The translations under genes were made by a program, and so were the position numbers. Positions 1-64,000 of a DNA stretch of 64,000 bases are shown here, one piece after another (the first letter of the stretch is position 1; the number at the start of each line of letters is the position of its first letter). The DNA comes from Verrucomicrobiota bacterium. GTDB taxonomy: Bacteria > Verrucomicrobiota > Verrucomicrobiia > Opitutales > Seribacteraceae. Location of the stretch: NCBI GenBank assembly GCA_027622665.1, contig JAQBYT010000005.1, positions 64,001 to 128,000 on the forward strand, in the 5' to 3' direction. Under the pieces are notes generated by a model, which saw nothing but the letters and a program-made list of their open reading frames with translations, searched no databases and was not told where the DNA came from.

Positions 1-385
1 GCCCGGGTTTGCAATTGATGAAATTTCGGCAGGCCTTGGCGGTCTTGGCCATCTTCTTTGCTGCGCGACGACGAACCTTCTCGGGATCACCTTCGCCCCA
101 TACGTCTTCCGGCAAAATAGCTTTGTGACGATCGTCGATGAGGTCGCAAATGGCTTGGCCGACAAGGTGACTGGAAATGGCGAAACTGGTCAGCCCGTGG
201 TCGCTCAGGATTTCCCACCGCTCGTTGCAGTACTTCTTGGAGACTGCTGCCTTGTCCACGTCGAAGTGGTCGCCCCAGCAGGCAAGCTCTAAGCCGTCGT
301 AACCCATTTCAGCTGCCTTTTCGGCTAAGTCGGGAAGTGAAAGGTCGGCCCACTGGCCGGTGAATAAGGTGACTGGTCTCGCCAT
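1..385 (-). CDS. Sugar phosphate isomerase/epimerase (xylose-isomerase-like TIM barrel), 3' part outside window
   Basis: Manual translation from ATG at 385: [43 protein letters not shown]..., a typical AP_endonuc_2 family N-terminus; frame stays open to the window edge; not in ORF track. Confidence 0.85.
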
Positions 386-548
386 AATTCGGGTTGTTTG
401 GAGATGTTGTTTGAGGTCGAAAAAAAGGGAGAATCATCTTGAGGGAAAACAAATGGTCTGCAAAGACTTTTTTTCTCTTTTGCTTAATTCCACATGTTTC
501 AAGAACTGCATTTTGGCGACCTGCGGGGACTATGCCAATTATCCAAAA

Positions 549-1208
549 CTAGCTTGAGACTAAAATCTTTTTGGCTGCTTTCGAACCTAGAGTGAAAGGC
601 TTACCCTTACCCACTCCCAATTCTACCGCATCAGAAATTAAATCGCGGTTGGTAACTTCCACCGCGGTTCCGGGCACTAAACCCTTTCTTCTGGCGAAGT
701 TCAGAAAATCGGTGCTCTGGTCAGTCAAAAGTTTGATTGTGCACGGTTGCTTACTTTGGCACTCCAGCAAGTTGCGGATTCGCCGTTCTGCAAATTTTCC
801 GTCCTTTGTCGGGATGGGGTCGCCGTGAGGATCGAATTCAGGTCGCCCGAGGAATTCATCCAGTCGATCGAGGACTTTGTCCGATATGGCGTGCTCCAAT
901 TCCTCGGCTTCTTGATGAACTTCCGTCCAGTCCAACCCTAAGGTTTCCACCAAGAAGGTTTCCACGAGTCGATGTCGCCTCAGCATGTCCATGCCCAACT
1001 TTCGGCCTTTTGCGGTGAGCGTTACTCCTTGTCTCGATTTGTAGCGCACCAACTTTTCTCGTTCCAAAGTTTTAATCATTGAGGTGGCGGTTCCCGCTGC
1101 TACATCAAGTCCCTTGGCGATTTCTCCCATACCCACTTGTCCCTCGCTCGTTTCTAGAGACAGGACGAGAATCTTTTTGACGTAATTTTCTACCGTTGCG
1201 CTGGGCAT
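549..1208 (-). CDS. mntR: DtxR/MntR-family metal-dependent transcriptional repressor with C-terminal FeoA/SH3-like domain
   Basis: ENYVK N-terminus, wHTH, RRHRLVETFL, VHQEAEELEH and DPHGDPIP motifs; divergent from Mn/Zn ABC operon. Confidence 0.92.
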   Translation of the reverse strand: MPSATVENYVKKILVLSLETSEGQVGMGEIAKGLDVAAGTATSMIKTLEREKLVRYKSRQGVTLTAKGRKLGMDMLRRHRLVETFLVETLGLDWTEVHQEAEELEHAISDKVLDRLDEFLGRPEFDPHGDPIPTKDGKFAERRIRNLLECQSKQPCTIKLLTDQSTDFLNFARRKGLVPGTAVEVTNRDLISDAVELGVGKGKPFTLGSKAAKKILVSS

Positions 1209-1239
1209 GCTAAGACTTGATCAAAGTGTACCAAAAGGG

Positions 1240-1310
1240 TTGACACAAGATTATTCGATGACGAGACTTTGACTAATCAAAACCAAATCTTTCACTACAG
1301 AAAATGAAAC
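1240..1310 (+). promoter_or_regulatory. Sigma70-like promoter with dyad operator (TTTGA-CTAA-TCAAA, 1268-1281) for the tro operon
   Basis: TTGACA at 1240, 17-bp spacer, GAGACT, dyad overlapping the -10 end; element conserved at 23676-23746. Confidence 0.7.
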
Positions 1311-1338
1311 CCTGTTTTATTTTGCCCGGAGTCAACTT

Positions 1339-2265
1339 ATGCAACTTCTTGGACTTGGATCAATCTTTACGATCTTGTTTTTAGCAGGATGCGATGCAGG
1401 CGATTCGGATGGGAAGCTGGTTGTTGTAACAACGACCACTCATGTTACGGACATGGTGAAGTTTGTAGCTGGTGACCGTTTGGATGTGATTGCGCTCATG
1501 GGGCCGGGCGTAGACCCCCACTTATACAAGCCATCTGCTGGAGATGCGGCTACCTTGGCCAAGGCTGATTTGATTTTCTTTAGTGGCCTGATGCTGGAAG
1601 GTCGTATGGCCGACGTTTTTGCAAAAGTCTCTCGCCGGGGAACCAAAGCTTATGCGGTAACCGAGAACGTGTCCGAAAAATCACTTCTCGAACCTGAAGA
1701 GTTTGAGGGACACTGGGATCCTCACGTATGGTTCGATCCCGCGATCTGGTCAAAGTGCGTTGACGTCGTCAGTGATGCCCTCTCTGAAAATGATCCTGAG
1801 GGCAAGGTTGGCTATACCGAAAGGGCAGAGGCACTGAAGACCGAGTATCTCGCCGTGACCCACTGGGCACAGGCGCGCTTAAGCGGTTTGCCCGAAGAAT
1901 CTCGTTATCTTGTTACCAGTCACGATGCCTTCAATTACTTCGGGCGTGCTTTTGGTCTCGAAGTCCTCGCCGTTCAAGGTGTTTCTACCGCTACCGAAGC
2001 AGGGCTTGCCGATCGAGTGGCCATGGTTGACTTCGTGAAGAAGCATGGCGTTAAGGCAATCTTTGTGGAAAGCAGTGTTAATCCTGCGATAATTGAGGGC
2101 ATCGCCAAGGAAGCCGGCGTGAAGATCGGAGGAGAATTGTTTTCCGACGCCATGGGCCAACCGGGTCGTTTGGAAAAGGGACCTGATGGCGAACAATACG
2201 ACATAGGCACTTGGGCTGGAATGATGAGGCATAACGTGAACACTATCGTAGAAGGGTTGAAGTAA
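1339..2265 (+). CDS. troA: Mn/Zn ABC transporter substrate-binding lipoprotein (TroA family)
   Basis: Lipobox LAGC; DPHLY, DPHVWFDP, SHDAFNYF, FSD give a His-His-His-Asp ligand set as in TroA. Confidence 0.92.
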   Translation: MQLLGLGSIFTILFLAGCDAGDSDGKLVVVTTTTHVTDMVKFVAGDRLDVIALMGPGVDPHLYKPSAGDAATLAKADLIFFSGLMLEGRMADVFAKVSRRGTKAYAVTENVSEKSLLEPEEFEGHWDPHVWFDPAIWSKCVDVVSDALSENDPEGKVGYTERAEALKTEYLAVTHWAQARLSGLPEESRYLVTSHDAFNYFGRAFGLEVLAVQGVSTATEAGLADRVAMVDFVKKHGVKAIFVESSVNPAIIEGIAKEAGVKIGGELFSDAMGQPGRLEKGPDGEQYDIGTWAGMMRHNVNTIVEGLK

Positions 2266-2269
2266 TAAT

Positions 2270-3061
2270 ATGGCTCATCCCCCCCCACTGGAGATTCACG
2301 ACCTCACGGTTTCCTATGATCGCAAGCCAGTCCTTTATGGGGTGGATGTCGTTGTTGAGACTGGTTCGTTGGTCGGCGTGGTAGGGCCGAACGGGGCTGG
2401 TAAGTCTACCCTGATCAAGACCATCATGGGCATCGTGCAGCCTAATGGCGGATGGGTGAAAATCTTTGGCCAACCATACAGGAAAGCAGTCACGCGTGTC
2501 GGTTACGTTCCGCAGCGCGAATCGGTAGATTGGGACTTTCCCGTGAGCGTTATGGATGTTGTTCTTATGGGGCGATATGGTCATGCTGGGTTCATGCGGC
2601 GAGTCAGTAAGCGAGATCGCCGGATCGCTTCCGAATGTTTGGAAAAAGTGAATATGCAGCCTTTTTCGGATCGCCAGATCGGCAATCTATCGGGCGGGCA
2701 GCAGCAGCGTGTCTTTCTTGCCCGAGCCCTTGCTCAAGAGAGCGACCTTTATCTTATGGACGAACCTTTTGCCGGGGTCGACGCCGCTACCGAGACAGCG
2801 ATTGTAGAGTTATTGCGTGATTTGAAGGAGCGGGGCAAAACCCTCATCGTAGTCCATCACGACCTTTCCTCTGCCCGCGAATATTTTGATAAGCTTATGC
2901 TGCTCAACATGCGACTTGTTGCTTATGGGGAAATGGAGGAAACCTTCACTCCCGATCTTCTGCAAAAAACCTACGGAGGGCGTCTCACCATCCTGTCGGA
3001 TGTCGCCGGTCAAGCGGCTGGTCGCTCGGAGTTCGAGCAAGAAGGCACTCCCAAGCTATAA
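2270..3061 (+). CDS. troB: Mn/Zn ABC transporter ATP-binding protein
   Basis: Walker A GPNGAGKST, YVPQR, LSGGQQQR, MDEPFAGVD, VHHDL. Confidence 0.95.
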   Translation: MAHPPPLEIHDLTVSYDRKPVLYGVDVVVETGSLVGVVGPNGAGKSTLIKTIMGIVQPNGGWVKIFGQPYRKAVTRVGYVPQRESVDWDFPVSVMDVVLMGRYGHAGFMRRVSKRDRRIASECLEKVNMQPFSDRQIGNLSGGQQQRVFLARALAQESDLYLMDEPFAGVDAATETAIVELLRDLKERGKTLIVVHHDLSSAREYFDKLMLLNMRLVAYGEMEETFTPDLLQKTYGGRLTILSDVAGQAAGRSEFEQEGTPKL

Positions 3062-4558
3062 ATGAAAGTTCTACGAACGATCCCGGTTTTTGTATTGCTG
3101 GTCTTTTTTGCCTTTCCTGCGTTAGTTCATGCCGCCCGTATCGGGGACGTGACCGATACGGATTGGGGTGAGCAAACCTTTCGCTTCCTCAGCTTGCGTG
3201 ACGCCGCCGTCCGCAATGCAGTCCTTGGTTCCGTCTTCATGGGTGTCGGTTGTGGTCTTTTCGGTGGATATGTGGTGGCCCGACGTTTGGCATTGTTTGG
3301 CGATACCTTGTCGCACGCGGTGCTCCCGGGAGTGGCTCTCGGCTTCCTTTGGAGTCGCTCGAAAGATCCCGTGGCCATTTTTATCGGAGCTACGGTGGCT
3401 GGGTTGTTGGGAACGTTTGTGGTTGCTTGGATACGCAAAACCACAAGGGTGAAAGAGGACAGTGCCTTGGGTCTCGTCCTTTCCGGATTCTATGCGGTGG
3501 GCATTTGTATTCTGACGGTTATTCAGCAGATGGAGTTCGGCAACCAGTCCGGCATCGACAAATTTCTTTTCGGGCAAGCTGCCGCCCTTTCGTCCGAGGA
3601 CGTGAGTCTGATGGGAGTAGTTGCCATAGGGGCGCTGATGATGGTCACTCTTTTTAACAAGGAGCTTCTCGTAACGAGTTTCGACGAAGGCTTTGCTCGC
3701 TCCGTGGGCGTACCCGTTGAGTTTATTCGTTACGTACTCCTCGTCGGTCTCACTTTTGCGGTGGTCACCTCGCTGCAGGCGGTGGGCGTGGTTCTTGTTT
3801 CCGCCCTTCTCATTACCCCCGCAGCCACCGCCTACTTGCTGACCGATCGGATGGGAACCTTGCTGTTGCTTTCGGCTCTGTTTGGGGTTGCGGGCGGATT
3901 GCTCGGTTCGTACGGCTCTTTTCTCGGCAATAATCTGCCAACGGGTCCTTTCATGGTTCTTGCCTGTACTTCTTTCTTTGCCATCGCCTTTTTTTGCGGT
4001 CCCAAGCATGGGTTGGTCTCCAAGTGGCTAAGGCGACGAAACCGAGTTCGTCAAGTGAGTTTGGAGAATACAATGAAGGCTGCCTATCAAGTGCTCGAGG
4101 CGGGCGATTTTGCTAAAGAGTCCGTAACCGTTGGAGCTCTGGCCGCTCGGAGACGGACAAGCGTGACCGAGGCTCGACGAGAGGCGGATGATCTCGTGAA
4201 CGCCGGTTTCGCGAGCATGCTCGGTTCCGACGACCCTGGTCCTCGTTATTCTCAAGACGCCAGACTCTCCCTTACTCCCGCCGGTTGGGAACGAGCCTGC
4301 CAAATTGTTCGTAACCACCGCCTTTGGGAACTCTACTTGACCAACGAGGTGCGCTATGCCGCCGATCACGTTCATGAGGATGCCGAAAAGATCGAGCATG
4401 TTTTGGGCGAAAAAGTTGTGCGTCATCTCGAGCGCATCCTAAAGGACCCCCAACGCGATCCTCACGGTTCAGTCATCCCCAGTCTCGAGGACATAGAACG
4501 TGGCTCTGGCTTATCGACCAATCCTGCATCCGCGACAGGGTACTTCCAGCAAAATTAA
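3062..4558 (+). CDS. troC: ABC-3 metal permease fused to a C-terminal DtxR-like domain (TroC/YtgCR-like)
   Basis: GDTLSHAVLPG permease motif and TM helices, then IVRNHRLWELYL...HVHEDAEKIEH...DPHG DtxR motifs. Confidence 0.9.
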   Translation: MKVLRTIPVFVLLVFFAFPALVHAARIGDVTDTDWGEQTFRFLSLRDAAVRNAVLGSVFMGVGCGLFGGYVVARRLALFGDTLSHAVLPGVALGFLWSRSKDPVAIFIGATVAGLLGTFVVAWIRKTTRVKEDSALGLVLSGFYAVGICILTVIQQMEFGNQSGIDKFLFGQAAALSSEDVSLMGVVAIGALMMVTLFNKELLVTSFDEGFARSVGVPVEFIRYVLLVGLTFAVVTSLQAVGVVLVSALLITPAATAYLLTDRMGTLLLLSALFGVAGGLLGSYGSFLGNNLPTGPFMVLACTSFFAIAFFCGPKHGLVSKWLRRRNRVRQVSLENTMKAAYQVLEAGDFAKESVTVGALAARRRTSVTEARREADDLVNAGFASMLGSDDPGPRYSQDARLSLTPAGWERACQIVRNHRLWELYLTNEVRYAADHVHEDAEKIEHVLGEKVVRHLERILKDPQRDPHGSVIPSLEDIERGSGLSTNPASATGYFQQN

Positions 4559-4563
4559 AAACG

Positions 4564-5547
4564 ATGCGCGAAGAGTTTTTTCCGACCTTTGACTCCGGGT
4601 CCGTTTTTGTGGATCCTTGGTTGTCCGGTTTCGAGAGCACCTTTCAGGTGGTCCTAATGGGTTTTTTTGTATGCTTGGCTTGCGGTGTCATAGGAAATTT
4701 CGTGGTTGCCCGTCGTCTTGCCTTGGTGGGCGACGCCATCAGCCACAGCCTGCTGCCTGGTATTGCCATTGCCTTTGTCTTCACTTCCTCACATTCGTTG
4801 CCTGCAATGTTGATTGGAGCTGCCGTCGCGGGTGTTCTTACCACGGTTCTGATCGAGCTGATTCACCGCAAGTCAAGGGTGAAGCCCGACGCAGCCATTG
4901 GGATCGTCTTCACTACCCTCTTTGCGGTGGGTGTGGTGGTAATCAGCATTTGGCTGGACAATGTCCACCTCGATGCAGATTGCGTGCTTTATGGTGAGAT
5001 CGGCCTAGTTCCATTACGGGAAAGCTTCATCTTGAGCGGAGCGAATCTTGGTCCGCTGCCAATCGCTATTATGGGCGCAGTAGCCCTGTTGGACATACTT
5101 CTAGTTATTGTTTTTTACAGGGTGCTCCTTGTCACGTCTTTCGATGCCGGGCTTGCTCGATCGCTGGGAATGCCCGTGAACACCACACATTATGGGCTTA
5201 TGATTGCCTTGGCGCTTACCATTGTGGCGGCCTTCGAGGCAGTGGGAGTTGTCCTGGTCGTTGCCATGCTTATTTTCCCCGCAGTCACGGTCGGTTTCTT
5301 TTTCGAGCGTTTACCGGCATTGCTGTTTGGTGTGGCGCCTCTTTCCTTGGCATATTCCCTCGGTGGTTTCCACCTCGCCAGGTGGTTGGACTGTTCAATC
5401 GCAGGGGCTATGGTGGTAACGGCCGGCGCATTATTTGTCGTGGCTTGGTTTTTCGGACCCAAGGGTGGCTTAATTTATCGCTCACGCGCGCTAGGTTTCC
5501 TTTTTGCAACATCCAAGCAGAAGATATCCCCGCAGATTGTCGGGTGA
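4564..5547 (+). CDS. troD: ABC-3 metal permease
   Basis: GDAISHSLLPG, VHLDADCVLYGEI, AAFEAVG motifs; multiple TM helices. Confidence 0.9.
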   Translation: MREEFFPTFDSGSVFVDPWLSGFESTFQVVLMGFFVCLACGVIGNFVVARRLALVGDAISHSLLPGIAIAFVFTSSHSLPAMLIGAAVAGVLTTVLIELIHRKSRVKPDAAIGIVFTTLFAVGVVVISIWLDNVHLDADCVLYGEIGLVPLRESFILSGANLGPLPIAIMGAVALLDILLVIVFYRVLLVTSFDAGLARSLGMPVNTTHYGLMIALALTIVAAFEAVGVVLVVAMLIFPAVTVGFFFERLPALLFGVAPLSLAYSLGGFHLARWLDCSIAGAMVVTAGALFVVAWFFGPKGGLIYRSRALGFLFATSKQKISPQIVG

Positions 5548-5650
5548 TATTCCGTTGAGGACTCTGCGGTGAACTTTTCCATCTGCGCCACTCTTTCTCA
5601 TTGAATTAACCGCAAGGTTTGTTTTCCTCTGATTCACTTGAGTTAACGGT

Positions 5651-6040
5651 ATGCTACGCAAAACCTGCATTCTTCTTTCATTACTTGCCGCCCTAACGGC
5701 GGCTCGCTTGCCTCTTGGCTTTGTTCAATTGGGGTCTTGGTCCGGAATGTTTTTAGATTACGTGGAACAGACTGGATCCGTTCCGGTTTCCTTGGCCTGG
5801 ACGTTTGACGGGGATCACCGATGTGGCGGATGCGTTTACGTCGGTGAAGCAACTGCAAACGCAGAAGATCAGGAGAAGTCTGCAACGGTTGAAACTTCCT
5901 TAAAAATCCCTTTCGCCTTACTGGACCTTCAGATTGTCGTAGTGGGACCCTCAAAGGTTTTGGGTGACTTGTCGGAGGAGTTTTGTCTTCTGCCCCTCTC
6001 TGTTCCGGAAACTTCCGTTCCGCCCCCGCGAATTTCCTAA
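5651..6040 (+). CDS. Small membrane/exported protein with CxxC and C-terminal proline-rich motif (DUF2946/CruR/CutF-like leader candidate)
   Basis: Hydrophobic N-terminus, TFDGDHRCGGC, ends PETSVPPPRIS; lies upstream of an outer-membrane barrel gene. Confidence 0.6.
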   Translation: MLRKTCILLSLLAALTAARLPLGFVQLGSWSGMFLDYVEQTGSVPVSLAWTFDGDHRCGGCVYVGEATANAEDQEKSATVETSLKIPFALLDLQIVVVGPSKVLGDLSEEFCLLPLSVPETSVPPPRIS

Positions 6041-6221
6041 GGTCCGAGTGGCTTTAGGCGAGCGACTGCGTCCTTTCTTGATTTCAAGGTCGTGTCCGTT
6101 GCCCATCCCTGCTCGTGAACTTTTTCTTGTGCAAGGTGCGACTATGTTCGCATGACGTGCTCGAACGATCGCCCAATCCGCAACCCATTTAATACTAAAG
6201 AAACTTTAATCCCAAAATCTA

Positions 6222-7241
6222 ATGAAAAAACTGACGACAAAACTTCTCCTCCTTGCGACATCCGTAAGTATCCTCAACGCGCATGAAGGGCCTTGGACTG
6301 CCGGTCGCCCCGATGGACATGCCCCCATCACCGTGATGGGCGGCCATATGCACGCCATGGGCGAATGGATGCTCTCCTACCGTTTCATGACCATGGATAT
6401 GGAAGGATTACTCGATGGTTCGTCCGGCACGAGTGCAGCTTCGGCTGTAACGAATTATGGTTTCAAAGATATGATGATGCTGCCCAAAGAAATGACCATG
6501 GACATGCACATGCTCGGTGCCATGTACGCCATTTCCGACAAATGGACCCTTATGGGCATGCTCAATTATCTAGACAACGACATGACCATGCAGAATGACA
6601 TGTCCATGGAATCGAATGGTCTTGGCGATCTCAAACTTAGCGGCCTCTACGATCTCGCTTCTTGGGATAACGGCCGCCGCGTGCATTTGAACGTTGGTAT
6701 CAGTGCCCCCACCGGAGCAATCGACGAACGAAAGGCCGACGGAACAACGATTCTTCCTTATGGAATGCAGCTTGGTTCGGGCACTTGGGACTTTCTTCCT
6801 GCTCTTACTTTTCTTGGGCAAACTGATAATTATTCGTGGGGTGCCCAAGTTGGCGGCGCCTTGCGCATGGGTGACAACGATCGAGATTACAGCCTTGGCA
6901 ATCGTTTTGACGCCGCTCTATGGGGTGGTCGCAAGTTGAGCGATTCCTTTAGCCTCTCCGCAAAATTCGATTATTTCAGCCAAGGTGAAGTCGATGGAGA
7001 GGACAAATACGTGACGGCTAAGCCTATGATGACCAAGAATATGTCTTCTGGTTATCGTGCTGACCACCAAGGCCGCGATCTCAGCACTTTTGGGCTCGGG
7101 CTCAATTACTATTGTCGAAACGGGATTTTCAAGGGTCATCGTTTAGCCCTCGAGTGGGAAACCCCGATGAGTGAGGAGGTAAACGGTGTTCAGCTCGAAA
7201 CCGATTCCATCTGGAGCCTTGGTTGGCAGTATGCCTGGTAG
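6222..7241 (+). CDS. Met/His-rich outer-membrane beta-barrel transporter (putative metal uptake channel)
   Basis: Signal peptide; RPDGHAPITVMGGHMHAMGEWMLSYRFMTMDM; GLGDL; MQLGSGTWD; C-terminal WQYAW barrel signature. Confidence 0.75.
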   Translation: MKKLTTKLLLLATSVSILNAHEGPWTAGRPDGHAPITVMGGHMHAMGEWMLSYRFMTMDMEGLLDGSSGTSAASAVTNYGFKDMMMLPKEMTMDMHMLGAMYAISDKWTLMGMLNYLDNDMTMQNDMSMESNGLGDLKLSGLYDLASWDNGRRVHLNVGISAPTGAIDERKADGTTILPYGMQLGSGTWDFLPALTFLGQTDNYSWGAQVGGALRMGDNDRDYSLGNRFDAALWGGRKLSDSFSLSAKFDYFSQGEVDGEDKYVTAKPMMTKNMSSGYRADHQGRDLSTFGLGLNYYCRNGIFKGHRLALEWETPMSEEVNGVQLETDSIWSLGWQYAW

Positions 7242-7288
7242 TACTTTGTCTTGGTTTGGCTAAGGATATTTGAACAAGCCATTTGAGG

Positions 7289-7323
7289 TGGGGTAGTTAA
7301 AAGGCTACACGACCCCATTTTTT
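7289..7323 (+). terminator. Possible intrinsic terminator after the barrel gene
   Basis: TGGGGT...ACCCCA imperfect stem followed by a T6 run. Confidence 0.35.
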
Positions 7324-7395
7324 CATAGCGTGCTTGAACCTTGCCATAGAGCTCATTTTTACTATTTTCAGAATCTTTCCCCAATATACAAACCC

Positions 7396-8100
7396 ATGGG
7401 TACTCAATATAAGAAGGTTATAAAGCGCAAGCGGCGTAAGGCATATTTGGCTCGCCGCAAGGCGTCATTAAAAGAATCTCTCCCCGCTACCAAGAAGGGC
7501 CGCAAAGCTGCGGCCGCAAAGCCAAAGTCTAAACGCAAGGCGTCTCCAAAGAAGGCTGCTCCCGAGGAAGTGAAGGAAGAAGTCGCCGAGGAGGCTGTTG
7601 CCGACAAAGCCTCGGCTGTCGATATACTAGGAGTAGATTCCGTGAAGGAGCAGGAGACTCCAAGCGAAGAGACTCAGTCTCCGGAACCAGTAGAGGAAGC
7701 CGCTGTCGAGGAAACTCCTGGCGAAGAGGTTGCGGCCAAAGAAAAGCCGTCTGAAGATTCTGCTGAACAAGCCGAGCCTGAAGCCGAGGCTACCGAAACT
7801 GAGGAACCCGTTGCCGAGGAACCCGCTGAGGAGGAAGAATCTTCCGAATCTAGTGAGGAAGCCGAGGCGAAAGCTGACGATGTGAGCGACAATCAAGAGC
7901 CAGACGCAGAGGTAGCCGAAATCGAGGAACCCATTGCTGAGGAACCAGCCGAAGCAGGAGAATCTTCAGATGCCGAGGAACCAGAAGCTAAGGCGGAAGT
8001 CGCCACTGCCGATGATTCCGTAGAATCCGAAGAGTCCACGGAAGCCGAATCTGATGCTGAGTCCGTGGATGCTGCGGAGGAAGAGAAGAAAGAGGATTGA
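7396..8100 (+). CDS. Hypothetical protein with Lys/Arg-rich N-terminus and long Glu/Ala/Pro-rich disordered tail
   Basis: ATG at 7396 (MGTQYKKVIKRKRRKAYLARRK); acidic tail with an internal repeat of about 40 aa. Confidence 0.75.
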   Translation: MGTQYKKVIKRKRRKAYLARRKASLKESLPATKKGRKAAAAKPKSKRKASPKKAAPEEVKEEVAEEAVADKASAVDILGVDSVKEQETPSEETQSPEPVEEAAVEETPGEEVAAKEKPSEDSAEQAEPEAEATETEEPVAEEPAEEEESSESSEEAEAKADDVSDNQEPDAEVAEIEEPIAEEPAEAGESSDAEEPEAKAEVATADDSVESEESTEAESDAESVDAAEEEKKED

Positions 8101-8120
8101 TTGTTTCCTCGGCGATTTTC

Positions 8121-8618
8121 ATGAAACGCCGAGCCCTTTTATTTTTCTGCGCGATTCACTTGGCCGCCTTGTCGGCTCTCCATGCGTTTGAGTTTCGTCA
8201 TGTCGCCCATAGGTATGTCGAGGCGAAATCGTTCAAGAGAATCAGCGAATACTTTACCGGCCGGGAAAATCCGGGCAATCGTTTGCTTTGTCGTTCGCGT
8301 CCCGTGGAAAGGGCGGGTCTCTACTTCATCCTCTCGCTAAACGAACATTCCCGCAAACTGCCGCAGGGGGCTCAATTCGTTGTTGAGTTTATCCGACCCG
8401 ATGACCCCGAAACCAAAACGATTCGCGTTCCGGTTCCCGAACATCGTCCACGCGGCAAAGAAATCTACCTCGGGTTAACCGGAGATGACTGGCCCGATAA
8501 GATTGCTCGTCCTGTTGCTTGGCGTTTGCGTTTGGTCGATGCCTCCGGCGAGGTTCTCGCCCAGAGAAAAAGCTTTCTCTGGGAACATCCTGCCGACAGG
8601 TTCGAGCGCGGATCGTGA
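8121..8618 (+). CDS. Hypothetical exported protein
   Basis: MKRRALLFFC signal-like start; stop overlaps next start (GTGA). Confidence 0.65.
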   Translation: MKRRALLFFCAIHLAALSALHAFEFRHVAHRYVEAKSFKRISEYFTGRENPGNRLLCRSRPVERAGLYFILSLNEHSRKLPQGAQFVVEFIRPDDPETKTIRVPVPEHRPRGKEIYLGLTGDDWPDKIARPVAWRLRLVDASGEVLAQRKSFLWEHPADRFERGS

Positions 8619-9472
8619 TCTTCACCCCTTGGCGTAGCCTGGGAAAGAAAACTGGTTTCACCGAATATTCCCTCGCGGAGACCCTAGAAGGAGGCCAATC
8701 CTTCCTTTGGGCAAAAACGGCCTCCGGATCATGGCTGGGGACTTGGGGGGACAATATTACCGAGTTAAGAATCGTGTCGGGTTCTCTCGAGTGGCGAACT
8801 CCTAAACAACGAACTGTGGAAAGAAAGGAAATCGTTCGTTATCTCGCCATCGATTCCGAATACGATGCAATATGCAACTCATTGCCTTGGCGAAGCGATC
8901 CTGTTCTTGCCGATGCAATGAAGAGATTTCGTGGTCTTAGAATCCTTAGGCAACCCCTTTCCGAGACCTTGTTTTGCTTCCTGCTAAGCTCAGTCAAAAG
9001 CATTCCTCAAATAAAAGACCTGTGCCTAAATACAGCCCGGGAATTCGGAGAAGAACTTGTTCCGGGCATACATGCAATTCCTACTTGGGAGAGACTTGCC
9101 GAGGTGGCTGAACCAGACTTAAGGGCTCTCAAGTATGGCTATCGCGCAAAGTACGTTGCTGCAACAGCTGAACGACTCGCAGGCGAGCCTGACTTTTTTG
9201 AAAATTGCTTAGCGATGCCTTACGTTGATGCGCGATCTAAGCTTATTGAGTTGCCAGGCGTGGGTGGTAAGGTGGCCGATTGCGCCCTGCTTTTTGGAGG
9301 GGCCAAGCTCGAGGCATTTCCGGTCGACACTTGGATAGCCAAGGTAATGTCCGACAGATATGGAATGGCGGGGTGGAACCTCGATCAGATCGCCTCTTTC
9401 GGTCGTATCCATTTTGGACCACATGCAGGACTAGCCCAGCAATTTCTGTTTTCGGCGGTGAGGGCAGGGTAG
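8615..9472 (+). CDS. 8-oxoguanine DNA glycosylase (Ogg1-like, HhH-GPD superfamily)
   Basis: TLEGGQSFLW N-domain, GLRILRQ, GYRAKY, LPGVGGKVADC (HhH with catalytic Lys), AFPVDTW; GTG start at 8615. Confidence 0.88.
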   Translation: MIFTPWRSLGKKTGFTEYSLAETLEGGQSFLWAKTASGSWLGTWGDNITELRIVSGSLEWRTPKQRTVERKEIVRYLAIDSEYDAICNSLPWRSDPVLADAMKRFRGLRILRQPLSETLFCFLLSSVKSIPQIKDLCLNTAREFGEELVPGIHAIPTWERLAEVAEPDLRALKYGYRAKYVAATAERLAGEPDFFENCLAMPYVDARSKLIELPGVGGKVADCALLFGGAKLEAFPVDTWIAKVMSDRYGMAGWNLDQIASFGRIHFGPHAGLAQQFLFSAVRAG

Positions 9473-9657
9473 GGGACTTTCTTTAATTTCTTCACACGCC
9501 TTCTTTATATTAATGTCTTAAATCTCGAACTATTTGATATTTGAGAGGTAGTTGGCATTTAAACTTTAGCCCGTTTAAAGCTTTAAGAATCAATGTCCTT
9601 TCCTCTCTTGCACTTCAAAGTTGAATCTATCACTTCATAAATTTCATATTGATCCTC

Positions 9658-10446
9658 ATGAAAACCTTCATCTCTTCACTTGCCTCAATTCTTTTGCTTA
9701 TGATTGTCGCTCAAGCCGAAAAGCTTGATGATGGCTTTTCATCCTATGTTCCCGTCACATTGGGAGACTCTTCCAAAACCGCCTTCAATTATCGATGGCG
9801 TGCACCCGACAAGGTGGAACCTGGAAATAAGTATCCTCTTCTTTTTTTCCTACATGGAGCTGGTGGACGGGGGAATGACAATAAGGGCCAACTGAACGAT
9901 GCGGGCGGCATCAAGGCCTTCGTCAAGCAAGGCGTTTCTACAAGCCGAGAATCCTATGTCTTTGCCGGTCAAGTGCCTAATGGCCAGCGCTGGGTGGATG
10001 TTCACTGGGGTACTTTGGAGCACAAGATGCCCAAGGCTTCCAAATCGATGGCTATGGCACTCGAAGCTCTCGAAACATTCATCGGCGATAAGAAAAACCA
10101 AGTCGATCCTGATCGCGTCTACGTCATGGGGCTTTCCATGGGTGGCTACGGTACCTGGGACGCTATCCAGCGTCGCCCTGATCTTTTTGCCGCGGCCGTC
10201 CCAATTTGTGGAGGTGGCGACAAAAGCCTTGGTCAGAAAATTGCCAAGCTACCCGTCTGGGCATGGCACGGGGATAAGGACGGGGTTATCAAGGTCAGTC
10301 GTTCTCGCGATATGATCGAAGCGATCAAGGTGGCGGGCGGCTCTCCCAAATACTCCGAGATCAAGGGACGCGGCCACAATGCCTGGACCGATGTTTGGAA
10401 CTCGAATGAGCTTTGGGACTGGTTGTATTCTCAAAAGAGAAAGTAA
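9658..10446 (+). CDS. Secreted alpha/beta hydrolase (phospholipase/carboxylesterase or predicted peptidase family)
   Basis: Signal peptide; YPLLFFLHGAG, GLSMGGYG, WHGDKD, GHNAW. Confidence 0.88.
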   Translation: MKTFISSLASILLLMIVAQAEKLDDGFSSYVPVTLGDSSKTAFNYRWRAPDKVEPGNKYPLLFFLHGAGGRGNDNKGQLNDAGGIKAFVKQGVSTSRESYVFAGQVPNGQRWVDVHWGTLEHKMPKASKSMAMALEALETFIGDKKNQVDPDRVYVMGLSMGGYGTWDAIQRRPDLFAAAVPICGGGDKSLGQKIAKLPVWAWHGDKDGVIKVSRSRDMIEAIKVAGGSPKYSEIKGRGHNAWTDVWNSNELWDWLYSQKRK

Positions 10447-10593
10447 AAGAAAGAATCTCTGTCTTTTTAGGGTTTGCCAGTCATTTTTACGGGACGGCAT
10501 TTTGGAGGGATTGCTCGTCTTTTTATAAAAAAATGAAAAAAAAGTCGGCTATTTTCCGTTGAGCGTAACTTAGTATGCATAGAATCTTTTTCC

Positions 10594-10758
10594 ATGCCCA
10601 CTGATAATTCCATTACCTCTCAACATGAAGATTTCGTCTCGCTCTACGTTCCACACGAACCGGGTGTGTTTTCCTTCGTTTTCGGCATCGCGGGGAAAAC
10701 CGTGGATGCCGAGGATGTGACGCAACGGGTTCCCCAAAGATGCTTTAATCTACAATGA
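10594..10758 (+). pseudogene. Truncated ECF sigma-70 factor (start of region 2 only)
   Basis: Manual translation MPTDNSITSQHEDFVSLYVPHEPGVFSFVFGIAGKTVDAEDVTQ...; stops after 54 codons. Confidence 0.6.
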
Positions 10759-12933
10759 CAACCTTCCAATTTATCCCTAGCCCTAACGATCTGTTGGGTT
10801 GCGGTATCGGCTCAATCCAAGAAACCGAATGTCATCCTATTTATGGCGGACGACATGGGCATCGGTGATACCAGTGCCTACCTAGGGGTGAAACTGATCC
10901 CTCAGACCGAGGCGATTGGGAAAACTCTTAAGACGCCCAATATCGAGAAGCTAAGCAATCAGGGCATGATCTTCACGGATGCCCCCGCCTCCATGTGCAG
11001 CTCGACGCGCTATTCCCTCCTTACGGGGCGGCTCTCGCATCGTTCCTACCTTAAAAAGCAAGGTTGGCTTCCGAACGGTCCCAGTCGGCCCATGATTCAC
11101 CGAGAATTGACTACCCTTCCCGAGATGCTGAAAGGAACGGTTACGCCACAGCGGCGATCGGGAAGTACCATGTCGGGATGGATTTCGACGATGGGTACGG
11201 AGCACCTGCTGATGAGTTCGACTTCCATGACGTTGACTTCACCAAGTCCATCCTGGACGGGCCGACTCACCATGGCTTTGATGAATTCTTCAGGATGCCG
11301 GGAAACACCGAGGACCCCCTTGACTCCGAACCCAGAGTGTACCTTCGCAACGACCGGTGGACCTTTTCGAACCGCTCGAAAATGAGGTTGATCGGAATGA
11401 AGCACAGGGAAGGTCGCGTCCTCGCGGATCCGGACTGGAACCTTGCTGACCTCGAGGCCGATTACCTGCGCGAGGCCTTAGGCTTCGTGAAGAGGCAGGC
11501 CAAGGAAGAGAAGCCCTTCTTCCTCTACTACGTACCCAATGCAAACCATTACCAGCGAAACCCGACCGGGGAGTACGCCGTGCCCGAAGCCATTGCCGGC
11601 ACTAAGATCAAGGGAGAGAGCGTATATTCCGACGGCACCAAGGGAGGCGACCGCGAGGACATGGTTCTGGAAAACGACACTGCTTTCGGGGCATTGCTCA
11701 AGACGCTCCGAGAGACGGACGATCCTCGTCAACCAGGCCATAAACTGATCGACAACACCTTGGTGATCTTCACTAGTGACAACGGCTCAAATGTGGGTGA
11801 AAACAAAGGCCGAAACCAGGAAAGCGGGGGGTTGCGGGGCAAAAAGGCAAAGATTTGGGAAGGTGGACACCGCGTACCTTTTGTTCTCTTCTGGAAGGGA
11901 CATTTCTAGGGTAACCGGATCAACCGGAATCTGTTCTCGCTCACGGATCTCTTCGCCACCCTCGCCCGCGTCGTCGGGGACAAGCTCAATCCTTTCGAGG
12001 CCCAAGACAGCTTGGATTCGCTCGCATACTGGAAGGCCCCCGAGTGCGCGCTATTTCTTTTGCCACCTCGGACCGCCCTACGGAAACGACGCCATCGCAA
12101 TAAGGCAATCATCCCAAAAACTCATCTTTCAAGGTGGTCTTGCACATCCATGGGCAGACTCTTGAACTAAAGGGTCTACGGAAGCACTTGTCTCTTATGA
12201 ACTAAGTGAAAACCCGTACGAGGAAGGAGATTTTTCCGATAAGGACGGGAGCGAGAAAGCAACGAGAATGGCTGCCGATTTGTTAAAGATCCATAACCGT
12301 GGCCATCTGCGAGAACTCGATCCGCAAGACGACGGAAACCTGATTCTTGACGACGGATGGCACAACTTGAGAAACGACCTGACCGGAGTAATCGGATTCG
12401 AGTTCGAGCTTCTGGAAAAACGCACAGCCACCCACCTAGGAATGTGGGACGACCATGACCGCGAAAAGCCTGTCCGTTCCGCACGCGGAATTCCCACCGA
12501 GGAGCAACGGGACCAACCAAGCCGGATTGGGAAAAACCCAAGAACCATACAAAGCCCGCCTTCAATTGCCCTCTGGAGGCTCGATGGAGGCTTTCCGGAA
12601 GAACTCATCCGCATGAAAATGGCACCAGGCAAATCAGGCGAACTTGAAGGCGAGTTTCGATACTTGAAGGTCGACAGGCCCATTGCCCTTGAAAAGGGAG
12701 CCAAGTACCTGCTCACCATGTCCACTATTGCGGGTGACGGGGATCATTTTCACGACCCCGCCGCCTACGACGGTATATCCCCGCTGATCAATCCCAAGGT
12801 CAGGGTCCTCCGAAGCGTCCTTTTCAGGAATGAGGATATGGAACGGGCATTGGCAATTCCCTCATTCGCTGATCTACGTTCCGACTACTCTTTATTTCGA
12901 ATCCCCGTCGGCCCGACCATCCGATTCCAATAG
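10755..12933 (+). pseudogene. Arylsulfatase (S1 family) with C-terminal extension; multiple lesions
   Basis: KPNVILFMADD, CSSTRYSLLTGR, IGKYH, FTSDNG, EGGHRVP split over frames; frameshifts near 10770, 11134 and 12040; in-frame stops TAG 11907 and TGA 12163. Confidence 0.85.
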
Positions 12934-13030
12934 AACCCTTATGGAAAAGCTTTCGCGTAATAATGAACTGCGTATCCCAATAGAGCACATGGTTGAGATT
13001 TAATATTCTCTTCTGCTTCACTCCTTGCTA

Positions 13031-13568
13031 ATGAAACACACACCTTTGCCTTTCCTCGCTTGTGTTCTCCCTGACAGGACATGCCTCCATTGAGCCCGTT
13101 CCCTTCCACGAAGTCGAGATGACGAGCGAGTTTTGGCGCCCGCGTCTCATCACCCAGCGAAAGGTGCTGGTTCCCTTCGCCTTCGAAAAGACCGCACAGG
13201 GCGTGGCCCACCTGCAGGCAGCGGCCGACTTTTTGGAAGGGAAAAAAGTGGAGGAGCATCGTCCCCACAGGTTCATCGATTCCGACCTTTACAAGGTCAT
13301 GGAAGGCGCCGCCTACCTGGCCCAATTACAGGACGACCCCGAATTGGAAGCCGCCTACCCTCAGCTTTTCGTCACAAACGAGGAGATAACGAAGAATCGA
13401 GACCAAGCGAGAAAAGCCCTCAAGGAAAACGCGCACTTCAAGAAGCTCACCGATGACCGGGCTGCCGCCTACCGGGCTCAACAGGACCACCTCTACGAAA
13501 ACGACGAAAGACTAGCAGAGCTCAAGGAATTAGTGGAAAACGAGAAAGCGCAGTCCAAAAACAAATAA
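13031..13568 (+). pseudogene. Chimeric remnant: GH127 (beta-L-arabinofuranosidase-like) N-terminus joined to an unrelated helical C-terminus
   Basis: VPFHEVEMTSEFWRPR and FIDSDLYKVMEGAAY are GH127-like; similarity ends at DPELEA; likely ATG at 13031 is out of frame with the ORF. Confidence 0.6.
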
Positions 13569-13690
13569 CCCTCGGATCCAAATTTTCGATTCGTATTGAG
13601 AGCAATTAAATCGAAAGCCATTTAGCGGCGTAATTGTTATCGATTGAAAATTGCCAGCCCGAATCGTTGTCGGTAAAGATATTCGTGATC

Positions 13691-15064
13691 ATGGACATCA
13701 TTGAAATGAATCAGCTTCGAATGAACGAGTTGGCCGCATGCAGCCCACAACTTGCCGAACAAGTGAAGGCCCTTGATTGGATCGAAATGCAAGCCGCCTT
13801 GGACGAATGCATTTTCAAGAAGGATCAAATCGGGTTGCCCGAAGAGTATGGCCCAGCCTCCTACTTCCCATTAATACCGGGAAATCCGGAACAGGAAAAA
13901 CTCTATGTACAAGCCTTTGAGCATGGAGAGTCACTCATTCGGGCAGGCAAGACCGCCGCCTTTACGGTAGCCGGGGGGCAGGGGACACGCTTGGGATACG
14001 ATGGTCCGAAGGGCACCTTGCCCGTCAGCCCTATCAAGGGGAAACCGCTCTTTCAGCTCTTCGCCGAACAAATTGCGGGGATAGGTGAAAAGTATGACGT
14101 CACCATCCCTTGGTACGTCATGTGCAGTCCGCTCAACTTGGAGGCTACCCTAGCTCACTTTGAAGAAAACGGCTATTATGGGCTGAACCAAGAAAACCTT
14201 GCCTTCTTTGCCCAAGGCGTGATGCCGGCAACCGATTTCGAGGGCAACCTTCTCCTCACCAACCCAGACAGCCTAGCCCTCTCCCCCAATGGTCATGGCG
14301 GATCTCTCAAGGCCCTGATTGACTCCGGTTCCGTTGCCGACATGGCCCAAAGAGGCATCGAGCACGTCTCTTACTTTCAGGTAGACAATCCCTTGGTCGG
14401 CATCATCAACCCGCTTTTTATTGGACTTCACGACCTGCAAAAATCCGACATGTCAAGCCGATCGCTGACCAAGACCGGACCCTTTGAGAAACTCGGCAAC
14501 TTCGTTTCCATTGGCGATCGTGTAACCATCATCGAGTATTCGGATTTGCCCGATGAAAAGGCTTTGGAAAAAGAGGATGACGGGCGGATCAAGTACCGGG
14601 CAGGAAGTCCGGCCATTCATGTTCTGCGCCGTGACTTCATCGAGCAATTCGCCAGCGGAGAGATCAAGCTTCCGTACCACCGGGCGGAAAAGAAAGTTGC
14701 TTGCTTGAGCGACACCGGGGAATCCGTCACTCCCGAACAACCCAATGCAGTTAAATTCGAGACCTTCGTCTTCGACGCTCTGCCCCTCGCCAAGAACCCT
14801 TTGATTCTCGAAGCCGACCGGTTGGAGGAATTTTCCCCGGTCAAGAACATGACCGGGATCGATTCCTTGGAAAGCTCGCAGGCCGATCAAATAAAAAGGG
14901 CCAAGCGATGGCTCGCTAACTCGGGTCATGCCATCAGGGAAGACGCCATCGTGGAAATCTGTCCTCGGGCTTTTCCCAGCGAACGGGACCTCCTTATCGC
15001 AAACCCGGAAAAGTGCGACCTCGAGGCTGATTTGGTTTACCTGAGTACGGCCGATCGCTCTTGA
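13691..15064 (+). CDS. UDP-N-acetylglucosamine pyrophosphorylase (UDPGP type 1, eukaryote-like UAP family)
   Basis: AGGQGTRLGYDGPKG, SPNGHGG, QVDNPL, IIEYSD, KFETFVFD, EFSPVKN. Confidence 0.92.
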   Translation: MDIIEMNQLRMNELAACSPQLAEQVKALDWIEMQAALDECIFKKDQIGLPEEYGPASYFPLIPGNPEQEKLYVQAFEHGESLIRAGKTAAFTVAGGQGTRLGYDGPKGTLPVSPIKGKPLFQLFAEQIAGIGEKYDVTIPWYVMCSPLNLEATLAHFEENGYYGLNQENLAFFAQGVMPATDFEGNLLLTNPDSLALSPNGHGGSLKALIDSGSVADMAQRGIEHVSYFQVDNPLVGIINPLFIGLHDLQKSDMSSRSLTKTGPFEKLGNFVSIGDRVTIIEYSDLPDEKALEKEDDGRIKYRAGSPAIHVLRRDFIEQFASGEIKLPYHRAEKKVACLSDTGESVTPEQPNAVKFETFVFDALPLAKNPLILEADRLEEFSPVKNMTGIDSLESSQADQIKRAKRWLANSGHAIREDAIVEICPRAFPSERDLLIANPEKCDLEADLVYLSTADRS

Positions 15065-15069
15065 AAAAG

Positions 15070-15843
15070 TTAAGGGGTGTCTCCGTTTGTGTGATCTCCA
15101 GTTGCTCCTTCAGATTCGACCCGCTTGAAACGGCCGCTCTCAATGAAGCTCAGGCAATGCTCGAAGGTATCCTTGCAATTCATGATGAAGGTATGACTGT
15201 GGTGCAGAAGCAACCAGTCGTTCATTCCTTCGAGCTCGGTAGACTTAACGGCCACTAACCCATCATTTGGTTCCGAAAAGGTAAGGCTCTGACCCTTGTC
15301 CCCTGCCAGAATGCCAAAGGGTACCGTCGGAACCGGCAAGTCACGGTAAAAGATTTCTTCTGATAGTTTTTGACCACTATCTCCCGCTAACCAACGATAG
15401 AGAAGGTTCTTCTTGAAGCGCTTTGCCAAGTGGGCCGGTTGGTTGGGAGGGGCAAGCATCACGACCTTTCCCAAGCCGGAGGGATATTCTTTCCGAAACG
15501 CATTGCGGATAATGACGTTTCCCAGCGAATGTCCGATGAGGTGATAGTTGGAAGTCTTTACTTTTTTCCCTATGAATTCAACCAGTTGTTCAGATATTTC
15601 ATCGAGAGAATCGCTTTTCTGGTTATATGTAAAGTTCGCCGTTTTATAGCCCGCCGATCGAAATCGCATGCTCAAAACCAACATGGAAAGCCTCGTGCGC
15701 CCTTGTCCGGGCAAGAGAACGATGGACTCGTTCTTTTTCATGGCAATGTTAGAAGGCTCATCTTTTTTTGAATCCATACGGCTTGCGGTAACGCAACTGG
15801 ACAAAGGAATACAAGCAAGCAGGAAAGCCGGAACGTTTTTCAT
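15070..15843 (-). CDS. Lipase-like alpha/beta hydrolase, possible lipoprotein
   Basis: GHSLG, LAPPNQ, NDGLV, HTFIM; LSSC lipobox-like. Confidence 0.8.
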   Translation of the reverse strand: MKNVPAFLLACIPLSSCVTASRMDSKKDEPSNIAMKKNESIVLLPGQGRTRLSMLVLSMRFRSAGYKTANFTYNQKSDSLDEISEQLVEFIGKKVKTSNYHLIGHSLGNVIIRNAFRKEYPSGLGKVVMLAPPNQPAHLAKRFKKNLLYRWLAGDSGQKLSEEIFYRDLPVPTVPFGILAGDKGQSLTFSEPNDGLVAVKSTELEGMNDWLLLHHSHTFIMNCKDTFEHCLSFIESGRFKRVESEGATGDHTNGDTP

Positions 15844-15978
15844 ATGCTTGCCGGAACTTCAAGCAAATCAATTAGTCTTCCCAAAAAGGTGATCATCTTG
15901 AAAACCATTGCATTGACAATATCGAGCCAAAGGCAAGGAAAAGCTTGCTCAGGGTAAGGTTCGCTTCGATAAGAAATT

Positions 15979-16854
15979 ATGGCTACCAAATTCCTTACTC
16001 CATTCCTCGCCCTTTTTCTTTTCGCGCCACTCTTCGCCCAGAAGATCGAGCCGACCTACAAGCACGTTGCCTACGGGGCACACAAGGACATGAAGCTCAA
16101 TTTCTGGAAGATCGAGTCCAAGGAACCCACACCGCTGCTCGTTCATATCCACGGGGGAGGCTGGCTTGGGGGCAAGAAAAACGAAACCTACGATTCCACC
16201 CAGAGACATGGTTACAGCTATGCCTCGATCGACTACCGTCTGGCCGGCACTGAACTTCTGCCCGCCGCCGTGCACGACGCTGCCAGAGCCATCCAATTCT
16301 TGCGAACCAAGGCAAAGGAATGGAATTTCGACCCGAAGCGCATCGCCGTGACCGGTGGTTCCGCCGGGGCCGCCTCCAGCTTGTGGCTCGCCTACCATGA
16401 CGACCTTGCCGACCCCAAGAGCAAGGACCCCGTCCTGCGCCAATCCTCACGCGTCTGCGGAGCCGTGGCTATGGGCGGACAAACCACGCTCGACCCCTTC
16501 CTTCTCAAAGAAAAGATCGGCTTAGCCTGTATCCGTCATCCCATGATCTGGAAGACCGTGGGTGCGATCAGCCACGAGCATCTGATGAAGGACTGGGACA
16601 AATACAAAGCTATTTCGATCGAGTGCTCTCCCCTTACTCATGTCACCAAGGACGACCCACCCGTCTGGATACGCTACGGCAAGCCCGCTCCCGTGCCCGT
16701 GATCAAGGGCGACGGCATACACCACGCCGGTTTCGGGCGTCTGCTCAAGGAAAAGTGCGAAAAAGTCGGCATCAAGTGCCATGTATCGGTTACTGGTCAC
16801 GAGCAACCGGAGATCAACAACACCGATTTCCTCAAGCAGGTCTTTGCAAAGTAG
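15979..16854 (+). CDS. Secreted esterase (HSL-like alpha/beta hydrolase)
   Basis: HIHGGGW, DYRL, GGSAGA; signal peptide. Confidence 0.88.
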   Translation: MATKFLTPFLALFLFAPLFAQKIEPTYKHVAYGAHKDMKLNFWKIESKEPTPLLVHIHGGGWLGGKKNETYDSTQRHGYSYASIDYRLAGTELLPAAVHDAARAIQFLRTKAKEWNFDPKRIAVTGGSAGAASSLWLAYHDDLADPKSKDPVLRQSSRVCGAVAMGGQTTLDPFLLKEKIGLACIRHPMIWKTVGAISHEHLMKDWDKYKAISIECSPLTHVTKDDPPVWIRYGKPAPVPVIKGDGIHHAGFGRLLKEKCEKVGIKCHVSVTGHEQPEINNTDFLKQVFAK

Positions 16855-16923
16855 AGGCTTCCGCGGGGCACGGTTAATCGGGATTTGGCGCGAGCCAATA
16901 ATCCGTGGCCATCTGGCTTTAGT

Positions 16924-17592
16924 TTATTTCTTGATTCGAAAGTGACCTGTAATTGGAAAATCGAACAGTCGGTTTTCTTCCTGAGCGCCACTGCCGATAT
17001 TGTGGATTACGAATGGAACCCCGGTGGGGGTCTTCTTGTCGCTCACTATCATTATATGCGCCAAATTACGGCCCACCGTGCATATGACTAAGTCGCCTGG
17101 CAGATAGTCCTTCGCTTTCCGAGTCACGACTAAGGAGCAACCCCGACGCTTGAAATAGGTCTTGAGGTTAGGGACGCGTCGATGGTCGATGTTGGGGTCG
17201 GGTTTCTTGAGGCCCCAGATATTTGGGTATGCGGAAAAGGCAGTTTTCATATCCTCATGCAAAAGTTTCCGCAGGTCGATCTTGCATGCATCGCGTAAAG
17301 CTCGAATCACGACGTCCGTACAAACTCCCGTTTCAATGGGGAGGTCACCATTTGGATACGCCAATCCGACGTAAGTGGGATAATAACTTAGTGTTTTCCC
17401 AATCTGACTGCGGGCTGCCGTAACGATTGGGGATGCGGTTGCCTCGCGTTTTGTCTTAGGTGTTGCGGAATTGCCGTCTCCTAGTGTCGGGCCTTGGTCG
17501 CAACCAACCACGAACCAGGCAATCATGGCCAAAAGCCAAGTGGCGCTTCTGAACCGTGTTCGGCAATTTGTCCGTGTCGCCTGCTTCAACAT
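16924..17592 (-). CDS. DUF1287 (YijF-like) protein, probable lipoprotein
   Basis: YPNGDLP..GVCTDVVIRA, DPNIDHRRVPNL, HIMIVSD, HNIG; start placed at ATG 17592, upstream ORF extension judged non-coding. Confidence 0.85.
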   Translation of the reverse strand: MLKQATRTNCRTRFRSATWLLAMIAWFVVGCDQGPTLGDGNSATPKTKREATASPIVTAARSQIGKTLSYYPTYVGLAYPNGDLPIETGVCTDVVIRALRDACKIDLRKLLHEDMKTAFSAYPNIWGLKKPDPNIDHRRVPNLKTYFKRRGCSLVVTRKAKDYLPGDLVICTVGRNLAHIMIVSDKKTPTGVPFVIHNIGSGAQEENRLFDFPITGHFRIKK

Positions 17593-17861
17593 TAGTAAAG
17601 ACCCCAATGCAATGGATAGTTTTTTGTTAATGATGCGGTATTCGTTTACCAATGTATCGTCACATGATTTGAATTTATTCTGATAACACACTTTAGAAGT
17701 AAACGGCAAGTTTGCCCAAAGCAGAATCATCAACAGGGGGAGGTTTCCGGAAGTCCCTCCATCCCAAAGAATCAAAAAATCGCGCGAAATGACTGGAAGT
17801 AGATCCAATCTGGCGCTAATTGATTTCGACCATCCGATAACACACAACCTAGAAGTTACCA

Positions 17862-20693
17862 ATGACCACCTTACGATTCACCTGCATTGCCCTGTCACTT
17901 TCTTTGGCGAGCGCCTTTGGCCAGAGCCAGTTGCCGCCGCTGGAAAAATCTGTTGAGGATCCCTCAACGGGACTCAACGTCCAACCGGGCTTCGAAGTCG
18001 ACCTGATCTACAAGGTGGATAAGAGAAAGTATGGCTCTTGGATAGCGATGGCCTTTGACGGCCAAGGCCGCTTGTCGGTATCCGACCAAGGAGGGGCCGG
18101 CACCTTCTCGGTCGAGATACCCAAGCCAGGCGAGGCCTTCGACGAAAGCAAGATCAAGAAGCTCGACGTCAAGTCGTCCCAGTGGGGCATGCTCTATGCC
18201 TTCGATCACCTCTACATGATGGGCAATCGCAGCCTTTCCCGGGCCAAGGTCCTGCCAAATGGAGATTTAGGACCAACTGAATTCCTCGCGGAAATGAATG
18301 GGGGCGGCGAACACGGACCCCACTCCATCGTTGTCTCTCCCGACGGCAAAAGCCTGTACGTCATAGCGGGAAACATGACCCCGCTGCCAAAGTACCAGAA
18401 GACCCGCATACGGGACAGCTGGAAGGACGACTACCTTCTGCAAAATTACGCCTATGGACACAATGGAGGAGGTCAGGCTCCCGGTGGCTGGGTCTTGAAA
18501 GTGAGTCCGGACGGCAAGGAACGGGAAGTCCTCAATATGGGCTATCGCAACCCGGTCGACTTCGCCTTGAATCGGGACGGCGAGCTCTTCGTCTACGATG
18601 CCGACATGGAATGGGACATCGGCGCCCCGTGGTACCGCCCGACCCGCGTCAATCACGGCGTTTCCGGAGGCGAAAGCGGTTGGCGGGCCACCTCCAAGAA
18701 ATGGCGGGAATATTTCCCGGACACCGTGGGTTCGGTGGTCGACGTCGGACCCGGTTGCCCGACCGGCGTAATCGCAGGCACCGACACGAAATTTCCCACC
18801 CATTACCGCGACGCCCTATTCATCTGTGACTGGACCTTCGCCACCATGTACTCGATCCACCTGAAGCCGCAAGGATCGTCCTATGTCGGCGAAAAACGCG
18901 AGTTCATCTCCAACACCAAGGGCTCGCTGTCACTGACCGACATCGATATAGGCCCGGATGGCCACATGTACTTCTGCGTCGGCGGCCGCGGTGGGCAATC
19001 CTACCTTTACCGCGTATCCTACAAAGGAACGGCATCCACTGCCTTGTCAAAACTGGACAGCACTAGCTCCCACGCGGAGGCACGCGGAACCCGTCACATG
19101 CTTGAGGCTTTTCATGGTCATCCCGACCCAAAAGCTGTGGATGCAGCCTGGCCCTATCTGAGCAGCGCGGATTACCATTTGCGTTATGCCGCCCGCATTG
19201 CCATGGAGTGGCAGGATACCAAGATATGGGCGGATAAAGCCTATTCGGAAAAGGACGACGTTGCGGCCATTCACGCCCTGCTTGGTCTGGCCCGAAGCGA
19301 TCTCGAAGCCAGCTTGGCGCCCAGCGTCAAGCGCCTCCTGAAAGTCGACTTCGACAAACTGGACAAAACGGGCCAGCTGGCTCTGTTGCGAACCTATGGA
19401 GTGATTATGAGCCGTGGCGGAAAGCCGGAAGCCGGCCAAGTAAAAGCCATCGGCGACCAACTGGATCCTCACTTCCCCTCCAAGGACGACAACCTCAACG
19501 AGGAACTCTGTCGCGTGCTCTGCTACTTGCAGCACCCGTTGGTGGTCGAGAAGACCGTAGCCCTCATGCAAACCACAAAGGCCAAGATTCCCGACTTCGA
19601 CGCAGAGGTGATGAAGCGCCACAAGGGCTATGGCGGTAGTATCCTGAGCTCGATGGAATCCGCTCCCAATATCCTCAACATACATTTTCTCTTTTGCCTG
19701 AAGGACGTTCAGGAAGGTTGGACCATGGATCATCGCAAGGTCTACCTCGCCGAACTGAAAACTCTAATGAGCAAGAAGGGCGGCAACATGTTTACCGGTT
19801 ACATCCAGAAGATCAGGGATTCCGCGATCGCTTCCGTCCCCGAAAAGGACAGGCCCTCCTTGCAGTATCTGATGGGTGACATAAAGAGCATCGACATCTC
19901 CAAGCTGCCCAAGGCCAAAGGGCCCGGTGTTGTCTGGACGGTGGATTCCGCCCTCAAGATGCTCAAGGAGGAACCTCTCGCAGGACGCAGCTTGGCCAAT
20001 GGCAAGAAGATGTTTTCGGCCGGATTGTGCGTGGCCTGCCACCGCGTTGGCCCCGAGGGTGGCGGAATTGGACCCGACCTGACGAACCTGGCCAAACGCA
20101 GCGACTACAAAGCCATGTTGGAATCCACTTTGCAACCCAACTTGGTGGTATCCGACCAGTTCGAACAACACGAGCTGAAGATGAAGGACGGTGCCGTGGT
20201 CATGGGTCGCATCGTGGTGGATGAAAAAGACTCCTATTCCTTGGTCCAGTCCGGACTCGAGCCCTTGAAGCTCAAGAAGGTCATGAAAGCGGATGTCGCC
20301 TCCAAGAAAGGCTCCAAAATCTCCATGATGCCTCCCGGCTTGGCCAACTCGATGAATGCGGATGAACTGAAGGATCTCATTGCCTATTTCGTCTCCCAGG
20401 GAAACAACCGTCATCCGGTTTACAAAAGACCCAAGTCCAACAAGAAGCTGGATATCGAAATCATCAGTGCGATCTATGGAGTGAAAGGAAACGCTCAGAG
20501 GAGCATGGATGTCAGCAAGGCCATCGAGCAGTACCTCGATGCCCGGGAATACGAATTTGAGATCACCAATGTTTTTGCAGGTCGAGACCCGGCCGGCGGC
20601 ACAGCCAAGGTGCTGGTGCTCGAGTATAAGTTCAACGGCAAGAAAATCAGTAAAACGATTAATGAGAACGGTCTCGTTTCTTTCTACGAATAG
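17862..20693 (+). CDS. PVC-type heme-c (CxxCH) protein: dehydrogenase-like beta-propeller, HEAT repeats, cytochrome c, C-terminal DUF3395/SUEL-lectin-like domain
   Basis: GGEHGPH, GYRNP, DMEWD.GAPWYRPTR, CVACH...GPDLT, SMMPPGL; tail IISAIYG...DPAGGTAKVLVLEY. Confidence 0.85.
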   Translation: MTTLRFTCIALSLSLASAFGQSQLPPLEKSVEDPSTGLNVQPGFEVDLIYKVDKRKYGSWIAMAFDGQGRLSVSDQGGAGTFSVEIPKPGEAFDESKIKKLDVKSSQWGMLYAFDHLYMMGNRSLSRAKVLPNGDLGPTEFLAEMNGGGEHGPHSIVVSPDGKSLYVIAGNMTPLPKYQKTRIRDSWKDDYLLQNYAYGHNGGGQAPGGWVLKVSPDGKEREVLNMGYRNPVDFALNRDGELFVYDADMEWDIGAPWYRPTRVNHGVSGGESGWRATSKKWREYFPDTVGSVVDVGPGCPTGVIAGTDTKFPTHYRDALFICDWTFATMYSIHLKPQGSSYVGEKREFISNTKGSLSLTDIDIGPDGHMYFCVGGRGGQSYLYRVSYKGTASTALSKLDSTSSHAEARGTRHMLEAFHGHPDPKAVDAAWPYLSSADYHLRYAARIAMEWQDTKIWADKAYSEKDDVAAIHALLGLARSDLEASLAPSVKRLLKVDFDKLDKTGQLALLRTYGVIMSRGGKPEAGQVKAIGDQLDPHFPSKDDNLNEELCRVLCYLQHPLVVEKTVALMQTTKAKIPDFDAEVMKRHKGYGGSILSSMESAPNILNIHFLFCLKDVQEGWTMDHRKVYLAELKTLMSKKGGNMFTGYIQKIRDSAIASVPEKDRPSLQYLMGDIKSIDISKLPKAKGPGVVWTVDSALKMLKEEPLAGRSLANGKKMFSAGLCVACHRVGPEGGGIGPDLTNLAKRSDYKAMLESTLQPNLVVSDQFEQHELKMKDGAVVMGRIVVDEKDSYSLVQSGLEPLKLKKVMKADVASKKGSKISMMPPGLANSMNADELKDLIAYFVSQGNNRHPVYKRPKSNKKLDIEIISAIYGVKGNAQRSMDVSKAIEQYLDAREYEFEITNVFAGRDPAGGTAKVLVLEYKFNGKKISKTINENGLVSFYE

Positions 20694-20735
20694 CCTAGTA
20701 GAAAAAGTAGGCGGCTTCTTAGGCAAGATCAACCT

Positions 20736-22772
20736 TCAAGGCTTGGATTCCTGTTTCTCGTCCAATTTTTCAAGCTCGACCGAGTCCTTGATTGCTCCTT
20801 GAAACTCCTTGTCAAAGGAGACCCGGTTTCCTGATTCGGTCTTTCCTCTGTTTTGATGTGGATGGGGGCGGAAAATCATCTTTCCTCCTAGCCATTCAAG
20901 CTTCGCAAGCCTGGGGGGCTTGCCATTCCAATTGCTCTTCCTTGCCCGCGGATCCTCCGTGCGGTTGGCCGGGGAAAGCAGAAGCTCGGTCGCTTCATCC
21001 CAATCCTTCATCGCTTGCCCTTTCGCATTACTGAACTGTGACACTTGCAGACTTAATTTGTGCACACCCCCTTTTGGCAAATCGACCAAGGCCACAAAAG
21101 TATCCCGCTTTCTTCCGGTATACCCCTGCCAATGATTCACATTGATTTGCACGCCGAGCTGGTTGCCATCTCCAAAGGTTTCGATTTCCACACCTAGCTC
21201 TCCCTGCTTGGGCCCGATCCAAGATGGATCGACAATCTTGCGGGTGGCATACTTCCAATGATGCGGATTTCTCCAACTCAAGCGATACCAGTCCTGCCAA
21301 CCTCTTGAGAAATCATCGATCAAGCGACTTGGTCTTTCGGTCGGTTTTGTTTTCGATTTCCTTAAATCCTCGGGATAAGCCGTCCGGTACTCGGAACTGA
21401 GGGTCAGAAGCTTGGTCGCCTCGGTTCCCGGACGGGGTGGAAGAGCCCTTGGCATCTCGTAGGTAAGGTTGGCAAAGGCGAAGAGCGGTTCTGCACTGTC
21501 GAACACCGGGCATTCCCCTTCGTAAACCTTCCCGGACTTTCGAACCTCGGCACCCCGCCAGAAACGAATGCGCGGATCCCTGGCATACCCGTAGTAGATC
21601 TCCACTTCCTTCACCGGCAAACCGCTTGATTGATCAACCTGCACCCGAAAGAGCGGAACCCCGTTATCCGTATTCAGAACCAATTCCGCGGGCGAGACTT
21701 TGGGAAACCGAAAGCTTTTCTTGAGGCGGGCTTCCATCCACATGAAACGGGCGGCAGAGGTTTGATCGGTAAAGCGATGATTCAAATGAGGAGCCAACAC
21801 GAGCATCCTCTCCGTTTCAGGAGGCAACTCGGACATGCCCTTGACCACCCATTCCGTCGGGGAGTTGAAATCATTGGTCGATCCGAGAAAAAGGATCGGG
21901 GCGGTGACGTGGGGCCAATGAGACTGGGCGGAGACACATTTGCGATAAAGGGCCAAACCGTCTTCCTTGGTCATTCTTCGGGCGCTCCCTGGCAAGCCCC
22001 ACAGGTCATCGTAGAGATATCCGCTCCCTCCTACGGAAGGTGAGGCCGCCTTGACCCGCGGGTCGATGCATGAAATTACGGTGGAACGCCCCCCCATCGA
22101 GTGCCCCTCCACACCAAGCTTGTCAGGGTCTACCCCTTCGGTTTGCTCAAGCATCGTCAAGGCCCGCCGCACGCAAATTGAGATTAAATTCCAACTGCTG
22201 TTCAGGGGGTGAGGTTCTTTGAAGAGGGTATTCGGATCGGGTCTGACGGTGTTGTGATGATCCAGTTGATCTGCCTTGGTCACCCCCGGACGAATGAAGC
22301 CCGCCGCCAAACCATCCCAGTCCGTGTTAGGCGTATCCGCTTTTTCCAAAACTTTTCCTCCCCAATTGATGCTCACGCACGCATATCCCATCTCCATCCA
22401 GTCCTCCACCCGTCTACGGTTTGCCCGCTGCCCACCTCCGTGAACGTGAACGATGCCCGGCTTGGACTCCTTTCCTTTGGGCAAGCCCAAATAGGCGGCA
22501 ACGACTGGCCTGGCGGATTTGTTACTCCCTTGAAGCTTGCCCAAAGAATAAAGAACGAGCCTTACATCGCCCTGTTCCGTTTGCCAGGATTCGACGACCC
22601 GGACGTTAAGTGGCTCCTTGCGGGCATCATAGCTCATCCAGAAATCGAGCATGTTGGAAACCAAATTTCTTCCGCCGAAAGACGGTATCCCCGTCTCACC
22701 GAAGGTTGAGAGGGGGGACAAGAAAATCAGCCCTAGCTTGAAAAGGAAACCGGTTTTGGGTTTGAAACTCAT
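20736..22772 (-). CDS. Secreted dienelactone-hydrolase/acetylxylan-esterase-like protein with C-terminal accessory domain
   Basis: HVHGGGQ, GVEGHSMGG, TNDFNSP, APHLNH; paralogue at 40489-42555. Confidence 0.8.
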   Translation of the reverse strand: MSFKPKTGFLFKLGLIFLSPLSTFGETGIPSFGGRNLVSNMLDFWMSYDARKEPLNVRVVESWQTEQGDVRLVLYSLGKLQGSNKSARPVVAAYLGLPKGKESKPGIVHVHGGGQRANRRRVEDWMEMGYACVSINWGGKVLEKADTPNTDWDGLAAGFIRPGVTKADQLDHHNTVRPDPNTLFKEPHPLNSSWNLISICVRRALTMLEQTEGVDPDKLGVEGHSMGGRSTVISCIDPRVKAASPSVGGSGYLYDDLWGLPGSARRMTKEDGLALYRKCVSAQSHWPHVTAPILFLGSTNDFNSPTEWVVKGMSELPPETERMLVLAPHLNHRFTDQTSAARFMWMEARLKKSFRFPKVSPAELVLNTDNGVPLFRVQVDQSSGLPVKEVEIYYGYARDPRIRFWRGAEVRKSGKVYEGECPVFDSAEPLFAFANLTYEMPRALPPRPGTEATKLLTLSSEYRTAYPEDLRKSKTKPTERPSRLIDDFSRGWQDWYRLSWRNPHHWKYATRKIVDPSWIGPKQGELGVEIETFGDGNQLGVQINVNHWQGYTGRKRDTFVALVDLPKGGVHKLSLQVSQFSNAKGQAMKDWDEATELLLSPANRTEDPRARKSNWNGKPPRLAKLEWLGGKMIFRPHPHQNRGKTESGNRVSFDKEFQGAIKDSVELEKLDEKQESKP

Positions 22773-22854
22773 GTAGCCAACCTAAACCATCTCAGGCAAA
22801 GGTTAAGCTCAGAAGCATTCGTTTGATTGGTTTCTTAGCCGACAAGCCGGACGG

Positions 22855-23682
22855 CTACCATCTGCGTGTGAACCCAAAGAATAGACCAAAATCCTCCGAC
22901 GTATTGTTCAAGCCAACCTGAGTTCCAAGATCAAGTACAAGATCTTCGTGTACGGTGTAGGTAAAGCCACCTGCCCCGAAAGCCCGATAGGACGGATCAC
23001 CCTCTATCCCGACGTACTCTACGAAGGAACCGAACCGTTGGTTCAGGTCGAAACCGAGCACGGCTGAGTGCAGAAACTCGAAGTCGTGGTCTTTGCGAAC
23101 CGCATCGTAGATGACGTCGAATTCAGCCATCAGGCCAAGGCCTATTCCTCCGGAAATTTCCGTAGCATAAGGAATGATCAAGCCACCCTCCCATTCGTCA
23201 TTGCTGAATTGCGCAGTCGTGGGGATTTTCACGAAGGGGAAAAGGGCGAGAGCGGAATCACCTCCGTCATTACCCCAAAGGTTGTATTTGAGCCTTAACT
23301 GGACATCGCCGAAGCCCTCTGAGTCCTTACCGACCTTCGGGTCTTCCCTGGTGTAGGTATCGAAAACGATCTGCAAATCCACATCGTTGGAGAGACCGAT
23401 TTTGAAGTTGGTCGACAGAAGGGTGTGAGTATCGCTTCCATCGTTTCTTCGCCAATCAAAGACACTGGTCTCTATCACGAAATGACCTGCATCCACGGTC
23501 AATGGACTTTCCGTCGCATCCGGTCGGTCGGGGGATAGCTCGCGCATGAGCTCACGGGGCGTCGGATTGAGGAGGGTGTATTGGCTCTTTGAACCAGACA
23601 CTGGCAAGCTATTCTCGGCAGCAACTTCCGGAAAGGGAGTTGATCCGATGGTAAGGCTAACAAGGATGGGGATAAGTTTCAT
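22855..23682 (-). CDS. Outer-membrane beta-barrel transporter (phenol MetA-pathway/COG4313-like)
   Basis: Signal peptide; LSPDRPDATESP.TV, GFGDVQLRLKYNLWGNDGG; C-terminal FTRRW. Confidence 0.8.
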   Translation of the reverse strand: MKLIPILVSLTIGSTPFPEVAAENSLPVSGSKSQYTLLNPTPRELMRELSPDRPDATESPLTVDAGHFVIETSVFDWRRNDGSDTHTLLSTNFKIGLSNDVDLQIVFDTYTREDPKVGKDSEGFGDVQLRLKYNLWGNDGGDSALALFPFVKIPTTAQFSNDEWEGGLIIPYATEISGGIGLGLMAEFDVIYDAVRKDHDFEFLHSAVLGFDLNQRFGSFVEYVGIEGDPSYRAFGAGGFTYTVHEDLVLDLGTQVGLNNTSEDFGLFFGFTRRW

Positions 23683-23746
23683 TTTTTCTAGTGAAAGATC
23701 AGATTTTGATTAATCAAAGTATCGTCCTCGAATGATCTTGTGTCAA
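23676..23746 (-). promoter_or_regulatory. Copy of the tro promoter/operator with perfect palindrome TTTGATTAATCAAA (23705-23718)
   Basis: Minus strand reads TTGACA-N17-GATACT...ATGAAAC; 62/71 ungapped identity to 1240-1310. Confidence 0.75.
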
Positions 23747-23786
23747 TCGTTGACGGCCTTGTTTTAAGCAGGTGCTTGGGCTTTAT

Positions 23787-25868
23787 TTACTCCGGCAAGG
23801 CAAAGGCCACCAAGCTGCCACCTTTTGGCCGACCGGATTTCCCGCCGCTCGCGGAGATCACAACGAATTGCCGACCCTTCACCATGTAGGTACTGGGTGT
23901 AGAGTTGCCGCTGAAGGGCAACTTTGCTTGGAAGAGCGTCTTGCCGTTCTCCTTGTCGAAAACACGGAAAGTTTCGTCCGCCGTCGCACCGATGAAGATC
24001 AAGCCTGATGCTGTCACCAAGGGGCCGCCGTAGTTTTCAGTCCCGGTCGGAGGTATTCCTCGGGCAGTCAGTTCCGGGTACTCGCCGAGGATCACCTTCC
24101 ACTTGATTTCGCCCGTGTTGAGGTCGACCGCGTTGAGGGTTCCCCAAGGCGGCTTGATGGCAGGATATCCTTCGGGGTCCAGCCAGCGTCGGAAACCTCC
24201 GAAGGCATAGGCAGGCGGTTGTTTTTTGTCTACCTTCGGGTCAGGCGCTCCCGTCTCGGGTCGTGAGGCGCTGGGCGCCTTGTAGTTCAATACGTAGTCG
24301 AGGATGGCCTTACGCTTGCCTTCCGGCATGACCGCGTAACCGGGCATGCGCCCTCCGCCCTGCCGTGTGATCAACTCGATTTCCTCACGGGTCTTCCGCT
24401 CGCCGATGCCAAGCAAGGGTGGAAATCCAGCCAGCAGGTTTCCTTTGCGGTCCAAGCCATGGCAAGCACCGCAAAAGATCATGTAGTCACGCTCCCCGCG
24501 AACCAGCTTGGACCCATCGGCCTTGCGCGTCTCGATCATCTGCAACAACCAAGGCATTTCATTGATATTGACGTAATAGATGCCATCCGGATCGGCTGCC
24601 CCACCACCCCATTCCATTCCGCCATCGTAGCCCGGAAACATTACCGTTTCCTTCAAGCTCGGGGCAGGAAAGGGCCCAAAGTTGGGCGAGGCCTTGATAC
24701 GATCCAAAGTAAGCTGATGGGTCTGCGGAGAAATGTTTGATGCATCGGCCTCGGTGTACTTCTGGCGCATGAGCGGCGGGGGCTTGGTTGGAAACGGCTG
24801 GGTCGGCCAAGCTTTTTCTCCTTCAAGGTCGGAGGCCTGCACCGGGCGTTCCTCGATCGGCCAGAGGGGTTCACCCGTTTCACGATTAAAGACAAACAGT
24901 AGGCCGTGCTTGGTTCCCTGGGCTACCGCATCGATCTTTTTCCCCTTGTGCGTGACCGTCACCAGTACCGGCGGACAGGGCAGATCTTTGTCCAGCAGGT
25001 CATGGTGCACGATTTGGTAGTGCCAGATGTGCTTCCCGGTCGCTGCGTTCAAGGCAAGCACGCAGTTGGCGAACAGGTTCTCTCCATGCCGCCGTCCACC
25101 ATAGAAATCAGGTTCGGCGGTCTTCGTCGCCACGTAGACGATGCCCCGTTTCTCGTCGAGCGACTGGCCGCACCAAGGCATCAGGCCGGTGGCGGTCTTG
25201 TAGGCATCCTTGGGCCAGGTGTGGTAGCCTACTTCACCGGGCCGTGGAATCAGATGAAAAATCCAGCGTTGGGATCCCGTGCGCACGTCGTAGGCCCGCA
25301 CCGCACCCTTGCCTCCAACGCCCCCGACGATGACGAGGTCCTTGTAGACCACGCCCGGTGTGTTCAAGCCCGAACCAAGCTTGATCGCCCCTTCCTTTCC
25401 AAAATCCTTGATCACCTTGCCGGTCGCCGGGTCCAAGGCAAAGAGCATCCCCGCAACCGCGGTGAACAATCGCCGCTCGGCGCCTTTCTCATTTTCCCAA
25501 TAGACCAAGCCCCGCTGCCGGGCGCTCCCTTTGCCCGGACCGTCCTTGGCCGGGTCCCAGATCCAGCGTACCGTTCCTGTCGCACCATCAAGGGCAATTA
25601 CTTTTCGAGTGGGAGTCGGTGTGTACACGATCCCATCAACAATCAGGTTGTTCGCCTGGTACTCGGCTTTGTCCCCAGTTTCATACCGCCATGCAATCCG
25701 GAGCTTCGACACGTTGTCCCGGTTGATATGCTCCAATGAAGAATACAGGTTGCGGCCTTTTCCGCCGAGGTACTCTCGCCAATCAGCGTTTTCTTTGGTG
25801 TCAGCCGACAGAGAACCAACGGCGAGGAATAGAGTGGTAGTCAATATATATGTCGTCCGGATGAGCAT
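23787..25868 (-). CDS. PQQ-dependent dehydrogenase (glucose/quinate family) with inserted cytochrome c domain
   Basis: W.EYLG...YSSL..IN, VHHDLLDKDLP, GGMEWGG, CGACH, PPWGTL.AVDL, GGPLVTASGL. Confidence 0.88.
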   Translation of the reverse strand: MLIRTTYILTTTLFLAVGSLSADTKENADWREYLGGKGRNLYSSLEHINRDNVSKLRIAWRYETGDKAEYQANNLIVDGIVYTPTPTRKVIALDGATGTVRWIWDPAKDGPGKGSARQRGLVYWENEKGAERRLFTAVAGMLFALDPATGKVIKDFGKEGAIKLGSGLNTPGVVYKDLVIVGGVGGKGAVRAYDVRTGSQRWIFHLIPRPGEVGYHTWPKDAYKTATGLMPWCGQSLDEKRGIVYVATKTAEPDFYGGRRHGENLFANCVLALNAATGKHIWHYQIVHHDLLDKDLPCPPVLVTVTHKGKKIDAVAQGTKHGLLFVFNRETGEPLWPIEERPVQASDLEGEKAWPTQPFPTKPPPLMRQKYTEADASNISPQTHQLTLDRIKASPNFGPFPAPSLKETVMFPGYDGGMEWGGGAADPDGIYYVNINEMPWLLQMIETRKADGSKLVRGERDYMIFCGACHGLDRKGNLLAGFPPLLGIGERKTREEIELITRQGGGRMPGYAVMPEGKRKAILDYVLNYKAPSASRPETGAPDPKVDKKQPPAYAFGGFRRWLDPEGYPAIKPPWGTLNAVDLNTGEIKWKVILGEYPELTARGIPPTGTENYGGPLVTASGLIFIGATADETFRVFDKENGKTLFQAKLPFSGNSTPSTYMVKGRQFVVISASGGKSGRPKGGSLVAFALPE

Positions 25869-25898
25869 ATTGTGAGCTTAGGGTCTGTCGCTGCATCG

Positions 25899-26500
25899 CG
25901 GCAAGTTCAGACCATGCGAGACTGACCTAATCCTTGATTGGGCGTGACCACCGGCCGACGCCATGTCCACGGGAAATCATGATCGCCTGGAGGTTGCCTG
26001 AATTATGAATGAATCTTTCGCCCCACAGGCTTCATGGAACTCCTGAATTACCGGTGCGGCAGCGGCCGGCTCCCATTCTGGATGAACCCCGTCACTTGCA
26101 GGAGAGTAAGAATAGAATACACGCGGTGCAATGGCCGCAAACGCATCCGGTTTCATCGCCAGACCTGCAAAGGGAATTGCAATCCCCCCCCGTCCTCTCG
26201 TCTACCTGAATGTTCGTGGCGCCATCTAGACCTTTGAGGTGAAACCTTCGATGCTCTTTTAGCCCGTACTGCAAATATTACGCGTCGAACAAAGTCCCCG
26301 ACGCGCCAAGCATGATCCGACCAAAACTATGGGCACCGCGGTCGGCCTTGATTTCTACATCGCTCGTCGAAGCCAGAAAATCAAACAGATGCAGAAATGT
26401 GGCATGCTTCCAAATCTCGTCATTCAATTTTCCATCGATCGCCCTCACTCGGCAAGTTAAGAGCATGGCAACTGATCTAATCCTTGATTGGGTGCGACCA
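25899..26500. repeat. Imperfect ~52-bp direct repeat (25899-25950 and 26450-26500) flanking ~500 bp of decayed sequence
   Basis: cggcaagtt...ctaatccttgattggg...gacca in both copies; 44/52 by manual alignment; 16-bp identical core. Confidence 0.75.
26278..26466 (-). pseudogene. Decayed remnant with a CBM9/DOMON-like start motif
   Basis: IDGKLNDEIWKHA motif; no long ORF. Confidence 0.35.
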
Positions 26501-26514
26501 TCGCCTGACCGAGG

Positions 26515-27747
26515 TCATTGTCTGGCCGCGACGGCCTTCCAGATCAGGCCCAACGCGATCAGGCTCAGACCAGTCAACAGGACGCGCCACTCCACGAAGA
26601 AGGCCAGCGAAAGACAGGTCAATAGGCCGAGGTAGGCCGTCCATACGGGGTACAATCGTTCCTCTGGTTTCAATCGGATGGCGCACAGGTTCGTGATGGC
26701 ATAATAGATCAGGACGGTGAAGGCGCTGAAGCTCCAGGTGAGTTTTACGTCGCCGACGCAGACCAGTCCGCTAACCATCACCGCGATCAACACCGTGGCC
26801 ACTTCGGGCACCTTGGTGGATTCGTTGATCCGTCCGCTGGCCTTGGGCAAATCACCCCGCCGACCCATCGCCAAGGCTACCCGAGACAAGCCCAGAAGAA
26901 GGTTGAGCAAGACGCTCAGTAAGGCAAGGGCTGCCCCCGCAGTCAGGGCCATGCCAAAAGAAGTTCCACCCATTTTTTCGGCGAGAAGTGAGAGCGACTG
27001 AAAGCCTTGGCCATCGGCATGCACTAGGCTCACTGCGCTTACGCCGAGGTGAAGCAAGGTGGCCAACCCTAGCGTGAGGATGATCGCCACGGGGATGGTC
27101 CGGCGCGGTTCGCGAACCTCCTCCCCCAAGGTGGCGATACGACCATAACCGGTGTACGCCACGAACATGAGAGCCGTGGCCTCGAGCAATTCGGACATCC
27201 GGGTGGAATCGAAGAAAGGTTTGAGAAGTTCGCTGTTGGTTTTCAAAGCCGAGGAGCCCACCGCCACGAAAGCAAGCAAGGTCAGCAGGACAGCGGATAC
27301 GATAACGGCATTCACGGCTTTGCTCTGTTGCATGCCGGTTAGGGTAATCAGCGTGAGTCCCACCACCGTGGCCAAACTGACTGGCAAAAGGTAATTAGGG
27401 GTCAAATACATGGCAAAAGCGAGGGCCGCCGTAGCGGCGGAGGCGGACTTGGCGCAAAGGAACATCCAGCCTGCGGTAAAGCCGAGGGACGGAGTCAGCC
27501 AGCGGTGCCCGTATTCGTAGGTGCCTCCGCTGACCGGATGATTGGCCGCCAACTGGGCGCTGCTCAGTCCATTGCAGGTAGCCACGACCGCAGCGAGAGC
27601 CAAGGCCAGCAGCAAGGAGGGTCCCGCAATCTGCTCTCCCATCCCGAGGCTGACAAACACCCCGGCCCCCATGATCGAGCCAAGGCCCATCAAAATGGAT
27701 CCGGGCAAGCCGATCACGCGAAGAAGGGGAGGAGAGGAAGAGGTCAC
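26515..27747 (-). CDS. APC-family amino acid permease
   Basis: GSIMGAGVF, SGGTYEYG, FVAYTGYGRIATLGEEVREPRRTIP; many TM helices. Confidence 0.9.
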   Translation of the reverse strand: MTSSSPPLLRVIGLPGSILMGLGSIMGAGVFVSLGMGEQIAGPSLLLALALAAVVATCNGLSSAQLAANHPVSGGTYEYGHRWLTPSLGFTAGWMFLCAKSASAATAALAFAMYLTPNYLLPVSLATVVGLTLITLTGMQQSKAVNAVIVSAVLLTLLAFVAVGSSALKTNSELLKPFFDSTRMSELLEATALMFVAYTGYGRIATLGEEVREPRRTIPVAIILTLGLATLLHLGVSAVSLVHADGQGFQSLSLLAEKMGGTSFGMALTAGAALALLSVLLNLLLGLSRVALAMGRRGDLPKASGRINESTKVPEVATVLIAVMVSGLVCVGDVKLTWSFSAFTVLIYYAITNLCAIRLKPEERLYPVWTAYLGLLTCLSLAFFVEWRVLLTGLSLIALGLIWKAVAARQ

Positions 27748-29201
27748 TTTCGTCGAGGCGCGGGCTTCGCCTTCTTCCTGAGAAATTGGATGGGACCATC
27801 GTGCTTAGGCACGACGACGGCTCGATAAGTGCCTATGCCCTGCATTTGGTTGAGAAGCCGGGTTTCGCCGAGGTCGGGATCTAAAATATGAACAAGCAAA
27901 GCGTCCTTGTCGACGACGACGGACTCGAGCTTGGGCGTGACGTACATGCTGTTTGCCCGCACGGCCACCAGCATCATGTGTTTGCCGAAGTCGATGGGCG
28001 GCTTCTGCAGCAAAGGATCCTTGCTCGGTGGGGCCGGGTTAGTCTTGGAGATCGTTTGCTTCGGGATCTTGCGAAGGAAGGCCTCGTAGTCGGTCTGCGT
28101 CTTGATGATCATTTCGGTCGGGCCGGTGTCGCGGAAGTTGTGGTCGAAACCCGTCGCCCGGATGCGCCCCTCGTAGGAGGCGACGACGGGGACACCTGGC
28201 TTGGCCTTGTTTTCGGTTTTCAGCGGCAACCAGGTGAAGCGGCCCCAGTTTCTTCTCGGCGGAACGATGGGCAATGCCTTGTCCCCGGAAGCGGAACCCA
28301 CCATGACGACGGGCGCTCCTCTCTTGGGATCGGGAAACGCTCTCGTGACAAATCCGTCGGGCGACCAAGTGGGGTCGTCCCCACGTCCTGCCTTGCGACG
28401 GTTATTGCCGTCGCTTCCGACCACCCAGACGTGAAAGGTACTCGCAATCATTTGGTCCCGCTGGGGGTGGGGAACCCCGGTGAACTTGCTCATGTGAATC
28501 ATCTCGACGCCTTCCCAATGGGCGATCCATTTTCCGTCCGGAGACCAGGCGGGCACCTTTTGCTCGAACGGCGCCTTGATCTGTTTGTGGTACTCCATCT
28601 CCGGCTTGGACACGAGCTTGGCGTCACTTCCATCCAGTGCGCTCATCCAGACCCGCATGTCGCCACTGCGGTTGGAGACGAATGCGATGCGGTCCCCTTG
28701 CGATGAAACCACCGGCATGGCGTTGCTGTGCTTCAATTGCTCCTTGTCGGTAAAGAGCCTCCGGGCCTTCCCCGTCCTGACGTTGACGAGGTGTATCTGG
28801 GCATTACGGGCCGGGTCTTGCTTTGGCTGGGGCTTCACCTTCATCCAGACCAGTTGCTCCGAGTCAGGCAACCAGGAGGGGAACAGGTTCATGCCTTCCT
28901 TGATCAGGGTGCGGACGTTTTGGCCATCGGGGTCGGAGATACGAATGGCCAACGCATGTCCAACCTGTTCCACATATGCCAACTTTGTGCCGTCGGGTGA
29001 GCAACTCGGCTGGCGACACCCGTGCTTGGATTGCGTGAGTTGCCGACTACTCGTCCCGTCCTCCTTCATCCGATAGAGTTGAAGGACACCCTTTTCATCG
29101 GCATGGCTGACGATCACTTCGCGCAACGCCGCAACGCCGAACAGTGGCGAGGTAAGTAGGCTTGTAATGAGAGCGATCGCGACAAGAGTAAATGGCTTCA
29201 T
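27744..29201 (-). CDS. Secreted TolB-like (PD40) beta-propeller protein with C-terminal PrcB-like domain
   Basis: SPDGTKLAY, PAWSPDGKWIA, PTWSPDG; C-terminal PPIDF.KHMMLVAV. Confidence 0.75.
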   Translation of the reverse strand: MKPFTLVAIALITSLLTSPLFGVAALREVIVSHADEKGVLQLYRMKEDGTSSRQLTQSKHGCRQPSCSPDGTKLAYVEQVGHALAIRISDPDGQNVRTLIKEGMNLFPSWLPDSEQLVWMKVKPQPKQDPARNAQIHLVNVRTGKARRLFTDKEQLKHSNAMPVVSSQGDRIAFVSNRSGDMRVWMSALDGSDAKLVSKPEMEYHKQIKAPFEQKVPAWSPDGKWIAHWEGVEMIHMSKFTGVPHPQRDQMIASTFHVWVVGSDGNNRRKAGRGDDPTWSPDGFVTRAFPDPKRGAPVVMVGSASGDKALPIVPPRRNWGRFTWLPLKTENKAKPGVPVVASYEGRIRATGFDHNFRDTGPTEMIIKTQTDYEAFLRKIPKQTISKTNPAPPSKDPLLQKPPIDFGKHMMLVAVRANSMYVTPKLESVVVDKDALLVHILDPDLGETRLLNQMQGIGTYRAVVVPKHDGPIQFLRKKAKPAPRRK

Positions 29202-29269
29202 TGCGGAATGGATGAAATCGTGGAGAAATATGGTTACCAGACTGCGCCCAAACTGTCAGTTCGAGTGAT

Positions 29270-30367
29270 TCAGTTTCCCTGATTGATTCGAATGAGTTTG
29301 CCGATCATTTGGTCGCACGTCGGATGAGAGTTGTCATCGCGGGAGTTCGTTGCCACCAGAAAAGCGCGGTCCAGCTGGGGAGCCACCCAGACGAGGGCGT
29401 ACCACATGGTGTTGCTTCCGCTGTGGTTCAGCACGGTGCCTTTCCCCCAAGGGCGCTTGGTCACTCTCCAGCCACCTGCATAGTTGCCCGTGGGCGTAAT
29501 CAATTTGTCCAAGATCTTGCGGTCCAGCCCGAGGTTCTTGCCACCTGGCAGTTGCATGGCGAGGAACTTCCCCCAATCCGCAAAGGATGCGTGCACGCGA
29601 CCGGCCGGGCCCAAGGCTTCCGCATTGTCGAATTGGCGGGGACGCCAGCCCTCACCGGAGCGAACGTGACCCCACGGCTGCTCCGTCTTCCCTAAAACGC
29701 CCGGAGGACCAAAGCCGGCCGAGTCCATGCCAAGCGGATCGAAGATGCGTTTTCGCATCAAGGACTCCCAAGTCGAGCCGGTGACCTTTTCCGCCATGCA
29801 TCCGGCGATCAAGTACCCCAAGTTGGAATAGTGATACTCCCCCTGCTTGCTGGTCGGCGCCTCCTTGAGGTTCTCCTGGAGGATCGCCAGGCGTCTTTTC
29901 TTAAGCTCCATCTTGCCGTGGGCCCACCAGTTCGCTGCGTTGGCCTCCACTCCCGCCCGATGGGTGAGCAATTGCCAGACGGTGATGGCGTGATAGTCAG
30001 GATGTATCTTACCCTTGAGCTCGGGCAGGACGTCGATCAATGAGGTCTCCCACGTGAGTTTGCCCTCGGCGATCAAGGTGGCCAGCAAGACGGAGGTCAT
30101 GGCCTTGGTGCAGGAACCCAAATGAATATGATCCTGCTCCGTCAGTTTCGTATCGGCTTCGATCTTGCGAACCCCGGCGGACCCGATCGCGAGGACTCCT
30201 TTCGAGGAAGTGATCGCGGCTACCATCCCCGGGACTTTCTCTTGGGCCACTGTTTCTACGAGAGCCTCTTGAATCTTCTTGAATTGCGCCTGTTCCTGAG
30301 ACGTCTCCGGATAGGCTGTTTGGATCAGCAAAAACAGCGGTACGATAGAGATTAGCTTCTTAGGCAT
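29270..30367 (-). CDS. Serine hydrolase, beta-lactamase/PBP-related family
   Basis: GSCTK (SxxK), LLTHRAG, YSNLGY, HSGSN. Confidence 0.88.
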   Translation of the reverse strand: MPKKLISIVPLFLLIQTAYPETSQEQAQFKKIQEALVETVAQEKVPGMVAAITSSKGVLAIGSAGVRKIEADTKLTEQDHIHLGSCTKAMTSVLLATLIAEGKLTWETSLIDVLPELKGKIHPDYHAITVWQLLTHRAGVEANAANWWAHGKMELKKRRLAILQENLKEAPTSKQGEYHYSNLGYLIAGCMAEKVTGSTWESLMRKRIFDPLGMDSAGFGPPGVLGKTEQPWGHVRSGEGWRPRQFDNAEALGPAGRVHASFADWGKFLAMQLPGGKNLGLDRKILDKLITPTGNYAGGWRVTKRPWGKGTVLNHSGSNTMWYALVWVAPQLDRAFLVATNSRDDNSHPTCDQMIGKLIRINQGN

Positions 30368-30377
30368 TACGAAAAAC

Positions 30378-30803
30378 TTATATCTTATAGACATTCCTCG
30401 TCATTTTAACATGCGGGATGCCAGCCTCCAAGAACTCTGGGCCAACCTTATTAAAACTGCACTTCTCATAGAAGGAAATCGCATGAGCCTGAGCGTGCAA
30501 GAAAACCTCTCGAAAATTTTCCTTTTCCGCCGTTTCCAGAAGAGCTTGCAGCATCTTCTCCCCTGTACCTTGCCCTCTCCATGAATCCAGAACGGCAAGG
30601 CGTCCAATTTTTCCATCCGGTTGCATTCTACCGGTTCCGATCGGATTGTCATCATCATCAGTTGCCACTACCTGAATGGACTGACTGTCCTTTCCGTCCC
30701 AATCAACTTCTCTCTCAACATTCTGTTCCTCTCCGAATACGATATCGCGTATGAAACGAATCTCTTTCTCGGCGTCTCTGAAAGAACGGATTGTGACGTC
30801 CAT
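30378..30803 (-). CDS. GNAT N-acetyltransferase (YjcF/ElaA-like)
   Basis: IR..VF.EEQ, IGRLAVL..WRGQG.G, LHAQ, FLEAGIPH. Confidence 0.92.
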   Translation of the reverse strand: MDVTIRSFRDAEKEIRFIRDIVFGEEQNVEREVDWDGKDSQSIQVVATDDDDNPIGTGRMQPDGKIGRLAVLDSWRGQGTGEKMLQALLETAEKENFREVFLHAQAHAISFYEKCSFNKVGPEFLEAGIPHVKMTRNVYKI

Positions 30804-30818
30804 GAATTGAATACCCTG

Positions 30819-31802
30819 CTACGGGAATCGTCTTGGGCGAGGAGGAGGTCTGTGGCGATGGCCGTCGGAATGGGGAGGGCCACCTCTCAGTTTTAGTGGG
30901 GTTGCCTTGAAGTTTCGCGGTATTACCGGCCATCCTTCCGTTAGGAAATAGGCATAGGTTCCTTCGGGGTACTCTGCGGTAATGGTAAAGCGACCGTTGC
31001 ATTCGTCCAAATCTCCGGCTCCCTCGACGTATTCGTAATCCTTGGCAAAGGTTCCATCATACTTTCCGCCGGGATCCCGAGCAGATCGCGGGCGCATTCC
31101 TTTCTTAAACTTGTAGCTGCTTTTGAGTTTCTCGATCAATGACTTCGAGTCCTTCGGATCCTTGAACCCGTAAAGGGAATAAATAGGGTAACCATCCATT
31201 GCATAGCCAATCAAGGGGGAGTGCTCTTTGTCATTCACCTTAAGTGCCTCGAGCAAGCCTTTGGGCAAGCCATGGTAATGGTACGCTCCGTTCGGTTGCA
31301 CGTGTGCGTTATTGGCGTCCACGCCTAGTGGAACGGCTCCGCTTAGGGCCTCGTAATTCCAATCGGAGCGGCGATCCCCATTGTAGAACTCGGCCGTACC
31401 CGGATCGAAGAGCACTCCGTTTATCGCAATGCCAAATGGCGTGTTCGGAGGACCGAATCCAGTGTCATTGTGAAGTGGCGTAATGTTGCGACTCGCTTGC
31501 TGATTGGCCCGGACGACGAAATCATATGCCTGCTCGCTGATCGTGTGTGGGTTCCCTCGGTTGGGAAATCGCCCGACCTTGTGCCTAGGGATACCATTGG
31601 CCTCGACCTTTATTTCCTTATGTCCTTTTTCAAAAGTGCTCTTGCTTTCAAACCGAGGGGGTTTCCTTGCAGGAACCGGATGCCATTCCTTCTTTTGCGT
31701 TATGGTGTGCTTCCGCATGGGGGGTCTCCCTCGACCTGGTTGTTGGGCGGAAAGCGAGCAGGAAACCTGAAGTGTCGTAATAACAATCCACAAGGGTTTC
31801 AA
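30819..31802 (-). CDS. YHYH domain protein, secreted
   Basis: NGIP.H, GIAINGV, NNAHVQPNGAYHYHG, IGYAMDGYPIY, GDLDECNGR. Confidence 0.9.
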   Translation of the reverse strand: MKPLWIVITTLQVSCSLSAQQPGRGRPPMRKHTITQKKEWHPVPARKPPRFESKSTFEKGHKEIKVEANGIPRHKVGRFPNRGNPHTISEQAYDFVVRANQQASRNITPLHNDTGFGPPNTPFGIAINGVLFDPGTAEFYNGDRRSDWNYEALSGAVPLGVDANNAHVQPNGAYHYHGLPKGLLEALKVNDKEHSPLIGYAMDGYPIYSLYGFKDPKDSKSLIEKLKSSYKFKKGMRPRSARDPGGKYDGTFAKDYEYVEGAGDLDECNGRFTITAEYPEGTYAYFLTEGWPVIPRNFKATPLKLRGGPPHSDGHRHRPPPRPRRFP

Positions 31803-32498
31803 AGATCGAATGGTTTGCCGTATGATGATTGTTTCTCTTTTAGGGTTATTATGGCTCTTTGCAAAGTATCAAACGAGGTCGCTAAGACAAAGTTGCATTC
31901 GATTTCCGTTTCTTGATGGCAAAAGCGACTCCATTGGCTGCAAAGCCTCAAACAAGGAGGGTTACGATAAATGGAATGCTGCCCACAACCCCTGTTCGGC
32001 TAATTGAAAAATACAAACCTGTTGGTAACAATCACTATGACAATTGGAATACCAAGAATTGTTGGTGGAAGCCGTGAAAACGGCATCATGTCCACTATGT
32101 ACACGGAAACCATTATTCACTCCAATTGCTTGTCAATTCCAAGCCATGAAAGAACCAGTGCAGAAAGACTGACAAGAAAACCGTAAAAAGATTAGACAGA
32201 TATATTCACTGAACATTTCTTTCTTCCGACTAGGGTTGCGCCTCGGTCGCCTTTTCCTCAGGGCTTTTTGAGCGAGCGAGCATGACCCACATATGCCAAA
32301 GGGAATCAACAGTCGAGGCGACCTTACCGATCAACCCGGTCATGTGACGGATGTCAGGCCGATGTATTGGCTTGGCCTCGAGATTGAAAATAATTTTTGG
32401 AATTAGTTTCATTTCTCGTTTTTTTGCCTTGGTCGAAGAAATTAATAATAGTATTTAATTAACTCCTACTTCGGTCTGCAGATTTTCATTTACTAGAA

Positions 32499-35252
32499 GT
32501 GCATATCCATAATTTTTTCTTTTTCACTCTGATTTTCTCTTTCTCCTTTCAACTGTTTCACGCAGTTGATTTTCAGAAGGAAATCTTACCACTTTTTGAG
32601 GAGAACTGCATAGATTGCCACGGGCCTGACAAGCCCAAGGCTCGTCTTCGGATTGACCAGCGCCCCGTTCTTCTACGGGGAGGCGATAGCGGGTTGCCCG
32701 CTCTTGTGCCCGGGAGTCCTGAAAAGAGTCATCTTATCGAGTTGATCAAGCTGAAAGACCCGGACGAACGGATGCCCAAGAAAGGGGACCCTTTGAGTTC
32801 TAATGAAATTGCCTTGCTGGAGAAGTGGATTGCCGAGGGTGCCATCTGGCCGGGGCAGATGGATGCTAAATTCGAGCTCAAAACGGATCATTGGTCTTTC
32901 CAGCCCGTCAAGCGGTCCGTTGTGCCTCAAGGCGCCAAACATCCGGTGGATGCGTTTCTCATTGATCGATTGGCGAAGGAAGGCCTCAAGCCGAATCCAC
33001 CAGCGGACGGTCTTTCCCTGATTCGACGAACCTCCATCGTGCTTACGGGACTTCCTCCCGAGCCTGCTCGCGTGGGAAAATTCCTTGCCGACTATGCCAA
33101 GCGCAATGATCGCGCCTTTTTCGAACTGGTCGACGAGTTGCTCGATTCTCCCCATTTCGGCGAACGGTGGGCTCAGCATTGGCTGGACGTCATACGATGG
33201 GCGGAGACGAATGGTTCGGAATCCAACCTCTACCGGAAGCTTACTTGGGTTTATCGTGATTACGTGATTCGCGCCTTCAACGAAGACCTGCCCTATGATC
33301 GCTTTGTTCGTGAACAGCTTGCGGGTGATGGTCTGGGGACGGGAGAAGCCTTGGGCTTTCTGGTGGCGGGTCCGCACGTGCCGGCCGCCACGGTCGGGCA
33401 GGAACCCTCGGCCATTCGACAGGCTCGCGCCGACCGCATGGATGAGGTCATGCAGACAGTTGGAGCTTCCCTGATCGGAGTATCCATCGGTTGTGCTCGT
33501 TGCCACAATCACAAGTTCGACCCGGTTTCGATTCAGGACTATTATTCGATGACGGCGGTTTTCCAGGATATCGAGTTCGGGAGCAGGTTTCCTGAGTTCG
33601 CGAGGGATCATCCTCGGAAGGAAAAATCTCGCGAGGTATGGAAGGATATTTCGCGAAACCGTTATAAGATTCGAGCACAGAGATCGACTTGGGAGGAAGA
33701 CTGGGGAGCCTACAAGGAGCTCCACTGGAAACCGATCATGGCCAAGGCCCTTCGCGTGTCCTTTAAGTCCGGTTACATTGGTCTCGACGAACTGGAAGTT
33801 TTTGGCAAGCCAAGTGAGGACCTCAACTTGGCTCGCAGCTCCCGGGGTACGAAGGTCCGAACGGATCCGAGGTTTTCCCAACAAGGCAATCGCTTTCCAG
33901 TTGCACGTGTGATTGACGGAAAATACGGGACGCAACGTTGGCGGGCTAGCTACAACAAACAGGCAAAGAAACAGCCTTGGCTTGAAGTTACTTTCGCGAA
34001 CCCCGTACAAGTCGGTCGCCTTCGCATCAGCACCAACCGCGAATACTATTACGAGACCGACTACCTCGAGCAAAAGAACAAGTTCAACTTTCAAGATTAC
34101 GTAGTGGAGGCCCAGCTACCCGACGGGTCCTGGCAGGAGATTGCGTCGACTGTAAAGATAAAGAAGGCGGTGCAGCAAAACAAAGACTTGTCGGATGCCG
34201 TTCTGGAAATTTCCCATCTTACTTACGAGCTTGCCGAGAATGGCCCTCGTCCCAGTTTCGTCGGTAGTTTCATCAAGCCGGTGGTCACGCATGTTTTCCA
34301 TCGAGGCAGCCCTGAGAACCCCCGTGACGTCGTGCTGCCGGGAGCACCTAAGATTCTGGCCGGCGTGCTAGGCGTTGGCAATGACGCCAGTGGCCTCGCC
34401 CGTCGGTCGCGTTTTGCCGACTGGGTCACCGACACATCCAATCCGCTCACGGCTCGCGTTATGGCCAACCGTATATGGCAACATGTCTTCGGTGCGGGAT
34501 TGGTGGTTACGGGAGGGGATTTTGGACGAGCGGGTTCCCCCCCTAGTCATCCTGAGTTGCTGGACTGGATCGCGGCCGAGTTCACAAAGCCCGGGCGATC
34601 CGGAGGTACTGCCTGGTCCATGAAGGAATTCATACGCCTGCTCGTTACCTCCGATGCTTTCCGTAGATCTAGCCAACCAACGGAGCAGGGGATGAAAAAG
34701 GATGCCACCTCTTCCCTGCTTTGGCGCTTTCCTCCCCGACGCGTAGAAGCCGAGGTCATTCGCGACGGCATACTCTTGGCTTCAGGCAAGCTTGGGCGGA
34801 AGCTGGGCGGACGTAGCTATCGCATACACAACGTTAAGAAAACCTACGCCCAGTGGGAGGTGGTCAATAATCATGGTCCGGAAACCTGGCGTCGGATGAT
34901 CTATCAGGAACGCATGAGGCGCGTGGACGATCGCATCTTTACGGCCTTTGATTTTCCCGATTGCGGTCAGGTGCGGGCCAAGCGACCCATTTCTACTACG
35001 CCATTGCAGGCTCTTAATTTGATGAACAGCGACTTTGTCGTCAATCAGGTCGTCTTGCTTGCGGAAAGAGCCGAGAGAGAAGCCGGCCAGGAAGGTTCTG
35101 CTGGTGCGGTTCGCCGATGCTTCGAGCTCCTGCTCTCACGACAACCGACTGCGGTCGAGCTGAAGGATTGCTTGCAAGTGGCTGAAGATAGAGGCCTGCC
35201 CATCGTTTGCCGGGCCCTAGTCAATTCAAACGAATTCGCTTTTCTTCCCTGA
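32499..35252 (+). CDS. Planctomycete cytochrome c / DUF1549 / DUF1553 (PSD1) protein with internal F5/8-type insert
   Basis: CIDCH, HWSFQP, GERWAQHWLD..R.AE, CARCHNHKFDP, PSHPELLD, TPLQAL, EFAFLP. Confidence 0.9.
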   Translation: MHIHNFFFFTLIFSFSFQLFHAVDFQKEILPLFEENCIDCHGPDKPKARLRIDQRPVLLRGGDSGLPALVPGSPEKSHLIELIKLKDPDERMPKKGDPLSSNEIALLEKWIAEGAIWPGQMDAKFELKTDHWSFQPVKRSVVPQGAKHPVDAFLIDRLAKEGLKPNPPADGLSLIRRTSIVLTGLPPEPARVGKFLADYAKRNDRAFFELVDELLDSPHFGERWAQHWLDVIRWAETNGSESNLYRKLTWVYRDYVIRAFNEDLPYDRFVREQLAGDGLGTGEALGFLVAGPHVPAATVGQEPSAIRQARADRMDEVMQTVGASLIGVSIGCARCHNHKFDPVSIQDYYSMTAVFQDIEFGSRFPEFARDHPRKEKSREVWKDISRNRYKIRAQRSTWEEDWGAYKELHWKPIMAKALRVSFKSGYIGLDELEVFGKPSEDLNLARSSRGTKVRTDPRFSQQGNRFPVARVIDGKYGTQRWRASYNKQAKKQPWLEVTFANPVQVGRLRISTNREYYYETDYLEQKNKFNFQDYVVEAQLPDGSWQEIASTVKIKKAVQQNKDLSDAVLEISHLTYELAENGPRPSFVGSFIKPVVTHVFHRGSPENPRDVVLPGAPKILAGVLGVGNDASGLARRSRFADWVTDTSNPLTARVMANRIWQHVFGAGLVVTGGDFGRAGSPPSHPELLDWIAAEFTKPGRSGGTAWSMKEFIRLLVTSDAFRRSSQPTEQGMKKDATSSLLWRFPPRRVEAEVIRDGILLASGKLGRKLGGRSYRIHNVKKTYAQWEVVNNHGPETWRRMIYQERMRRVDDRIFTAFDFPDCGQVRAKRPISTTPLQALNLMNSDFVVNQVVLLAERAEREAGQEGSAGAVRRCFELLLSRQPTAVELKDCLQVAEDRGLPIVCRALVNSNEFAFLP

Positions 35253-35260
35253 TCCAAGTC

Positions 35261-36766
35261 ATGAATTCTGCCGATCATCTTTCATCCATCGGGCACGGCC
35301 TGCTCAACCGTCGCAACTTCCTCCGCAACACCGGTGCCGCCTTGGGTGGTCTAGGTCTCGCCGGGTTGCTTGCTCAAGACGGTCTCTTGGCTTCCGACGA
35401 CCCTACCAACTTCAGCGGCAAGACCCCTATTCGGCCAAACATCGATCCTGACAACCCGTACGCCCCCCGGCCACCTCATTACAAAGCCCCGGCTAAGCAG
35501 GTCCTTGTGATCTATTGTCCCGGGGCGGTCAGTCACGTCGATACCTTCGACTATAAGCCCGGGCTGACCAAGTATCATGGCCAGAAGCCTCCCGGCCTAC
35601 CTGCCGTCACTTTCGAAGGTCCTTCCGGCAACATCGCGAAGCCTTTTTGGGACTTCAAGCCTCGTGGGCAAAGTGGAAAAATGACTTCGGAGTTATTGCC
35701 TCGTCTCGGCGACTTGGCCGATGATTTCTGTTTTCTCCATGGCCTTCACACCCAGACTAGCGCCCACCCGCAAGGGGAGAATTTCTTCAACACCGGATTT
35801 ACGATGGAGGGCTTCCCCTCCTTCGGTGCTTGGGTCACCTATGCTCTCGGCTCGGAGAATGCGGAACTACCCGCCTTTGTCGCGATCAATGATCCGCGCG
35901 GCCCAGCCCGCTCGGGCAAGAACAATTTCGGTAATGGGTTTTTACCGGCTGCCTTTCAGGGTACCGACTTCAACGCAAAGAATCCGCCCGCGAACTTGGC
36001 CCGTCCGGTGTCTTACGCACCGGACGACGATCGCTCCACGGTAGACCTGCTGAAGCGTCTCAACGACAGGCACCTCAAAACATACCCTGGCGACGCCAAC
36101 TTGGCTGCTCGTATTGCAAGCTACGAGTTAGCCGGTCGTATGCAGACCTCGGTGCCCGAGGTGATGGAAGTTTCCGGGGAACCTCATTCCATTCAACGCG
36201 AATACGGCACAGGAGATGGGAGTAACTTGAAACGCGAATATGCCAAGAACTGTATCTTGGCTCGCCGACTTATTGAGAAAGGGGTTCGGGTGGTTCAGCT
36301 TTTCAACGGAAGCGATCCCTCCGGTGGCAACGGCATCACAAACTGGGATTCGCATTCCAATATACTCAAGACCCATGCTATGCAGGCGGAAATCATGGAC
36401 CAACCAACCGCCGCACTCATTCATGATTTGAAGCGCCGTGGATTGCTCAACCACACCCTGATCGTTTGGTGCACCGAGTTCGGTCGTATGCCTTTTCTTC
36501 AAGGCAATGGCACCGGACGCGATCACAATCCGGATGCCTTCACCTGTTTCCTCGCCGGCGCTGGAGTGAAGAAGGCTTTCACTCACGGCGAGAGCGACGA
36601 GTTCGGTTTCAAGGCGGTGACTGGTCGCACCTCCATTTACGATTTCAATGCCACTGTCTTGCATCTCATGGGCTTGGACCACGAACGCCTGACCTATTAC
36701 CATAATGGTCTTGAGCGCCGCCTGACCAATGTCCACGGGCATGTCGTGCCTGAAGTTTTGTCTTGA
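35261..36766 (+). CDS. DUF1501 protein (Tat-exported)
   Basis: NRRNFL twin-arginine, SHVDTFDYKP, ARRLIEKGVR, WDSH, EFGRMP, GRDH. Confidence 0.9.
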   Translation: MNSADHLSSIGHGLLNRRNFLRNTGAALGGLGLAGLLAQDGLLASDDPTNFSGKTPIRPNIDPDNPYAPRPPHYKAPAKQVLVIYCPGAVSHVDTFDYKPGLTKYHGQKPPGLPAVTFEGPSGNIAKPFWDFKPRGQSGKMTSELLPRLGDLADDFCFLHGLHTQTSAHPQGENFFNTGFTMEGFPSFGAWVTYALGSENAELPAFVAINDPRGPARSGKNNFGNGFLPAAFQGTDFNAKNPPANLARPVSYAPDDDRSTVDLLKRLNDRHLKTYPGDANLAARIASYELAGRMQTSVPEVMEVSGEPHSIQREYGTGDGSNLKREYAKNCILARRLIEKGVRVVQLFNGSDPSGGNGITNWDSHSNILKTHAMQAEIMDQPTAALIHDLKRRGLLNHTLIVWCTEFGRMPFLQGNGTGRDHNPDAFTCFLAGAGVKKAFTHGESDEFGFKAVTGRTSIYDFNATVLHLMGLDHERLTYYHNGLERRLTNVHGHVVPEVLS

Positions 36767-36875
36767 GGGGAACTCTCGCCTTCCCCACTTTGCCGGAGGC
36801 AAGAGGGAATAGCTTTTTGCTTCATTCAAAGCTTGGGGTGATAGGTTCTCCTCTACGAATTTCCCCTTTTGTGAT

Positions 36876-39047
36876 TTATCGTAAAGGTGAGAAGTCCAAG
36901 GCCTTGAGGTAGAGCCTTTCGGGGGGGCGAGCCAGTAATTTACCATTCACTTGTGATTCTCGGGCAACCTTTTTCCACTCGGGGTCCCGACCGAAGGCCT
37001 CCCAGTTGAGGTCGGCCTGCTTGCGGTCGGCGTGGTGGACGAGGCAGACTAGGGTGTTGTTGCTGTCCGGTCGGTCGAAGGGTGTCGAGTAACTGACGTT
37101 GTGGATGCCATGCCTGTTGAACAGGCTGGTTGTGTGCTTGCGGAAACGGGCGTTGAGCGCGGGTAGCTTTCCCGGGTTCACCACATAGGTGCGCAACTCG
37201 AAGGTTCCCCCCGGTTTGGCGATCTCATTTTTTGTGGGTGCGGAATAATCGTTTGGCGTTAGGAAGATGCTGGTCGGTTTTTCCGAAAGCAGTCCTTGGA
37301 ATTCGGGCTTGTCCATGACCCTCTCCCATTCCTTGTCGTTGAAGAAATTTGTCCAGTTGCGGTAGGCCTCGTATCGTGAGGGATGCTTAAGCAGGTATAC
37401 GAACTTCCGCCTTTTTTTGACCGACCCATCTGTCGGAATCCAATAGCCTAGGGCGTTCAATCCGTGTTTTTTAAAGATCCGGTCGGTGTGCTCGCGGAAG
37501 CGCTTTACAAGGTGCTGAAACCTACCTTCGCTTGCCTGATAGATTCGCAATTCGTATAGTGGACCCTCGAGAAGTCGGTCAGCGGGCTTTGCTAGGGCGA
37601 CCGAGGGCTGAGCGTCTCGTCCCTTTCTCAAGCCCAATCCGACCTCTTCCGGGGCGTAAAAAACCCAGGCCATGTCGTCCGAAATCTTCCTGCTCGAGTC
37701 ATGCCCTCCGATGAAGATCCCTTTGTCCTCGAAGGGCGAAGGGCAAAAGGCCCGCGGTGAAACCAAGGTTGTCTTGCCGTTCGCGTAGGCATTGTTTACC
37801 TCCAACACTTTGTAGCTCAGGTCGGGGTAGCGGATGGCATACAGGGCCCCTGCATAGAGGGCGCTTCCTTTCCATTTCAAATGGTGCTTCCCCTTGATGT
37901 TCCCCTGAAACCCGATGAGGTGTACGGTTTTTCCGGAAGCAGGATCGGTGAATGGATACGCCATGTTGTGAGCCCCCAAGGTATAGGAAACCTCGACTCC
38001 GAGTTTCTTCCTCATGAGTTCCATGATCATGGCCTCGTCGTGAACCGAGTACCCCCCTTTGCCATCCGGATCAAGACGCTTGACCTGACTTTTCGATCGA
38101 TCGCCCGGGGCCCAGAGAAATAAGAGCGATTGCCCTTTGCCTCTTGGGTTGTCAATGGCGGTCAGGCCACGGATGCCCCCGACGTCTGTATCCGTATCCT
38201 CGTTCAGGTCGATGACCTTTTCGTAGGTAGGCCGGGTTCCGTCCATTCTCCGGAATATTGCTCCTCCCTCGGAAAACAAAAGGGAGCCGTTGGCCTGGAC
38301 GATTCCGAGTGGCCGAGTGTGGAGGAAGCCGCCCTCGGGAAAGGGGAATTCCAAGTGAGGGTTCCACCTAACCTTTCCCGGGAGGGAAGGGTCGTAAACC
38401 CCGGACGCGATGCCTGGGTTTCCGAGTGACAAGAACAGGTGCTCGATCCCGGTTCTCTTGTCCAAGTAAACCTCCATGTCCCTCGGTACCCAGCGGATTC
38501 CGCCTGTATTCGCCCCGTGCCTGACCAAGGTGTGAACCCAAGCCCCCTTCTCGTCATCCCTAGTCCAGGAGGAGACGGCTCCGCCTCGCTCGAAGTTAGC
38601 GCCTGCCGCCATCACTAGCAAGTTTTGAGGCTGGGGTAGGGGGTTGCCCGTTGCATCGCGGGTGAAGGTGACGGACTTGAGGATGTTCCCTTTCATATAG
38701 GCCAACCCGCGGTCATTGGACTTGCCCATATCCAAGTCGACCTGCCATTCCGCATCGAGCGAATCGAGACGAAGCACCTGGGCCGATTGTTTTTGACCGT
38801 CGGGAGGGATCATCCAATGGGCATCCACCCAGTATCCGTTGGATGCGTAGAGTTTTCCCTTGTGAGACACAAGATGCATGATCTCGGAACCGCCTGCGTA
38901 GGCTCCCTTCTCATCGAGATATCCTGCATCGTAGCTCTGTCTCCAGCGGACTTGCGAATCAGGTTCGGTCTCTTTTGCTTGAATCGATACGAGGAGCGTG
39001 AAGAGAACGGACACCCGGGTGGGGTAGGGCATGCGGAAGGAATTCAA
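36876..39047 (-). CDS. Secreted protein: ~480-aa unknown N-terminal domain plus two NIPSNAP domains
   Basis: YELRIY...RFREHT..IF.KHG and FELRTY...LNARFRKHT. Confidence 0.82.
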   Translation of the reverse strand: MNSFRMPYPTRVSVLFTLLVSIQAKETEPDSQVRWRQSYDAGYLDEKGAYAGGSEIMHLVSHKGKLYASNGYWVDAHWMIPPDGQKQSAQVLRLDSLDAEWQVDLDMGKSNDRGLAYMKGNILKSVTFTRDATGNPLPQPQNLLVMAAGANFERGGAVSSWTRDDEKGAWVHTLVRHGANTGGIRWVPRDMEVYLDKRTGIEHLFLSLGNPGIASGVYDPSLPGKVRWNPHLEFPFPEGGFLHTRPLGIVQANGSLLFSEGGAIFRRMDGTRPTYEKVIDLNEDTDTDVGGIRGLTAIDNPRGKGQSLLFLWAPGDRSKSQVKRLDPDGKGGYSVHDEAMIMELMRKKLGVEVSYTLGAHNMAYPFTDPASGKTVHLIGFQGNIKGKHHLKWKGSALYAGALYAIRYPDLSYKVLEVNNAYANGKTTLVSPRAFCPSPFEDKGIFIGGHDSSRKISDDMAWVFYAPEEVGLGLRKGRDAQPSVALAKPADRLLEGPLYELRIYQASEGRFQHLVKRFREHTDRIFKKHGLNALGYWIPTDGSVKKRRKFVYLLKHPSRYEAYRNWTNFFNDKEWERVMDKPEFQGLLSEKPTSIFLTPNDYSAPTKNEIAKPGGTFELRTYVVNPGKLPALNARFRKHTTSLFNRHGIHNVSYSTPFDRPDSNNTLVCLVHHADRKQADLNWEAFGRDPEWKKVARESQVNGKLLARPPERLYLKALDFSPLR

Positions 39048-39060
39048 GGGAGGGGAGGGA

Positions 39061-39798
39061 CTAGTGAATGGCGGAATAGTCCGTGGGCTTCATGTAAGTA
39101 GCTGCAGGAGGTTTAGCCAAGCGGCCGACACCCGATTGCTTGGCAGCCTTTTTCCATTCGGGGTCGGCAATAAAGTCCTTCCATGATTTCTTGGCGGCCT
39201 CGCGGTTGTCATGCTTGATGATATAGATGAGCGTATCCTTTGAATCCGGTTCGTCCATTGGGTGCCAATAAGCTACCGACTTCATTCCGTGCTTCTCGAA
39301 AATCCTGATCGTATGGTCCCTAAACCGGGCATCGAGTTTCCCCAGTTTCCCCTTGGCCGCCTTGTAGATGCGCAGTTCGAAGACATCGTCCTTCTCAGTC
39401 TTTCCGTTTTTCCAGTCGGTGGAGTAATCGGTTTCATTCATGTATACGGAGTCTGGCCGTTTCGCTAGTATTTTTCCGTCCACCTGTGATTCCCGAGCCA
39501 CCTTTTTCCATGCAGGATCGCTACCAAATGCCTTCCATGATGCTTTGGCCGCATCCCTGCTCTCGTGCGTGATGACATAGATCAGAGTGTTCTTTGATTT
39601 TTCCCCGTCGGTGGGCACCCAGTATCCAACAGACTTGATTCCGTGTTTATTGAACAAGCCCAGGGTGTGGTCGCGAAAGCGGGCATTGAGGTTGTCCAGT
39701 TTGCCGGGGTTGGTGACATAAGTCCGGAGCTCGTGCACTGCTCCGAAGGAAAATTGTCCTAGAAGGCAGGTTACGAGCAAGGTGGTGAATCTTTTCAT
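39061..39798 (-). CDS. Secreted tandem NIPSNAP-domain protein
   Basis: HELRTY...LNARFRDHT, FELRIY..., PTDYS; signal peptide. Confidence 0.88.
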   Translation of the reverse strand: MKRFTTLLVTCLLGQFSFGAVHELRTYVTNPGKLDNLNARFRDHTLGLFNKHGIKSVGYWVPTDGEKSKNTLIYVITHESRDAAKASWKAFGSDPAWKKVARESQVDGKILAKRPDSVYMNETDYSTDWKNGKTEKDDVFELRIYKAAKGKLGKLDARFRDHTIRIFEKHGMKSVAYWHPMDEPDSKDTLIYIIKHDNREAAKKSWKDFIADPEWKKAAKQSGVGRLAKPPAATYMKPTDYSAIH

Positions 39799-39931
39799 GA
39801 CGGCGATTTATTATATTGTGATCGGATTAAGCGTGGGTGGGTCATTCATGCCCTAGGAAGAAAAGATTTCAACGATCAAAGCCAGTACTTAATGAAATAT
39901 TGAGCCAAGCTGGAGGGTCTACCTGAATATG

Positions 39932-40426
39932 TCAGAAGGGAATTCCAAAATGAAGACCAATCATGTAGTGATCTCCTTCCTTGGAATCGGCATAACCTAT
40001 TACCGGGCCTACCTCGTATTCGCCTACCTCAAATCCGTAGCTCGCCTCAAGGTGGGTGGCGTAGTGATTTTCCCAACCATCTTCCTCGTCTGCCCAGACG
40101 ATTCCTGGTGACAGGCTGAGTGCCAAGTGTTTCATTGGGAAAAAAGTCAAGGTGGCCATTAGGCTATGATGGGTGTGATCGGCGAAGATCGTCTCGAAAC
40201 CAAGCCCGACGCCAAGTCGCTCGAGGAATTCAGAACCGTCGAGACGCTTCAGCAGGTGGAGATGAACCGAGGGTGCCGATTCCTTTTCTGCTTTTAGCCT
40301 TACGTGGGAGAGGGAGAGCCCAAGCTCCCTTTTGTGATGGTGTTGATCCTCTTTTTCTGCCTTTACGAAAAAAGGGAGCGAAGCGAGCATGATCGAAATG
40401 AGGCAAAGAATAGAAGACGATTTCAT
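39932..40426 (-). CDS. Small His-rich outer-membrane beta-barrel-like hypothetical protein
   Basis: Signal peptide, QHHH, HTHH, alternating beta pattern, C-terminal HFGIPF. Confidence 0.6.
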   Translation of the reverse strand: MKSSSILCLISIMLASLPFFVKAEKEDQHHHKRELGLSLSHVRLKAEKESAPSVHLHLLKRLDGSEFLERLGVGLGFETIFADHTHHSLMATLTFFPMKHLALSLSPGIVWADEEDGWENHYATHLEASYGFEVGEYEVGPVIGYADSKEGDHYMIGLHFGIPF

Positions 40427-40488
40427 AATTTAAAAGAATCCAAATAAGCCTTAACGCAATTAGATTGCAATAAGAAATTGGCTTCAAA

Positions 40489-42555
40489 TTAATCTTTCTT
40501 AAAATGCTTGGGTCGGGGAATGTATTCTCCGCCTTCCCAGCGCAATTTGCGAAAGCGATCCACCTTTGACGAGGTCGCCGTGACATTCTCTGCGGCAAAG
40601 GCTTTGTCCGTCGAGTGATAATATCTGCTGTTCCAGCCGCTGACGTTGCTGGGAATGGACACGGTCGTACTAGTCTGGCCGCCCGCTTTCGGCATGCGGC
40701 TCTTGTGCTCGCGACTCTGCGCTTCGGCGTCGCGGAATTTTACCGTGACCACCTTATGCCAGTCGTCGAGCTTCTCGCCATGGACGTTCTCGAAGTCGTT
40801 CGGCTTCATGCGCAGAGTTTGCCAGCCCGCCTTCTCGAATTGGAAGTAGCCATAATAGAGAAACTGTCCGTTGTTTTGGCCCCTGAAGCGACGTCGGATC
40901 TCGATGCCGATCCAGCTCTCTGCCGCCGGCGAGTTGACGTCTATCACTAGTTCACTGCCTTTTGGCCCGATCCAGCGCGGGTCTACTAGCTTGCGGGTTT
41001 CGATCATCCAGTTCTTCGGCTTATCGAGGTTGCCGACCCAGTCGTGCAGACCACGCGAGAAGTCGTCGATTAGCCGCTGCGGCTTTTCGGTCGGCTTGAC
41101 GCCCGCAGCCGTCAATTCGTCGGGAATGGCTCGGTGATAGGTACTGCTGACCAGGAGGCCGGTTGTGCCGACCGTGTTCGGTGACTTGAAGTTGTGCTCA
41201 ATGTCGTAGGTGACATTGGCGTAGGCAAACAGTGGTTCGTCGTCGTAGAAGGTCGGGCACCGACCCTCCCAAACGCCGTTGTCCGTCTCCACTGCCACGG
41301 CGTCTGCCCAGTAGCGCAGTTGCGGCTGACGCCCATAGCTGTAATAGATATTCACCGAGCGAATCGGCAGTTTGCAATCTGCGTCCGACCGGACGCGAAA
41401 GCGTGGTACCCTGTCAGTCGTCTTCAGGATAAGCTCGCCCTGCGGTGTGCGCGGGAAAATGAAACCTGTCCTCTTTAGATGCTGCTCGAACCACATCTTG
41501 TCGGCGATGGCGGCCTCTGGGCTGGAACTGTGATTATAATGGGCGGGCATCACGAGCCGTTTGTCGACTCCCGGGGGCATAGAGTTCATGGCTCGCACAA
41601 CGTTGTCGGTAGGGGAATTAAAGTCGTTGGAAGCGGCCAGAAAGAGCAGAGGAGCATGCATGGCTTTCCAGTTCGCATCGCAACTGACGGTATCGAGAAA
41701 GAGCTGCTGCTGTGCTTTGTCCTCCATCCCTTCGTTGCCACGAGTATTCTGGACTAACCAAGGATAGTCCTCCCACCAGAATCCAGATCCGCCCATCGAG
41801 GGCACGACGGCCTTGAGGCGGGGATCGGTGGCTGTGCGGATGGTCATAACTCCCCCGGTGGAGTGTCCCCTAAATCCGAGTTTGGCGGGATCTACCTCGG
41901 GGCGACTCTGAAGAAAGGTCAACGCTCGGCGCATTCCCACCATTCGAAGGTACATGGCCTCGTTTCTCGGGCTGAGGATGTCGTCGATGGTATTCGGACC
42001 TGGTGCTAGACGTCCCTTTCCGTAGCGAACATCGGGCTTTCTCATCGCAGGATTAAATGAGCCATAGTACGTATTTGGCAAACCTTCGAATCGTTTATCC
42101 CAAGGCTGGGCTCCATTGTTGGGGCAAAAGGCAGCATAGCCATTCATTGCCCAGTTCTTGGGTCCGCCAATCGATGCCTTTTGCCCGCCTCCATGACAGA
42201 CGACTAGAGCCGGCAGGTCTCGATCGTATTTGCCTTTCGGGGCGGCGTAGAAACCCGCGAGCTTCAGCATCTCTCCCTTGAATTTTCCGATGTTAAATCG
42301 AACAAGGCGAAGTGTCACATCATGTTCCTCCCATGTTTTGAGAACTTCGGTTTCTAGAGAAGTGCTCTTGTTCATGGCGGGAAAATCGGCCCAGAGCTCT
42401 TCGAGGTTTTGAGGAATCTTTGGCTCTGAGAATGCCATCGAACCCGCGAATGCTAGGCATGCAAACCCTAGTGATCTTGCCCAAGCAGGAGAAATGAAAC
42501 CAAAGGCAAACAATGATAGAAGAAACAAGTGAATCATAGAAAAAAACTTTACCAT
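40489..42555 (-). CDS. Secreted dienelactone-hydrolase-like protein (paralogue of 20736-22772)
   Basis: HGGGQ, GHSTGG, SNDFNSP, HYNH, RLIDDFSRG. Confidence 0.8.
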   Translation of the reverse strand: MVKFFSMIHLFLLSLFAFGFISPAWARSLGFACLAFAGSMAFSEPKIPQNLEELWADFPAMNKSTSLETEVLKTWEEHDVTLRLVRFNIGKFKGEMLKLAGFYAAPKGKYDRDLPALVVCHGGGQKASIGGPKNWAMNGYAAFCPNNGAQPWDKRFEGLPNTYYGSFNPAMRKPDVRYGKGRLAPGPNTIDDILSPRNEAMYLRMVGMRRALTFLQSRPEVDPAKLGFRGHSTGGVMTIRTATDPRLKAVVPSMGGSGFWWEDYPWLVQNTRGNEGMEDKAQQQLFLDTVSCDANWKAMHAPLLFLAASNDFNSPTDNVVRAMNSMPPGVDKRLVMPAHYNHSSSPEAAIADKMWFEQHLKRTGFIFPRTPQGELILKTTDRVPRFRVRSDADCKLPIRSVNIYYSYGRQPQLRYWADAVAVETDNGVWEGRCPTFYDDEPLFAYANVTYDIEHNFKSPNTVGTTGLLVSSTYHRAIPDELTAAGVKPTEKPQRLIDDFSRGLHDWVGNLDKPKNWMIETRKLVDPRWIGPKGSELVIDVNSPAAESWIGIEIRRRFRGQNNGQFLYYGYFQFEKAGWQTLRMKPNDFENVHGEKLDDWHKVVTVKFRDAEAQSREHKSRMPKAGGQTSTTVSIPSNVSGWNSRYYHSTDKAFAAENVTATSSKVDRFRKLRWEGGEYIPRPKHFKKD

Positions 42556-42720
42556 GAATTTACCTTATATGATTTTGGAAAAGACCATTTTCTTCGATTT
42601 CAGAATTTTCAAATAGGGAAACCGCTATTGGTAGAGCTACAGCCTATTCTTTCCGAATCAAGGGGCGAAACATGAGCTTCTTTGACGGCGTCTTGGAGGA
42701 ACTTGAATCTTGGGTAGGCT

Positions 42721-43563
42721 CTACTTGCGGCGCAAGGGAAATTTGCGATTTGAGATCGGCACGCGGATGGAGTTTAACTCTTTGCGATCCAAGGCTCCGT
42801 CTTTGTTGCGGTCTGCGTCACGTATAAGCCCGGACAATTCTTCCAGTTCGACCTTCCCGTTTTTATTGGCGTCATATTGCATGAGGTGATCGGCTAACCC
42901 CGATCGACCGAATGGCGGGCCACCGGGCCGTTTCGTGAGATCCGTCGGTCGAGAGGAAGCTTTCTCTTGATTGGACTTTTCAAGCTCTGCCTTGCGTGCG
43001 GAAATTCGTTTTTCAGGTGACGGCCTGTCGTATCGGGCCCATTTTCCCCAGACTTTCAAGTATTCCGGGATATGGAGGATGCCGTTTCTATCCGTGTCGA
43101 GATCCACAAAAACCTGTGCGGCCAATTTCTTGTCGGGCATGGCATGCTTGATGAACTCCGTGCGCTCCACCTTGCCATCCTTGTTTGCGTCCATGGCTTG
43201 GACGATCGTCTTTGCCTCGTCGGTGATGATTCGATTAAGTACGTATTCGGCTCTCGATACGCATCCATCCCGATCGTTGTCGGAAGCATTGAATATTCCT
43301 GCCCGCGATTGCGGATTTAGGTATTTCCCGTTGTCGACGTACTCGACTTTCGAATGCCTGCCATCGTTGTTCTTGTCCGTAAAGTCGAAGAATCTCGAGT
43401 ATCCCTCGATCTTCTGAAGATCGACCCCAGCTTCCATTTTCGCCCCGAGTGGACCCAAGGGGGTCCCCGGCTTAAAACCTTCCGGTCTGATTGATTTCGC
43501 ACAGGTGGCATGAAGGGCAAGGAACAGTAAAATGGAGTGAGTGAGGGGGTGCAGGGCGTTCAT
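42721..43563 (-). CDS. Secreted EF-hand protein (about six loops)
   Basis: DKNNDGRHSKVE, DNDRDGCVSRAE, DANKDGKVERTE, DTDRNGILHIPE, DANKNGKVELEE, DRNKDGALDRKE. Confidence 0.85.
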   Translation of the reverse strand: MNALHPLTHSILLFLALHATCAKSIRPEGFKPGTPLGPLGAKMEAGVDLQKIEGYSRFFDFTDKNNDGRHSKVEYVDNGKYLNPQSRAGIFNASDNDRDGCVSRAEYVLNRIITDEAKTIVQAMDANKDGKVERTEFIKHAMPDKKLAAQVFVDLDTDRNGILHIPEYLKVWGKWARYDRPSPEKRISARKAELEKSNQEKASSRPTDLTKRPGGPPFGRSGLADHLMQYDANKNGKVELEELSGLIRDADRNKDGALDRKELNSIRVPISNRKFPLRRK

Positions 43564-43570
43564 GGAATTG

Positions 43571-44806
43571 TTATTTTTTGCTTGGGTTCTCGAACCAGAT
43601 CACGCCCCATCCACCGTTCTCCTCGGTGGTGACGACATCGAAGTCCCCGTCGCCGTCGAGATCACCGAGCCAGGCATTGTCCATCTTCTTGCGGGTCTTG
43701 GAACCGGGTAGGGATACGGGGACGGCCTTCCAGTTTTTCGCTTCCATGGGATCACCCGAATAGGTCGTGGTCCAGATGTCGCCCTGCTTGGGGATGACCA
43801 GAATTTCGTTCTTCGCCGGATCCCCGTCGAGGTCCGTCACGACCACGCCCTTGGGGAAGTTGCCACTGGGTTGGTCGATGATGATTTCCTTGTATTCAGG
43901 TACGCCGCTCCGGTTGGTTCGAATGAGGACGATGAGCTTGCGGGCAAGTTTGCCGAGGCTGCCACCGGTAATGACGAAGTCCTCGATCTTGTCCCCGTTG
44001 ACATCCCCCATGGTCATGAACATGGGCTCGTGGTGAGTGTGCAGGGTCTTGCGTTTCCATGGACCGGTTACCTTGTCTTTGCCCGGGTTGACGTACCAGC
44101 AGATCTCGCGTCCACGGTCGGGCACGACCATGTCCATGTCACCGTCCCCGTCAAGATCGCGCATGATGCAGTTCATGGGCCAACGATTCTTGCCCATGAC
44201 GTGCTTTGTCCAGTTCTTCGCGTTATGCTTATCTGCCTTGGGCTGCCTGTACCATTCCTGGGAACCGACGATTAGGTCGTTGAGACCGTCGCCGTCTACA
44301 TCGGTTACGGTGGGTACTCGACGCTCGTAGTCGAAGAGCGTCATCTTGTTCCAAGCGGAGGCATCCTTGAGCTTGTCTTTACCCGGGTTGAAATAGACCC
44401 AACCCCCGTTGGCGACGTAATCGAGGTCACCGTCGCCATCGAGGTCCCCGATGCCGGAGTCTTCGCACTTCCCATGTTTGAACTCGATGAAATCCGTCCA
44501 TGGGCGCCTGACCTTCTTTGGTCCTGGATTGAAATAGAGTCTGCTGTACTTTCCTTCCTCGAAGTTGACGAACAGGTCATGGTGTCCGTCCTTGTCCCAG
44601 TCATGGATGTTGATGCCATCCGGTCCGTGATCCCTCGGGTCGGCTTGCACGACGTGACAACGCCAGCCGCTAGGTCCGGGTTTGCCGACGTACTGCTTCC
44701 AAGCGTCTTTCTTTTCGGCAAGTTTTTCTTTGGCAAATACCGTTCCAATAGCGAACATGCTAGTGACTACGATACCTGCACACCTGATAACATCTCTTCG
44801 ATTCAT
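43571..44806 (-). CDS. FG-GAP/VCBS repeat protein
   Basis: Repeated D(L/V)DGDG.D motifs; C-terminal WFENP. Confidence 0.88.
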   Translation of the reverse strand: MNRRDVIRCAGIVVTSMFAIGTVFAKEKLAEKKDAWKQYVGKPGPSGWRCHVVQADPRDHGPDGINIHDWDKDGHHDLFVNFEEGKYSRLYFNPGPKKVRRPWTDFIEFKHGKCEDSGIGDLDGDGDLDYVANGGWVYFNPGKDKLKDASAWNKMTLFDYERRVPTVTDVDGDGLNDLIVGSQEWYRQPKADKHNAKNWTKHVMGKNRWPMNCIMRDLDGDGDMDMVVPDRGREICWYVNPGKDKVTGPWKRKTLHTHHEPMFMTMGDVNGDKIEDFVITGGSLGKLARKLIVLIRTNRSGVPEYKEIIIDQPSGNFPKGVVVTDLDGDPAKNEILVIPKQGDIWTTTYSGDPMEAKNWKAVPVSLPGSKTRKKMDNAWLGDLDGDGDFDVVTTEENGGWGVIWFENPSKK

Positions 44807-44971
44807 ATTATTCTTCTCAGTATGCTTCGCACTCTTCGTTCTTCAAGTAATTCTTGGCTTGAAGACAATGTATTCGTTCGATGGTTGAAAGACTTATTCA
44901 AGTCAAGAGCTTGGCCAGCCGTTTGATTCGCTCGACTCTTACTGCTAATTAAAGTTCTAATCGATTTTCAT

Positions 44972-46119
44972 ATGAAGTCGGTCACAATGCTATCTTGTTG
45001 TATTTGCTCTTTTGCTTTTCAGGATCAAGCCGTCTTTGCGGTCTCGCGACTCAATGTCCTGTTCATTGCGATCGACGACTTGAGGCCGGAGCTAGGATGT
45101 TATGGTTCGCCCATTGCGAAGTCACCTGTACTCGATGCGCTTGCTGCTGATGGATTGCGTTTCAACCGGGCCTATTGTCAGTAAGCCATTTGCAGTCCTT
45201 CGCGAGCCAGCTTGATGACCGGAGCTAGGCCCGATACTATCCGCGTAGTCGAGAACACGGCCTATTTCCGAGAACTTAATCCGGTTATCGCAACCTTGCC
45301 CCAGCACTTCATCGCTAATGGTTACGAGGCTGTATATTGCGGGAAAATCTATCATGCCCGTATGACGGACAACGAGCATTCCTGGAGCCGCAAGCCTTCC
45401 TTCAATCGTTGTCCGGTTAAGAGGAAGTGGTTGCCCGGGAACTATGCTCTGCCGGAAAACCAGAAACTTTGGTCCGCAAACAAGGAGAAGATGCTCACCA
45501 AATACGGTAAAGAAGGCTCGGGAGGGCTGATCCATGGACCGGCGTCCGCTGACGTTCCCGACCATGCCTATGAGGACGGGTACCCGAGTGGCGATCGCCA
45601 CCTTGAAGGATCATCTGGAAACAAAGCCCAAGCAACCTCTTTTCCTCGCCCTTGGTTTTACCAAGCCCCACCTCGATTTCATCGCCCCCAAAAAATACTG
45701 GGACCTTTACGACCCAAAGGCAATCCAGTTGGCTATGCAAACCAAGGGACCAATGGGTGGGGCGGCGACCGGTTTGCATGCTTCCTTCGAGTTGCGCACC
45801 CGGCATGGTATTCCCAAGAAGGGCCCCATCGGGCCGGAATTGGCCAAGACCCTTCTTCACGGCTATTATGCCTGCGTCAGTTATGTTGACGCCCAGATCG
45901 GCTTGATGCTGGAAGCCTTGAATGAGGCCGGTATCCGGGAAAACACAGTGATCGTAGTCTGGGGTGACCATGGTTGGCATCTCGGAGACATGGGCATATG
46001 GGGCAAGGCGACCAACTACGATATTGCTACTCGCGTACCCCTAATAATTTGGACACCCGACATGAAGGTTCGCGGTAAGCCTACCAATGGACTGGTGGAG
46101 CTAGTCGATATGTACCCAC
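44972..46119 (+). pseudogene. Iduronate-2-sulfatase-like sulfatase with nonsense codon, frameshift and 3' truncation
   Basis: [25 protein letters not shown] (TAA 45182), frameshift ~45582, WGDHGWHLG, ends at ELVDMYP. Confidence 0.88.
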
Positions 46120-47416
46120 CGAAGCGATCGAGACTTCAGCAACACGGCCCTTATCGGGGAAATCCTTAAGCCAGCGAGGTATCGAACTTGGTGGTCCGGT
46201 AAACACCATGCGAGCTTCAATCCGCACGAGCGGGGGTTCGATCAATTTTCAGGATTTCTCGGAGGAGCGATCAACTTTTGGAATCCCGGAGACAAGGCAA
46301 GACAGGGCGAGGATGCCCCGGGTTGGGGGGCGGTCTACACCTGGGCATTTGATAACAAATGGGTAAAGCCTTACCTTCCCCCCAAGGGTTTTTATGCGAC
46401 CGATGCCTTTACCGATTGGGGCTTGGAATGGCTGGACGAAAAAGAGAGTACGGCTGACCCCTTCTTTATTTATTTGGCCTATAACGCGCCACACTGTGCC
46501 GCTCCATGCCCATCCCGATGACATCGCAAAGTACAAAGGAGTTTATGACTCGGGTTACGAAGCTATTCGGAAAGCTCGATACGAAAGACAGTTAGCGATC
46601 GGTTTGTTTAACGAAGTGGTGACTCCCCTGAGTGAACCGGAACCCAAGCCATGGACAACTCTATCTTCAAAAGAAAGAGACGAGGAAGCCCTGCGCATGG
46701 AAATTCATGCCGCCATGGTTGATCGATTGGATCAAAATGTCGGGCGTTTGCTCGGTAAGTTGCGTGAACTCGGAAAACTGGAAAATACATTGATCATCTT
46801 CTTGGTCGACAACGGAGCCAGTCACGAGAGGCCTAAAAGAGGAAAGAAAGACCCCGCTTCTACATGGGGAAGCGTGGGTTCCTTTGAAGCCATCGGGCAA
46901 TCATGGGCGAATGCCACCAATAGCCCGTTCAAAAAGTGGAAGGTGCAAGGAATGAAGGGAGGAATATGCACGCCCGTGATTGCGCATTGGCCCAACGGCA
47001 TTAAGGTTCCCAAAAAATCGATTTCCCGCGAACCTTGCCACTTGATTGATTTCGTGCCGACCTTTCCGGAGCTGGCAGGGGAACGATCGGTGTATCCGGG
47101 AAACCTTCCCGATTTGGACGGCATTAGCCTAACCCCGACCTTTACGGGGGGGAAGTTGCATAGGGGAAAGCCACTCTTTTTTCAATATGGTGGCTGGCAA
47201 GTCATCCGGGAAAATTCTTGGAAACTCGTCCAACACAAGAGCGATCCTTGGCAGTTGTATGACTTGAGCAGGGATCGCACGGAAACAAAAAACCTTGTCT
47301 CCGCTTATCCTGAACGGGTTTTACAAATGAAAACTCGCTGGGAAGATTGGGCCAAGGAAGTCGACCTCCAGGTTAAACGCCCAAAGAGTAAAAAGAAACC
47401 TACGAAAAAGAAATAG
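46120..47416 (+). pseudogene. Arylsulfatase lacking its N-terminus and catalytic Cys motif; frameshifted
   Basis: Manual translation IGEILKPARYRTWWSGKHH...RGFD...YATDAF...YLAYNAPH, frameshift ~46495 into PLHA...DNGA...LYDLS.DRTE. Confidence 0.85.
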
Positions 47417-47738
47417 CCTGAAACGAAACCCCATTTCCTTTGTTATTTTCTTCTTTTCCTTTCGGCTGTATTCACGGAGCTGAAATGCCAAAGTCGAGGA
47501 CTGGAAAGTAACCTAGGATCGCTCATCCCCTAAAGCTTGGTAGCTTCCACTGCAATAAGCCCGTCATTGGATTCGGAAAAAGTTATTTTCTGTCCTTTGT
47601 TTCCGGCGATAATCCCGAATTCAACTCCCGAAACGGGTCGCTCGCGGAAGAAATCCTCCTCTATAGTTTTTGACCGCTGGCACCAGTACCAGCGGTAGAG
47701 CAAGTTGTTCTTAAAGCGCTTTGCGAGGTGAGCCGTTC

Positions 47739-47900
47739 GGTTGGGCGACTACGAGTTTGCACTCTTCCTTTGAATTGCGAATTCGACACGGGATTCCACA
47801 GAAGCGCCCAATTGGCCCGGAGTTGGCTCGAGCGCTCGCCTGTGCAAGTTATTTCGTTGCCCGGATCGGCTTGATGCTGAAAGCATTGGAAGGAGCCGGT
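47739..47900 (+). pseudogene. Decayed fragment paralogous to sulfatase segment 45756-45932
   Basis: LHSSFELRIRHGIPQKRPIGPELA vs LHASFELRTRHGIPKKGPIGPELA; 15-nt deletion. Confidence 0.8.
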
Positions 47901-48695
47901 TCAGAGGGCCTTTTTCAAGTGCCCTGGCACATCGGTGGTTACTGATTCTACTCCGAGCGCTTTCAAGCGTTTGGCGGTTTTCAGATCGTTGACTGTCCAT
48001 ACGTGCCACTCGAAGCCTTCCTCTTGGATGCGCCTTGCCGTATGCTCGGGGATACCGTGGTGGGAGTCGAGCCCATCTGCCTTGGTTGAACTGAGCGTCT
48101 GGAGTACGGTCTCTAGGGAAGGAACCCAGTGACCTTCCTTATTTCGCTTGAAGTTTGAGAGCCAATAGACCTTGTGCTGGGGGGCCTTGATCTTGAGCAT
48201 TCGGACGACTTCTGTGTTGAAGCAAATCATCGTCACCTGTTCGTCATTAAGCTCGGATTTCTTGATTTCTTCGAGCAAAGGAGGGATGATTTCTTTTCCG
48301 CACTTAATCTCTATGAAGATTTTTTTGCCCGCTGGAATCGTCGCAAGCACCTCGGCAATCGTAGGGATTTTCGTGCCCGTGAATTTTCCTCCCTTGCCCA
48401 AACCAACATCCAGTTCCTGCAATTGAGCGAGGGTCGATCCCTTGACGATGAGTTTCCGGCCGGCTAGGCGTTCGGTGCTTTTGTCATGAATGCACACGAT
48501 TTCATTGTCCTTGGTGAGAAGAAAGTCGCCTTCAATCGCATCCGCCCCCTGTTCCCATGCCAGCATGAAGGCCGCTAAAGTGTTTTCAGGGGCATCTTGC
48601 GATGCGCCTCGATGAGCAACGACGAGAGGCTTGGCGTACAAGGCAGGAGCACATGCGAAGAAGGATGAAGCTACCACTAGGGGTATTTTTATCAT
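47901..48695 (-). CDS. Glycerophosphodiester phosphodiesterase
   Basis: VAHRGAS..APENT, IEGD, HD, FIEIK, VWTVN, TTD. Confidence 0.92.
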   Translation of the reverse strand: MIKIPLVVASSFFACAPALYAKPLVVAHRGASQDAPENTLAAFMLAWEQGADAIEGDFLLTKDNEIVCIHDKSTERLAGRKLIVKGSTLAQLQELDVGLGKGGKFTGTKIPTIAEVLATIPAGKKIFIEIKCGKEIIPPLLEEIKKSELNDEQVTMICFNTEVVRMLKIKAPQHKVYWLSNFKRNKEGHWVPSLETVLQTLSSTKADGLDSHHGIPEHTARRIQEEGFEWHVWTVNDLKTAKRLKALGVESVTTDVPGHLKKAL

Positions 48696-48787
48696 CTCAC
48701 ATCGCTATAACCGCTCCATACTCAACGCGAGTCTGATCGAGATTGCCTGTCGCTTATCATTCATCTATCCCCATACAAAACACTTAG

Positions 48788-49549
48788 ATGAACTCAACAA
48801 CTCCATCCCTTTGCAGGAGGCTAACCATTTTCCTTGTTTTCCTGTTGTGCCTTATCAATCTCGCCGCCGAAAAGAAGAATCCCGGAACCGTGGTCTTAAC
48901 CTTCGACGACTCAGTCGCCAGTCAGGCTACCTATGTTGCTCCACTGCTTAAGAAGTATGGCTTTGGAGCGACCTTCTTCATCACCGAAGGCTTCGACTTT
49001 GCCAAGGACAAGAAGAATTACATGACTTGGGAACAAATCAAGAAGCTCCATGCGGACGGCTTTGAGATCGGTAACCACACTCGCAGGCACCTGACGGTGA
49101 CCAGACAAACAGCCGAGCAAATGAATGCCGATGTCGAGTATATCGAGAAGCAATGCGAAAAACACGGAATACCCAAACCTGTCAGCTTTTGCTATCCTGC
49201 TTACCAGACAAGTGACCGAGCCGTAGGCATTTTGCGTGTCAGAGGCTACCGCTTTGCCCGTACCGGGGGATCTCGGGCTTACGATCCAGTCAGGGATGAC
49301 CCACTCCTCATGCCGCAAGCCTTCGACGGCAAACCGAAGAGCACGCTCGAGCAGTTCAAGGAGGCGGTAGCCAAGGCAGTCGACGGCAAGATCGCGGTGA
49401 TGACTTTTCATGGGGTCCCCGACGTCCAGCACCCTTGGGTGAACACTGACCCGAAGAAATTCGAGGCTTACATGAAGCATTTGAAAGATGCTGGCTGTCA
49501 AGTCATCGCCTTGCGGGATCTAAAAGTTTCCAAGCCATCCGAAAAGTAA
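48788..49549 (+). CDS. Polysaccharide deacetylase (CE4)
   Basis: LTFDD, GATFF, EIGNHT..H, FCYP, MTFHG. Confidence 0.9.
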   Translation: MNSTTPSLCRRLTIFLVFLLCLINLAAEKKNPGTVVLTFDDSVASQATYVAPLLKKYGFGATFFITEGFDFAKDKKNYMTWEQIKKLHADGFEIGNHTRRHLTVTRQTAEQMNADVEYIEKQCEKHGIPKPVSFCYPAYQTSDRAVGILRVRGYRFARTGGSRAYDPVRDDPLLMPQAFDGKPKSTLEQFKEAVAKAVDGKIAVMTFHGVPDVQHPWVNTDPKKFEAYMKHLKDAGCQVIALRDLKVSKPSEK

Positions 49550-49623
49550 CTGCTCGCGACCAAAATTATCGGACGGAGTACGAATCAAGGTGACGCTCGA
49601 TGAAGACACTTGTGTTGGGATAC

Positions 49624-49663
49624 TCGAAGTGCAGGTTGTCTTCGAAGTGCAGGTTGTCTTCGA
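49624..49663. repeat. Perfect 18-bp tandem duplication TCGAAGTGCAGGTTGTCT x2 plus TCGA
   Basis: Directly visible in intergenic sequence. Confidence 0.9.
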
Positions 49664-49819
49664 GCACTGACCTGATCCTGCAAGTTTGAGTCGGTTCCGT
49701 ATCGAAACGATTGGTCAAGGACTTCGTTTGTTGCCTTACCGGACTGTATAGCAACATATAAATGTCCTAAATCTTGACGCTTTTGATATTTGAGTGTTAG
49801 TTGAAGTTTCAATTTAGCA

Positions 49820-50614
49820 ATGAGTAGTCCATCTTCTGAAAATCGTTATCAAGTGCCGGGCTTGGACCGTGCTCTTTCTGTTATCGAATTGTTGAACAAG
49901 CATCCCGAGGGATTGCTCGTAAATGAGATGTCGGAGTTGTTAGGTTTCCCTACTAATAGCGTCTACCGCATCATGCACACACTCGAGCGGCGTGCTTATG
50001 CTAGAAAAAACCCCAACGGTTCCGGTTACGTGCTTTCGGAAAAGTTTCTCACTCTGGCGACTCCTGTTGCCGGTGATCCGGGATTTCTCGAAAATGCCTT
50101 GCCCGTTATGAGGCGACTGCGGGATCTGACAAAGGAGACGGTATTGGCGGGTGTGTTGCTGGAAGATAGTGGCGTTGTTTTGGAGCAAGTGCCCGGATTG
50201 CATAATTTTTGCTTCAAGGTGAACCCCGGATTGCGCTTTCACCTCCATTGCGCTGCACCCGGGAAGGCGATGCTGGCAGCATTGCCTTTCGACGAAAGGG
50301 AAAAATTCATAAGCAACATGGATTTTCCTCGTTTTAACGACAGGACCATAACTTCGCAAAAAGACTTTGCCGAGGAGCTTAATAAGTCTAGAGATCTAGG
50401 CTATTCGGTAGATCATGCGGAGGAGATCGAAGGTCAGCACTGTATAGGTGCTGCGGTATTGGATCGTCGGGGCTATCCAGTCGGTTCGATTTGGATTACG
50501 GGTCCATCTGTACGAATAGAGGAAAAGGATTTCCATCAAATCGGTGGCCAAATTCGTGACCACGCAGATCAAATTTCGCACGCCCTTGGTTACGTATCCT
50601 TCCAGGTAGCCTAA
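49820..50614 (+). CDS. IclR-family transcriptional regulator
   Basis: VPGLDRAL HTH, LHCAAPGKAML, GYSVD.AE. Confidence 0.93.
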   Translation: MSSPSSENRYQVPGLDRALSVIELLNKHPEGLLVNEMSELLGFPTNSVYRIMHTLERRAYARKNPNGSGYVLSEKFLTLATPVAGDPGFLENALPVMRRLRDLTKETVLAGVLLEDSGVVLEQVPGLHNFCFKVNPGLRFHLHCAAPGKAMLAALPFDEREKFISNMDFPRFNDRTITSQKDFAEELNKSRDLGYSVDHAEEIEGQHCIGAAVLDRRGYPVGSIWITGPSVRIEEKDFHQIGGQIRDHADQISHALGYVSFQVA

Positions 50615-50704
50615 GATGATCGTTGTCATGGCTAATATAGATAATTTTCCTAATAATTGTTTGATTTCCAAAAAATTATGATCACAGCATTCCTTCCGAA
50701 AAAC

Positions 50705-53668
50705 ATGCGCCCGAAAACTCTACTCCTTTTCTTATTCGCAATTTTAGTAAACGGGCTTTCCGGAGAAGAGAAAATTTCCGCCGAAGCTCTCGCTTTCTGG
50801 AAAAAGGAAGCAAAGCCCCTGCTCGAGCAGAATTGCTGGAAGTGTCACGGGGCAAAGGAACGCATAAAAGGGGATCTTCTTCTCACTACTCGCGAGGGTG
50901 TTCTCATAGGAGGTGAAATAGGGTCTTCGGTCAACTTGGAGAAACCCGAAACCAGTCTTCTCTTGGAAATGGTTTCCTACAAGGATGAGGATCACGAGAT
51001 GCCGCCACTCGGCAAACTGAAGGACTCGGAAATCGCTGTCCTCGAAAAATGGATCAAGCTTGGTCTTCCATTCGCTTCCGAAGACGAGATACATGGGAAA
51101 GAAGGACACAAGGTAACCGCTGGTGAAGACAACACGAAGGTCAACGAACGAACAATGTCACATTGGGGTTTCGTGAAGCCTAAGCGTCTCGAATTGCCCG
51201 AGGTGAAAGACAAGTCGGCTAAGCACCCGATCGATCGTTTTATTTTGGCGAAACTCGATGCTTCGGGTCTAACGCCCAACCCTTTGGCCTCCAAGGAAGC
51301 CCTCCTTCGGAGAGCCTCTTTCGATCTTATAGGAATCGCTCCCAGTCCGGATCAAGTGAGCGATTTCTTGACCGATGATTCGGCCGACGCTTTCGAGGCA
51401 GTTATCGATGATTTGCTGGCTATGCCTCAATACGGGGAAAAGTGGGGGCGCCATTGGTTGGACTTAGTTCGCTATGCTGAAACAAATGGATATGAAAGAG
51501 ACAGTGACAAACCGATGGCTTGGCGTTTTCGGGACTATGTCATCAAAGCCTTTAATGACAATAAACCTTACGATCGCTTTGTTCAAGAACAGCTTGCCGG
51601 CGATGAATTGCCCGATGCCGATGCCGATGCCATTACTGCCACAGGTTTTCATCGTCTTGGAATTTGGGACGACGAACCTGCAGACCGAAAACTCGCCCGC
51701 TACGACTACCTCGATGACATCCTAAAGACTACCAGCGATGTTTTTCTCGGCATGAGTGTGGGTTGCGCTCGTTGCCATGATCATAAGATCGATCCCATTC
51801 CTACCAAGGATTACTACTCCCTGCTTTCTTTCTTCGCCAATGTATCGAACCATGGCAAAGGCGGGGCCAACCTAGTGAAGGTCGAGAGCTTTTCTGGTAA
51901 TGGCGAGTACGACAAGCAGTTCGAAAAGTGGTCAAAGAGGGATGCTGACCTGCGTAGGCAAATGGAGAAAATTGAAAAAGACTTCTTTGAAGAACTGGCA
52001 CTTCGCCAACCTGAAATCAAGGTTAACAAGCCCGGCAAAAATACCAAGGCGAAGCAGAACGTTATTCTGCATGATGCGCGCTCAGGTGAGGTGGCGTGGA
52101 ATTACTCCACAAAAAAACCAGACGATCACTGGTTCGAGATCGCCTACGATGACTCCAAGTGGGATTCCGGCAAGGCAGGTTTTGGAGTCAAGGGGACTCC
52201 GGGTGCTATCGTCCGAACCGAATGGCGTGGCAAGGCAATCTGGATGCGAACAAGTTTTCGTCTGGCTGCCGTACCTAACAATCTCTCGATCAACGTTCAT
52301 CACGACGAAGACGTACAAATCTATCTCAACGGCAAACTAGTGAAGGAATTGGGTGGGCATGTTTCAAATTATGAAACGCACGATGTCTCCAAGGTCGCTG
52401 CAGACGTACTTCAGACCGGCAAAAACGTTCTCGCGGTCCATTGTCGGCAAACTGGTGGCGGACAGTACGTTGACGTCGGGGTGTCATCCTCCGATCAGTT
52501 CGCGGATCTAGCATCCCTTATGCGCAAGTTCGGTAAGGATTACATCGGTGACGCAGCACTGAAAAATCACCGCCGCAACACTCGCGACCTTGCCAATCAT
52601 GCCGGCCAAAAGCCATCGGCGAGCAAGTACGAGGTTATGGCTGTGGCCGAGTCGGGTAACAACATTATCAAAGTATTGCATCGCGGTAACCCCGTACTTG
52701 AGGGTGATGTCGTTCAACCCTCTTTCCCGAGCGTTCTGCGACCTCCGGCAGCCGTTATCCCTGACAGTTATAAAACCGCCAGGACCTCCGGCCGTCGCCG
52801 GGTTCTCGCTGAATGGATTACCTCCAAAGACAATCCCGTTTCCGCACGAGTAATGATGAACAGGGTTTGGCAGCACCATTTCGGGCGTGGCATCGTTCGT
52901 AGCACAAGTGACTATGGTTTTCAGGGAATCAAACCCACTCACCCCGCCTTGCTCGACTGGTTGGCCGTTGAGTTCATGGATCGAGACTGGAATATTAAGG
53001 CAATGCACAAGCTGATCATGACGTCGAAGGCCTACCGACGTTCATCTGCTCCCAGTGATTTAGCTTTCGAAAAAGATCCGATAAACGATCTATTTAGGCG
53101 TTTCGACATGCGGCGGTTGACGGCCGAGGAGATTCGCGACTCGATTTTGTCGGCATGCGGTTCACTCAACTTAAAGCCCGGTGGTCCTAGTATCACTCCT
53201 CCCCTCCCTCAAATAGTTCTCGCAACCGCGTCTCGTCCGGGGGCGGGGTGGGGCAAGTCGTCTCCAGAAGAGTCTGCTCGTCGGAGCGTTTACGTGAAGG
53301 TGAAGCGCTCCATGCAAATGCCTATTCTTATCAATCACGACATGGCCGACATGGATACTTCGTGTCCCGTACGTTTTGCCACCACGGTGCCCACTCAATC
53401 TCTAAATATGCTTAACGGAAAGTTCATGAACGATTCGGCGAAGGTTTTTGCCAAGCGACTTCGCGACGAAGCGGGTGCTGCTCCCGCGGATCAAGTTGCT
53501 CGAGCTTTTCAGATCGCGTTATCAAGGAAGCCCTCTGAAAAAGAAGTTAGCTCGGGTCTCGCAATGATTAAAGACATGCGTTCTATGGGCGGCCTTTCCG
53601 AAGAAGTCGCTTTGGAACGCTTTGCTCTCCTCGCCCTCAACCTTAATGAATTTGTCTACTTGGACTGA
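50705..53668 (+). CDS. Planctomycete cytochrome c / DUF1549 / DUF1553 (PSD1) protein with galactose-binding-like insert
   Basis: CWKCH, GEKWGRHWLD, CARCHDHKIDP, W..G.AGFG...HHDEDV.IYLNG...N.LAVHCRQ, PTHPALLD, EFVYLD. Confidence 0.9.
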   Translation: MRPKTLLLFLFAILVNGLSGEEKISAEALAFWKKEAKPLLEQNCWKCHGAKERIKGDLLLTTREGVLIGGEIGSSVNLEKPETSLLLEMVSYKDEDHEMPPLGKLKDSEIAVLEKWIKLGLPFASEDEIHGKEGHKVTAGEDNTKVNERTMSHWGFVKPKRLELPEVKDKSAKHPIDRFILAKLDASGLTPNPLASKEALLRRASFDLIGIAPSPDQVSDFLTDDSADAFEAVIDDLLAMPQYGEKWGRHWLDLVRYAETNGYERDSDKPMAWRFRDYVIKAFNDNKPYDRFVQEQLAGDELPDADADAITATGFHRLGIWDDEPADRKLARYDYLDDILKTTSDVFLGMSVGCARCHDHKIDPIPTKDYYSLLSFFANVSNHGKGGANLVKVESFSGNGEYDKQFEKWSKRDADLRRQMEKIEKDFFEELALRQPEIKVNKPGKNTKAKQNVILHDARSGEVAWNYSTKKPDDHWFEIAYDDSKWDSGKAGFGVKGTPGAIVRTEWRGKAIWMRTSFRLAAVPNNLSINVHHDEDVQIYLNGKLVKELGGHVSNYETHDVSKVAADVLQTGKNVLAVHCRQTGGGQYVDVGVSSSDQFADLASLMRKFGKDYIGDAALKNHRRNTRDLANHAGQKPSASKYEVMAVAESGNNIIKVLHRGNPVLEGDVVQPSFPSVLRPPAAVIPDSYKTARTSGRRRVLAEWITSKDNPVSARVMMNRVWQHHFGRGIVRSTSDYGFQGIKPTHPALLDWLAVEFMDRDWNIKAMHKLIMTSKAYRRSSAPSDLAFEKDPINDLFRRFDMRRLTAEEIRDSILSACGSLNLKPGGPSITPPLPQIVLATASRPGAGWGKSSPEESARRSVYVKVKRSMQMPILINHDMADMDTSCPVRFATTVPTQSLNMLNGKFMNDSAKVFAKRLRDEAGAAPADQVARAFQIALSRKPSEKEVSSGLAMIKDMRSMGGLSEEVALERFALLALNLNEFVYLD

Positions 53669-53708
53669 ACCCCTATAACTTTCCTTCTACCCCATCATCT
53701 GAAATATC

Positions 53709-55175
53709 ATGAACAAGCCACAAAACACATTCTGCGGACAGGTCCATCGCCGTGAGTTCCTCAAAGATATTGGCGGAGGTTTTGCCTCTCTTGGGTTAAC
53801 GGGAATGTTGGCTCAAGATGGCTTTTTCCAGTCACAAGCAACTGCTCAGGAAATGGCGAAATTCGTCAATCCGCTAGCACCCAAGGAGCCTCATTACAAG
53901 GGGAAGGCCAAATCGGTCATCTTCCTTTTCATGTATGGCGGCCCCAGCCAAGTCGACACCTTTGATCACAAGCCAAAGCTCTATCCTCTCGATGGAAAGA
54001 CCATCGATATAAAGACATTTGGTCGTGGGGGTAAACGCAACAAGAGTAGAGTGGTCGGACCTAAATGGCAGTTCAAGGAATACGGCCAATGTCAAAAAAT
54101 GGTTTCAGATCTTTTCCCAAACATCGGCTCTTGTGTGGATGATATTGCCTTTGTTCATTCCATGACTGCGGATTCACCTATACATGGTTCGGCTATGCTA
54201 ATGATGAATGCTGGCCAATTGCTTTCCGGTCACCCGTCCATTGGTTCATGGGTGAACTATGGTCTGGGTAGCGTGAACGAGAATCTTCCCGGTTACGTTG
54301 TTATGCTGGATAAGACCGGTGGTCCCATCAGCGGTGCCAAGAACTGGTCTAGTGGTTACATGCCGGCTAGTTACCAAGGCACGGTGCTGCGTTCTCAGGG
54401 AACGCCAATTCTGGATCTCGAAAATGCAGATGGGATGAGTAAGACCGAACAGCGTACGCTTTTGGATCACCTTCGAAAGGCAAATGAGGGGCACCTTTCC
54501 GAGCGCTACGACAACACCAACCTTGCCGCTAGAGTAGCCTCATACGAGCTTGCTTATAAGATGCAGGCATCGGCCCCCGAGGCTGTCGACTTGGACAAGG
54601 AGCCGGACCACATCAAAAAGCTTTACGGTATTGATGGTTCTAGAACCGAAGATTTTGGTCGGAAGTGTTTGCTTGCTCGTCGCCTTGTTGAGCGCGGAGT
54701 GCGCTTTGTCCAAATTTACTCAGGTGGAAACCACAACGATGCCAACTGGGATGCCCATGGTGATCTTGTAAAGAATCACACCTATCATGCAGGCAATACG
54801 GACAAAGCTATCGCTGGTCTTCTAAAGGATCTTAAACAGCAAGGGTTACTTGATGAGACTCTCGTTGTCTGGGGTGGCGAATTCGGTCGTCAACCGACTG
54901 CAGAATATGCGAAGGGTACCGGTCGGGATCATAATTCCTATGGCTTTACCATGTGGATGGCCGGTGGCGGGATAAAGGGCGGCATTAGTGTGGGCGAGAC
55001 TGATGAATTAGGTAGTGCCGCCGTTGTCGATCGCTTCCACGTTAAGCGCCTACATTCCACTATATTACATCTGATGGGGCTCGATCCCAATGCCCTAAAT
55101 TATTTCTATGGCGGTCTCAATCGCCGCTTAGTGGGAGTAGAAGGCGCTGAGCCGATAGAACAGCTTTTGGCCTAA
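53709..55175 (+). CDS. DUF1501 protein (Tat-exported)
   Basis: HRREFL, GGPSQVDTFD.KP, ARRLVERGVRFVQ, WDAH, EFGRQP, GRDH. Confidence 0.92.
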   Translation: MNKPQNTFCGQVHRREFLKDIGGGFASLGLTGMLAQDGFFQSQATAQEMAKFVNPLAPKEPHYKGKAKSVIFLFMYGGPSQVDTFDHKPKLYPLDGKTIDIKTFGRGGKRNKSRVVGPKWQFKEYGQCQKMVSDLFPNIGSCVDDIAFVHSMTADSPIHGSAMLMMNAGQLLSGHPSIGSWVNYGLGSVNENLPGYVVMLDKTGGPISGAKNWSSGYMPASYQGTVLRSQGTPILDLENADGMSKTEQRTLLDHLRKANEGHLSERYDNTNLAARVASYELAYKMQASAPEAVDLDKEPDHIKKLYGIDGSRTEDFGRKCLLARRLVERGVRFVQIYSGGNHNDANWDAHGDLVKNHTYHAGNTDKAIAGLLKDLKQQGLLDETLVVWGGEFGRQPTAEYAKGTGRDHNSYGFTMWMAGGGIKGGISVGETDELGSAAVVDRFHVKRLHSTILHLMGLDPNALNYFYGGLNRRLVGVEGAEPIEQLLA

Positions 55176-55249
55176 AGATCCAAGAACTCTAGTCTGTCGG
55201 TCAATTCCGCTCGCGAAAACCGTGGGCATTCTCTAGGTGTTGGTTAGAA

Positions 55250-56323
55250 ATGAGTGAAACATCCCAGCGTCCTCTTCTTACCGACAAATCTCCCGAGGAT
55301 TGGGACTTCCCTGATGTTCCCGCATACAGAGCGGAGCAAATCCGTCAATGGGTCTACGATAAAGGCGTGCTCGATTTCGATGCCATGTCCAACTTGCCTT
55401 CCGACTTGCGGACTCGACTTGCGAATGAATGGGAGATCCGACCTATGGAGCAAGCCCGCGTTCAAGGATCTGCCGACATCACTCGCAAATTTTTATGGCG
55501 CTTACGCGACGGCCAGTTCATCGAAAGCGTTCTGATTCCGGCCACACTAGGTACGGATGGTTCTCGTGCTTCGCGCCTCACGCTTTGCGTTTCCACTCAA
55601 GTCGGATGCGCCCTCGGGTGCAAGTTTTGCGCAAGTGGACTCGACGGATTAAAGCGAAACCTATCAACTGGGGAAATCTTAGGTCAAATCCTGCTCGCGA
55701 GGAACGAGGCTGGTCGCAGGATCGACAACCTCGTCTTCATGGGAATGGGCGAGCCTCTCGCAAATTTGCCCGCACTTTTGCCTGCCCTCGACGTGATTCT
55801 ATCTCCCAAGGGATTGGGAATCGGCGCTCGACACGTAACCCTTTCCACGAGTGGACTTGTTCCGCGTATTCTAGAACTTGCCTCTTACCCTGCACAAATC
55901 CGCCTAGCTATCTCTCTTCATGGCGGCGACGACGCCACTCGCGAGAAAATCATGCCGATCAACAAGCGCTACCCCGTGGCAGAGCTACTCGACGCCTGTG
56001 AAACCTTTGTGAGAACCCGTCGCAAGATGATCACGCTCGAATACATTCTGATCGACGGAGTGAACGATGATCCTGTCCAAGCTACAAAGCTTGCTGCCCA
56101 CGCCCGACGGCTTCGAGCCAAGGTGAATCTAATCCCCTACAACAAAGTAGATGGGCTTGAATGGGAACGGCCTTCGGAGAACCGCATCAGAACCTTTCTA
56201 CAAACGGTCGAGAGAGGACACCCGCCCGCGGTGACTCTTCGTACGGAAAAAGGTCATGACATCGACGCAGCTTGTGGTCAGCTTCGCTTGAGAGAGCAAA
56301 AAGCAGAAGGCTGTAATCCTTAG
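55250..56323 (+). CDS. rlmN: 23S rRNA (adenine 2503-C2)-methyltransferase RlmN
   Basis: CVSTQVGCALGCKFC, FMGMGEP, ISLH, VNLIPYN, DIDAACGQL. Confidence 0.96.
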   Translation: MSETSQRPLLTDKSPEDWDFPDVPAYRAEQIRQWVYDKGVLDFDAMSNLPSDLRTRLANEWEIRPMEQARVQGSADITRKFLWRLRDGQFIESVLIPATLGTDGSRASRLTLCVSTQVGCALGCKFCASGLDGLKRNLSTGEILGQILLARNEAGRRIDNLVFMGMGEPLANLPALLPALDVILSPKGLGIGARHVTLSTSGLVPRILELASYPAQIRLAISLHGGDDATREKIMPINKRYPVAELLDACETFVRTRRKMITLEYILIDGVNDDPVQATKLAAHARRLRAKVNLIPYNKVDGLEWERPSENRIRTFLQTVERGHPPAVTLRTEKGHDIDAACGQLRLREQKAEGCNP

Positions 56324-56442
56324 AGGAGTGTATTTCGAAAATTCAATTAACTGTGTGCAGCATCTTTTCCCCTAGGAACGAAAGCTTGTAAAGTGGAGCT
56401 TTTTACTTTGCGGATTTCACAACTTATCGTTCTTTTTTTTCT

Positions 56443-59400
56443 ATGTTCTCTTATCGTATCCTCTCTATTTTCTTAGCGTTAGCTTTTCTTCTTAATATCG
56501 GCGTGAAAGCCGTTCAACCCAAAGCCAAATGGATTTGGGATGCTAGGGGCGATCGTCCCAATAACCCGCTTTATTTTGCCAAAACGGTAGATTTGGAAAG
56601 TGCTCCGAAAGCAGCCAAGCTTCTGTTTACTTGCGATAACAGCAGCACGGTGTTCGTTAATGGTAAATCAATAGGTACCAGTGGGAATTGGAACGCTGCC
56701 GTATCTGCGGATGTCAAAAAACTGCTGAAGAAGGGTGGCAACGTGATAGCGGCCGTAGCCCACAATGCCAGTGGTCCGGCGGGTTTTGTGTTGCAATTGG
56801 AAATCACCAAAGCGGATGGCAAGAAGGTTGTGATCGTAACCGACGATTCTTGGCGTTTTGTCGATAAGGACCCCAAGGATCTTCTTGGAGAGGCGACCAA
56901 CTGGAAAATGGAAGGATTTCCCAACGGGAAAAAACCTGTTGTAGTCGGCACGATTGGGGATGATCCATGGGGCTATGTCTTTTCAAATGGAGGCGGAAGT
57001 CCCTCAGCGCCTAGGCCCGCAGGAATCGCCAACAACACGCTTCGTAGCACCGAAGGGTTTAAGGTGGAAATGATTTACGATGTTCCTCGCTCCCAAGGCT
57101 CATGGGTTTCACTTGCCGTGGACGAAAAAGGACGAATCTACGCCTGTGATCAAGGCGGGGCGGGCCTTTATCGCATCACTTTGCCAAGTGGAGAAAAAGA
57201 AATCTTCGTCGAAAAGATGGATGTGAAAATGACGGGCGGACATGGTATGCTTTGGGCATTTGATAGCCTTTACGTTTGTGCCAATGGCGGCCCCGGCAGC
57301 GGCCTTTATCGCCTTAAGGACACCACCGGCGACGATCAGTTCGACAAACTTGAAAAACTAAGAGCGATTTCCGGTGGTGGGGAGCATGGTCCCCATGACG
57401 TGGAGTTGGGACCTGACGGGAAGAAACTTTACGTCGTCGCTGGGAATATGACCAGACTACCTTCGCTGGAAGGTTCTTTGGTGCCCAAGGTCTGGCAGGA
57501 GGACCAGTTGCTGCCTCGGATGCCCGATGCTCGCGGGCATGCTCGTTCCGTCATGGCGCCGGGCGGTTGGATCTGTCGTACTGATCCCGAGGGTAAATCA
57601 TGGGAATTGGTGAGTACCGGATTTCGCAACACCTATGGAATCGCCTTCAACGGCGATGGCGAATTGTTCGGATACGATTCCGATATGGAATGGGATGCAG
57701 GTTCACCATGGTATCGGCCGACGCGAATTTGCCACGCCGTGAATGGGGGAGAGTTCGGTTGGCGAAACGGGTCTGGCAAGTTTCCTGCCTACTATGCCGA
57801 TACTTTGCCTGCGGTGGTGGACATCGGCCCCGGATCTCCAACGGGCGTAATTTCAGGATCGGGTGCAAAATTTCCTTCCAAGTATCAATCGGCCATCTAC
57901 GCACTCGACTGGACTTATGGTTCCATTTGGGCCATTCACCTGAAGCCTGAGGGCAGTTCCTACAAGGCAATGAGGGAAGAGTTCGTGGGCGGAAAACCTC
58001 TCCCCGTGACCGATGCCATAATCCACCCGCAAGACGGATCTATGTATTTTGCGGTTGGCGGGCGTGGGTCGAAATCTTTTCTCTATAAAGTTTCCTACTC
58101 GGGCAGTGAATCAACCAAGGCGGTTTCCGGAAGCTTTGCCGTTGGAAAAGATCTACGAACCATCCGTCGTTCAATGGAAGATTTGCAGCGACCGGGAAAT
58201 AAGGGCGACCTTAACAAGATCTGGAAGAACCTTGGCAGCGATGATCGTTTCATTCGTAATGCCGCCCGTGTTGCTCTAGAGCATCAACCGGTGGACGCAT
58301 GGTCGTCCAAGGCTTTGGCCGAACAGGATCCCCAATCCTTACTTTCTGCTGTCACTGCTCTTGCTCGCAATGCTTCCTCTGACTTGCGAGACAAAATTCT
58401 CATTGCTCTCGACCGTCTTGATTGGGTTAAGCTAAGTGAGGTCCGCCAACTGCACTTGTTGCGAAACTATGGTCTTGTCTTCACCCGTCTTGGTAGGCCT
58501 ACCCCGAAAGCTGCGGCAAAGCTAATCAGCAAGCTAGACCCTCACTACCCTGCCGCCAGTGATGCTCTTAATCGTGAACTCTGCATCATGCTCACCTATC
58601 TCGAGGCCGATTCAGTACCTGCAAAAACTATCCCCATGCTTGCGCAAAATCGTAACGAGCAGGACGACTACCTAGACACGAAACTTCTCGTTCGAAGTGG
58701 CTATGGCAACGCTTTCCTTGCCACCTTGGACTCGCGGCCCGAGAAACAACAAATCAACTATGCTTACTGTCTCCGCGTGGCCAAGGCCGGTTGGACTCCG
58801 AGTCTGCGGAAAAGCTTCTTTAGTTGGTTTAACAATGCCAAGCGTTTCCGCGGCGGGAACAGTTTCTCCGGCTTTCTCAACAATATAAAGAAGGAAGCCC
58901 TCAAGAATGTTCCCGATGAGGAAAGGTCGCAACTGGCAGTCTTGAGCGAAGAGCTTACAACTACTATTGCCGCTGTGCTTCCTCGCCCCAAGGGTCCTGG
59001 TCGTACATGGACCGTTGAAACTGTTGGCAAGCTTGCCGAAAAGGAGGGATTGAATGATCGAGACCTAACCAATGGACACGCAATGTTTAAAGCCGGCCTA
59101 TGCGCGAACTGTCATCTCTTTGGCAGTGAAGGTGGCTTGGGCGGACCTGATCTGACTGAGGCCGGCACGCGTTTTGGTCCCCGCGACCTCGCGGACGCCA
59201 TCCTCAACCCGAACAACGTGATTTCAGACCAGTATAATAATAGCGTGGTGGTCAAAAAAGACGGTACCGAGCAGTTCGGCCGAATCCTGGGAGAAGAAGA
59301 CGGTCACATGCTCATTATGCCAACACCAATGGCCCCCGATCATGTTCTTAGAATTCCCAAAGGAGAAATCAAGGAAACTAAACCATCCAAATTGTCCGCC

Positions 59401-59481
59401 ATGATGCCCGGCTTGATCAACTCAATGAACCCCGACGAAGTCCTCGACCTACTCGCTTTCCTTCGAAGCGGAGTGAAGTAG
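56443..59481 (+). CDS. PVC-type heme-c (CxxCH) protein with N-terminal galactose-binding-like domain
   Basis: AKWIW, TCDN..VFVNG, TDDSW; GGEHGPH, DMEWD.GSPWYRPTR, CANCH...GPDLT, AMMPGL. Confidence 0.85.
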   Translation: MFSYRILSIFLALAFLLNIGVKAVQPKAKWIWDARGDRPNNPLYFAKTVDLESAPKAAKLLFTCDNSSTVFVNGKSIGTSGNWNAAVSADVKKLLKKGGNVIAAVAHNASGPAGFVLQLEITKADGKKVVIVTDDSWRFVDKDPKDLLGEATNWKMEGFPNGKKPVVVGTIGDDPWGYVFSNGGGSPSAPRPAGIANNTLRSTEGFKVEMIYDVPRSQGSWVSLAVDEKGRIYACDQGGAGLYRITLPSGEKEIFVEKMDVKMTGGHGMLWAFDSLYVCANGGPGSGLYRLKDTTGDDQFDKLEKLRAISGGGEHGPHDVELGPDGKKLYVVAGNMTRLPSLEGSLVPKVWQEDQLLPRMPDARGHARSVMAPGGWICRTDPEGKSWELVSTGFRNTYGIAFNGDGELFGYDSDMEWDAGSPWYRPTRICHAVNGGEFGWRNGSGKFPAYYADTLPAVVDIGPGSPTGVISGSGAKFPSKYQSAIYALDWTYGSIWAIHLKPEGSSYKAMREEFVGGKPLPVTDAIIHPQDGSMYFAVGGRGSKSFLYKVSYSGSESTKAVSGSFAVGKDLRTIRRSMEDLQRPGNKGDLNKIWKNLGSDDRFIRNAARVALEHQPVDAWSSKALAEQDPQSLLSAVTALARNASSDLRDKILIALDRLDWVKLSEVRQLHLLRNYGLVFTRLGRPTPKAAAKLISKLDPHYPAASDALNRELCIMLTYLEADSVPAKTIPMLAQNRNEQDDYLDTKLLVRSGYGNAFLATLDSRPEKQQINYAYCLRVAKAGWTPSLRKSFFSWFNNAKRFRGGNSFSGFLNNIKKEALKNVPDEERSQLAVLSEELTTTIAAVLPRPKGPGRTWTVETVGKLAEKEGLNDRDLTNGHAMFKAGLCANCHLFGSEGGLGGPDLTEAGTRFGPRDLADAILNPNNVISDQYNNSVVVKKDGTEQFGRILGEEDGHMLIMPTPMAPDHVLRIPKGEIKETKPSKLSAMMPGLINSMNPDEVLDLLAFLRSGVK

Positions 59482-59554
59482 TCATCTAGGTGCTTATTTT
59501 AGAAATTAACGATTTCGCTTGTCCGTAAACGGGTTCATGCCGAGATTTATAGGA

Positions 59555-62500
59555 ATGAAACTCTTTGGATGTTTGTTGGGCTCGTACCTTCTGGTTGTGA
59601 TTCTTTCCCCGTTAACTTTTGCTAGTGATTCACTGGATAAAGCTAATCTCCTTTCTTCTGAAATCAACTTTCAGTTATCAAATGGAGATAAGGTCGTAGC
59701 CAACCGAATCTCCGGCATGGATCTGGGTGGAGGGGATTTCTCTTGGACTGGGGATTTGACGGGGGTGTCCGTAGGATTCATGACATTTGCTAAGGTCGAT
59801 GATTTGCTGAGCGGAACTGTTCATTTTGCTGCTGGTCACGCCTATTCCTTTCGCGGGCCATCGGGAGATCTGAAAATTAAACCTGTCAGTGCAAAAAAAC
59901 GCTCATGTGGTGGTTGCTTGCTTGGGAAGAAGTTACCGCCCGATCCCCGTCGGCAACGGCGCATCAAGACTTGGCGCAATGGCGACGGCAACCTTGTAGA
60001 CTTGCTGGTCGTCTATCCATCCGCCGTTGTCGATGAGGCGGCAGGAATCACCCCGTTGGCGGCGGATGTCGCCAAGGCCGTGGCCGACGCCAACCTCTGC
60101 TACCGCAACAGCCAAGTCAACTTACAGCTGCGTCTCGTCCATTTAGCTGAAGTTTCCTATACCCCGACGGGTGTCCTCGAAACGGACTTGGAACGCCTCG
60201 CGGGAACAGCTGACGGCTACATGGACGACGTCCACGCCCTTCGCGATCAATATGGCGCGGATCTCGTAGCTTTGCTTGCTACTGAGAGTAACTCCGGGGG
60301 ATTAGCCAATACCATGATGTACCCCAGTATTGATTTCGCCTCTCAAGGATTCAGCGTAAGTGTTTGGGATCAAATGGGTGCCCCCTCTTATACTCTTGCC
60401 CACGAACTAGGGCACAATATGGGCTGCTTGCATAATAGAGAGGACTCCAGTGACGTGGACGGAAGTTACGAATTCAGGTCTTTTTCCTATGGTAAACGAT
60501 GGCTTTCGGGAAATTCCGGATACGCTACTGTGATGTCCTACGATACCGAACCTACCTCCACCTTTCCTAACACGATACCTTTCTTCTCTAATCCCGATGT
60601 TTCTTATCTCGGAACAACTACCGGTAATGTAGGAACGGAGGACAATGCTCAGGTTCTTAAGTTTACTAGCCCTTATGTGGCCAATTTCCGTTCCGCAGTC
60701 GTGCAGAGTATTGTTCCTTCCCTCTCTTCGTTGGCGATCCAAGAAGGAAACTCGAGATCGTTTGGCGTCCGACTTGCGGTAAAGCCTTCCTCTCCCTTGT
60801 CGGTTAACATTTCCCTTGTTGCCGGCGGTGATGCCGACTTGATGATCACCAGTCCTTCATCGATGACCTTTGACTCGAGCAATTGGAACCTTCCGCACCC
60901 TTTGCAAATATCTGCCTTTTCGGATTCTGATACGGTCAACGGTAGTGCCACAATCAATCTTTCTGCAACAGGCGTCAACTCCACCACCGTATTAGTAACC
61001 GAAGTGGATTCCGGGACCACAATCTCGACTTCTCCTCTTATTGCAGGTATAGCGACCAACTCACTCGGTTTCGGGATTTCTGGAGTCACCATGACTTTTT
61101 CTAATGGAGGCGAACCAGTGGCCACCGACGCAAATGGCACCTTCCGGCATGAAGTCACCGAGGGGTGGAGCGGAATAATCACACCGAGTAAAATAGGTCA
61201 CACGTTTCTGCCTGCGAGTACTACGGTCAGTTCACTTTCTGCAGACTCAGTGGCTCACAACTTTACAGCTAGCCGTTCGAGCACACTCTTTGTCGACGTC
61301 GATGCATTTGGTGCCGGGGATGGTTCCAGTTGGACTAATGCCTACACGGATTTGGCAGTAGCATTGCGATCCAAGCATCCCTTTTCGGAGGTGTGGGTTG
61401 CCGAAGGCACCTATAAGCCGGGAGTTGTGCGCCCATCCGCTTTTCTGCTTCCTCCGGACATTCCCGTGTACGGAGGCTTTACGGGGGTGGAAACCTCCCT
61501 GACCCAAAGAGATTACTCGGCTAACATAACCATTCTCTCTGGCGATATCGGCGATCCTAATGTTTCTGCCGATAATTGTTATCACGTGGTGATCCCCACC
61601 GCAAATGCCACCCTAGATGGTTTTTTTATAACCGATGGCAATGCCAACGAAAATTATTCTGACGATCGAGGTAAAGGTGGTGCGCTTTGGGCTGAGCATT
61701 CGGCTTTTACGATCAAGAATTGTGTTTTCTCAAGTAACTCTGCCAATCAACAGGGAGGCGCCATTTTCTTGAATGAATCTAACGCAACGCTTATTGGTTG
61801 CACTTTCAATGGTAATATCACGGGCTCGACTGGCGATGGGGGCGCAGTTGATCTCAATTCTTCAACCCTTACGCTAACTGCCTGTCGTTTTGTTTCAAAT
61901 CACTCCTATTATTACGGTGGAGCCATTAACAGCCTAAATTCGAACTTAACACTCAACTCGAGTTCTTTCGTCACCAATCAAAGCCTTAACTCGAACGGTG
62001 GCGGGGCAATCCGGCTCAAAGGAGGTTCGATACAAGGCTCTTTTAACTCTTTTACTTCAAATAAAGCTACTCATGAAGGCGGGGCAATACTTTGGGAAGA
62101 AACAACGGGCTCTCTTTCAGATTCCAATTTCACATCCAATCAAAACCTTTCTTGGAATGGGGGAGGGGGCATCTATTTTAAAAATGCCTCGCCCACAATT
62201 TTGCGCTGCTCCTTTACTGGCAACATTACCAATGCCAACAACTCTGGTGGCGCTATCCATCTAAACAATGCTTCACCCACGATTTCTAATTGTGTTCTTG
62301 CCTCGAATGCAGCTGCCTTAAATTCCGGTGGCGCCATCTCCATTGATTCAAGTTCTCTTCCAGTACTGAGCGGCAACGAATTTCGATACAATTCCGCCGA
62401 AAGTTACGGGGGGGCAATTTATGTTTCCGGAGGACAGAACTTACTGGCAACAAATAACCTCTTTCTAGGGAATTATAGTAATTCTGGTGGCGCGGTCTCG

Positions 62501-64000
62501 GCTTGGGGGACTACGGGGATGACTTTTACGAATTGTCGCTTTATCGGCAACGAGGCTAATGGGAGTTCCGGTTCCAGTGGCGGTATGGCTATGCTGGCAA
62601 ACGGCACCACATCGACATCTTTTGTCAACTGTGTCATTTCGGGAAATAAAGCAAACTACAGGAGTGGTGTTCTTCAAGCTGATGGCACTACTCGCTTCGT
62701 GAACTGTACATTATATGGAAATGTTGCTGAGGAAGGTGGGGTAACGCTTCTTTTTACAGGTGAAACGATGGAATTGGAAAACTCGATTATTTGGGGTAAT
62801 TCGGCAAATGTCATTCCGGACATATACAAAAACACGGGAGCCGTAAGCATCAACAATTCTCTTTTCTTATCTTCGCAGTCTTCAGAGTTGCCAAGTGGTT
62901 TAGGAAATCTTTCGGGGGATCCGCTTTTCATTGATGCAGATGGAACTGATAATTTAGTCGGCACAGAGGATGATGATCTTGGATTACAGGCCTCCTCTCC
63001 CGCAATCGATCAAGCGTCTCCCTCAGTTTCCGGCTATTCCTCGTCCGACGCTCTGGGCAAAACTCGTTACGGTTCTGCTCCGGATTTAGGTGCTTACGAA
63101 TATCGTATAAACTCCGCCCCGGTTCTTACTAATTCGACAGAGGCGGGAGAATTATTGGTCACTGCCACAGACGGCAATGTATCCGTAGTGACCCTTTCGG
63201 TTGCCGATGCGGACGGCGATGCCGTCTCTTTCTCCCTTGGTGACTCCAATGACGATACTCTCTTTAGAATCGCCTCCGCCACTGGAGTTGTTCGATTTCG
63301 AACCCCACCGAACTTCGCTTCGCCCGCGGACTCAAACTCAGACAATATATACGCCCTGACCGTTTTTTACACCGACTCTGAAGCTCCTCCCAATTCCATA
63401 ACACTTCGAGTCACTGTGACCGACTCGGGTTCAATTGCCCCAATATATGTAAACCTCACGATTGAAACGGAGGGGGAGGGAGTCGTCTCCGATACCGGCG
63501 AAGGAACCTACGAGCTTCATGATACAGCTTCCATTACGGCAACGGCGGGCACAAGCTATGTTTTCGCCAACTGGACGGGAGATGCCAACGGCAGCGAGAA
63601 TCCCCTGACGCTCACAATGGACGGCAACAAGACCGTCGTTGCTGTCTTCAATAAACTTAATGCACTCCCTCAGCTGACGCATGTTCTGACTGACAATAGT
63701 TTTTCCATTACCTTGACGGAAAATACAACTGTCGCCCTAGACCTCAATGCCTCCGACGAAGACGGTGACGCCGTAACATTTGCTCTTTCCGGTACGGACT
63801 CAGACCTTTTCGACCTAAATTCCACCACGGGCATTCTTCGTTTTCTTATCCCTCCCGACTACGAAAACCCCGCTGATGCGGACCTGAACCACGCTTACGA
63901 TTTGGAGATAACTATTTCTGATGGCATCGATATCACTTCTGCAATCTTACGAATCTCTATCCTTGACGATACTTCCGAACTTCCAATTAATTATACTTTA
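59555..64000 (+). CDS. Large secreted protein (>1480 aa, partial): M12/reprolysin-like metalloprotease, Ig-like domains, Pmp-type beta-helix repeats, cadherin-like and InlB B-repeat-like domains
   Basis: Manual translation from ATG 59555 (alt 59537): signal peptide, HELGHNMGCLH at 60401, Met-turn TVMSY, repeated GGA(I/L/V)+FxxN, SSPAIDQ...DLGAYE, FANWTGD, PDYENP; same frame at window end. Confidence 0.85.
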   Translation, partial: MKLFGCLLGSYLLVVILSPLTFASDSLDKANLLSSEINFQLSNGDKVVANRISGMDLGGGDFSWTGDLTGVSVGFMTFAKVDDLLSGTVHFAAGHAYSFRGPSGDLKIKPVSAKKRSCGGCLLGKKLPPDPRRQRRIKTWRNGDGNLVDLLVVYPSAVVDEAAGITPLAADVAKAVADANLCYRNSQVNLQLRLVHLAEVSYTPTGVLETDLERLAGTADGYMDDVHALRDQYGADLVALLATESNSGGLANTMMYPSIDFASQGFSVSVWDQMGAPSYTLAHELGHNMGCLHNREDSSDVDGSYEFRSFSYGKRWLSGNSGYATVMSYDTEPTSTFPNTIPFFSNPDVSYLGTTTGNVGTEDNAQVLKFTSPYVANFRSAVVQSIVPSLSSLAIQEGNSRSFGVRLAVKPSSPLSVNISLVAGGDADLMITSPSSMTFDSSNWNLPHPLQISAFSDSDTVNGSATINLSATGVNSTTVLVTEVDSGTTISTSPLIAGIATNSLGFGISGVTMTFSNGGEPVATDANGTFRHEVTEGWSGIITPSKIGHTFLPASTTVSSLSADSVAHNFTASRSSTLFVDVDAFGAGDGSSWTNAYTDLAVALRSKHPFSEVWVAEGTYKPGVVRPSAFLLPPDIPVYGGFTGVETSLTQRDYSANITILSGDIGDPNVSADNCYHVVIPTANATLDGFFITDGNANENYSDDRGKGGALWAEHSAFTIKNCVFSSNSANQQGGAIFLNESNATLIGCTFNGNITGSTGDGGAVDLNSSTLTLTACRFVSNHSYYYGGAINSLNSNLTLNSSSFVTNQSLNSNGGGAIRLKGGSIQGSFNSFTSNKATHEGGAILWEETTGSLSDSNFTSNQNLSWNGGGGIYFKNASPTILRCSFTGNITNANNSGGAIHLNNASPTISNCVLASNAAALNSGGAISIDSSSLPVLSGNEFRYNSAESYGGAIYVSGGQNLLATNNLFLGNYSNSGGAVSAWGTTGMTFTNCRFIGNEANGSSGSSGGMAMLANGTTSTSFVNCVISGNKANYRSGVLQADGTTRFVNCTLYGNVAEEGGVTLLFTGETMELENSIIWGNSANVIPDIYKNTGAVSINNSLFLSSQSSELPSGLGNLSGDPLFIDADGTDNLVGTEDDDLGLQASSPAIDQASPSVSGYSSSDALGKTRYGSAPDLGAYEYRINSAPVLTNSTEAGELLVTATDGNVSVVTLSVADADGDAVSFSLGDSNDDTLFRIASATGVVRFRTPPNFASPADSNSDNIYALTVFYTDSEAPPNSITLRVTVTDSGSIAPIYVNLTIETEGEGVVSDTGEGTYELHDTASITATAGTSYVFANWTGDANGSENPLTLTMDGNKTVVAVFNKLNALPQLTHVLTDNSFSITLTENTTVALDLNASDEDGDAVTFALSGTDSDLFDLNSTTGILRFLIPPDYENPADADLNHAYDLEITISDGIDITSAILRISILDDTSELPINYTL

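Follow-up and report, generated by a model that had tools for sequence, protein, structure and literature searches.

In the window (the whole analyzed stretch of 64,000 nt, from a marine bacterium), almost the same 71-bp segment precedes a troABCD-type metal import operon and a distant gene for an outer-membrane barrel. How did the two genes come to share a promoter, and what does the barrel transport? The reading favored on balance is that a copied troABCD promoter with a TroR-type operator brought the barrel under MntR/TroR control, and that the barrel is a likely Mn2+ (possibly Fe2+) channel supplying TroA. The operator and the ABC system are of already known kinds. The route by which manganese, when very dilute, passes the outer membrane has been established for few proteins; PMC9334652 names MnoP, OmpU and MnoT. 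The barrel is a specific, testable candidate for manganese entry in a family until now assigned to hydrophobic uptake and amyloid export.

The 71-bp repeat and its operator

The following features were identified at the two loci.

549..1208, minus strand: mntR/troR, divergent from troA; encodes a 219-aa DtxR-family repressor whose domains are HTH, dimerisation and FeoA/SH3 (PF01325, PF02742, PF04023)
1240..1310, plus strand: promoter copy at the tro operon, probably the original one; −35 TTGACA at 1240-1245, −10-like GAGACT at 1263-1268
1266..1283, plus strand: operator 1 at the tro operon; it spans 18 bp, overlaps the −10 and has its core dyad TTTGACTAATCAAA at 1268-1281
1282..1338, plus strand: former 5′ end of the troA frame, with ACC at 1282 where close congeners have an in-frame ATG; contains the out-of-frame ATG 1304
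1290..1303, plus strand: putative weak operator 2 of the tro promoter, 22 bp after operator 1, core matching at 7 of 10 positions
1339..2265, plus strand: troA, cluster A-I metal-binding lipoprotein (PF01297; ligand motifs DPH, DPH, SHD, SD)
2270..3061, plus strand: troB, ABC ATPase; best NCBIfam match is a manganese/iron ABC ATPase, below its cut-off
3062..4558, plus strand: troC, permease with a fused DtxR-like domain (YtgCR-like; PF00950 and PF02742)
4564..5547, plus strand: troD, permease (PF00950)
20736..22772, minus strand: AXE1-like hydrolase gene (weak PF05448), 82 bp downstream of the barrel gene, in the same variable block
22855..23682, minus strand: outer-membrane barrel of PF13557/COG4313 type (275 aa) with 12 predicted strands and a DRPDxTES segment in its N-terminal part; proposed as an entry channel for Mn2+/Fe2+
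23676..23746, minus strand: barrel promoter copy; −35 at 23746-23741, −10 GATACT at 23723-23718, operator 1 core at 23718-23705, putative operator 2 at 23696-23683, ATG at 23682
23787..25868, minus strand: gene for a PQQ-dependent dehydrogenase-cytochrome; it stops 40 bp short of the barrel −35 and flanks the variable block

The ungapped alignment of 1240-1310 (plus) with 23746-23676 (minus) described in an earlier note was reproduced with 62 of 71 identities, as were TTGACA, the 17-bp spacer, GAGACT/GATACT and TTTGA(C/T)TAATCAAA. The −10 of the tro copy matches TATAAT at 3 of 6 positions, and an orthologous promoter is found at the same place in congeners. The 66 contigs of the genome (G000, 4.5 Mb) were scanned with up to 30 mismatches and the element was found in two copies only; it is not a generic repeat in front of many genes. 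This copy number and the lack of an Rfam match in 1-30000 speak against a dispersed repeat or mobile element. The similarity of the flanks does not exceed that of shuffled sequences (100 nt upstream, p 0.36; 110 nt downstream, p 0.58), so the repeat is sharply bounded. The exact dyad TTTGA-N4-TCAAA, for which a genome-wide scan had been proposed, occurs at 8 sites (16 strand hits).

An assembly chimera was considered as well, and no sign of one was found in the contigs of sequencing runs. A 10.5-kb contig of run X12 covers 21800-24800 unbroken with 3 substitutions; it is flagged as near-identical and may therefore be the source DNA itself. An 894-bp contig of run X13, from another study, bridges 23570-24463. 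For 1000-1700, the contigs of all four runs list 0 substitutions or indels, X2 and X5 being possible sources.

The interpretation of the dyad as a TroR/MntR-type operator is more strongly supported than the earlier note could show, namely by likeness to T. pallidum, conservation in the family and the top ranks in the genome. Compared with the Treponema operators in the oligonucleotide table of PMC2628430, the barrel copy is identical at 16 of 18 positions to the T. pallidum tro operator and at 15 of 18 to that of T. denticola, the tro copy at 14 and 13 of 18, respectively. The dyad has the core TTTGA-N4-TCAAA in common with Treponema, it overlaps the −10 as in T. pallidum, and mutation of the Treponema site reduced repression by TroR (PMC2628430). 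In mntR-troA loci of the family, the half-sites of tro operator 1 are conserved in 25/25 (TTTGA) and 24/25 (TCAAA) cases. A PWM was built with 28 other genomes, which contributed 18 distinct operators; it ranked the barrel site first in the 4.5 Mb (31.1 bits) and the tro site second (26.1 bits), followed by a site of 20.0 bits. The dyad is therefore, with very high probability, the operator through which the tro operon and the barrel would be co-repressed.

The shared segment downstream of the dyad had been described as a leader reaching to ATGAAAC, which does not hold: on the tro side, this stretch consists of what used to be the 5′ end of the troA frame, plus a likely second operator. The shared ATG is the start codon in the barrel copy (23682) but not in the tro copy, where ATG 1304 lies 35 nt upstream of the troA ATG 1339, out of frame, and opens an ORF of 26 codons. 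Translation of five close congeners from the codon equivalent to 1282 gives a longer TroA signal peptide. Operator 2 is suggested by a conservation peak at +22 across 31 promoters; alone it scores 2.6 bits. A comparable arrangement is that of the tandem SREs of SloR in Streptococcus mutans, two 18-bp sites 4 bp apart (22-bp period), of which the second is too weak alone and is bound cooperatively (PMC12096823). In the present promoters the box sequence differs, and the weak second site, which is indicated by conservation, follows operator 1 on its downstream side. In the proposed mechanism, Mn2+-bound MntR dimers would sit on operator 1, covering the −10, and bind the weak operator 2, 22 bp downstream, in a cooperative manner, silencing both genes, and manganese scarcity would de-repress the tro operon and the barrel together.

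The barrel, its neighborhoods and its likely substrate

The barrel scored 61 bits against PF13557 (cut-off 22), and all 30 hits of an Atlas search were PF13557 clusters, a family that so far carries only the annotations 'transporter' or 'MetA-pathway of phenol degradation'. The model contains 12 long strands (pLDDT 89.5), with a conserved and confidently modelled N-terminal segment before strand 1. A fold search ranked FapF at 1-10 and Pput2725 at 20, with a structural identity to channels of this kind of 12-15% only; a search of PDB sequences gave none matching the barrel profile. The architecture of a 12-stranded barrel, in which an N-terminal stretch precedes strand 1, and the Pfam family are shared with Pput2725, TcpY, SphA and FapF (PMC4493636; PDB 4rl8, 5o65). 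These known channels serve hydrophobic uptake or amyloid export, whereas the subfamily described here is linked to metal-uptake operons. For COG4313, uptake of hydrophobic molecules has been proposed (PMC4493636), and no metal role was found in the published literature searched; the gene context of the barrel points to metals rather than hydrophobic molecules.

More than 1000 homologues were found in one search, some of them from complete genomes. The synteny of 42 homologous loci, which include related genomes and are not independent of each other, was examined as the earlier note had suggested: 26 adjoin troAB or NRAMP genes (20 troA/troB, 6 NRAMP). A stand-alone DtxR-family gene adjoins the barrel in 19/42, a DtxR-type dyad lies upstream of the barrel or its operon in 33/42, and at least one of transporter, DtxR-family regulator and DtxR-type box is present in 35/42 loci. 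The transporter-adjacent loci span 7 coded families and one Verrucomicrobiales contig, and gene orders vary (barrel first, between troA and troB, or before or after NRAMP). In G363, the orthologue (88% identical) is preceded by a separate TTTGA-N4-TCAAA box, embedded in DNA that is unrelated and matches the tro promoter of that genome at 34/71 positions; the regulation therefore recurs without promoter duplication. These loci support the assignment of the barrel to a DtxR-family metal-uptake regulon. The metal link is absent in seven loci (L002, L045, L046, L049, L070, L072 and L077), of which L002 is the same-family copy in syntenic position, shortened at its N terminus and lacking a box. Among 7 distant plasmid homologues (Bacteroidota, Cyanobacteria, Alphaproteobacteria), 6 lie within about 5 kb of metal or cation transport genes (a CzcA pump, a heavy-metal transport/cation-ATPase pair or a cation transporter); the Hymenobacter homologues precede efflux pumps, not importers.

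Since a near-identical promoter serves the importer and the relatives lie mostly beside manganese-type importers, the barrel is likely a manganese (or iron) entry pore. The co-regulated outer-membrane entry route for Mn/Zn put forward earlier is thus retained as to the metal-uptake regulon, with Mn/Fe more likely than Mn/Zn. On the evidence of sequence and context, the barrel is probably a divalent-metal entry channel and, should this hold, manganese would rather probably be its main substrate. At least 96% of 71 close homologues retain D52, D55, E58, E71, D102, E165, D189 and D251, with E71, D102, E165, D189 and D251 on the polar strand face; the lumen also retains the basic residues K94, R130, K132, K152 and R274. 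The acidic residues are also kept in the metal-unlinked homologues checked, and Pput2725, whose presumed cargo is hydrophobic molecules, likewise has an electronegative cavity (PMC4493636), so lumen acidity does not discriminate. The ion would cross the outer membrane through the acidic lumen, narrowed by the N-terminal DRPDxTES segment, be bound in the periplasm by TroA and enter via TroBCD.

It is unlikely that the MntR-regulated barrel carries a metal chelate or another amphipathic molecule by lateral diffusion, the route proposed for COG4313 channels, instead of free Mn2+. TroA-type proteins and the NRAMP partners import free divalent ions, and neither a chelator-synthesis nor a TonB gene was found among the 44 neighbors scanned. 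The basic residues conserved in the lumen could offer a binding site for an anionic ligand, and the fold is that of Pput2725 and FapF. D126, P154 and T155 (numbers shifted by one), invariant in the 71 homologues, resemble by motif only the D/PTG cluster, the proposed lateral exit of COG4313 channels (PMC4493636); however, the barrel has T156 in place of the G.

Similarly unlikely is a system for iron or zinc instead of manganese, with the barrel as an Fe2+/Zn2+ or unselective divalent-cation pore. The barrel is paired with NRAMP/MntH in six loci, and one boxed barrel is divergent from the gene for BPG-independent phosphoglycerate mutase, a manganese enzyme. The distant homologues in Czc-type clusters, the iron-linked chlamydial YtgABCD/YtgR with the same TroC fusion (PMC5599777) and the reported Zn2+ response of T. 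pallidum TroR (PMC2628430) favor this alternative. With an identical set of seven ligands, the TroR of T. denticola responds to both Mn2+ and Fe2+ but ignored Zn2+ (PMC2628430), and the glutamate at the C102 position is the MntR/TroR state.

For the preferred substrate, manganese, MnoP of Bradyrhizobium japonicum offers a comparison by function only, as an outer-membrane protein of manganese import. This alphaproteobacterial protein, reportedly described by Hohle et al. in 2011, is controlled by a Fur-family protein, whereas the PF13557 barrel is found under three DtxR-family repressor types. MnoP imports manganese and is needed under manganese scarcity (PMC9334652, PMC6011978). Held more doubtfully is the wider proposal that the PF13557 subfamily is a dedicated plug-gated Mn2+ outer-membrane channel, the first metal-ion channel of the COG4313 fold, re-wired here via a captured tro promoter and ATG. 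If true, it would be a new class of outer-membrane manganese importer beside MnoP and MnoT, which the Verrucomicrobiota would have connected to three different DtxR-family repressors.

Origin of the barrel promoter

Of the two origins suggested earlier, promoter duplication explains the spacer common to both copies. An ancestral barrel-first operon does not explain the identity: the barrel is present in 2 of 75 other genomes of the family, in neither case beside the tro operon, although barrel-first operons occur in other families. The barrel promoter is identical to the tro promoter of its own genome at 62/71 positions, to those of six close congeners at 54-58, of two distant congeners at 44-46 and of other family genera at 32-46. 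Seven states, four of which lie beyond operator 2, are common only to the two G000 copies; none of the six close congeners has them. In a tree of the 71 bp the two copies were joined at 70% bootstrap only. The repeat can be regarded with good confidence as a lineage-specific copy from the genome's own tro locus.

It is improbable that the identity reflects a donor barrel-first operon or selection on the −35, the −10 and the two operators. Barrel-first tro operons are known from other families (L044, L047, L054, L055, L058, L060, L061, L067-L069 and L074), operators 1 and 2 take up 28 of the 71 positions, and at 4 positions the barrel copy retains the congeners' state where the G000 tro copy changed. 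Against this stand the seven shared states, the agreement of only 32-46 of 71 among same-box promoters of other genera and of 34/71 between the two boxed promoters of G363, and the lack of a tro operon with an adjacent barrel in the 75 other family genomes. In favor of this alternative, a second protein, P0002 (88%), has the same new signal peptide, so the copying event may date to a sister lineage.

The proposed history has several steps. The barrel would have arrived in the variable block between haem-protein and PQQ genes, which is absent at the equivalent site in G003 and G006. Its 5′ end would then have been replaced. Ahead of it, the tro promoter would have been placed as a copy that brought along about 29 nt from the former 5′ part of troA, and the barrel would have gained its start codon from an ATG that troA does not have in frame. 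The first 31 residues of the barrel are 26% identical to those of the G363 orthologue, the remainder 88%. The locus would offer a datable example of promoter copying by which a gene enters a regulon, its start codon coming from another frame. No terminator-like site was found in 22600-24000, and read-through from the PQQ gene could therefore blunt the regulation of the barrel. The AXE1-like hydrolase gene is possibly co-transcribed with the barrel.

The cognate repressor

The 549-1208 protein scored above the cut-offs of PF01325, PF02742 and PF04023 and below those of the named NCBIfam MntR/DtxR equivalogs. Its ligands N8, H79, E83, H98, E102, E105 and H106 correspond to the TroR set N10, H79, E83, H98, E102, E105 and H106 (PMC2628430), and its SH3-like tail is found in T. 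denticola TroR. The best PDB match of TroA is likewise T. pallidum TroA (1toa, E 1e-58). In contrast to Treponema, the repressor gene is divergent, a DtxR domain is attached to TroC, operator 1 is followed after 22 bp by a second, weak site, and an outer-membrane barrel belongs to the regulon; no such barrel is named for Treponema in the available text of PMC2628430.

The adjacent MntR and the fused DtxR domain had both been offered as the operator's regulator, and the results speak for the former. A TTTGA-N4-TCAAA box was found upstream in 7/9 barrel loci with an adjacent regulator of the 549-1208 type, compared to TGTAGC-N4-GCTAC (5/5) and TTAG-N6-CTAA (5/5) for the other regulator types, both patterns having been derived from the loci they are counted in. 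As the TTTGA box tracks the stand-alone regulator type, the 549-1208 protein is the likelier cognate repressor, and likely that of both promoter copies. Binding by the fused, YtgR-like domain instead is very improbable: it retains the His/Glu ligand run of the dimerisation helices, is the sole other DtxR-like sequence detected in the genome and has a working relative in Chlamydia YtgR (PMC5599777), but its HTH region aligns poorly to that of MntR, 6 of 7 homologue operons with the fusion carry TTAG-N6-CTAA instead, and the TTTGA box occurs in mntR-barrel-NRAMP loci without troC (L050, L056), whose genomes may encode a fusion elsewhere.

The stand-alone repressor beside the operon, with which the box goes, also distinguishes the locus from Chlamydia YtgCR, in which a TroC with a C-terminal DtxR domain likewise occurs in a troABCD-type operon (PMC5599777). 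TroC-DtxR-type fusions have been reported in 11 phyla (PMC5599777).

Extent and integrity of the 71-bp repeat

The 71-bp repeat is a real feature. The gapless match of the two stretches at 62 of 71 positions claimed in the earlier note was reproduced, and the similarity ends on either side of both copies. The features concerned are:

549-1208 (-), stand-alone DtxR-family repressor (MntR/TroR)
1240-1310 (+), tro copy of the repeat
1339-2265 (+) to 4564-5547 (+), troA to troD, with TroC a permease fused to a DtxR-like domain
20736-22772 (-), AXE1-like gene
22855-23682 (-), outer-membrane barrel of 275 aa
23676-23746 (-), barrel copy of the repeat
23787-25868 (-), PQQ gene

The metagenome contigs gave no support for an assembly chimera, nor for a frameshift error in the interval 1304-1339. 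Positions 1000-1700 were reproduced by contigs of four runs, two of which may be the source DNA, with zero listed substitutions or indels, and a contig of run X15 covers 1303-1493 without gaps. Among the four runs compared over 21800-24800, one DNA contig covers the whole stretch with 3 substitutions; a contig of another study runs from the start of the barrel gene across the promoter into the gene upstream. The two RNA runs gave zero cover on the barrel gene and are uninformative on its expression.

With up to 30 mismatches allowed, the assembly of 4.5 Mb has no third copy. The objection that the element is a generic dispersed repeat in front of many metal-unrelated genes was ruled out, since just two copies exist in the genome. 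An RNA element was looked for in Rfam over positions 1-30000 without a match.

DNA of the window is present in metagenome runs labelled, where labelled, as aquatic, estuary, marine or seawater, and the host is a marine Verrucomicrobiota bacterium. Elsewhere in the window, a sulfatase-like gene at 10843-12165 lies in several overlapping frames and 13062-13568 resembles a fusion of unrelated fragments, which looks like decay or assembly error.

The operators and their likely repressor

The tro copy sits between the divergent DtxR-family gene and troABCD; operator and ABC system represent the already known TroR-troABCD. For comparison, 30 mntR loci of relatives were fetched and 29 used (L032 was dropped for having no dyad). 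Within the host family, TTTGA was kept in 25 of 25 loci and TCAAA in 24 of 25, with a variable spacer between them. Compared with the tro operators of T. pallidum and T. denticola listed in the oligonucleotide table of PMC2628430, the barrel-copy operator agrees at 16 of its 18 positions with the former and at 15 with the latter, and the tro-copy operator at 14 and 13, respectively.

A PWM was based on 18 distinct operators from 28 other genomes, close congeners among them. Its top two sites in the genome are the barrel copy (31.1 bits) and the tro copy (26.1 bits), followed by a third at 20.0 bits. Among the 20 matches of at least 12 bits no further convincing site of a wider regulon was found, and none of the NRAMP-like genes lies near these matches.

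Two DtxR-like sequences are encoded in the genome, and the operator had been assigned to either the adjacent MntR or the fused DtxR domain. The TroC-DtxR fusion belongs to a kind described in PMC5599777. Six of seven homologue operons with such a fusion carry another box and the TTTGA box is present in mntR-barrel-NRAMP loci, which favours the stand-alone MntR as the predicted cognate repressor and speaks against the fusion. MntR has the same metal ligands as TroR, among them Asn at the position of DtxR M10 and Glu at that of C102. T. denticola TroR, with the same ligand set, is described in PMC2628430 as responding to Mn2+ and Fe2+, not Zn2+.

A TTAG-N6-CTAA box is common to six TroC-DtxR fusion operons (L088-L093), of which five have no stand-alone regulator next to them; this box is a candidate operator for YtgR-like domains.

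A putative second operator was surveyed in 31 promoters with a TTTGA box, hand-picked to thin close kin. Exactly 22 bp downstream of the box, 19 of the 31 promoters have at least 7 of 10 core matches (mean 6.4), compared to at most 5 promoters and a mean of at most 4.7 for any other offset between -45 and +45. The +22 site was also found in barrel promoters otherwise unlike the tro promoter (L039, L042, L057, L063). SloR is reported in PMC12096823 to bind cooperatively to a pair of 18-bp sites separated by 4 bp, and not to bind the weaker site by itself. This precedent and the conservation at +22 suggest that part of the conserved "leader" is likely a second operator. The second sites of the host genome are weak (2.6 and 6.6 bits). 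In genome G036 (L003/L034), the operator abuts the start codon of mntR, with a near-perfect second site at +22.

Origin of the barrel promoter

The promoter duplication suggested in the earlier note is supported as the likely origin. The barrel promoter matches the host's own tro promoter at 62 of 71 positions, more than that of any relative. Six close congeners reach 54-58 positions, two distant congeners 44-46 and other genera 32-46. The host tro promoter itself is identical to those of the close congeners at 56-60 positions. The two host copies agree in seven states that none of the six close congeners has; the tro copy has four private changes and the barrel copy five. A tree of the 71 bp pairs the two copies with 70% support.

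The ATG at the end of the leader is indeed common to both copies; it is the start codon for the barrel only, being out of frame with troA. In the five close congeners that were translated, an ATG at the edge of the operator can start troA. The same codon reads ACC or ATC in the host copies, and the bases after it correspond to troA codons. This suggests that the copied stretch comprised the promoter, the operator and what was once the 5′ end of troA, and that the tro locus was the source and the barrel the recipient; the ATG of the barrel would be drawn from another frame. Homology beyond the 71 bp, with the barrel signal peptide as a frameshifted troA start, was not above shuffles.

The troA start codon shifts among relatives (corresponding to 1282-1338; L005-L015). 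Close congeners have it at the edge of the operator, which would make the message nearly leaderless. In G007, G011 and G013 it is some 15-18 nt downstream of that place, and in the host it is the codon at 1339, overlapped by an out-of-frame 26-codon ORF from 1304.

The first 31 barrel residues are 26% identical to those of an otherwise close orthologue (88% identity) and are common to the related barrel proteins P0001 and P0002, so that the copying event may be older than the host species. Barrel and AXE1-like gene occupy a site that is empty in relatives G003 and G006. At this variable site (20693-23788; L125, L126, L131), the latter two have a haem-protein gene directly joined to the PQQ gene, while G005 carries an unrelated 2.4-kb insert. 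The haem-AXE1-barrel block recurs at 80% identity in G015, a member of another genus, where the barrel is shortened and unboxed. For the G363 orthologue, a separate TTTGA box stands within unrelated DNA, and the gene is predicted to be under the same regulation without a promoter copy. The copying of a promoter is a neat yet familiar event.

The barrel family and its proposed part in metal uptake

The main value of the locus is that it points to a COG4313 subfamily as the likely outer-membrane step of Mn (or Fe) uptake. The barrel is the sole PF13557 match in the genome. Homologues were found in 2 of 75 other genomes of the family; for the order the count was 30 of 400 genomes and for the phylum 24 of 400, with different E cut-offs and many incomplete genomes. 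Of 49 non-self places, 42 loci were examined, leaving out the second L057 fragment, four paralogues adjoining examined loci, G191:C14 and G344:C45; L037 is a duplicate of L039, and L078-L080 were excluded from the counts.

Synteny with tro genes, proposed as a check in the earlier note, was recovered: troA/troB adjoin the barrel in 20 of the 42 loci. NRAMP adjoins in 6, a stand-alone DtxR-family gene in 19, and a DtxR-type dyad lies at most 1.9 kb upstream in 33; for the exact TTTGA box, the expectation in the host genome is 0.00035 per 200 bp. At least one metal link was present in 35 loci and none in 7. Three box types track three regulator types (7/9, 5/5 and 5/5), a descriptive result for the second and third patterns, which were derived from these same loci. 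The linked loci comprise seven coded families and one Verrucomicrobiales contig in several gene orders, kin not being independent. The role proposed in the earlier note, a co-regulated Mn/Zn entry route, is supported as a likely part in metal uptake, with Mn (or Fe) a more likely metal than Zn.

More distant matches include nine plasmid records. Seven of these were read, and six of the seven have CzcA pumps, a heavy-metal transport cluster or a cation transporter nearby. These homologues broaden the metal link, yet show efflux contexts as well.

The barrel model has 12 strands (pLDDT 89.5), and its nearest folds include NanC, Pput2725 and FapF, which is described for amyloid export. A PDB sequence search with the barrel profile gave zero matches. 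Acidic residues are conserved along the N-terminal segment and on the polar faces of the strands, together with five conserved basic residues (full-length numbering; alignment and model begin at residue 2). The acidic residues fail to separate metal-linked from unlinked homologues. In a barrel tree from a quick search, leaving out L057 with its broken frame, the unlinked loci fall in four places and not in one clade.

Outer-membrane Mn importers are already described, namely MnoP, OmpU and MnoT (PMC9334652, PMC6011978), and COG4313 channels are presented in PMC4493636 as serving hydrophobic molecules. A metal role for the COG4313/PF13557 family was not found in the openly searchable literature, that is, outside subscription papers, supplements and RegPrecise, which may hold a prediction.

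In L059:2-1255, a boxed barrel and a gene for a BPG-independent phosphoglycerate mutase point away from each other, and the operator may be common to both. Two PF13557 paralogues lie close together in a metal cluster in L053/L106, L054, L058 and L060. Directly downstream of troD lies a 129-aa ORF (5651-6040, +) that contains a CGGC motif and has VPPPRIS at its C-terminus. It is followed by a second barrel, rich in His and Met (6222-7241, +), for which 46-64% of the Atlas neighbours are PF13557, without a Pfam match of its own. The ORF resembles the copper-sensing upstream ORFs of the DUF2946/CruR kind, and from this likeness another PF13557-like branch may serve copper.
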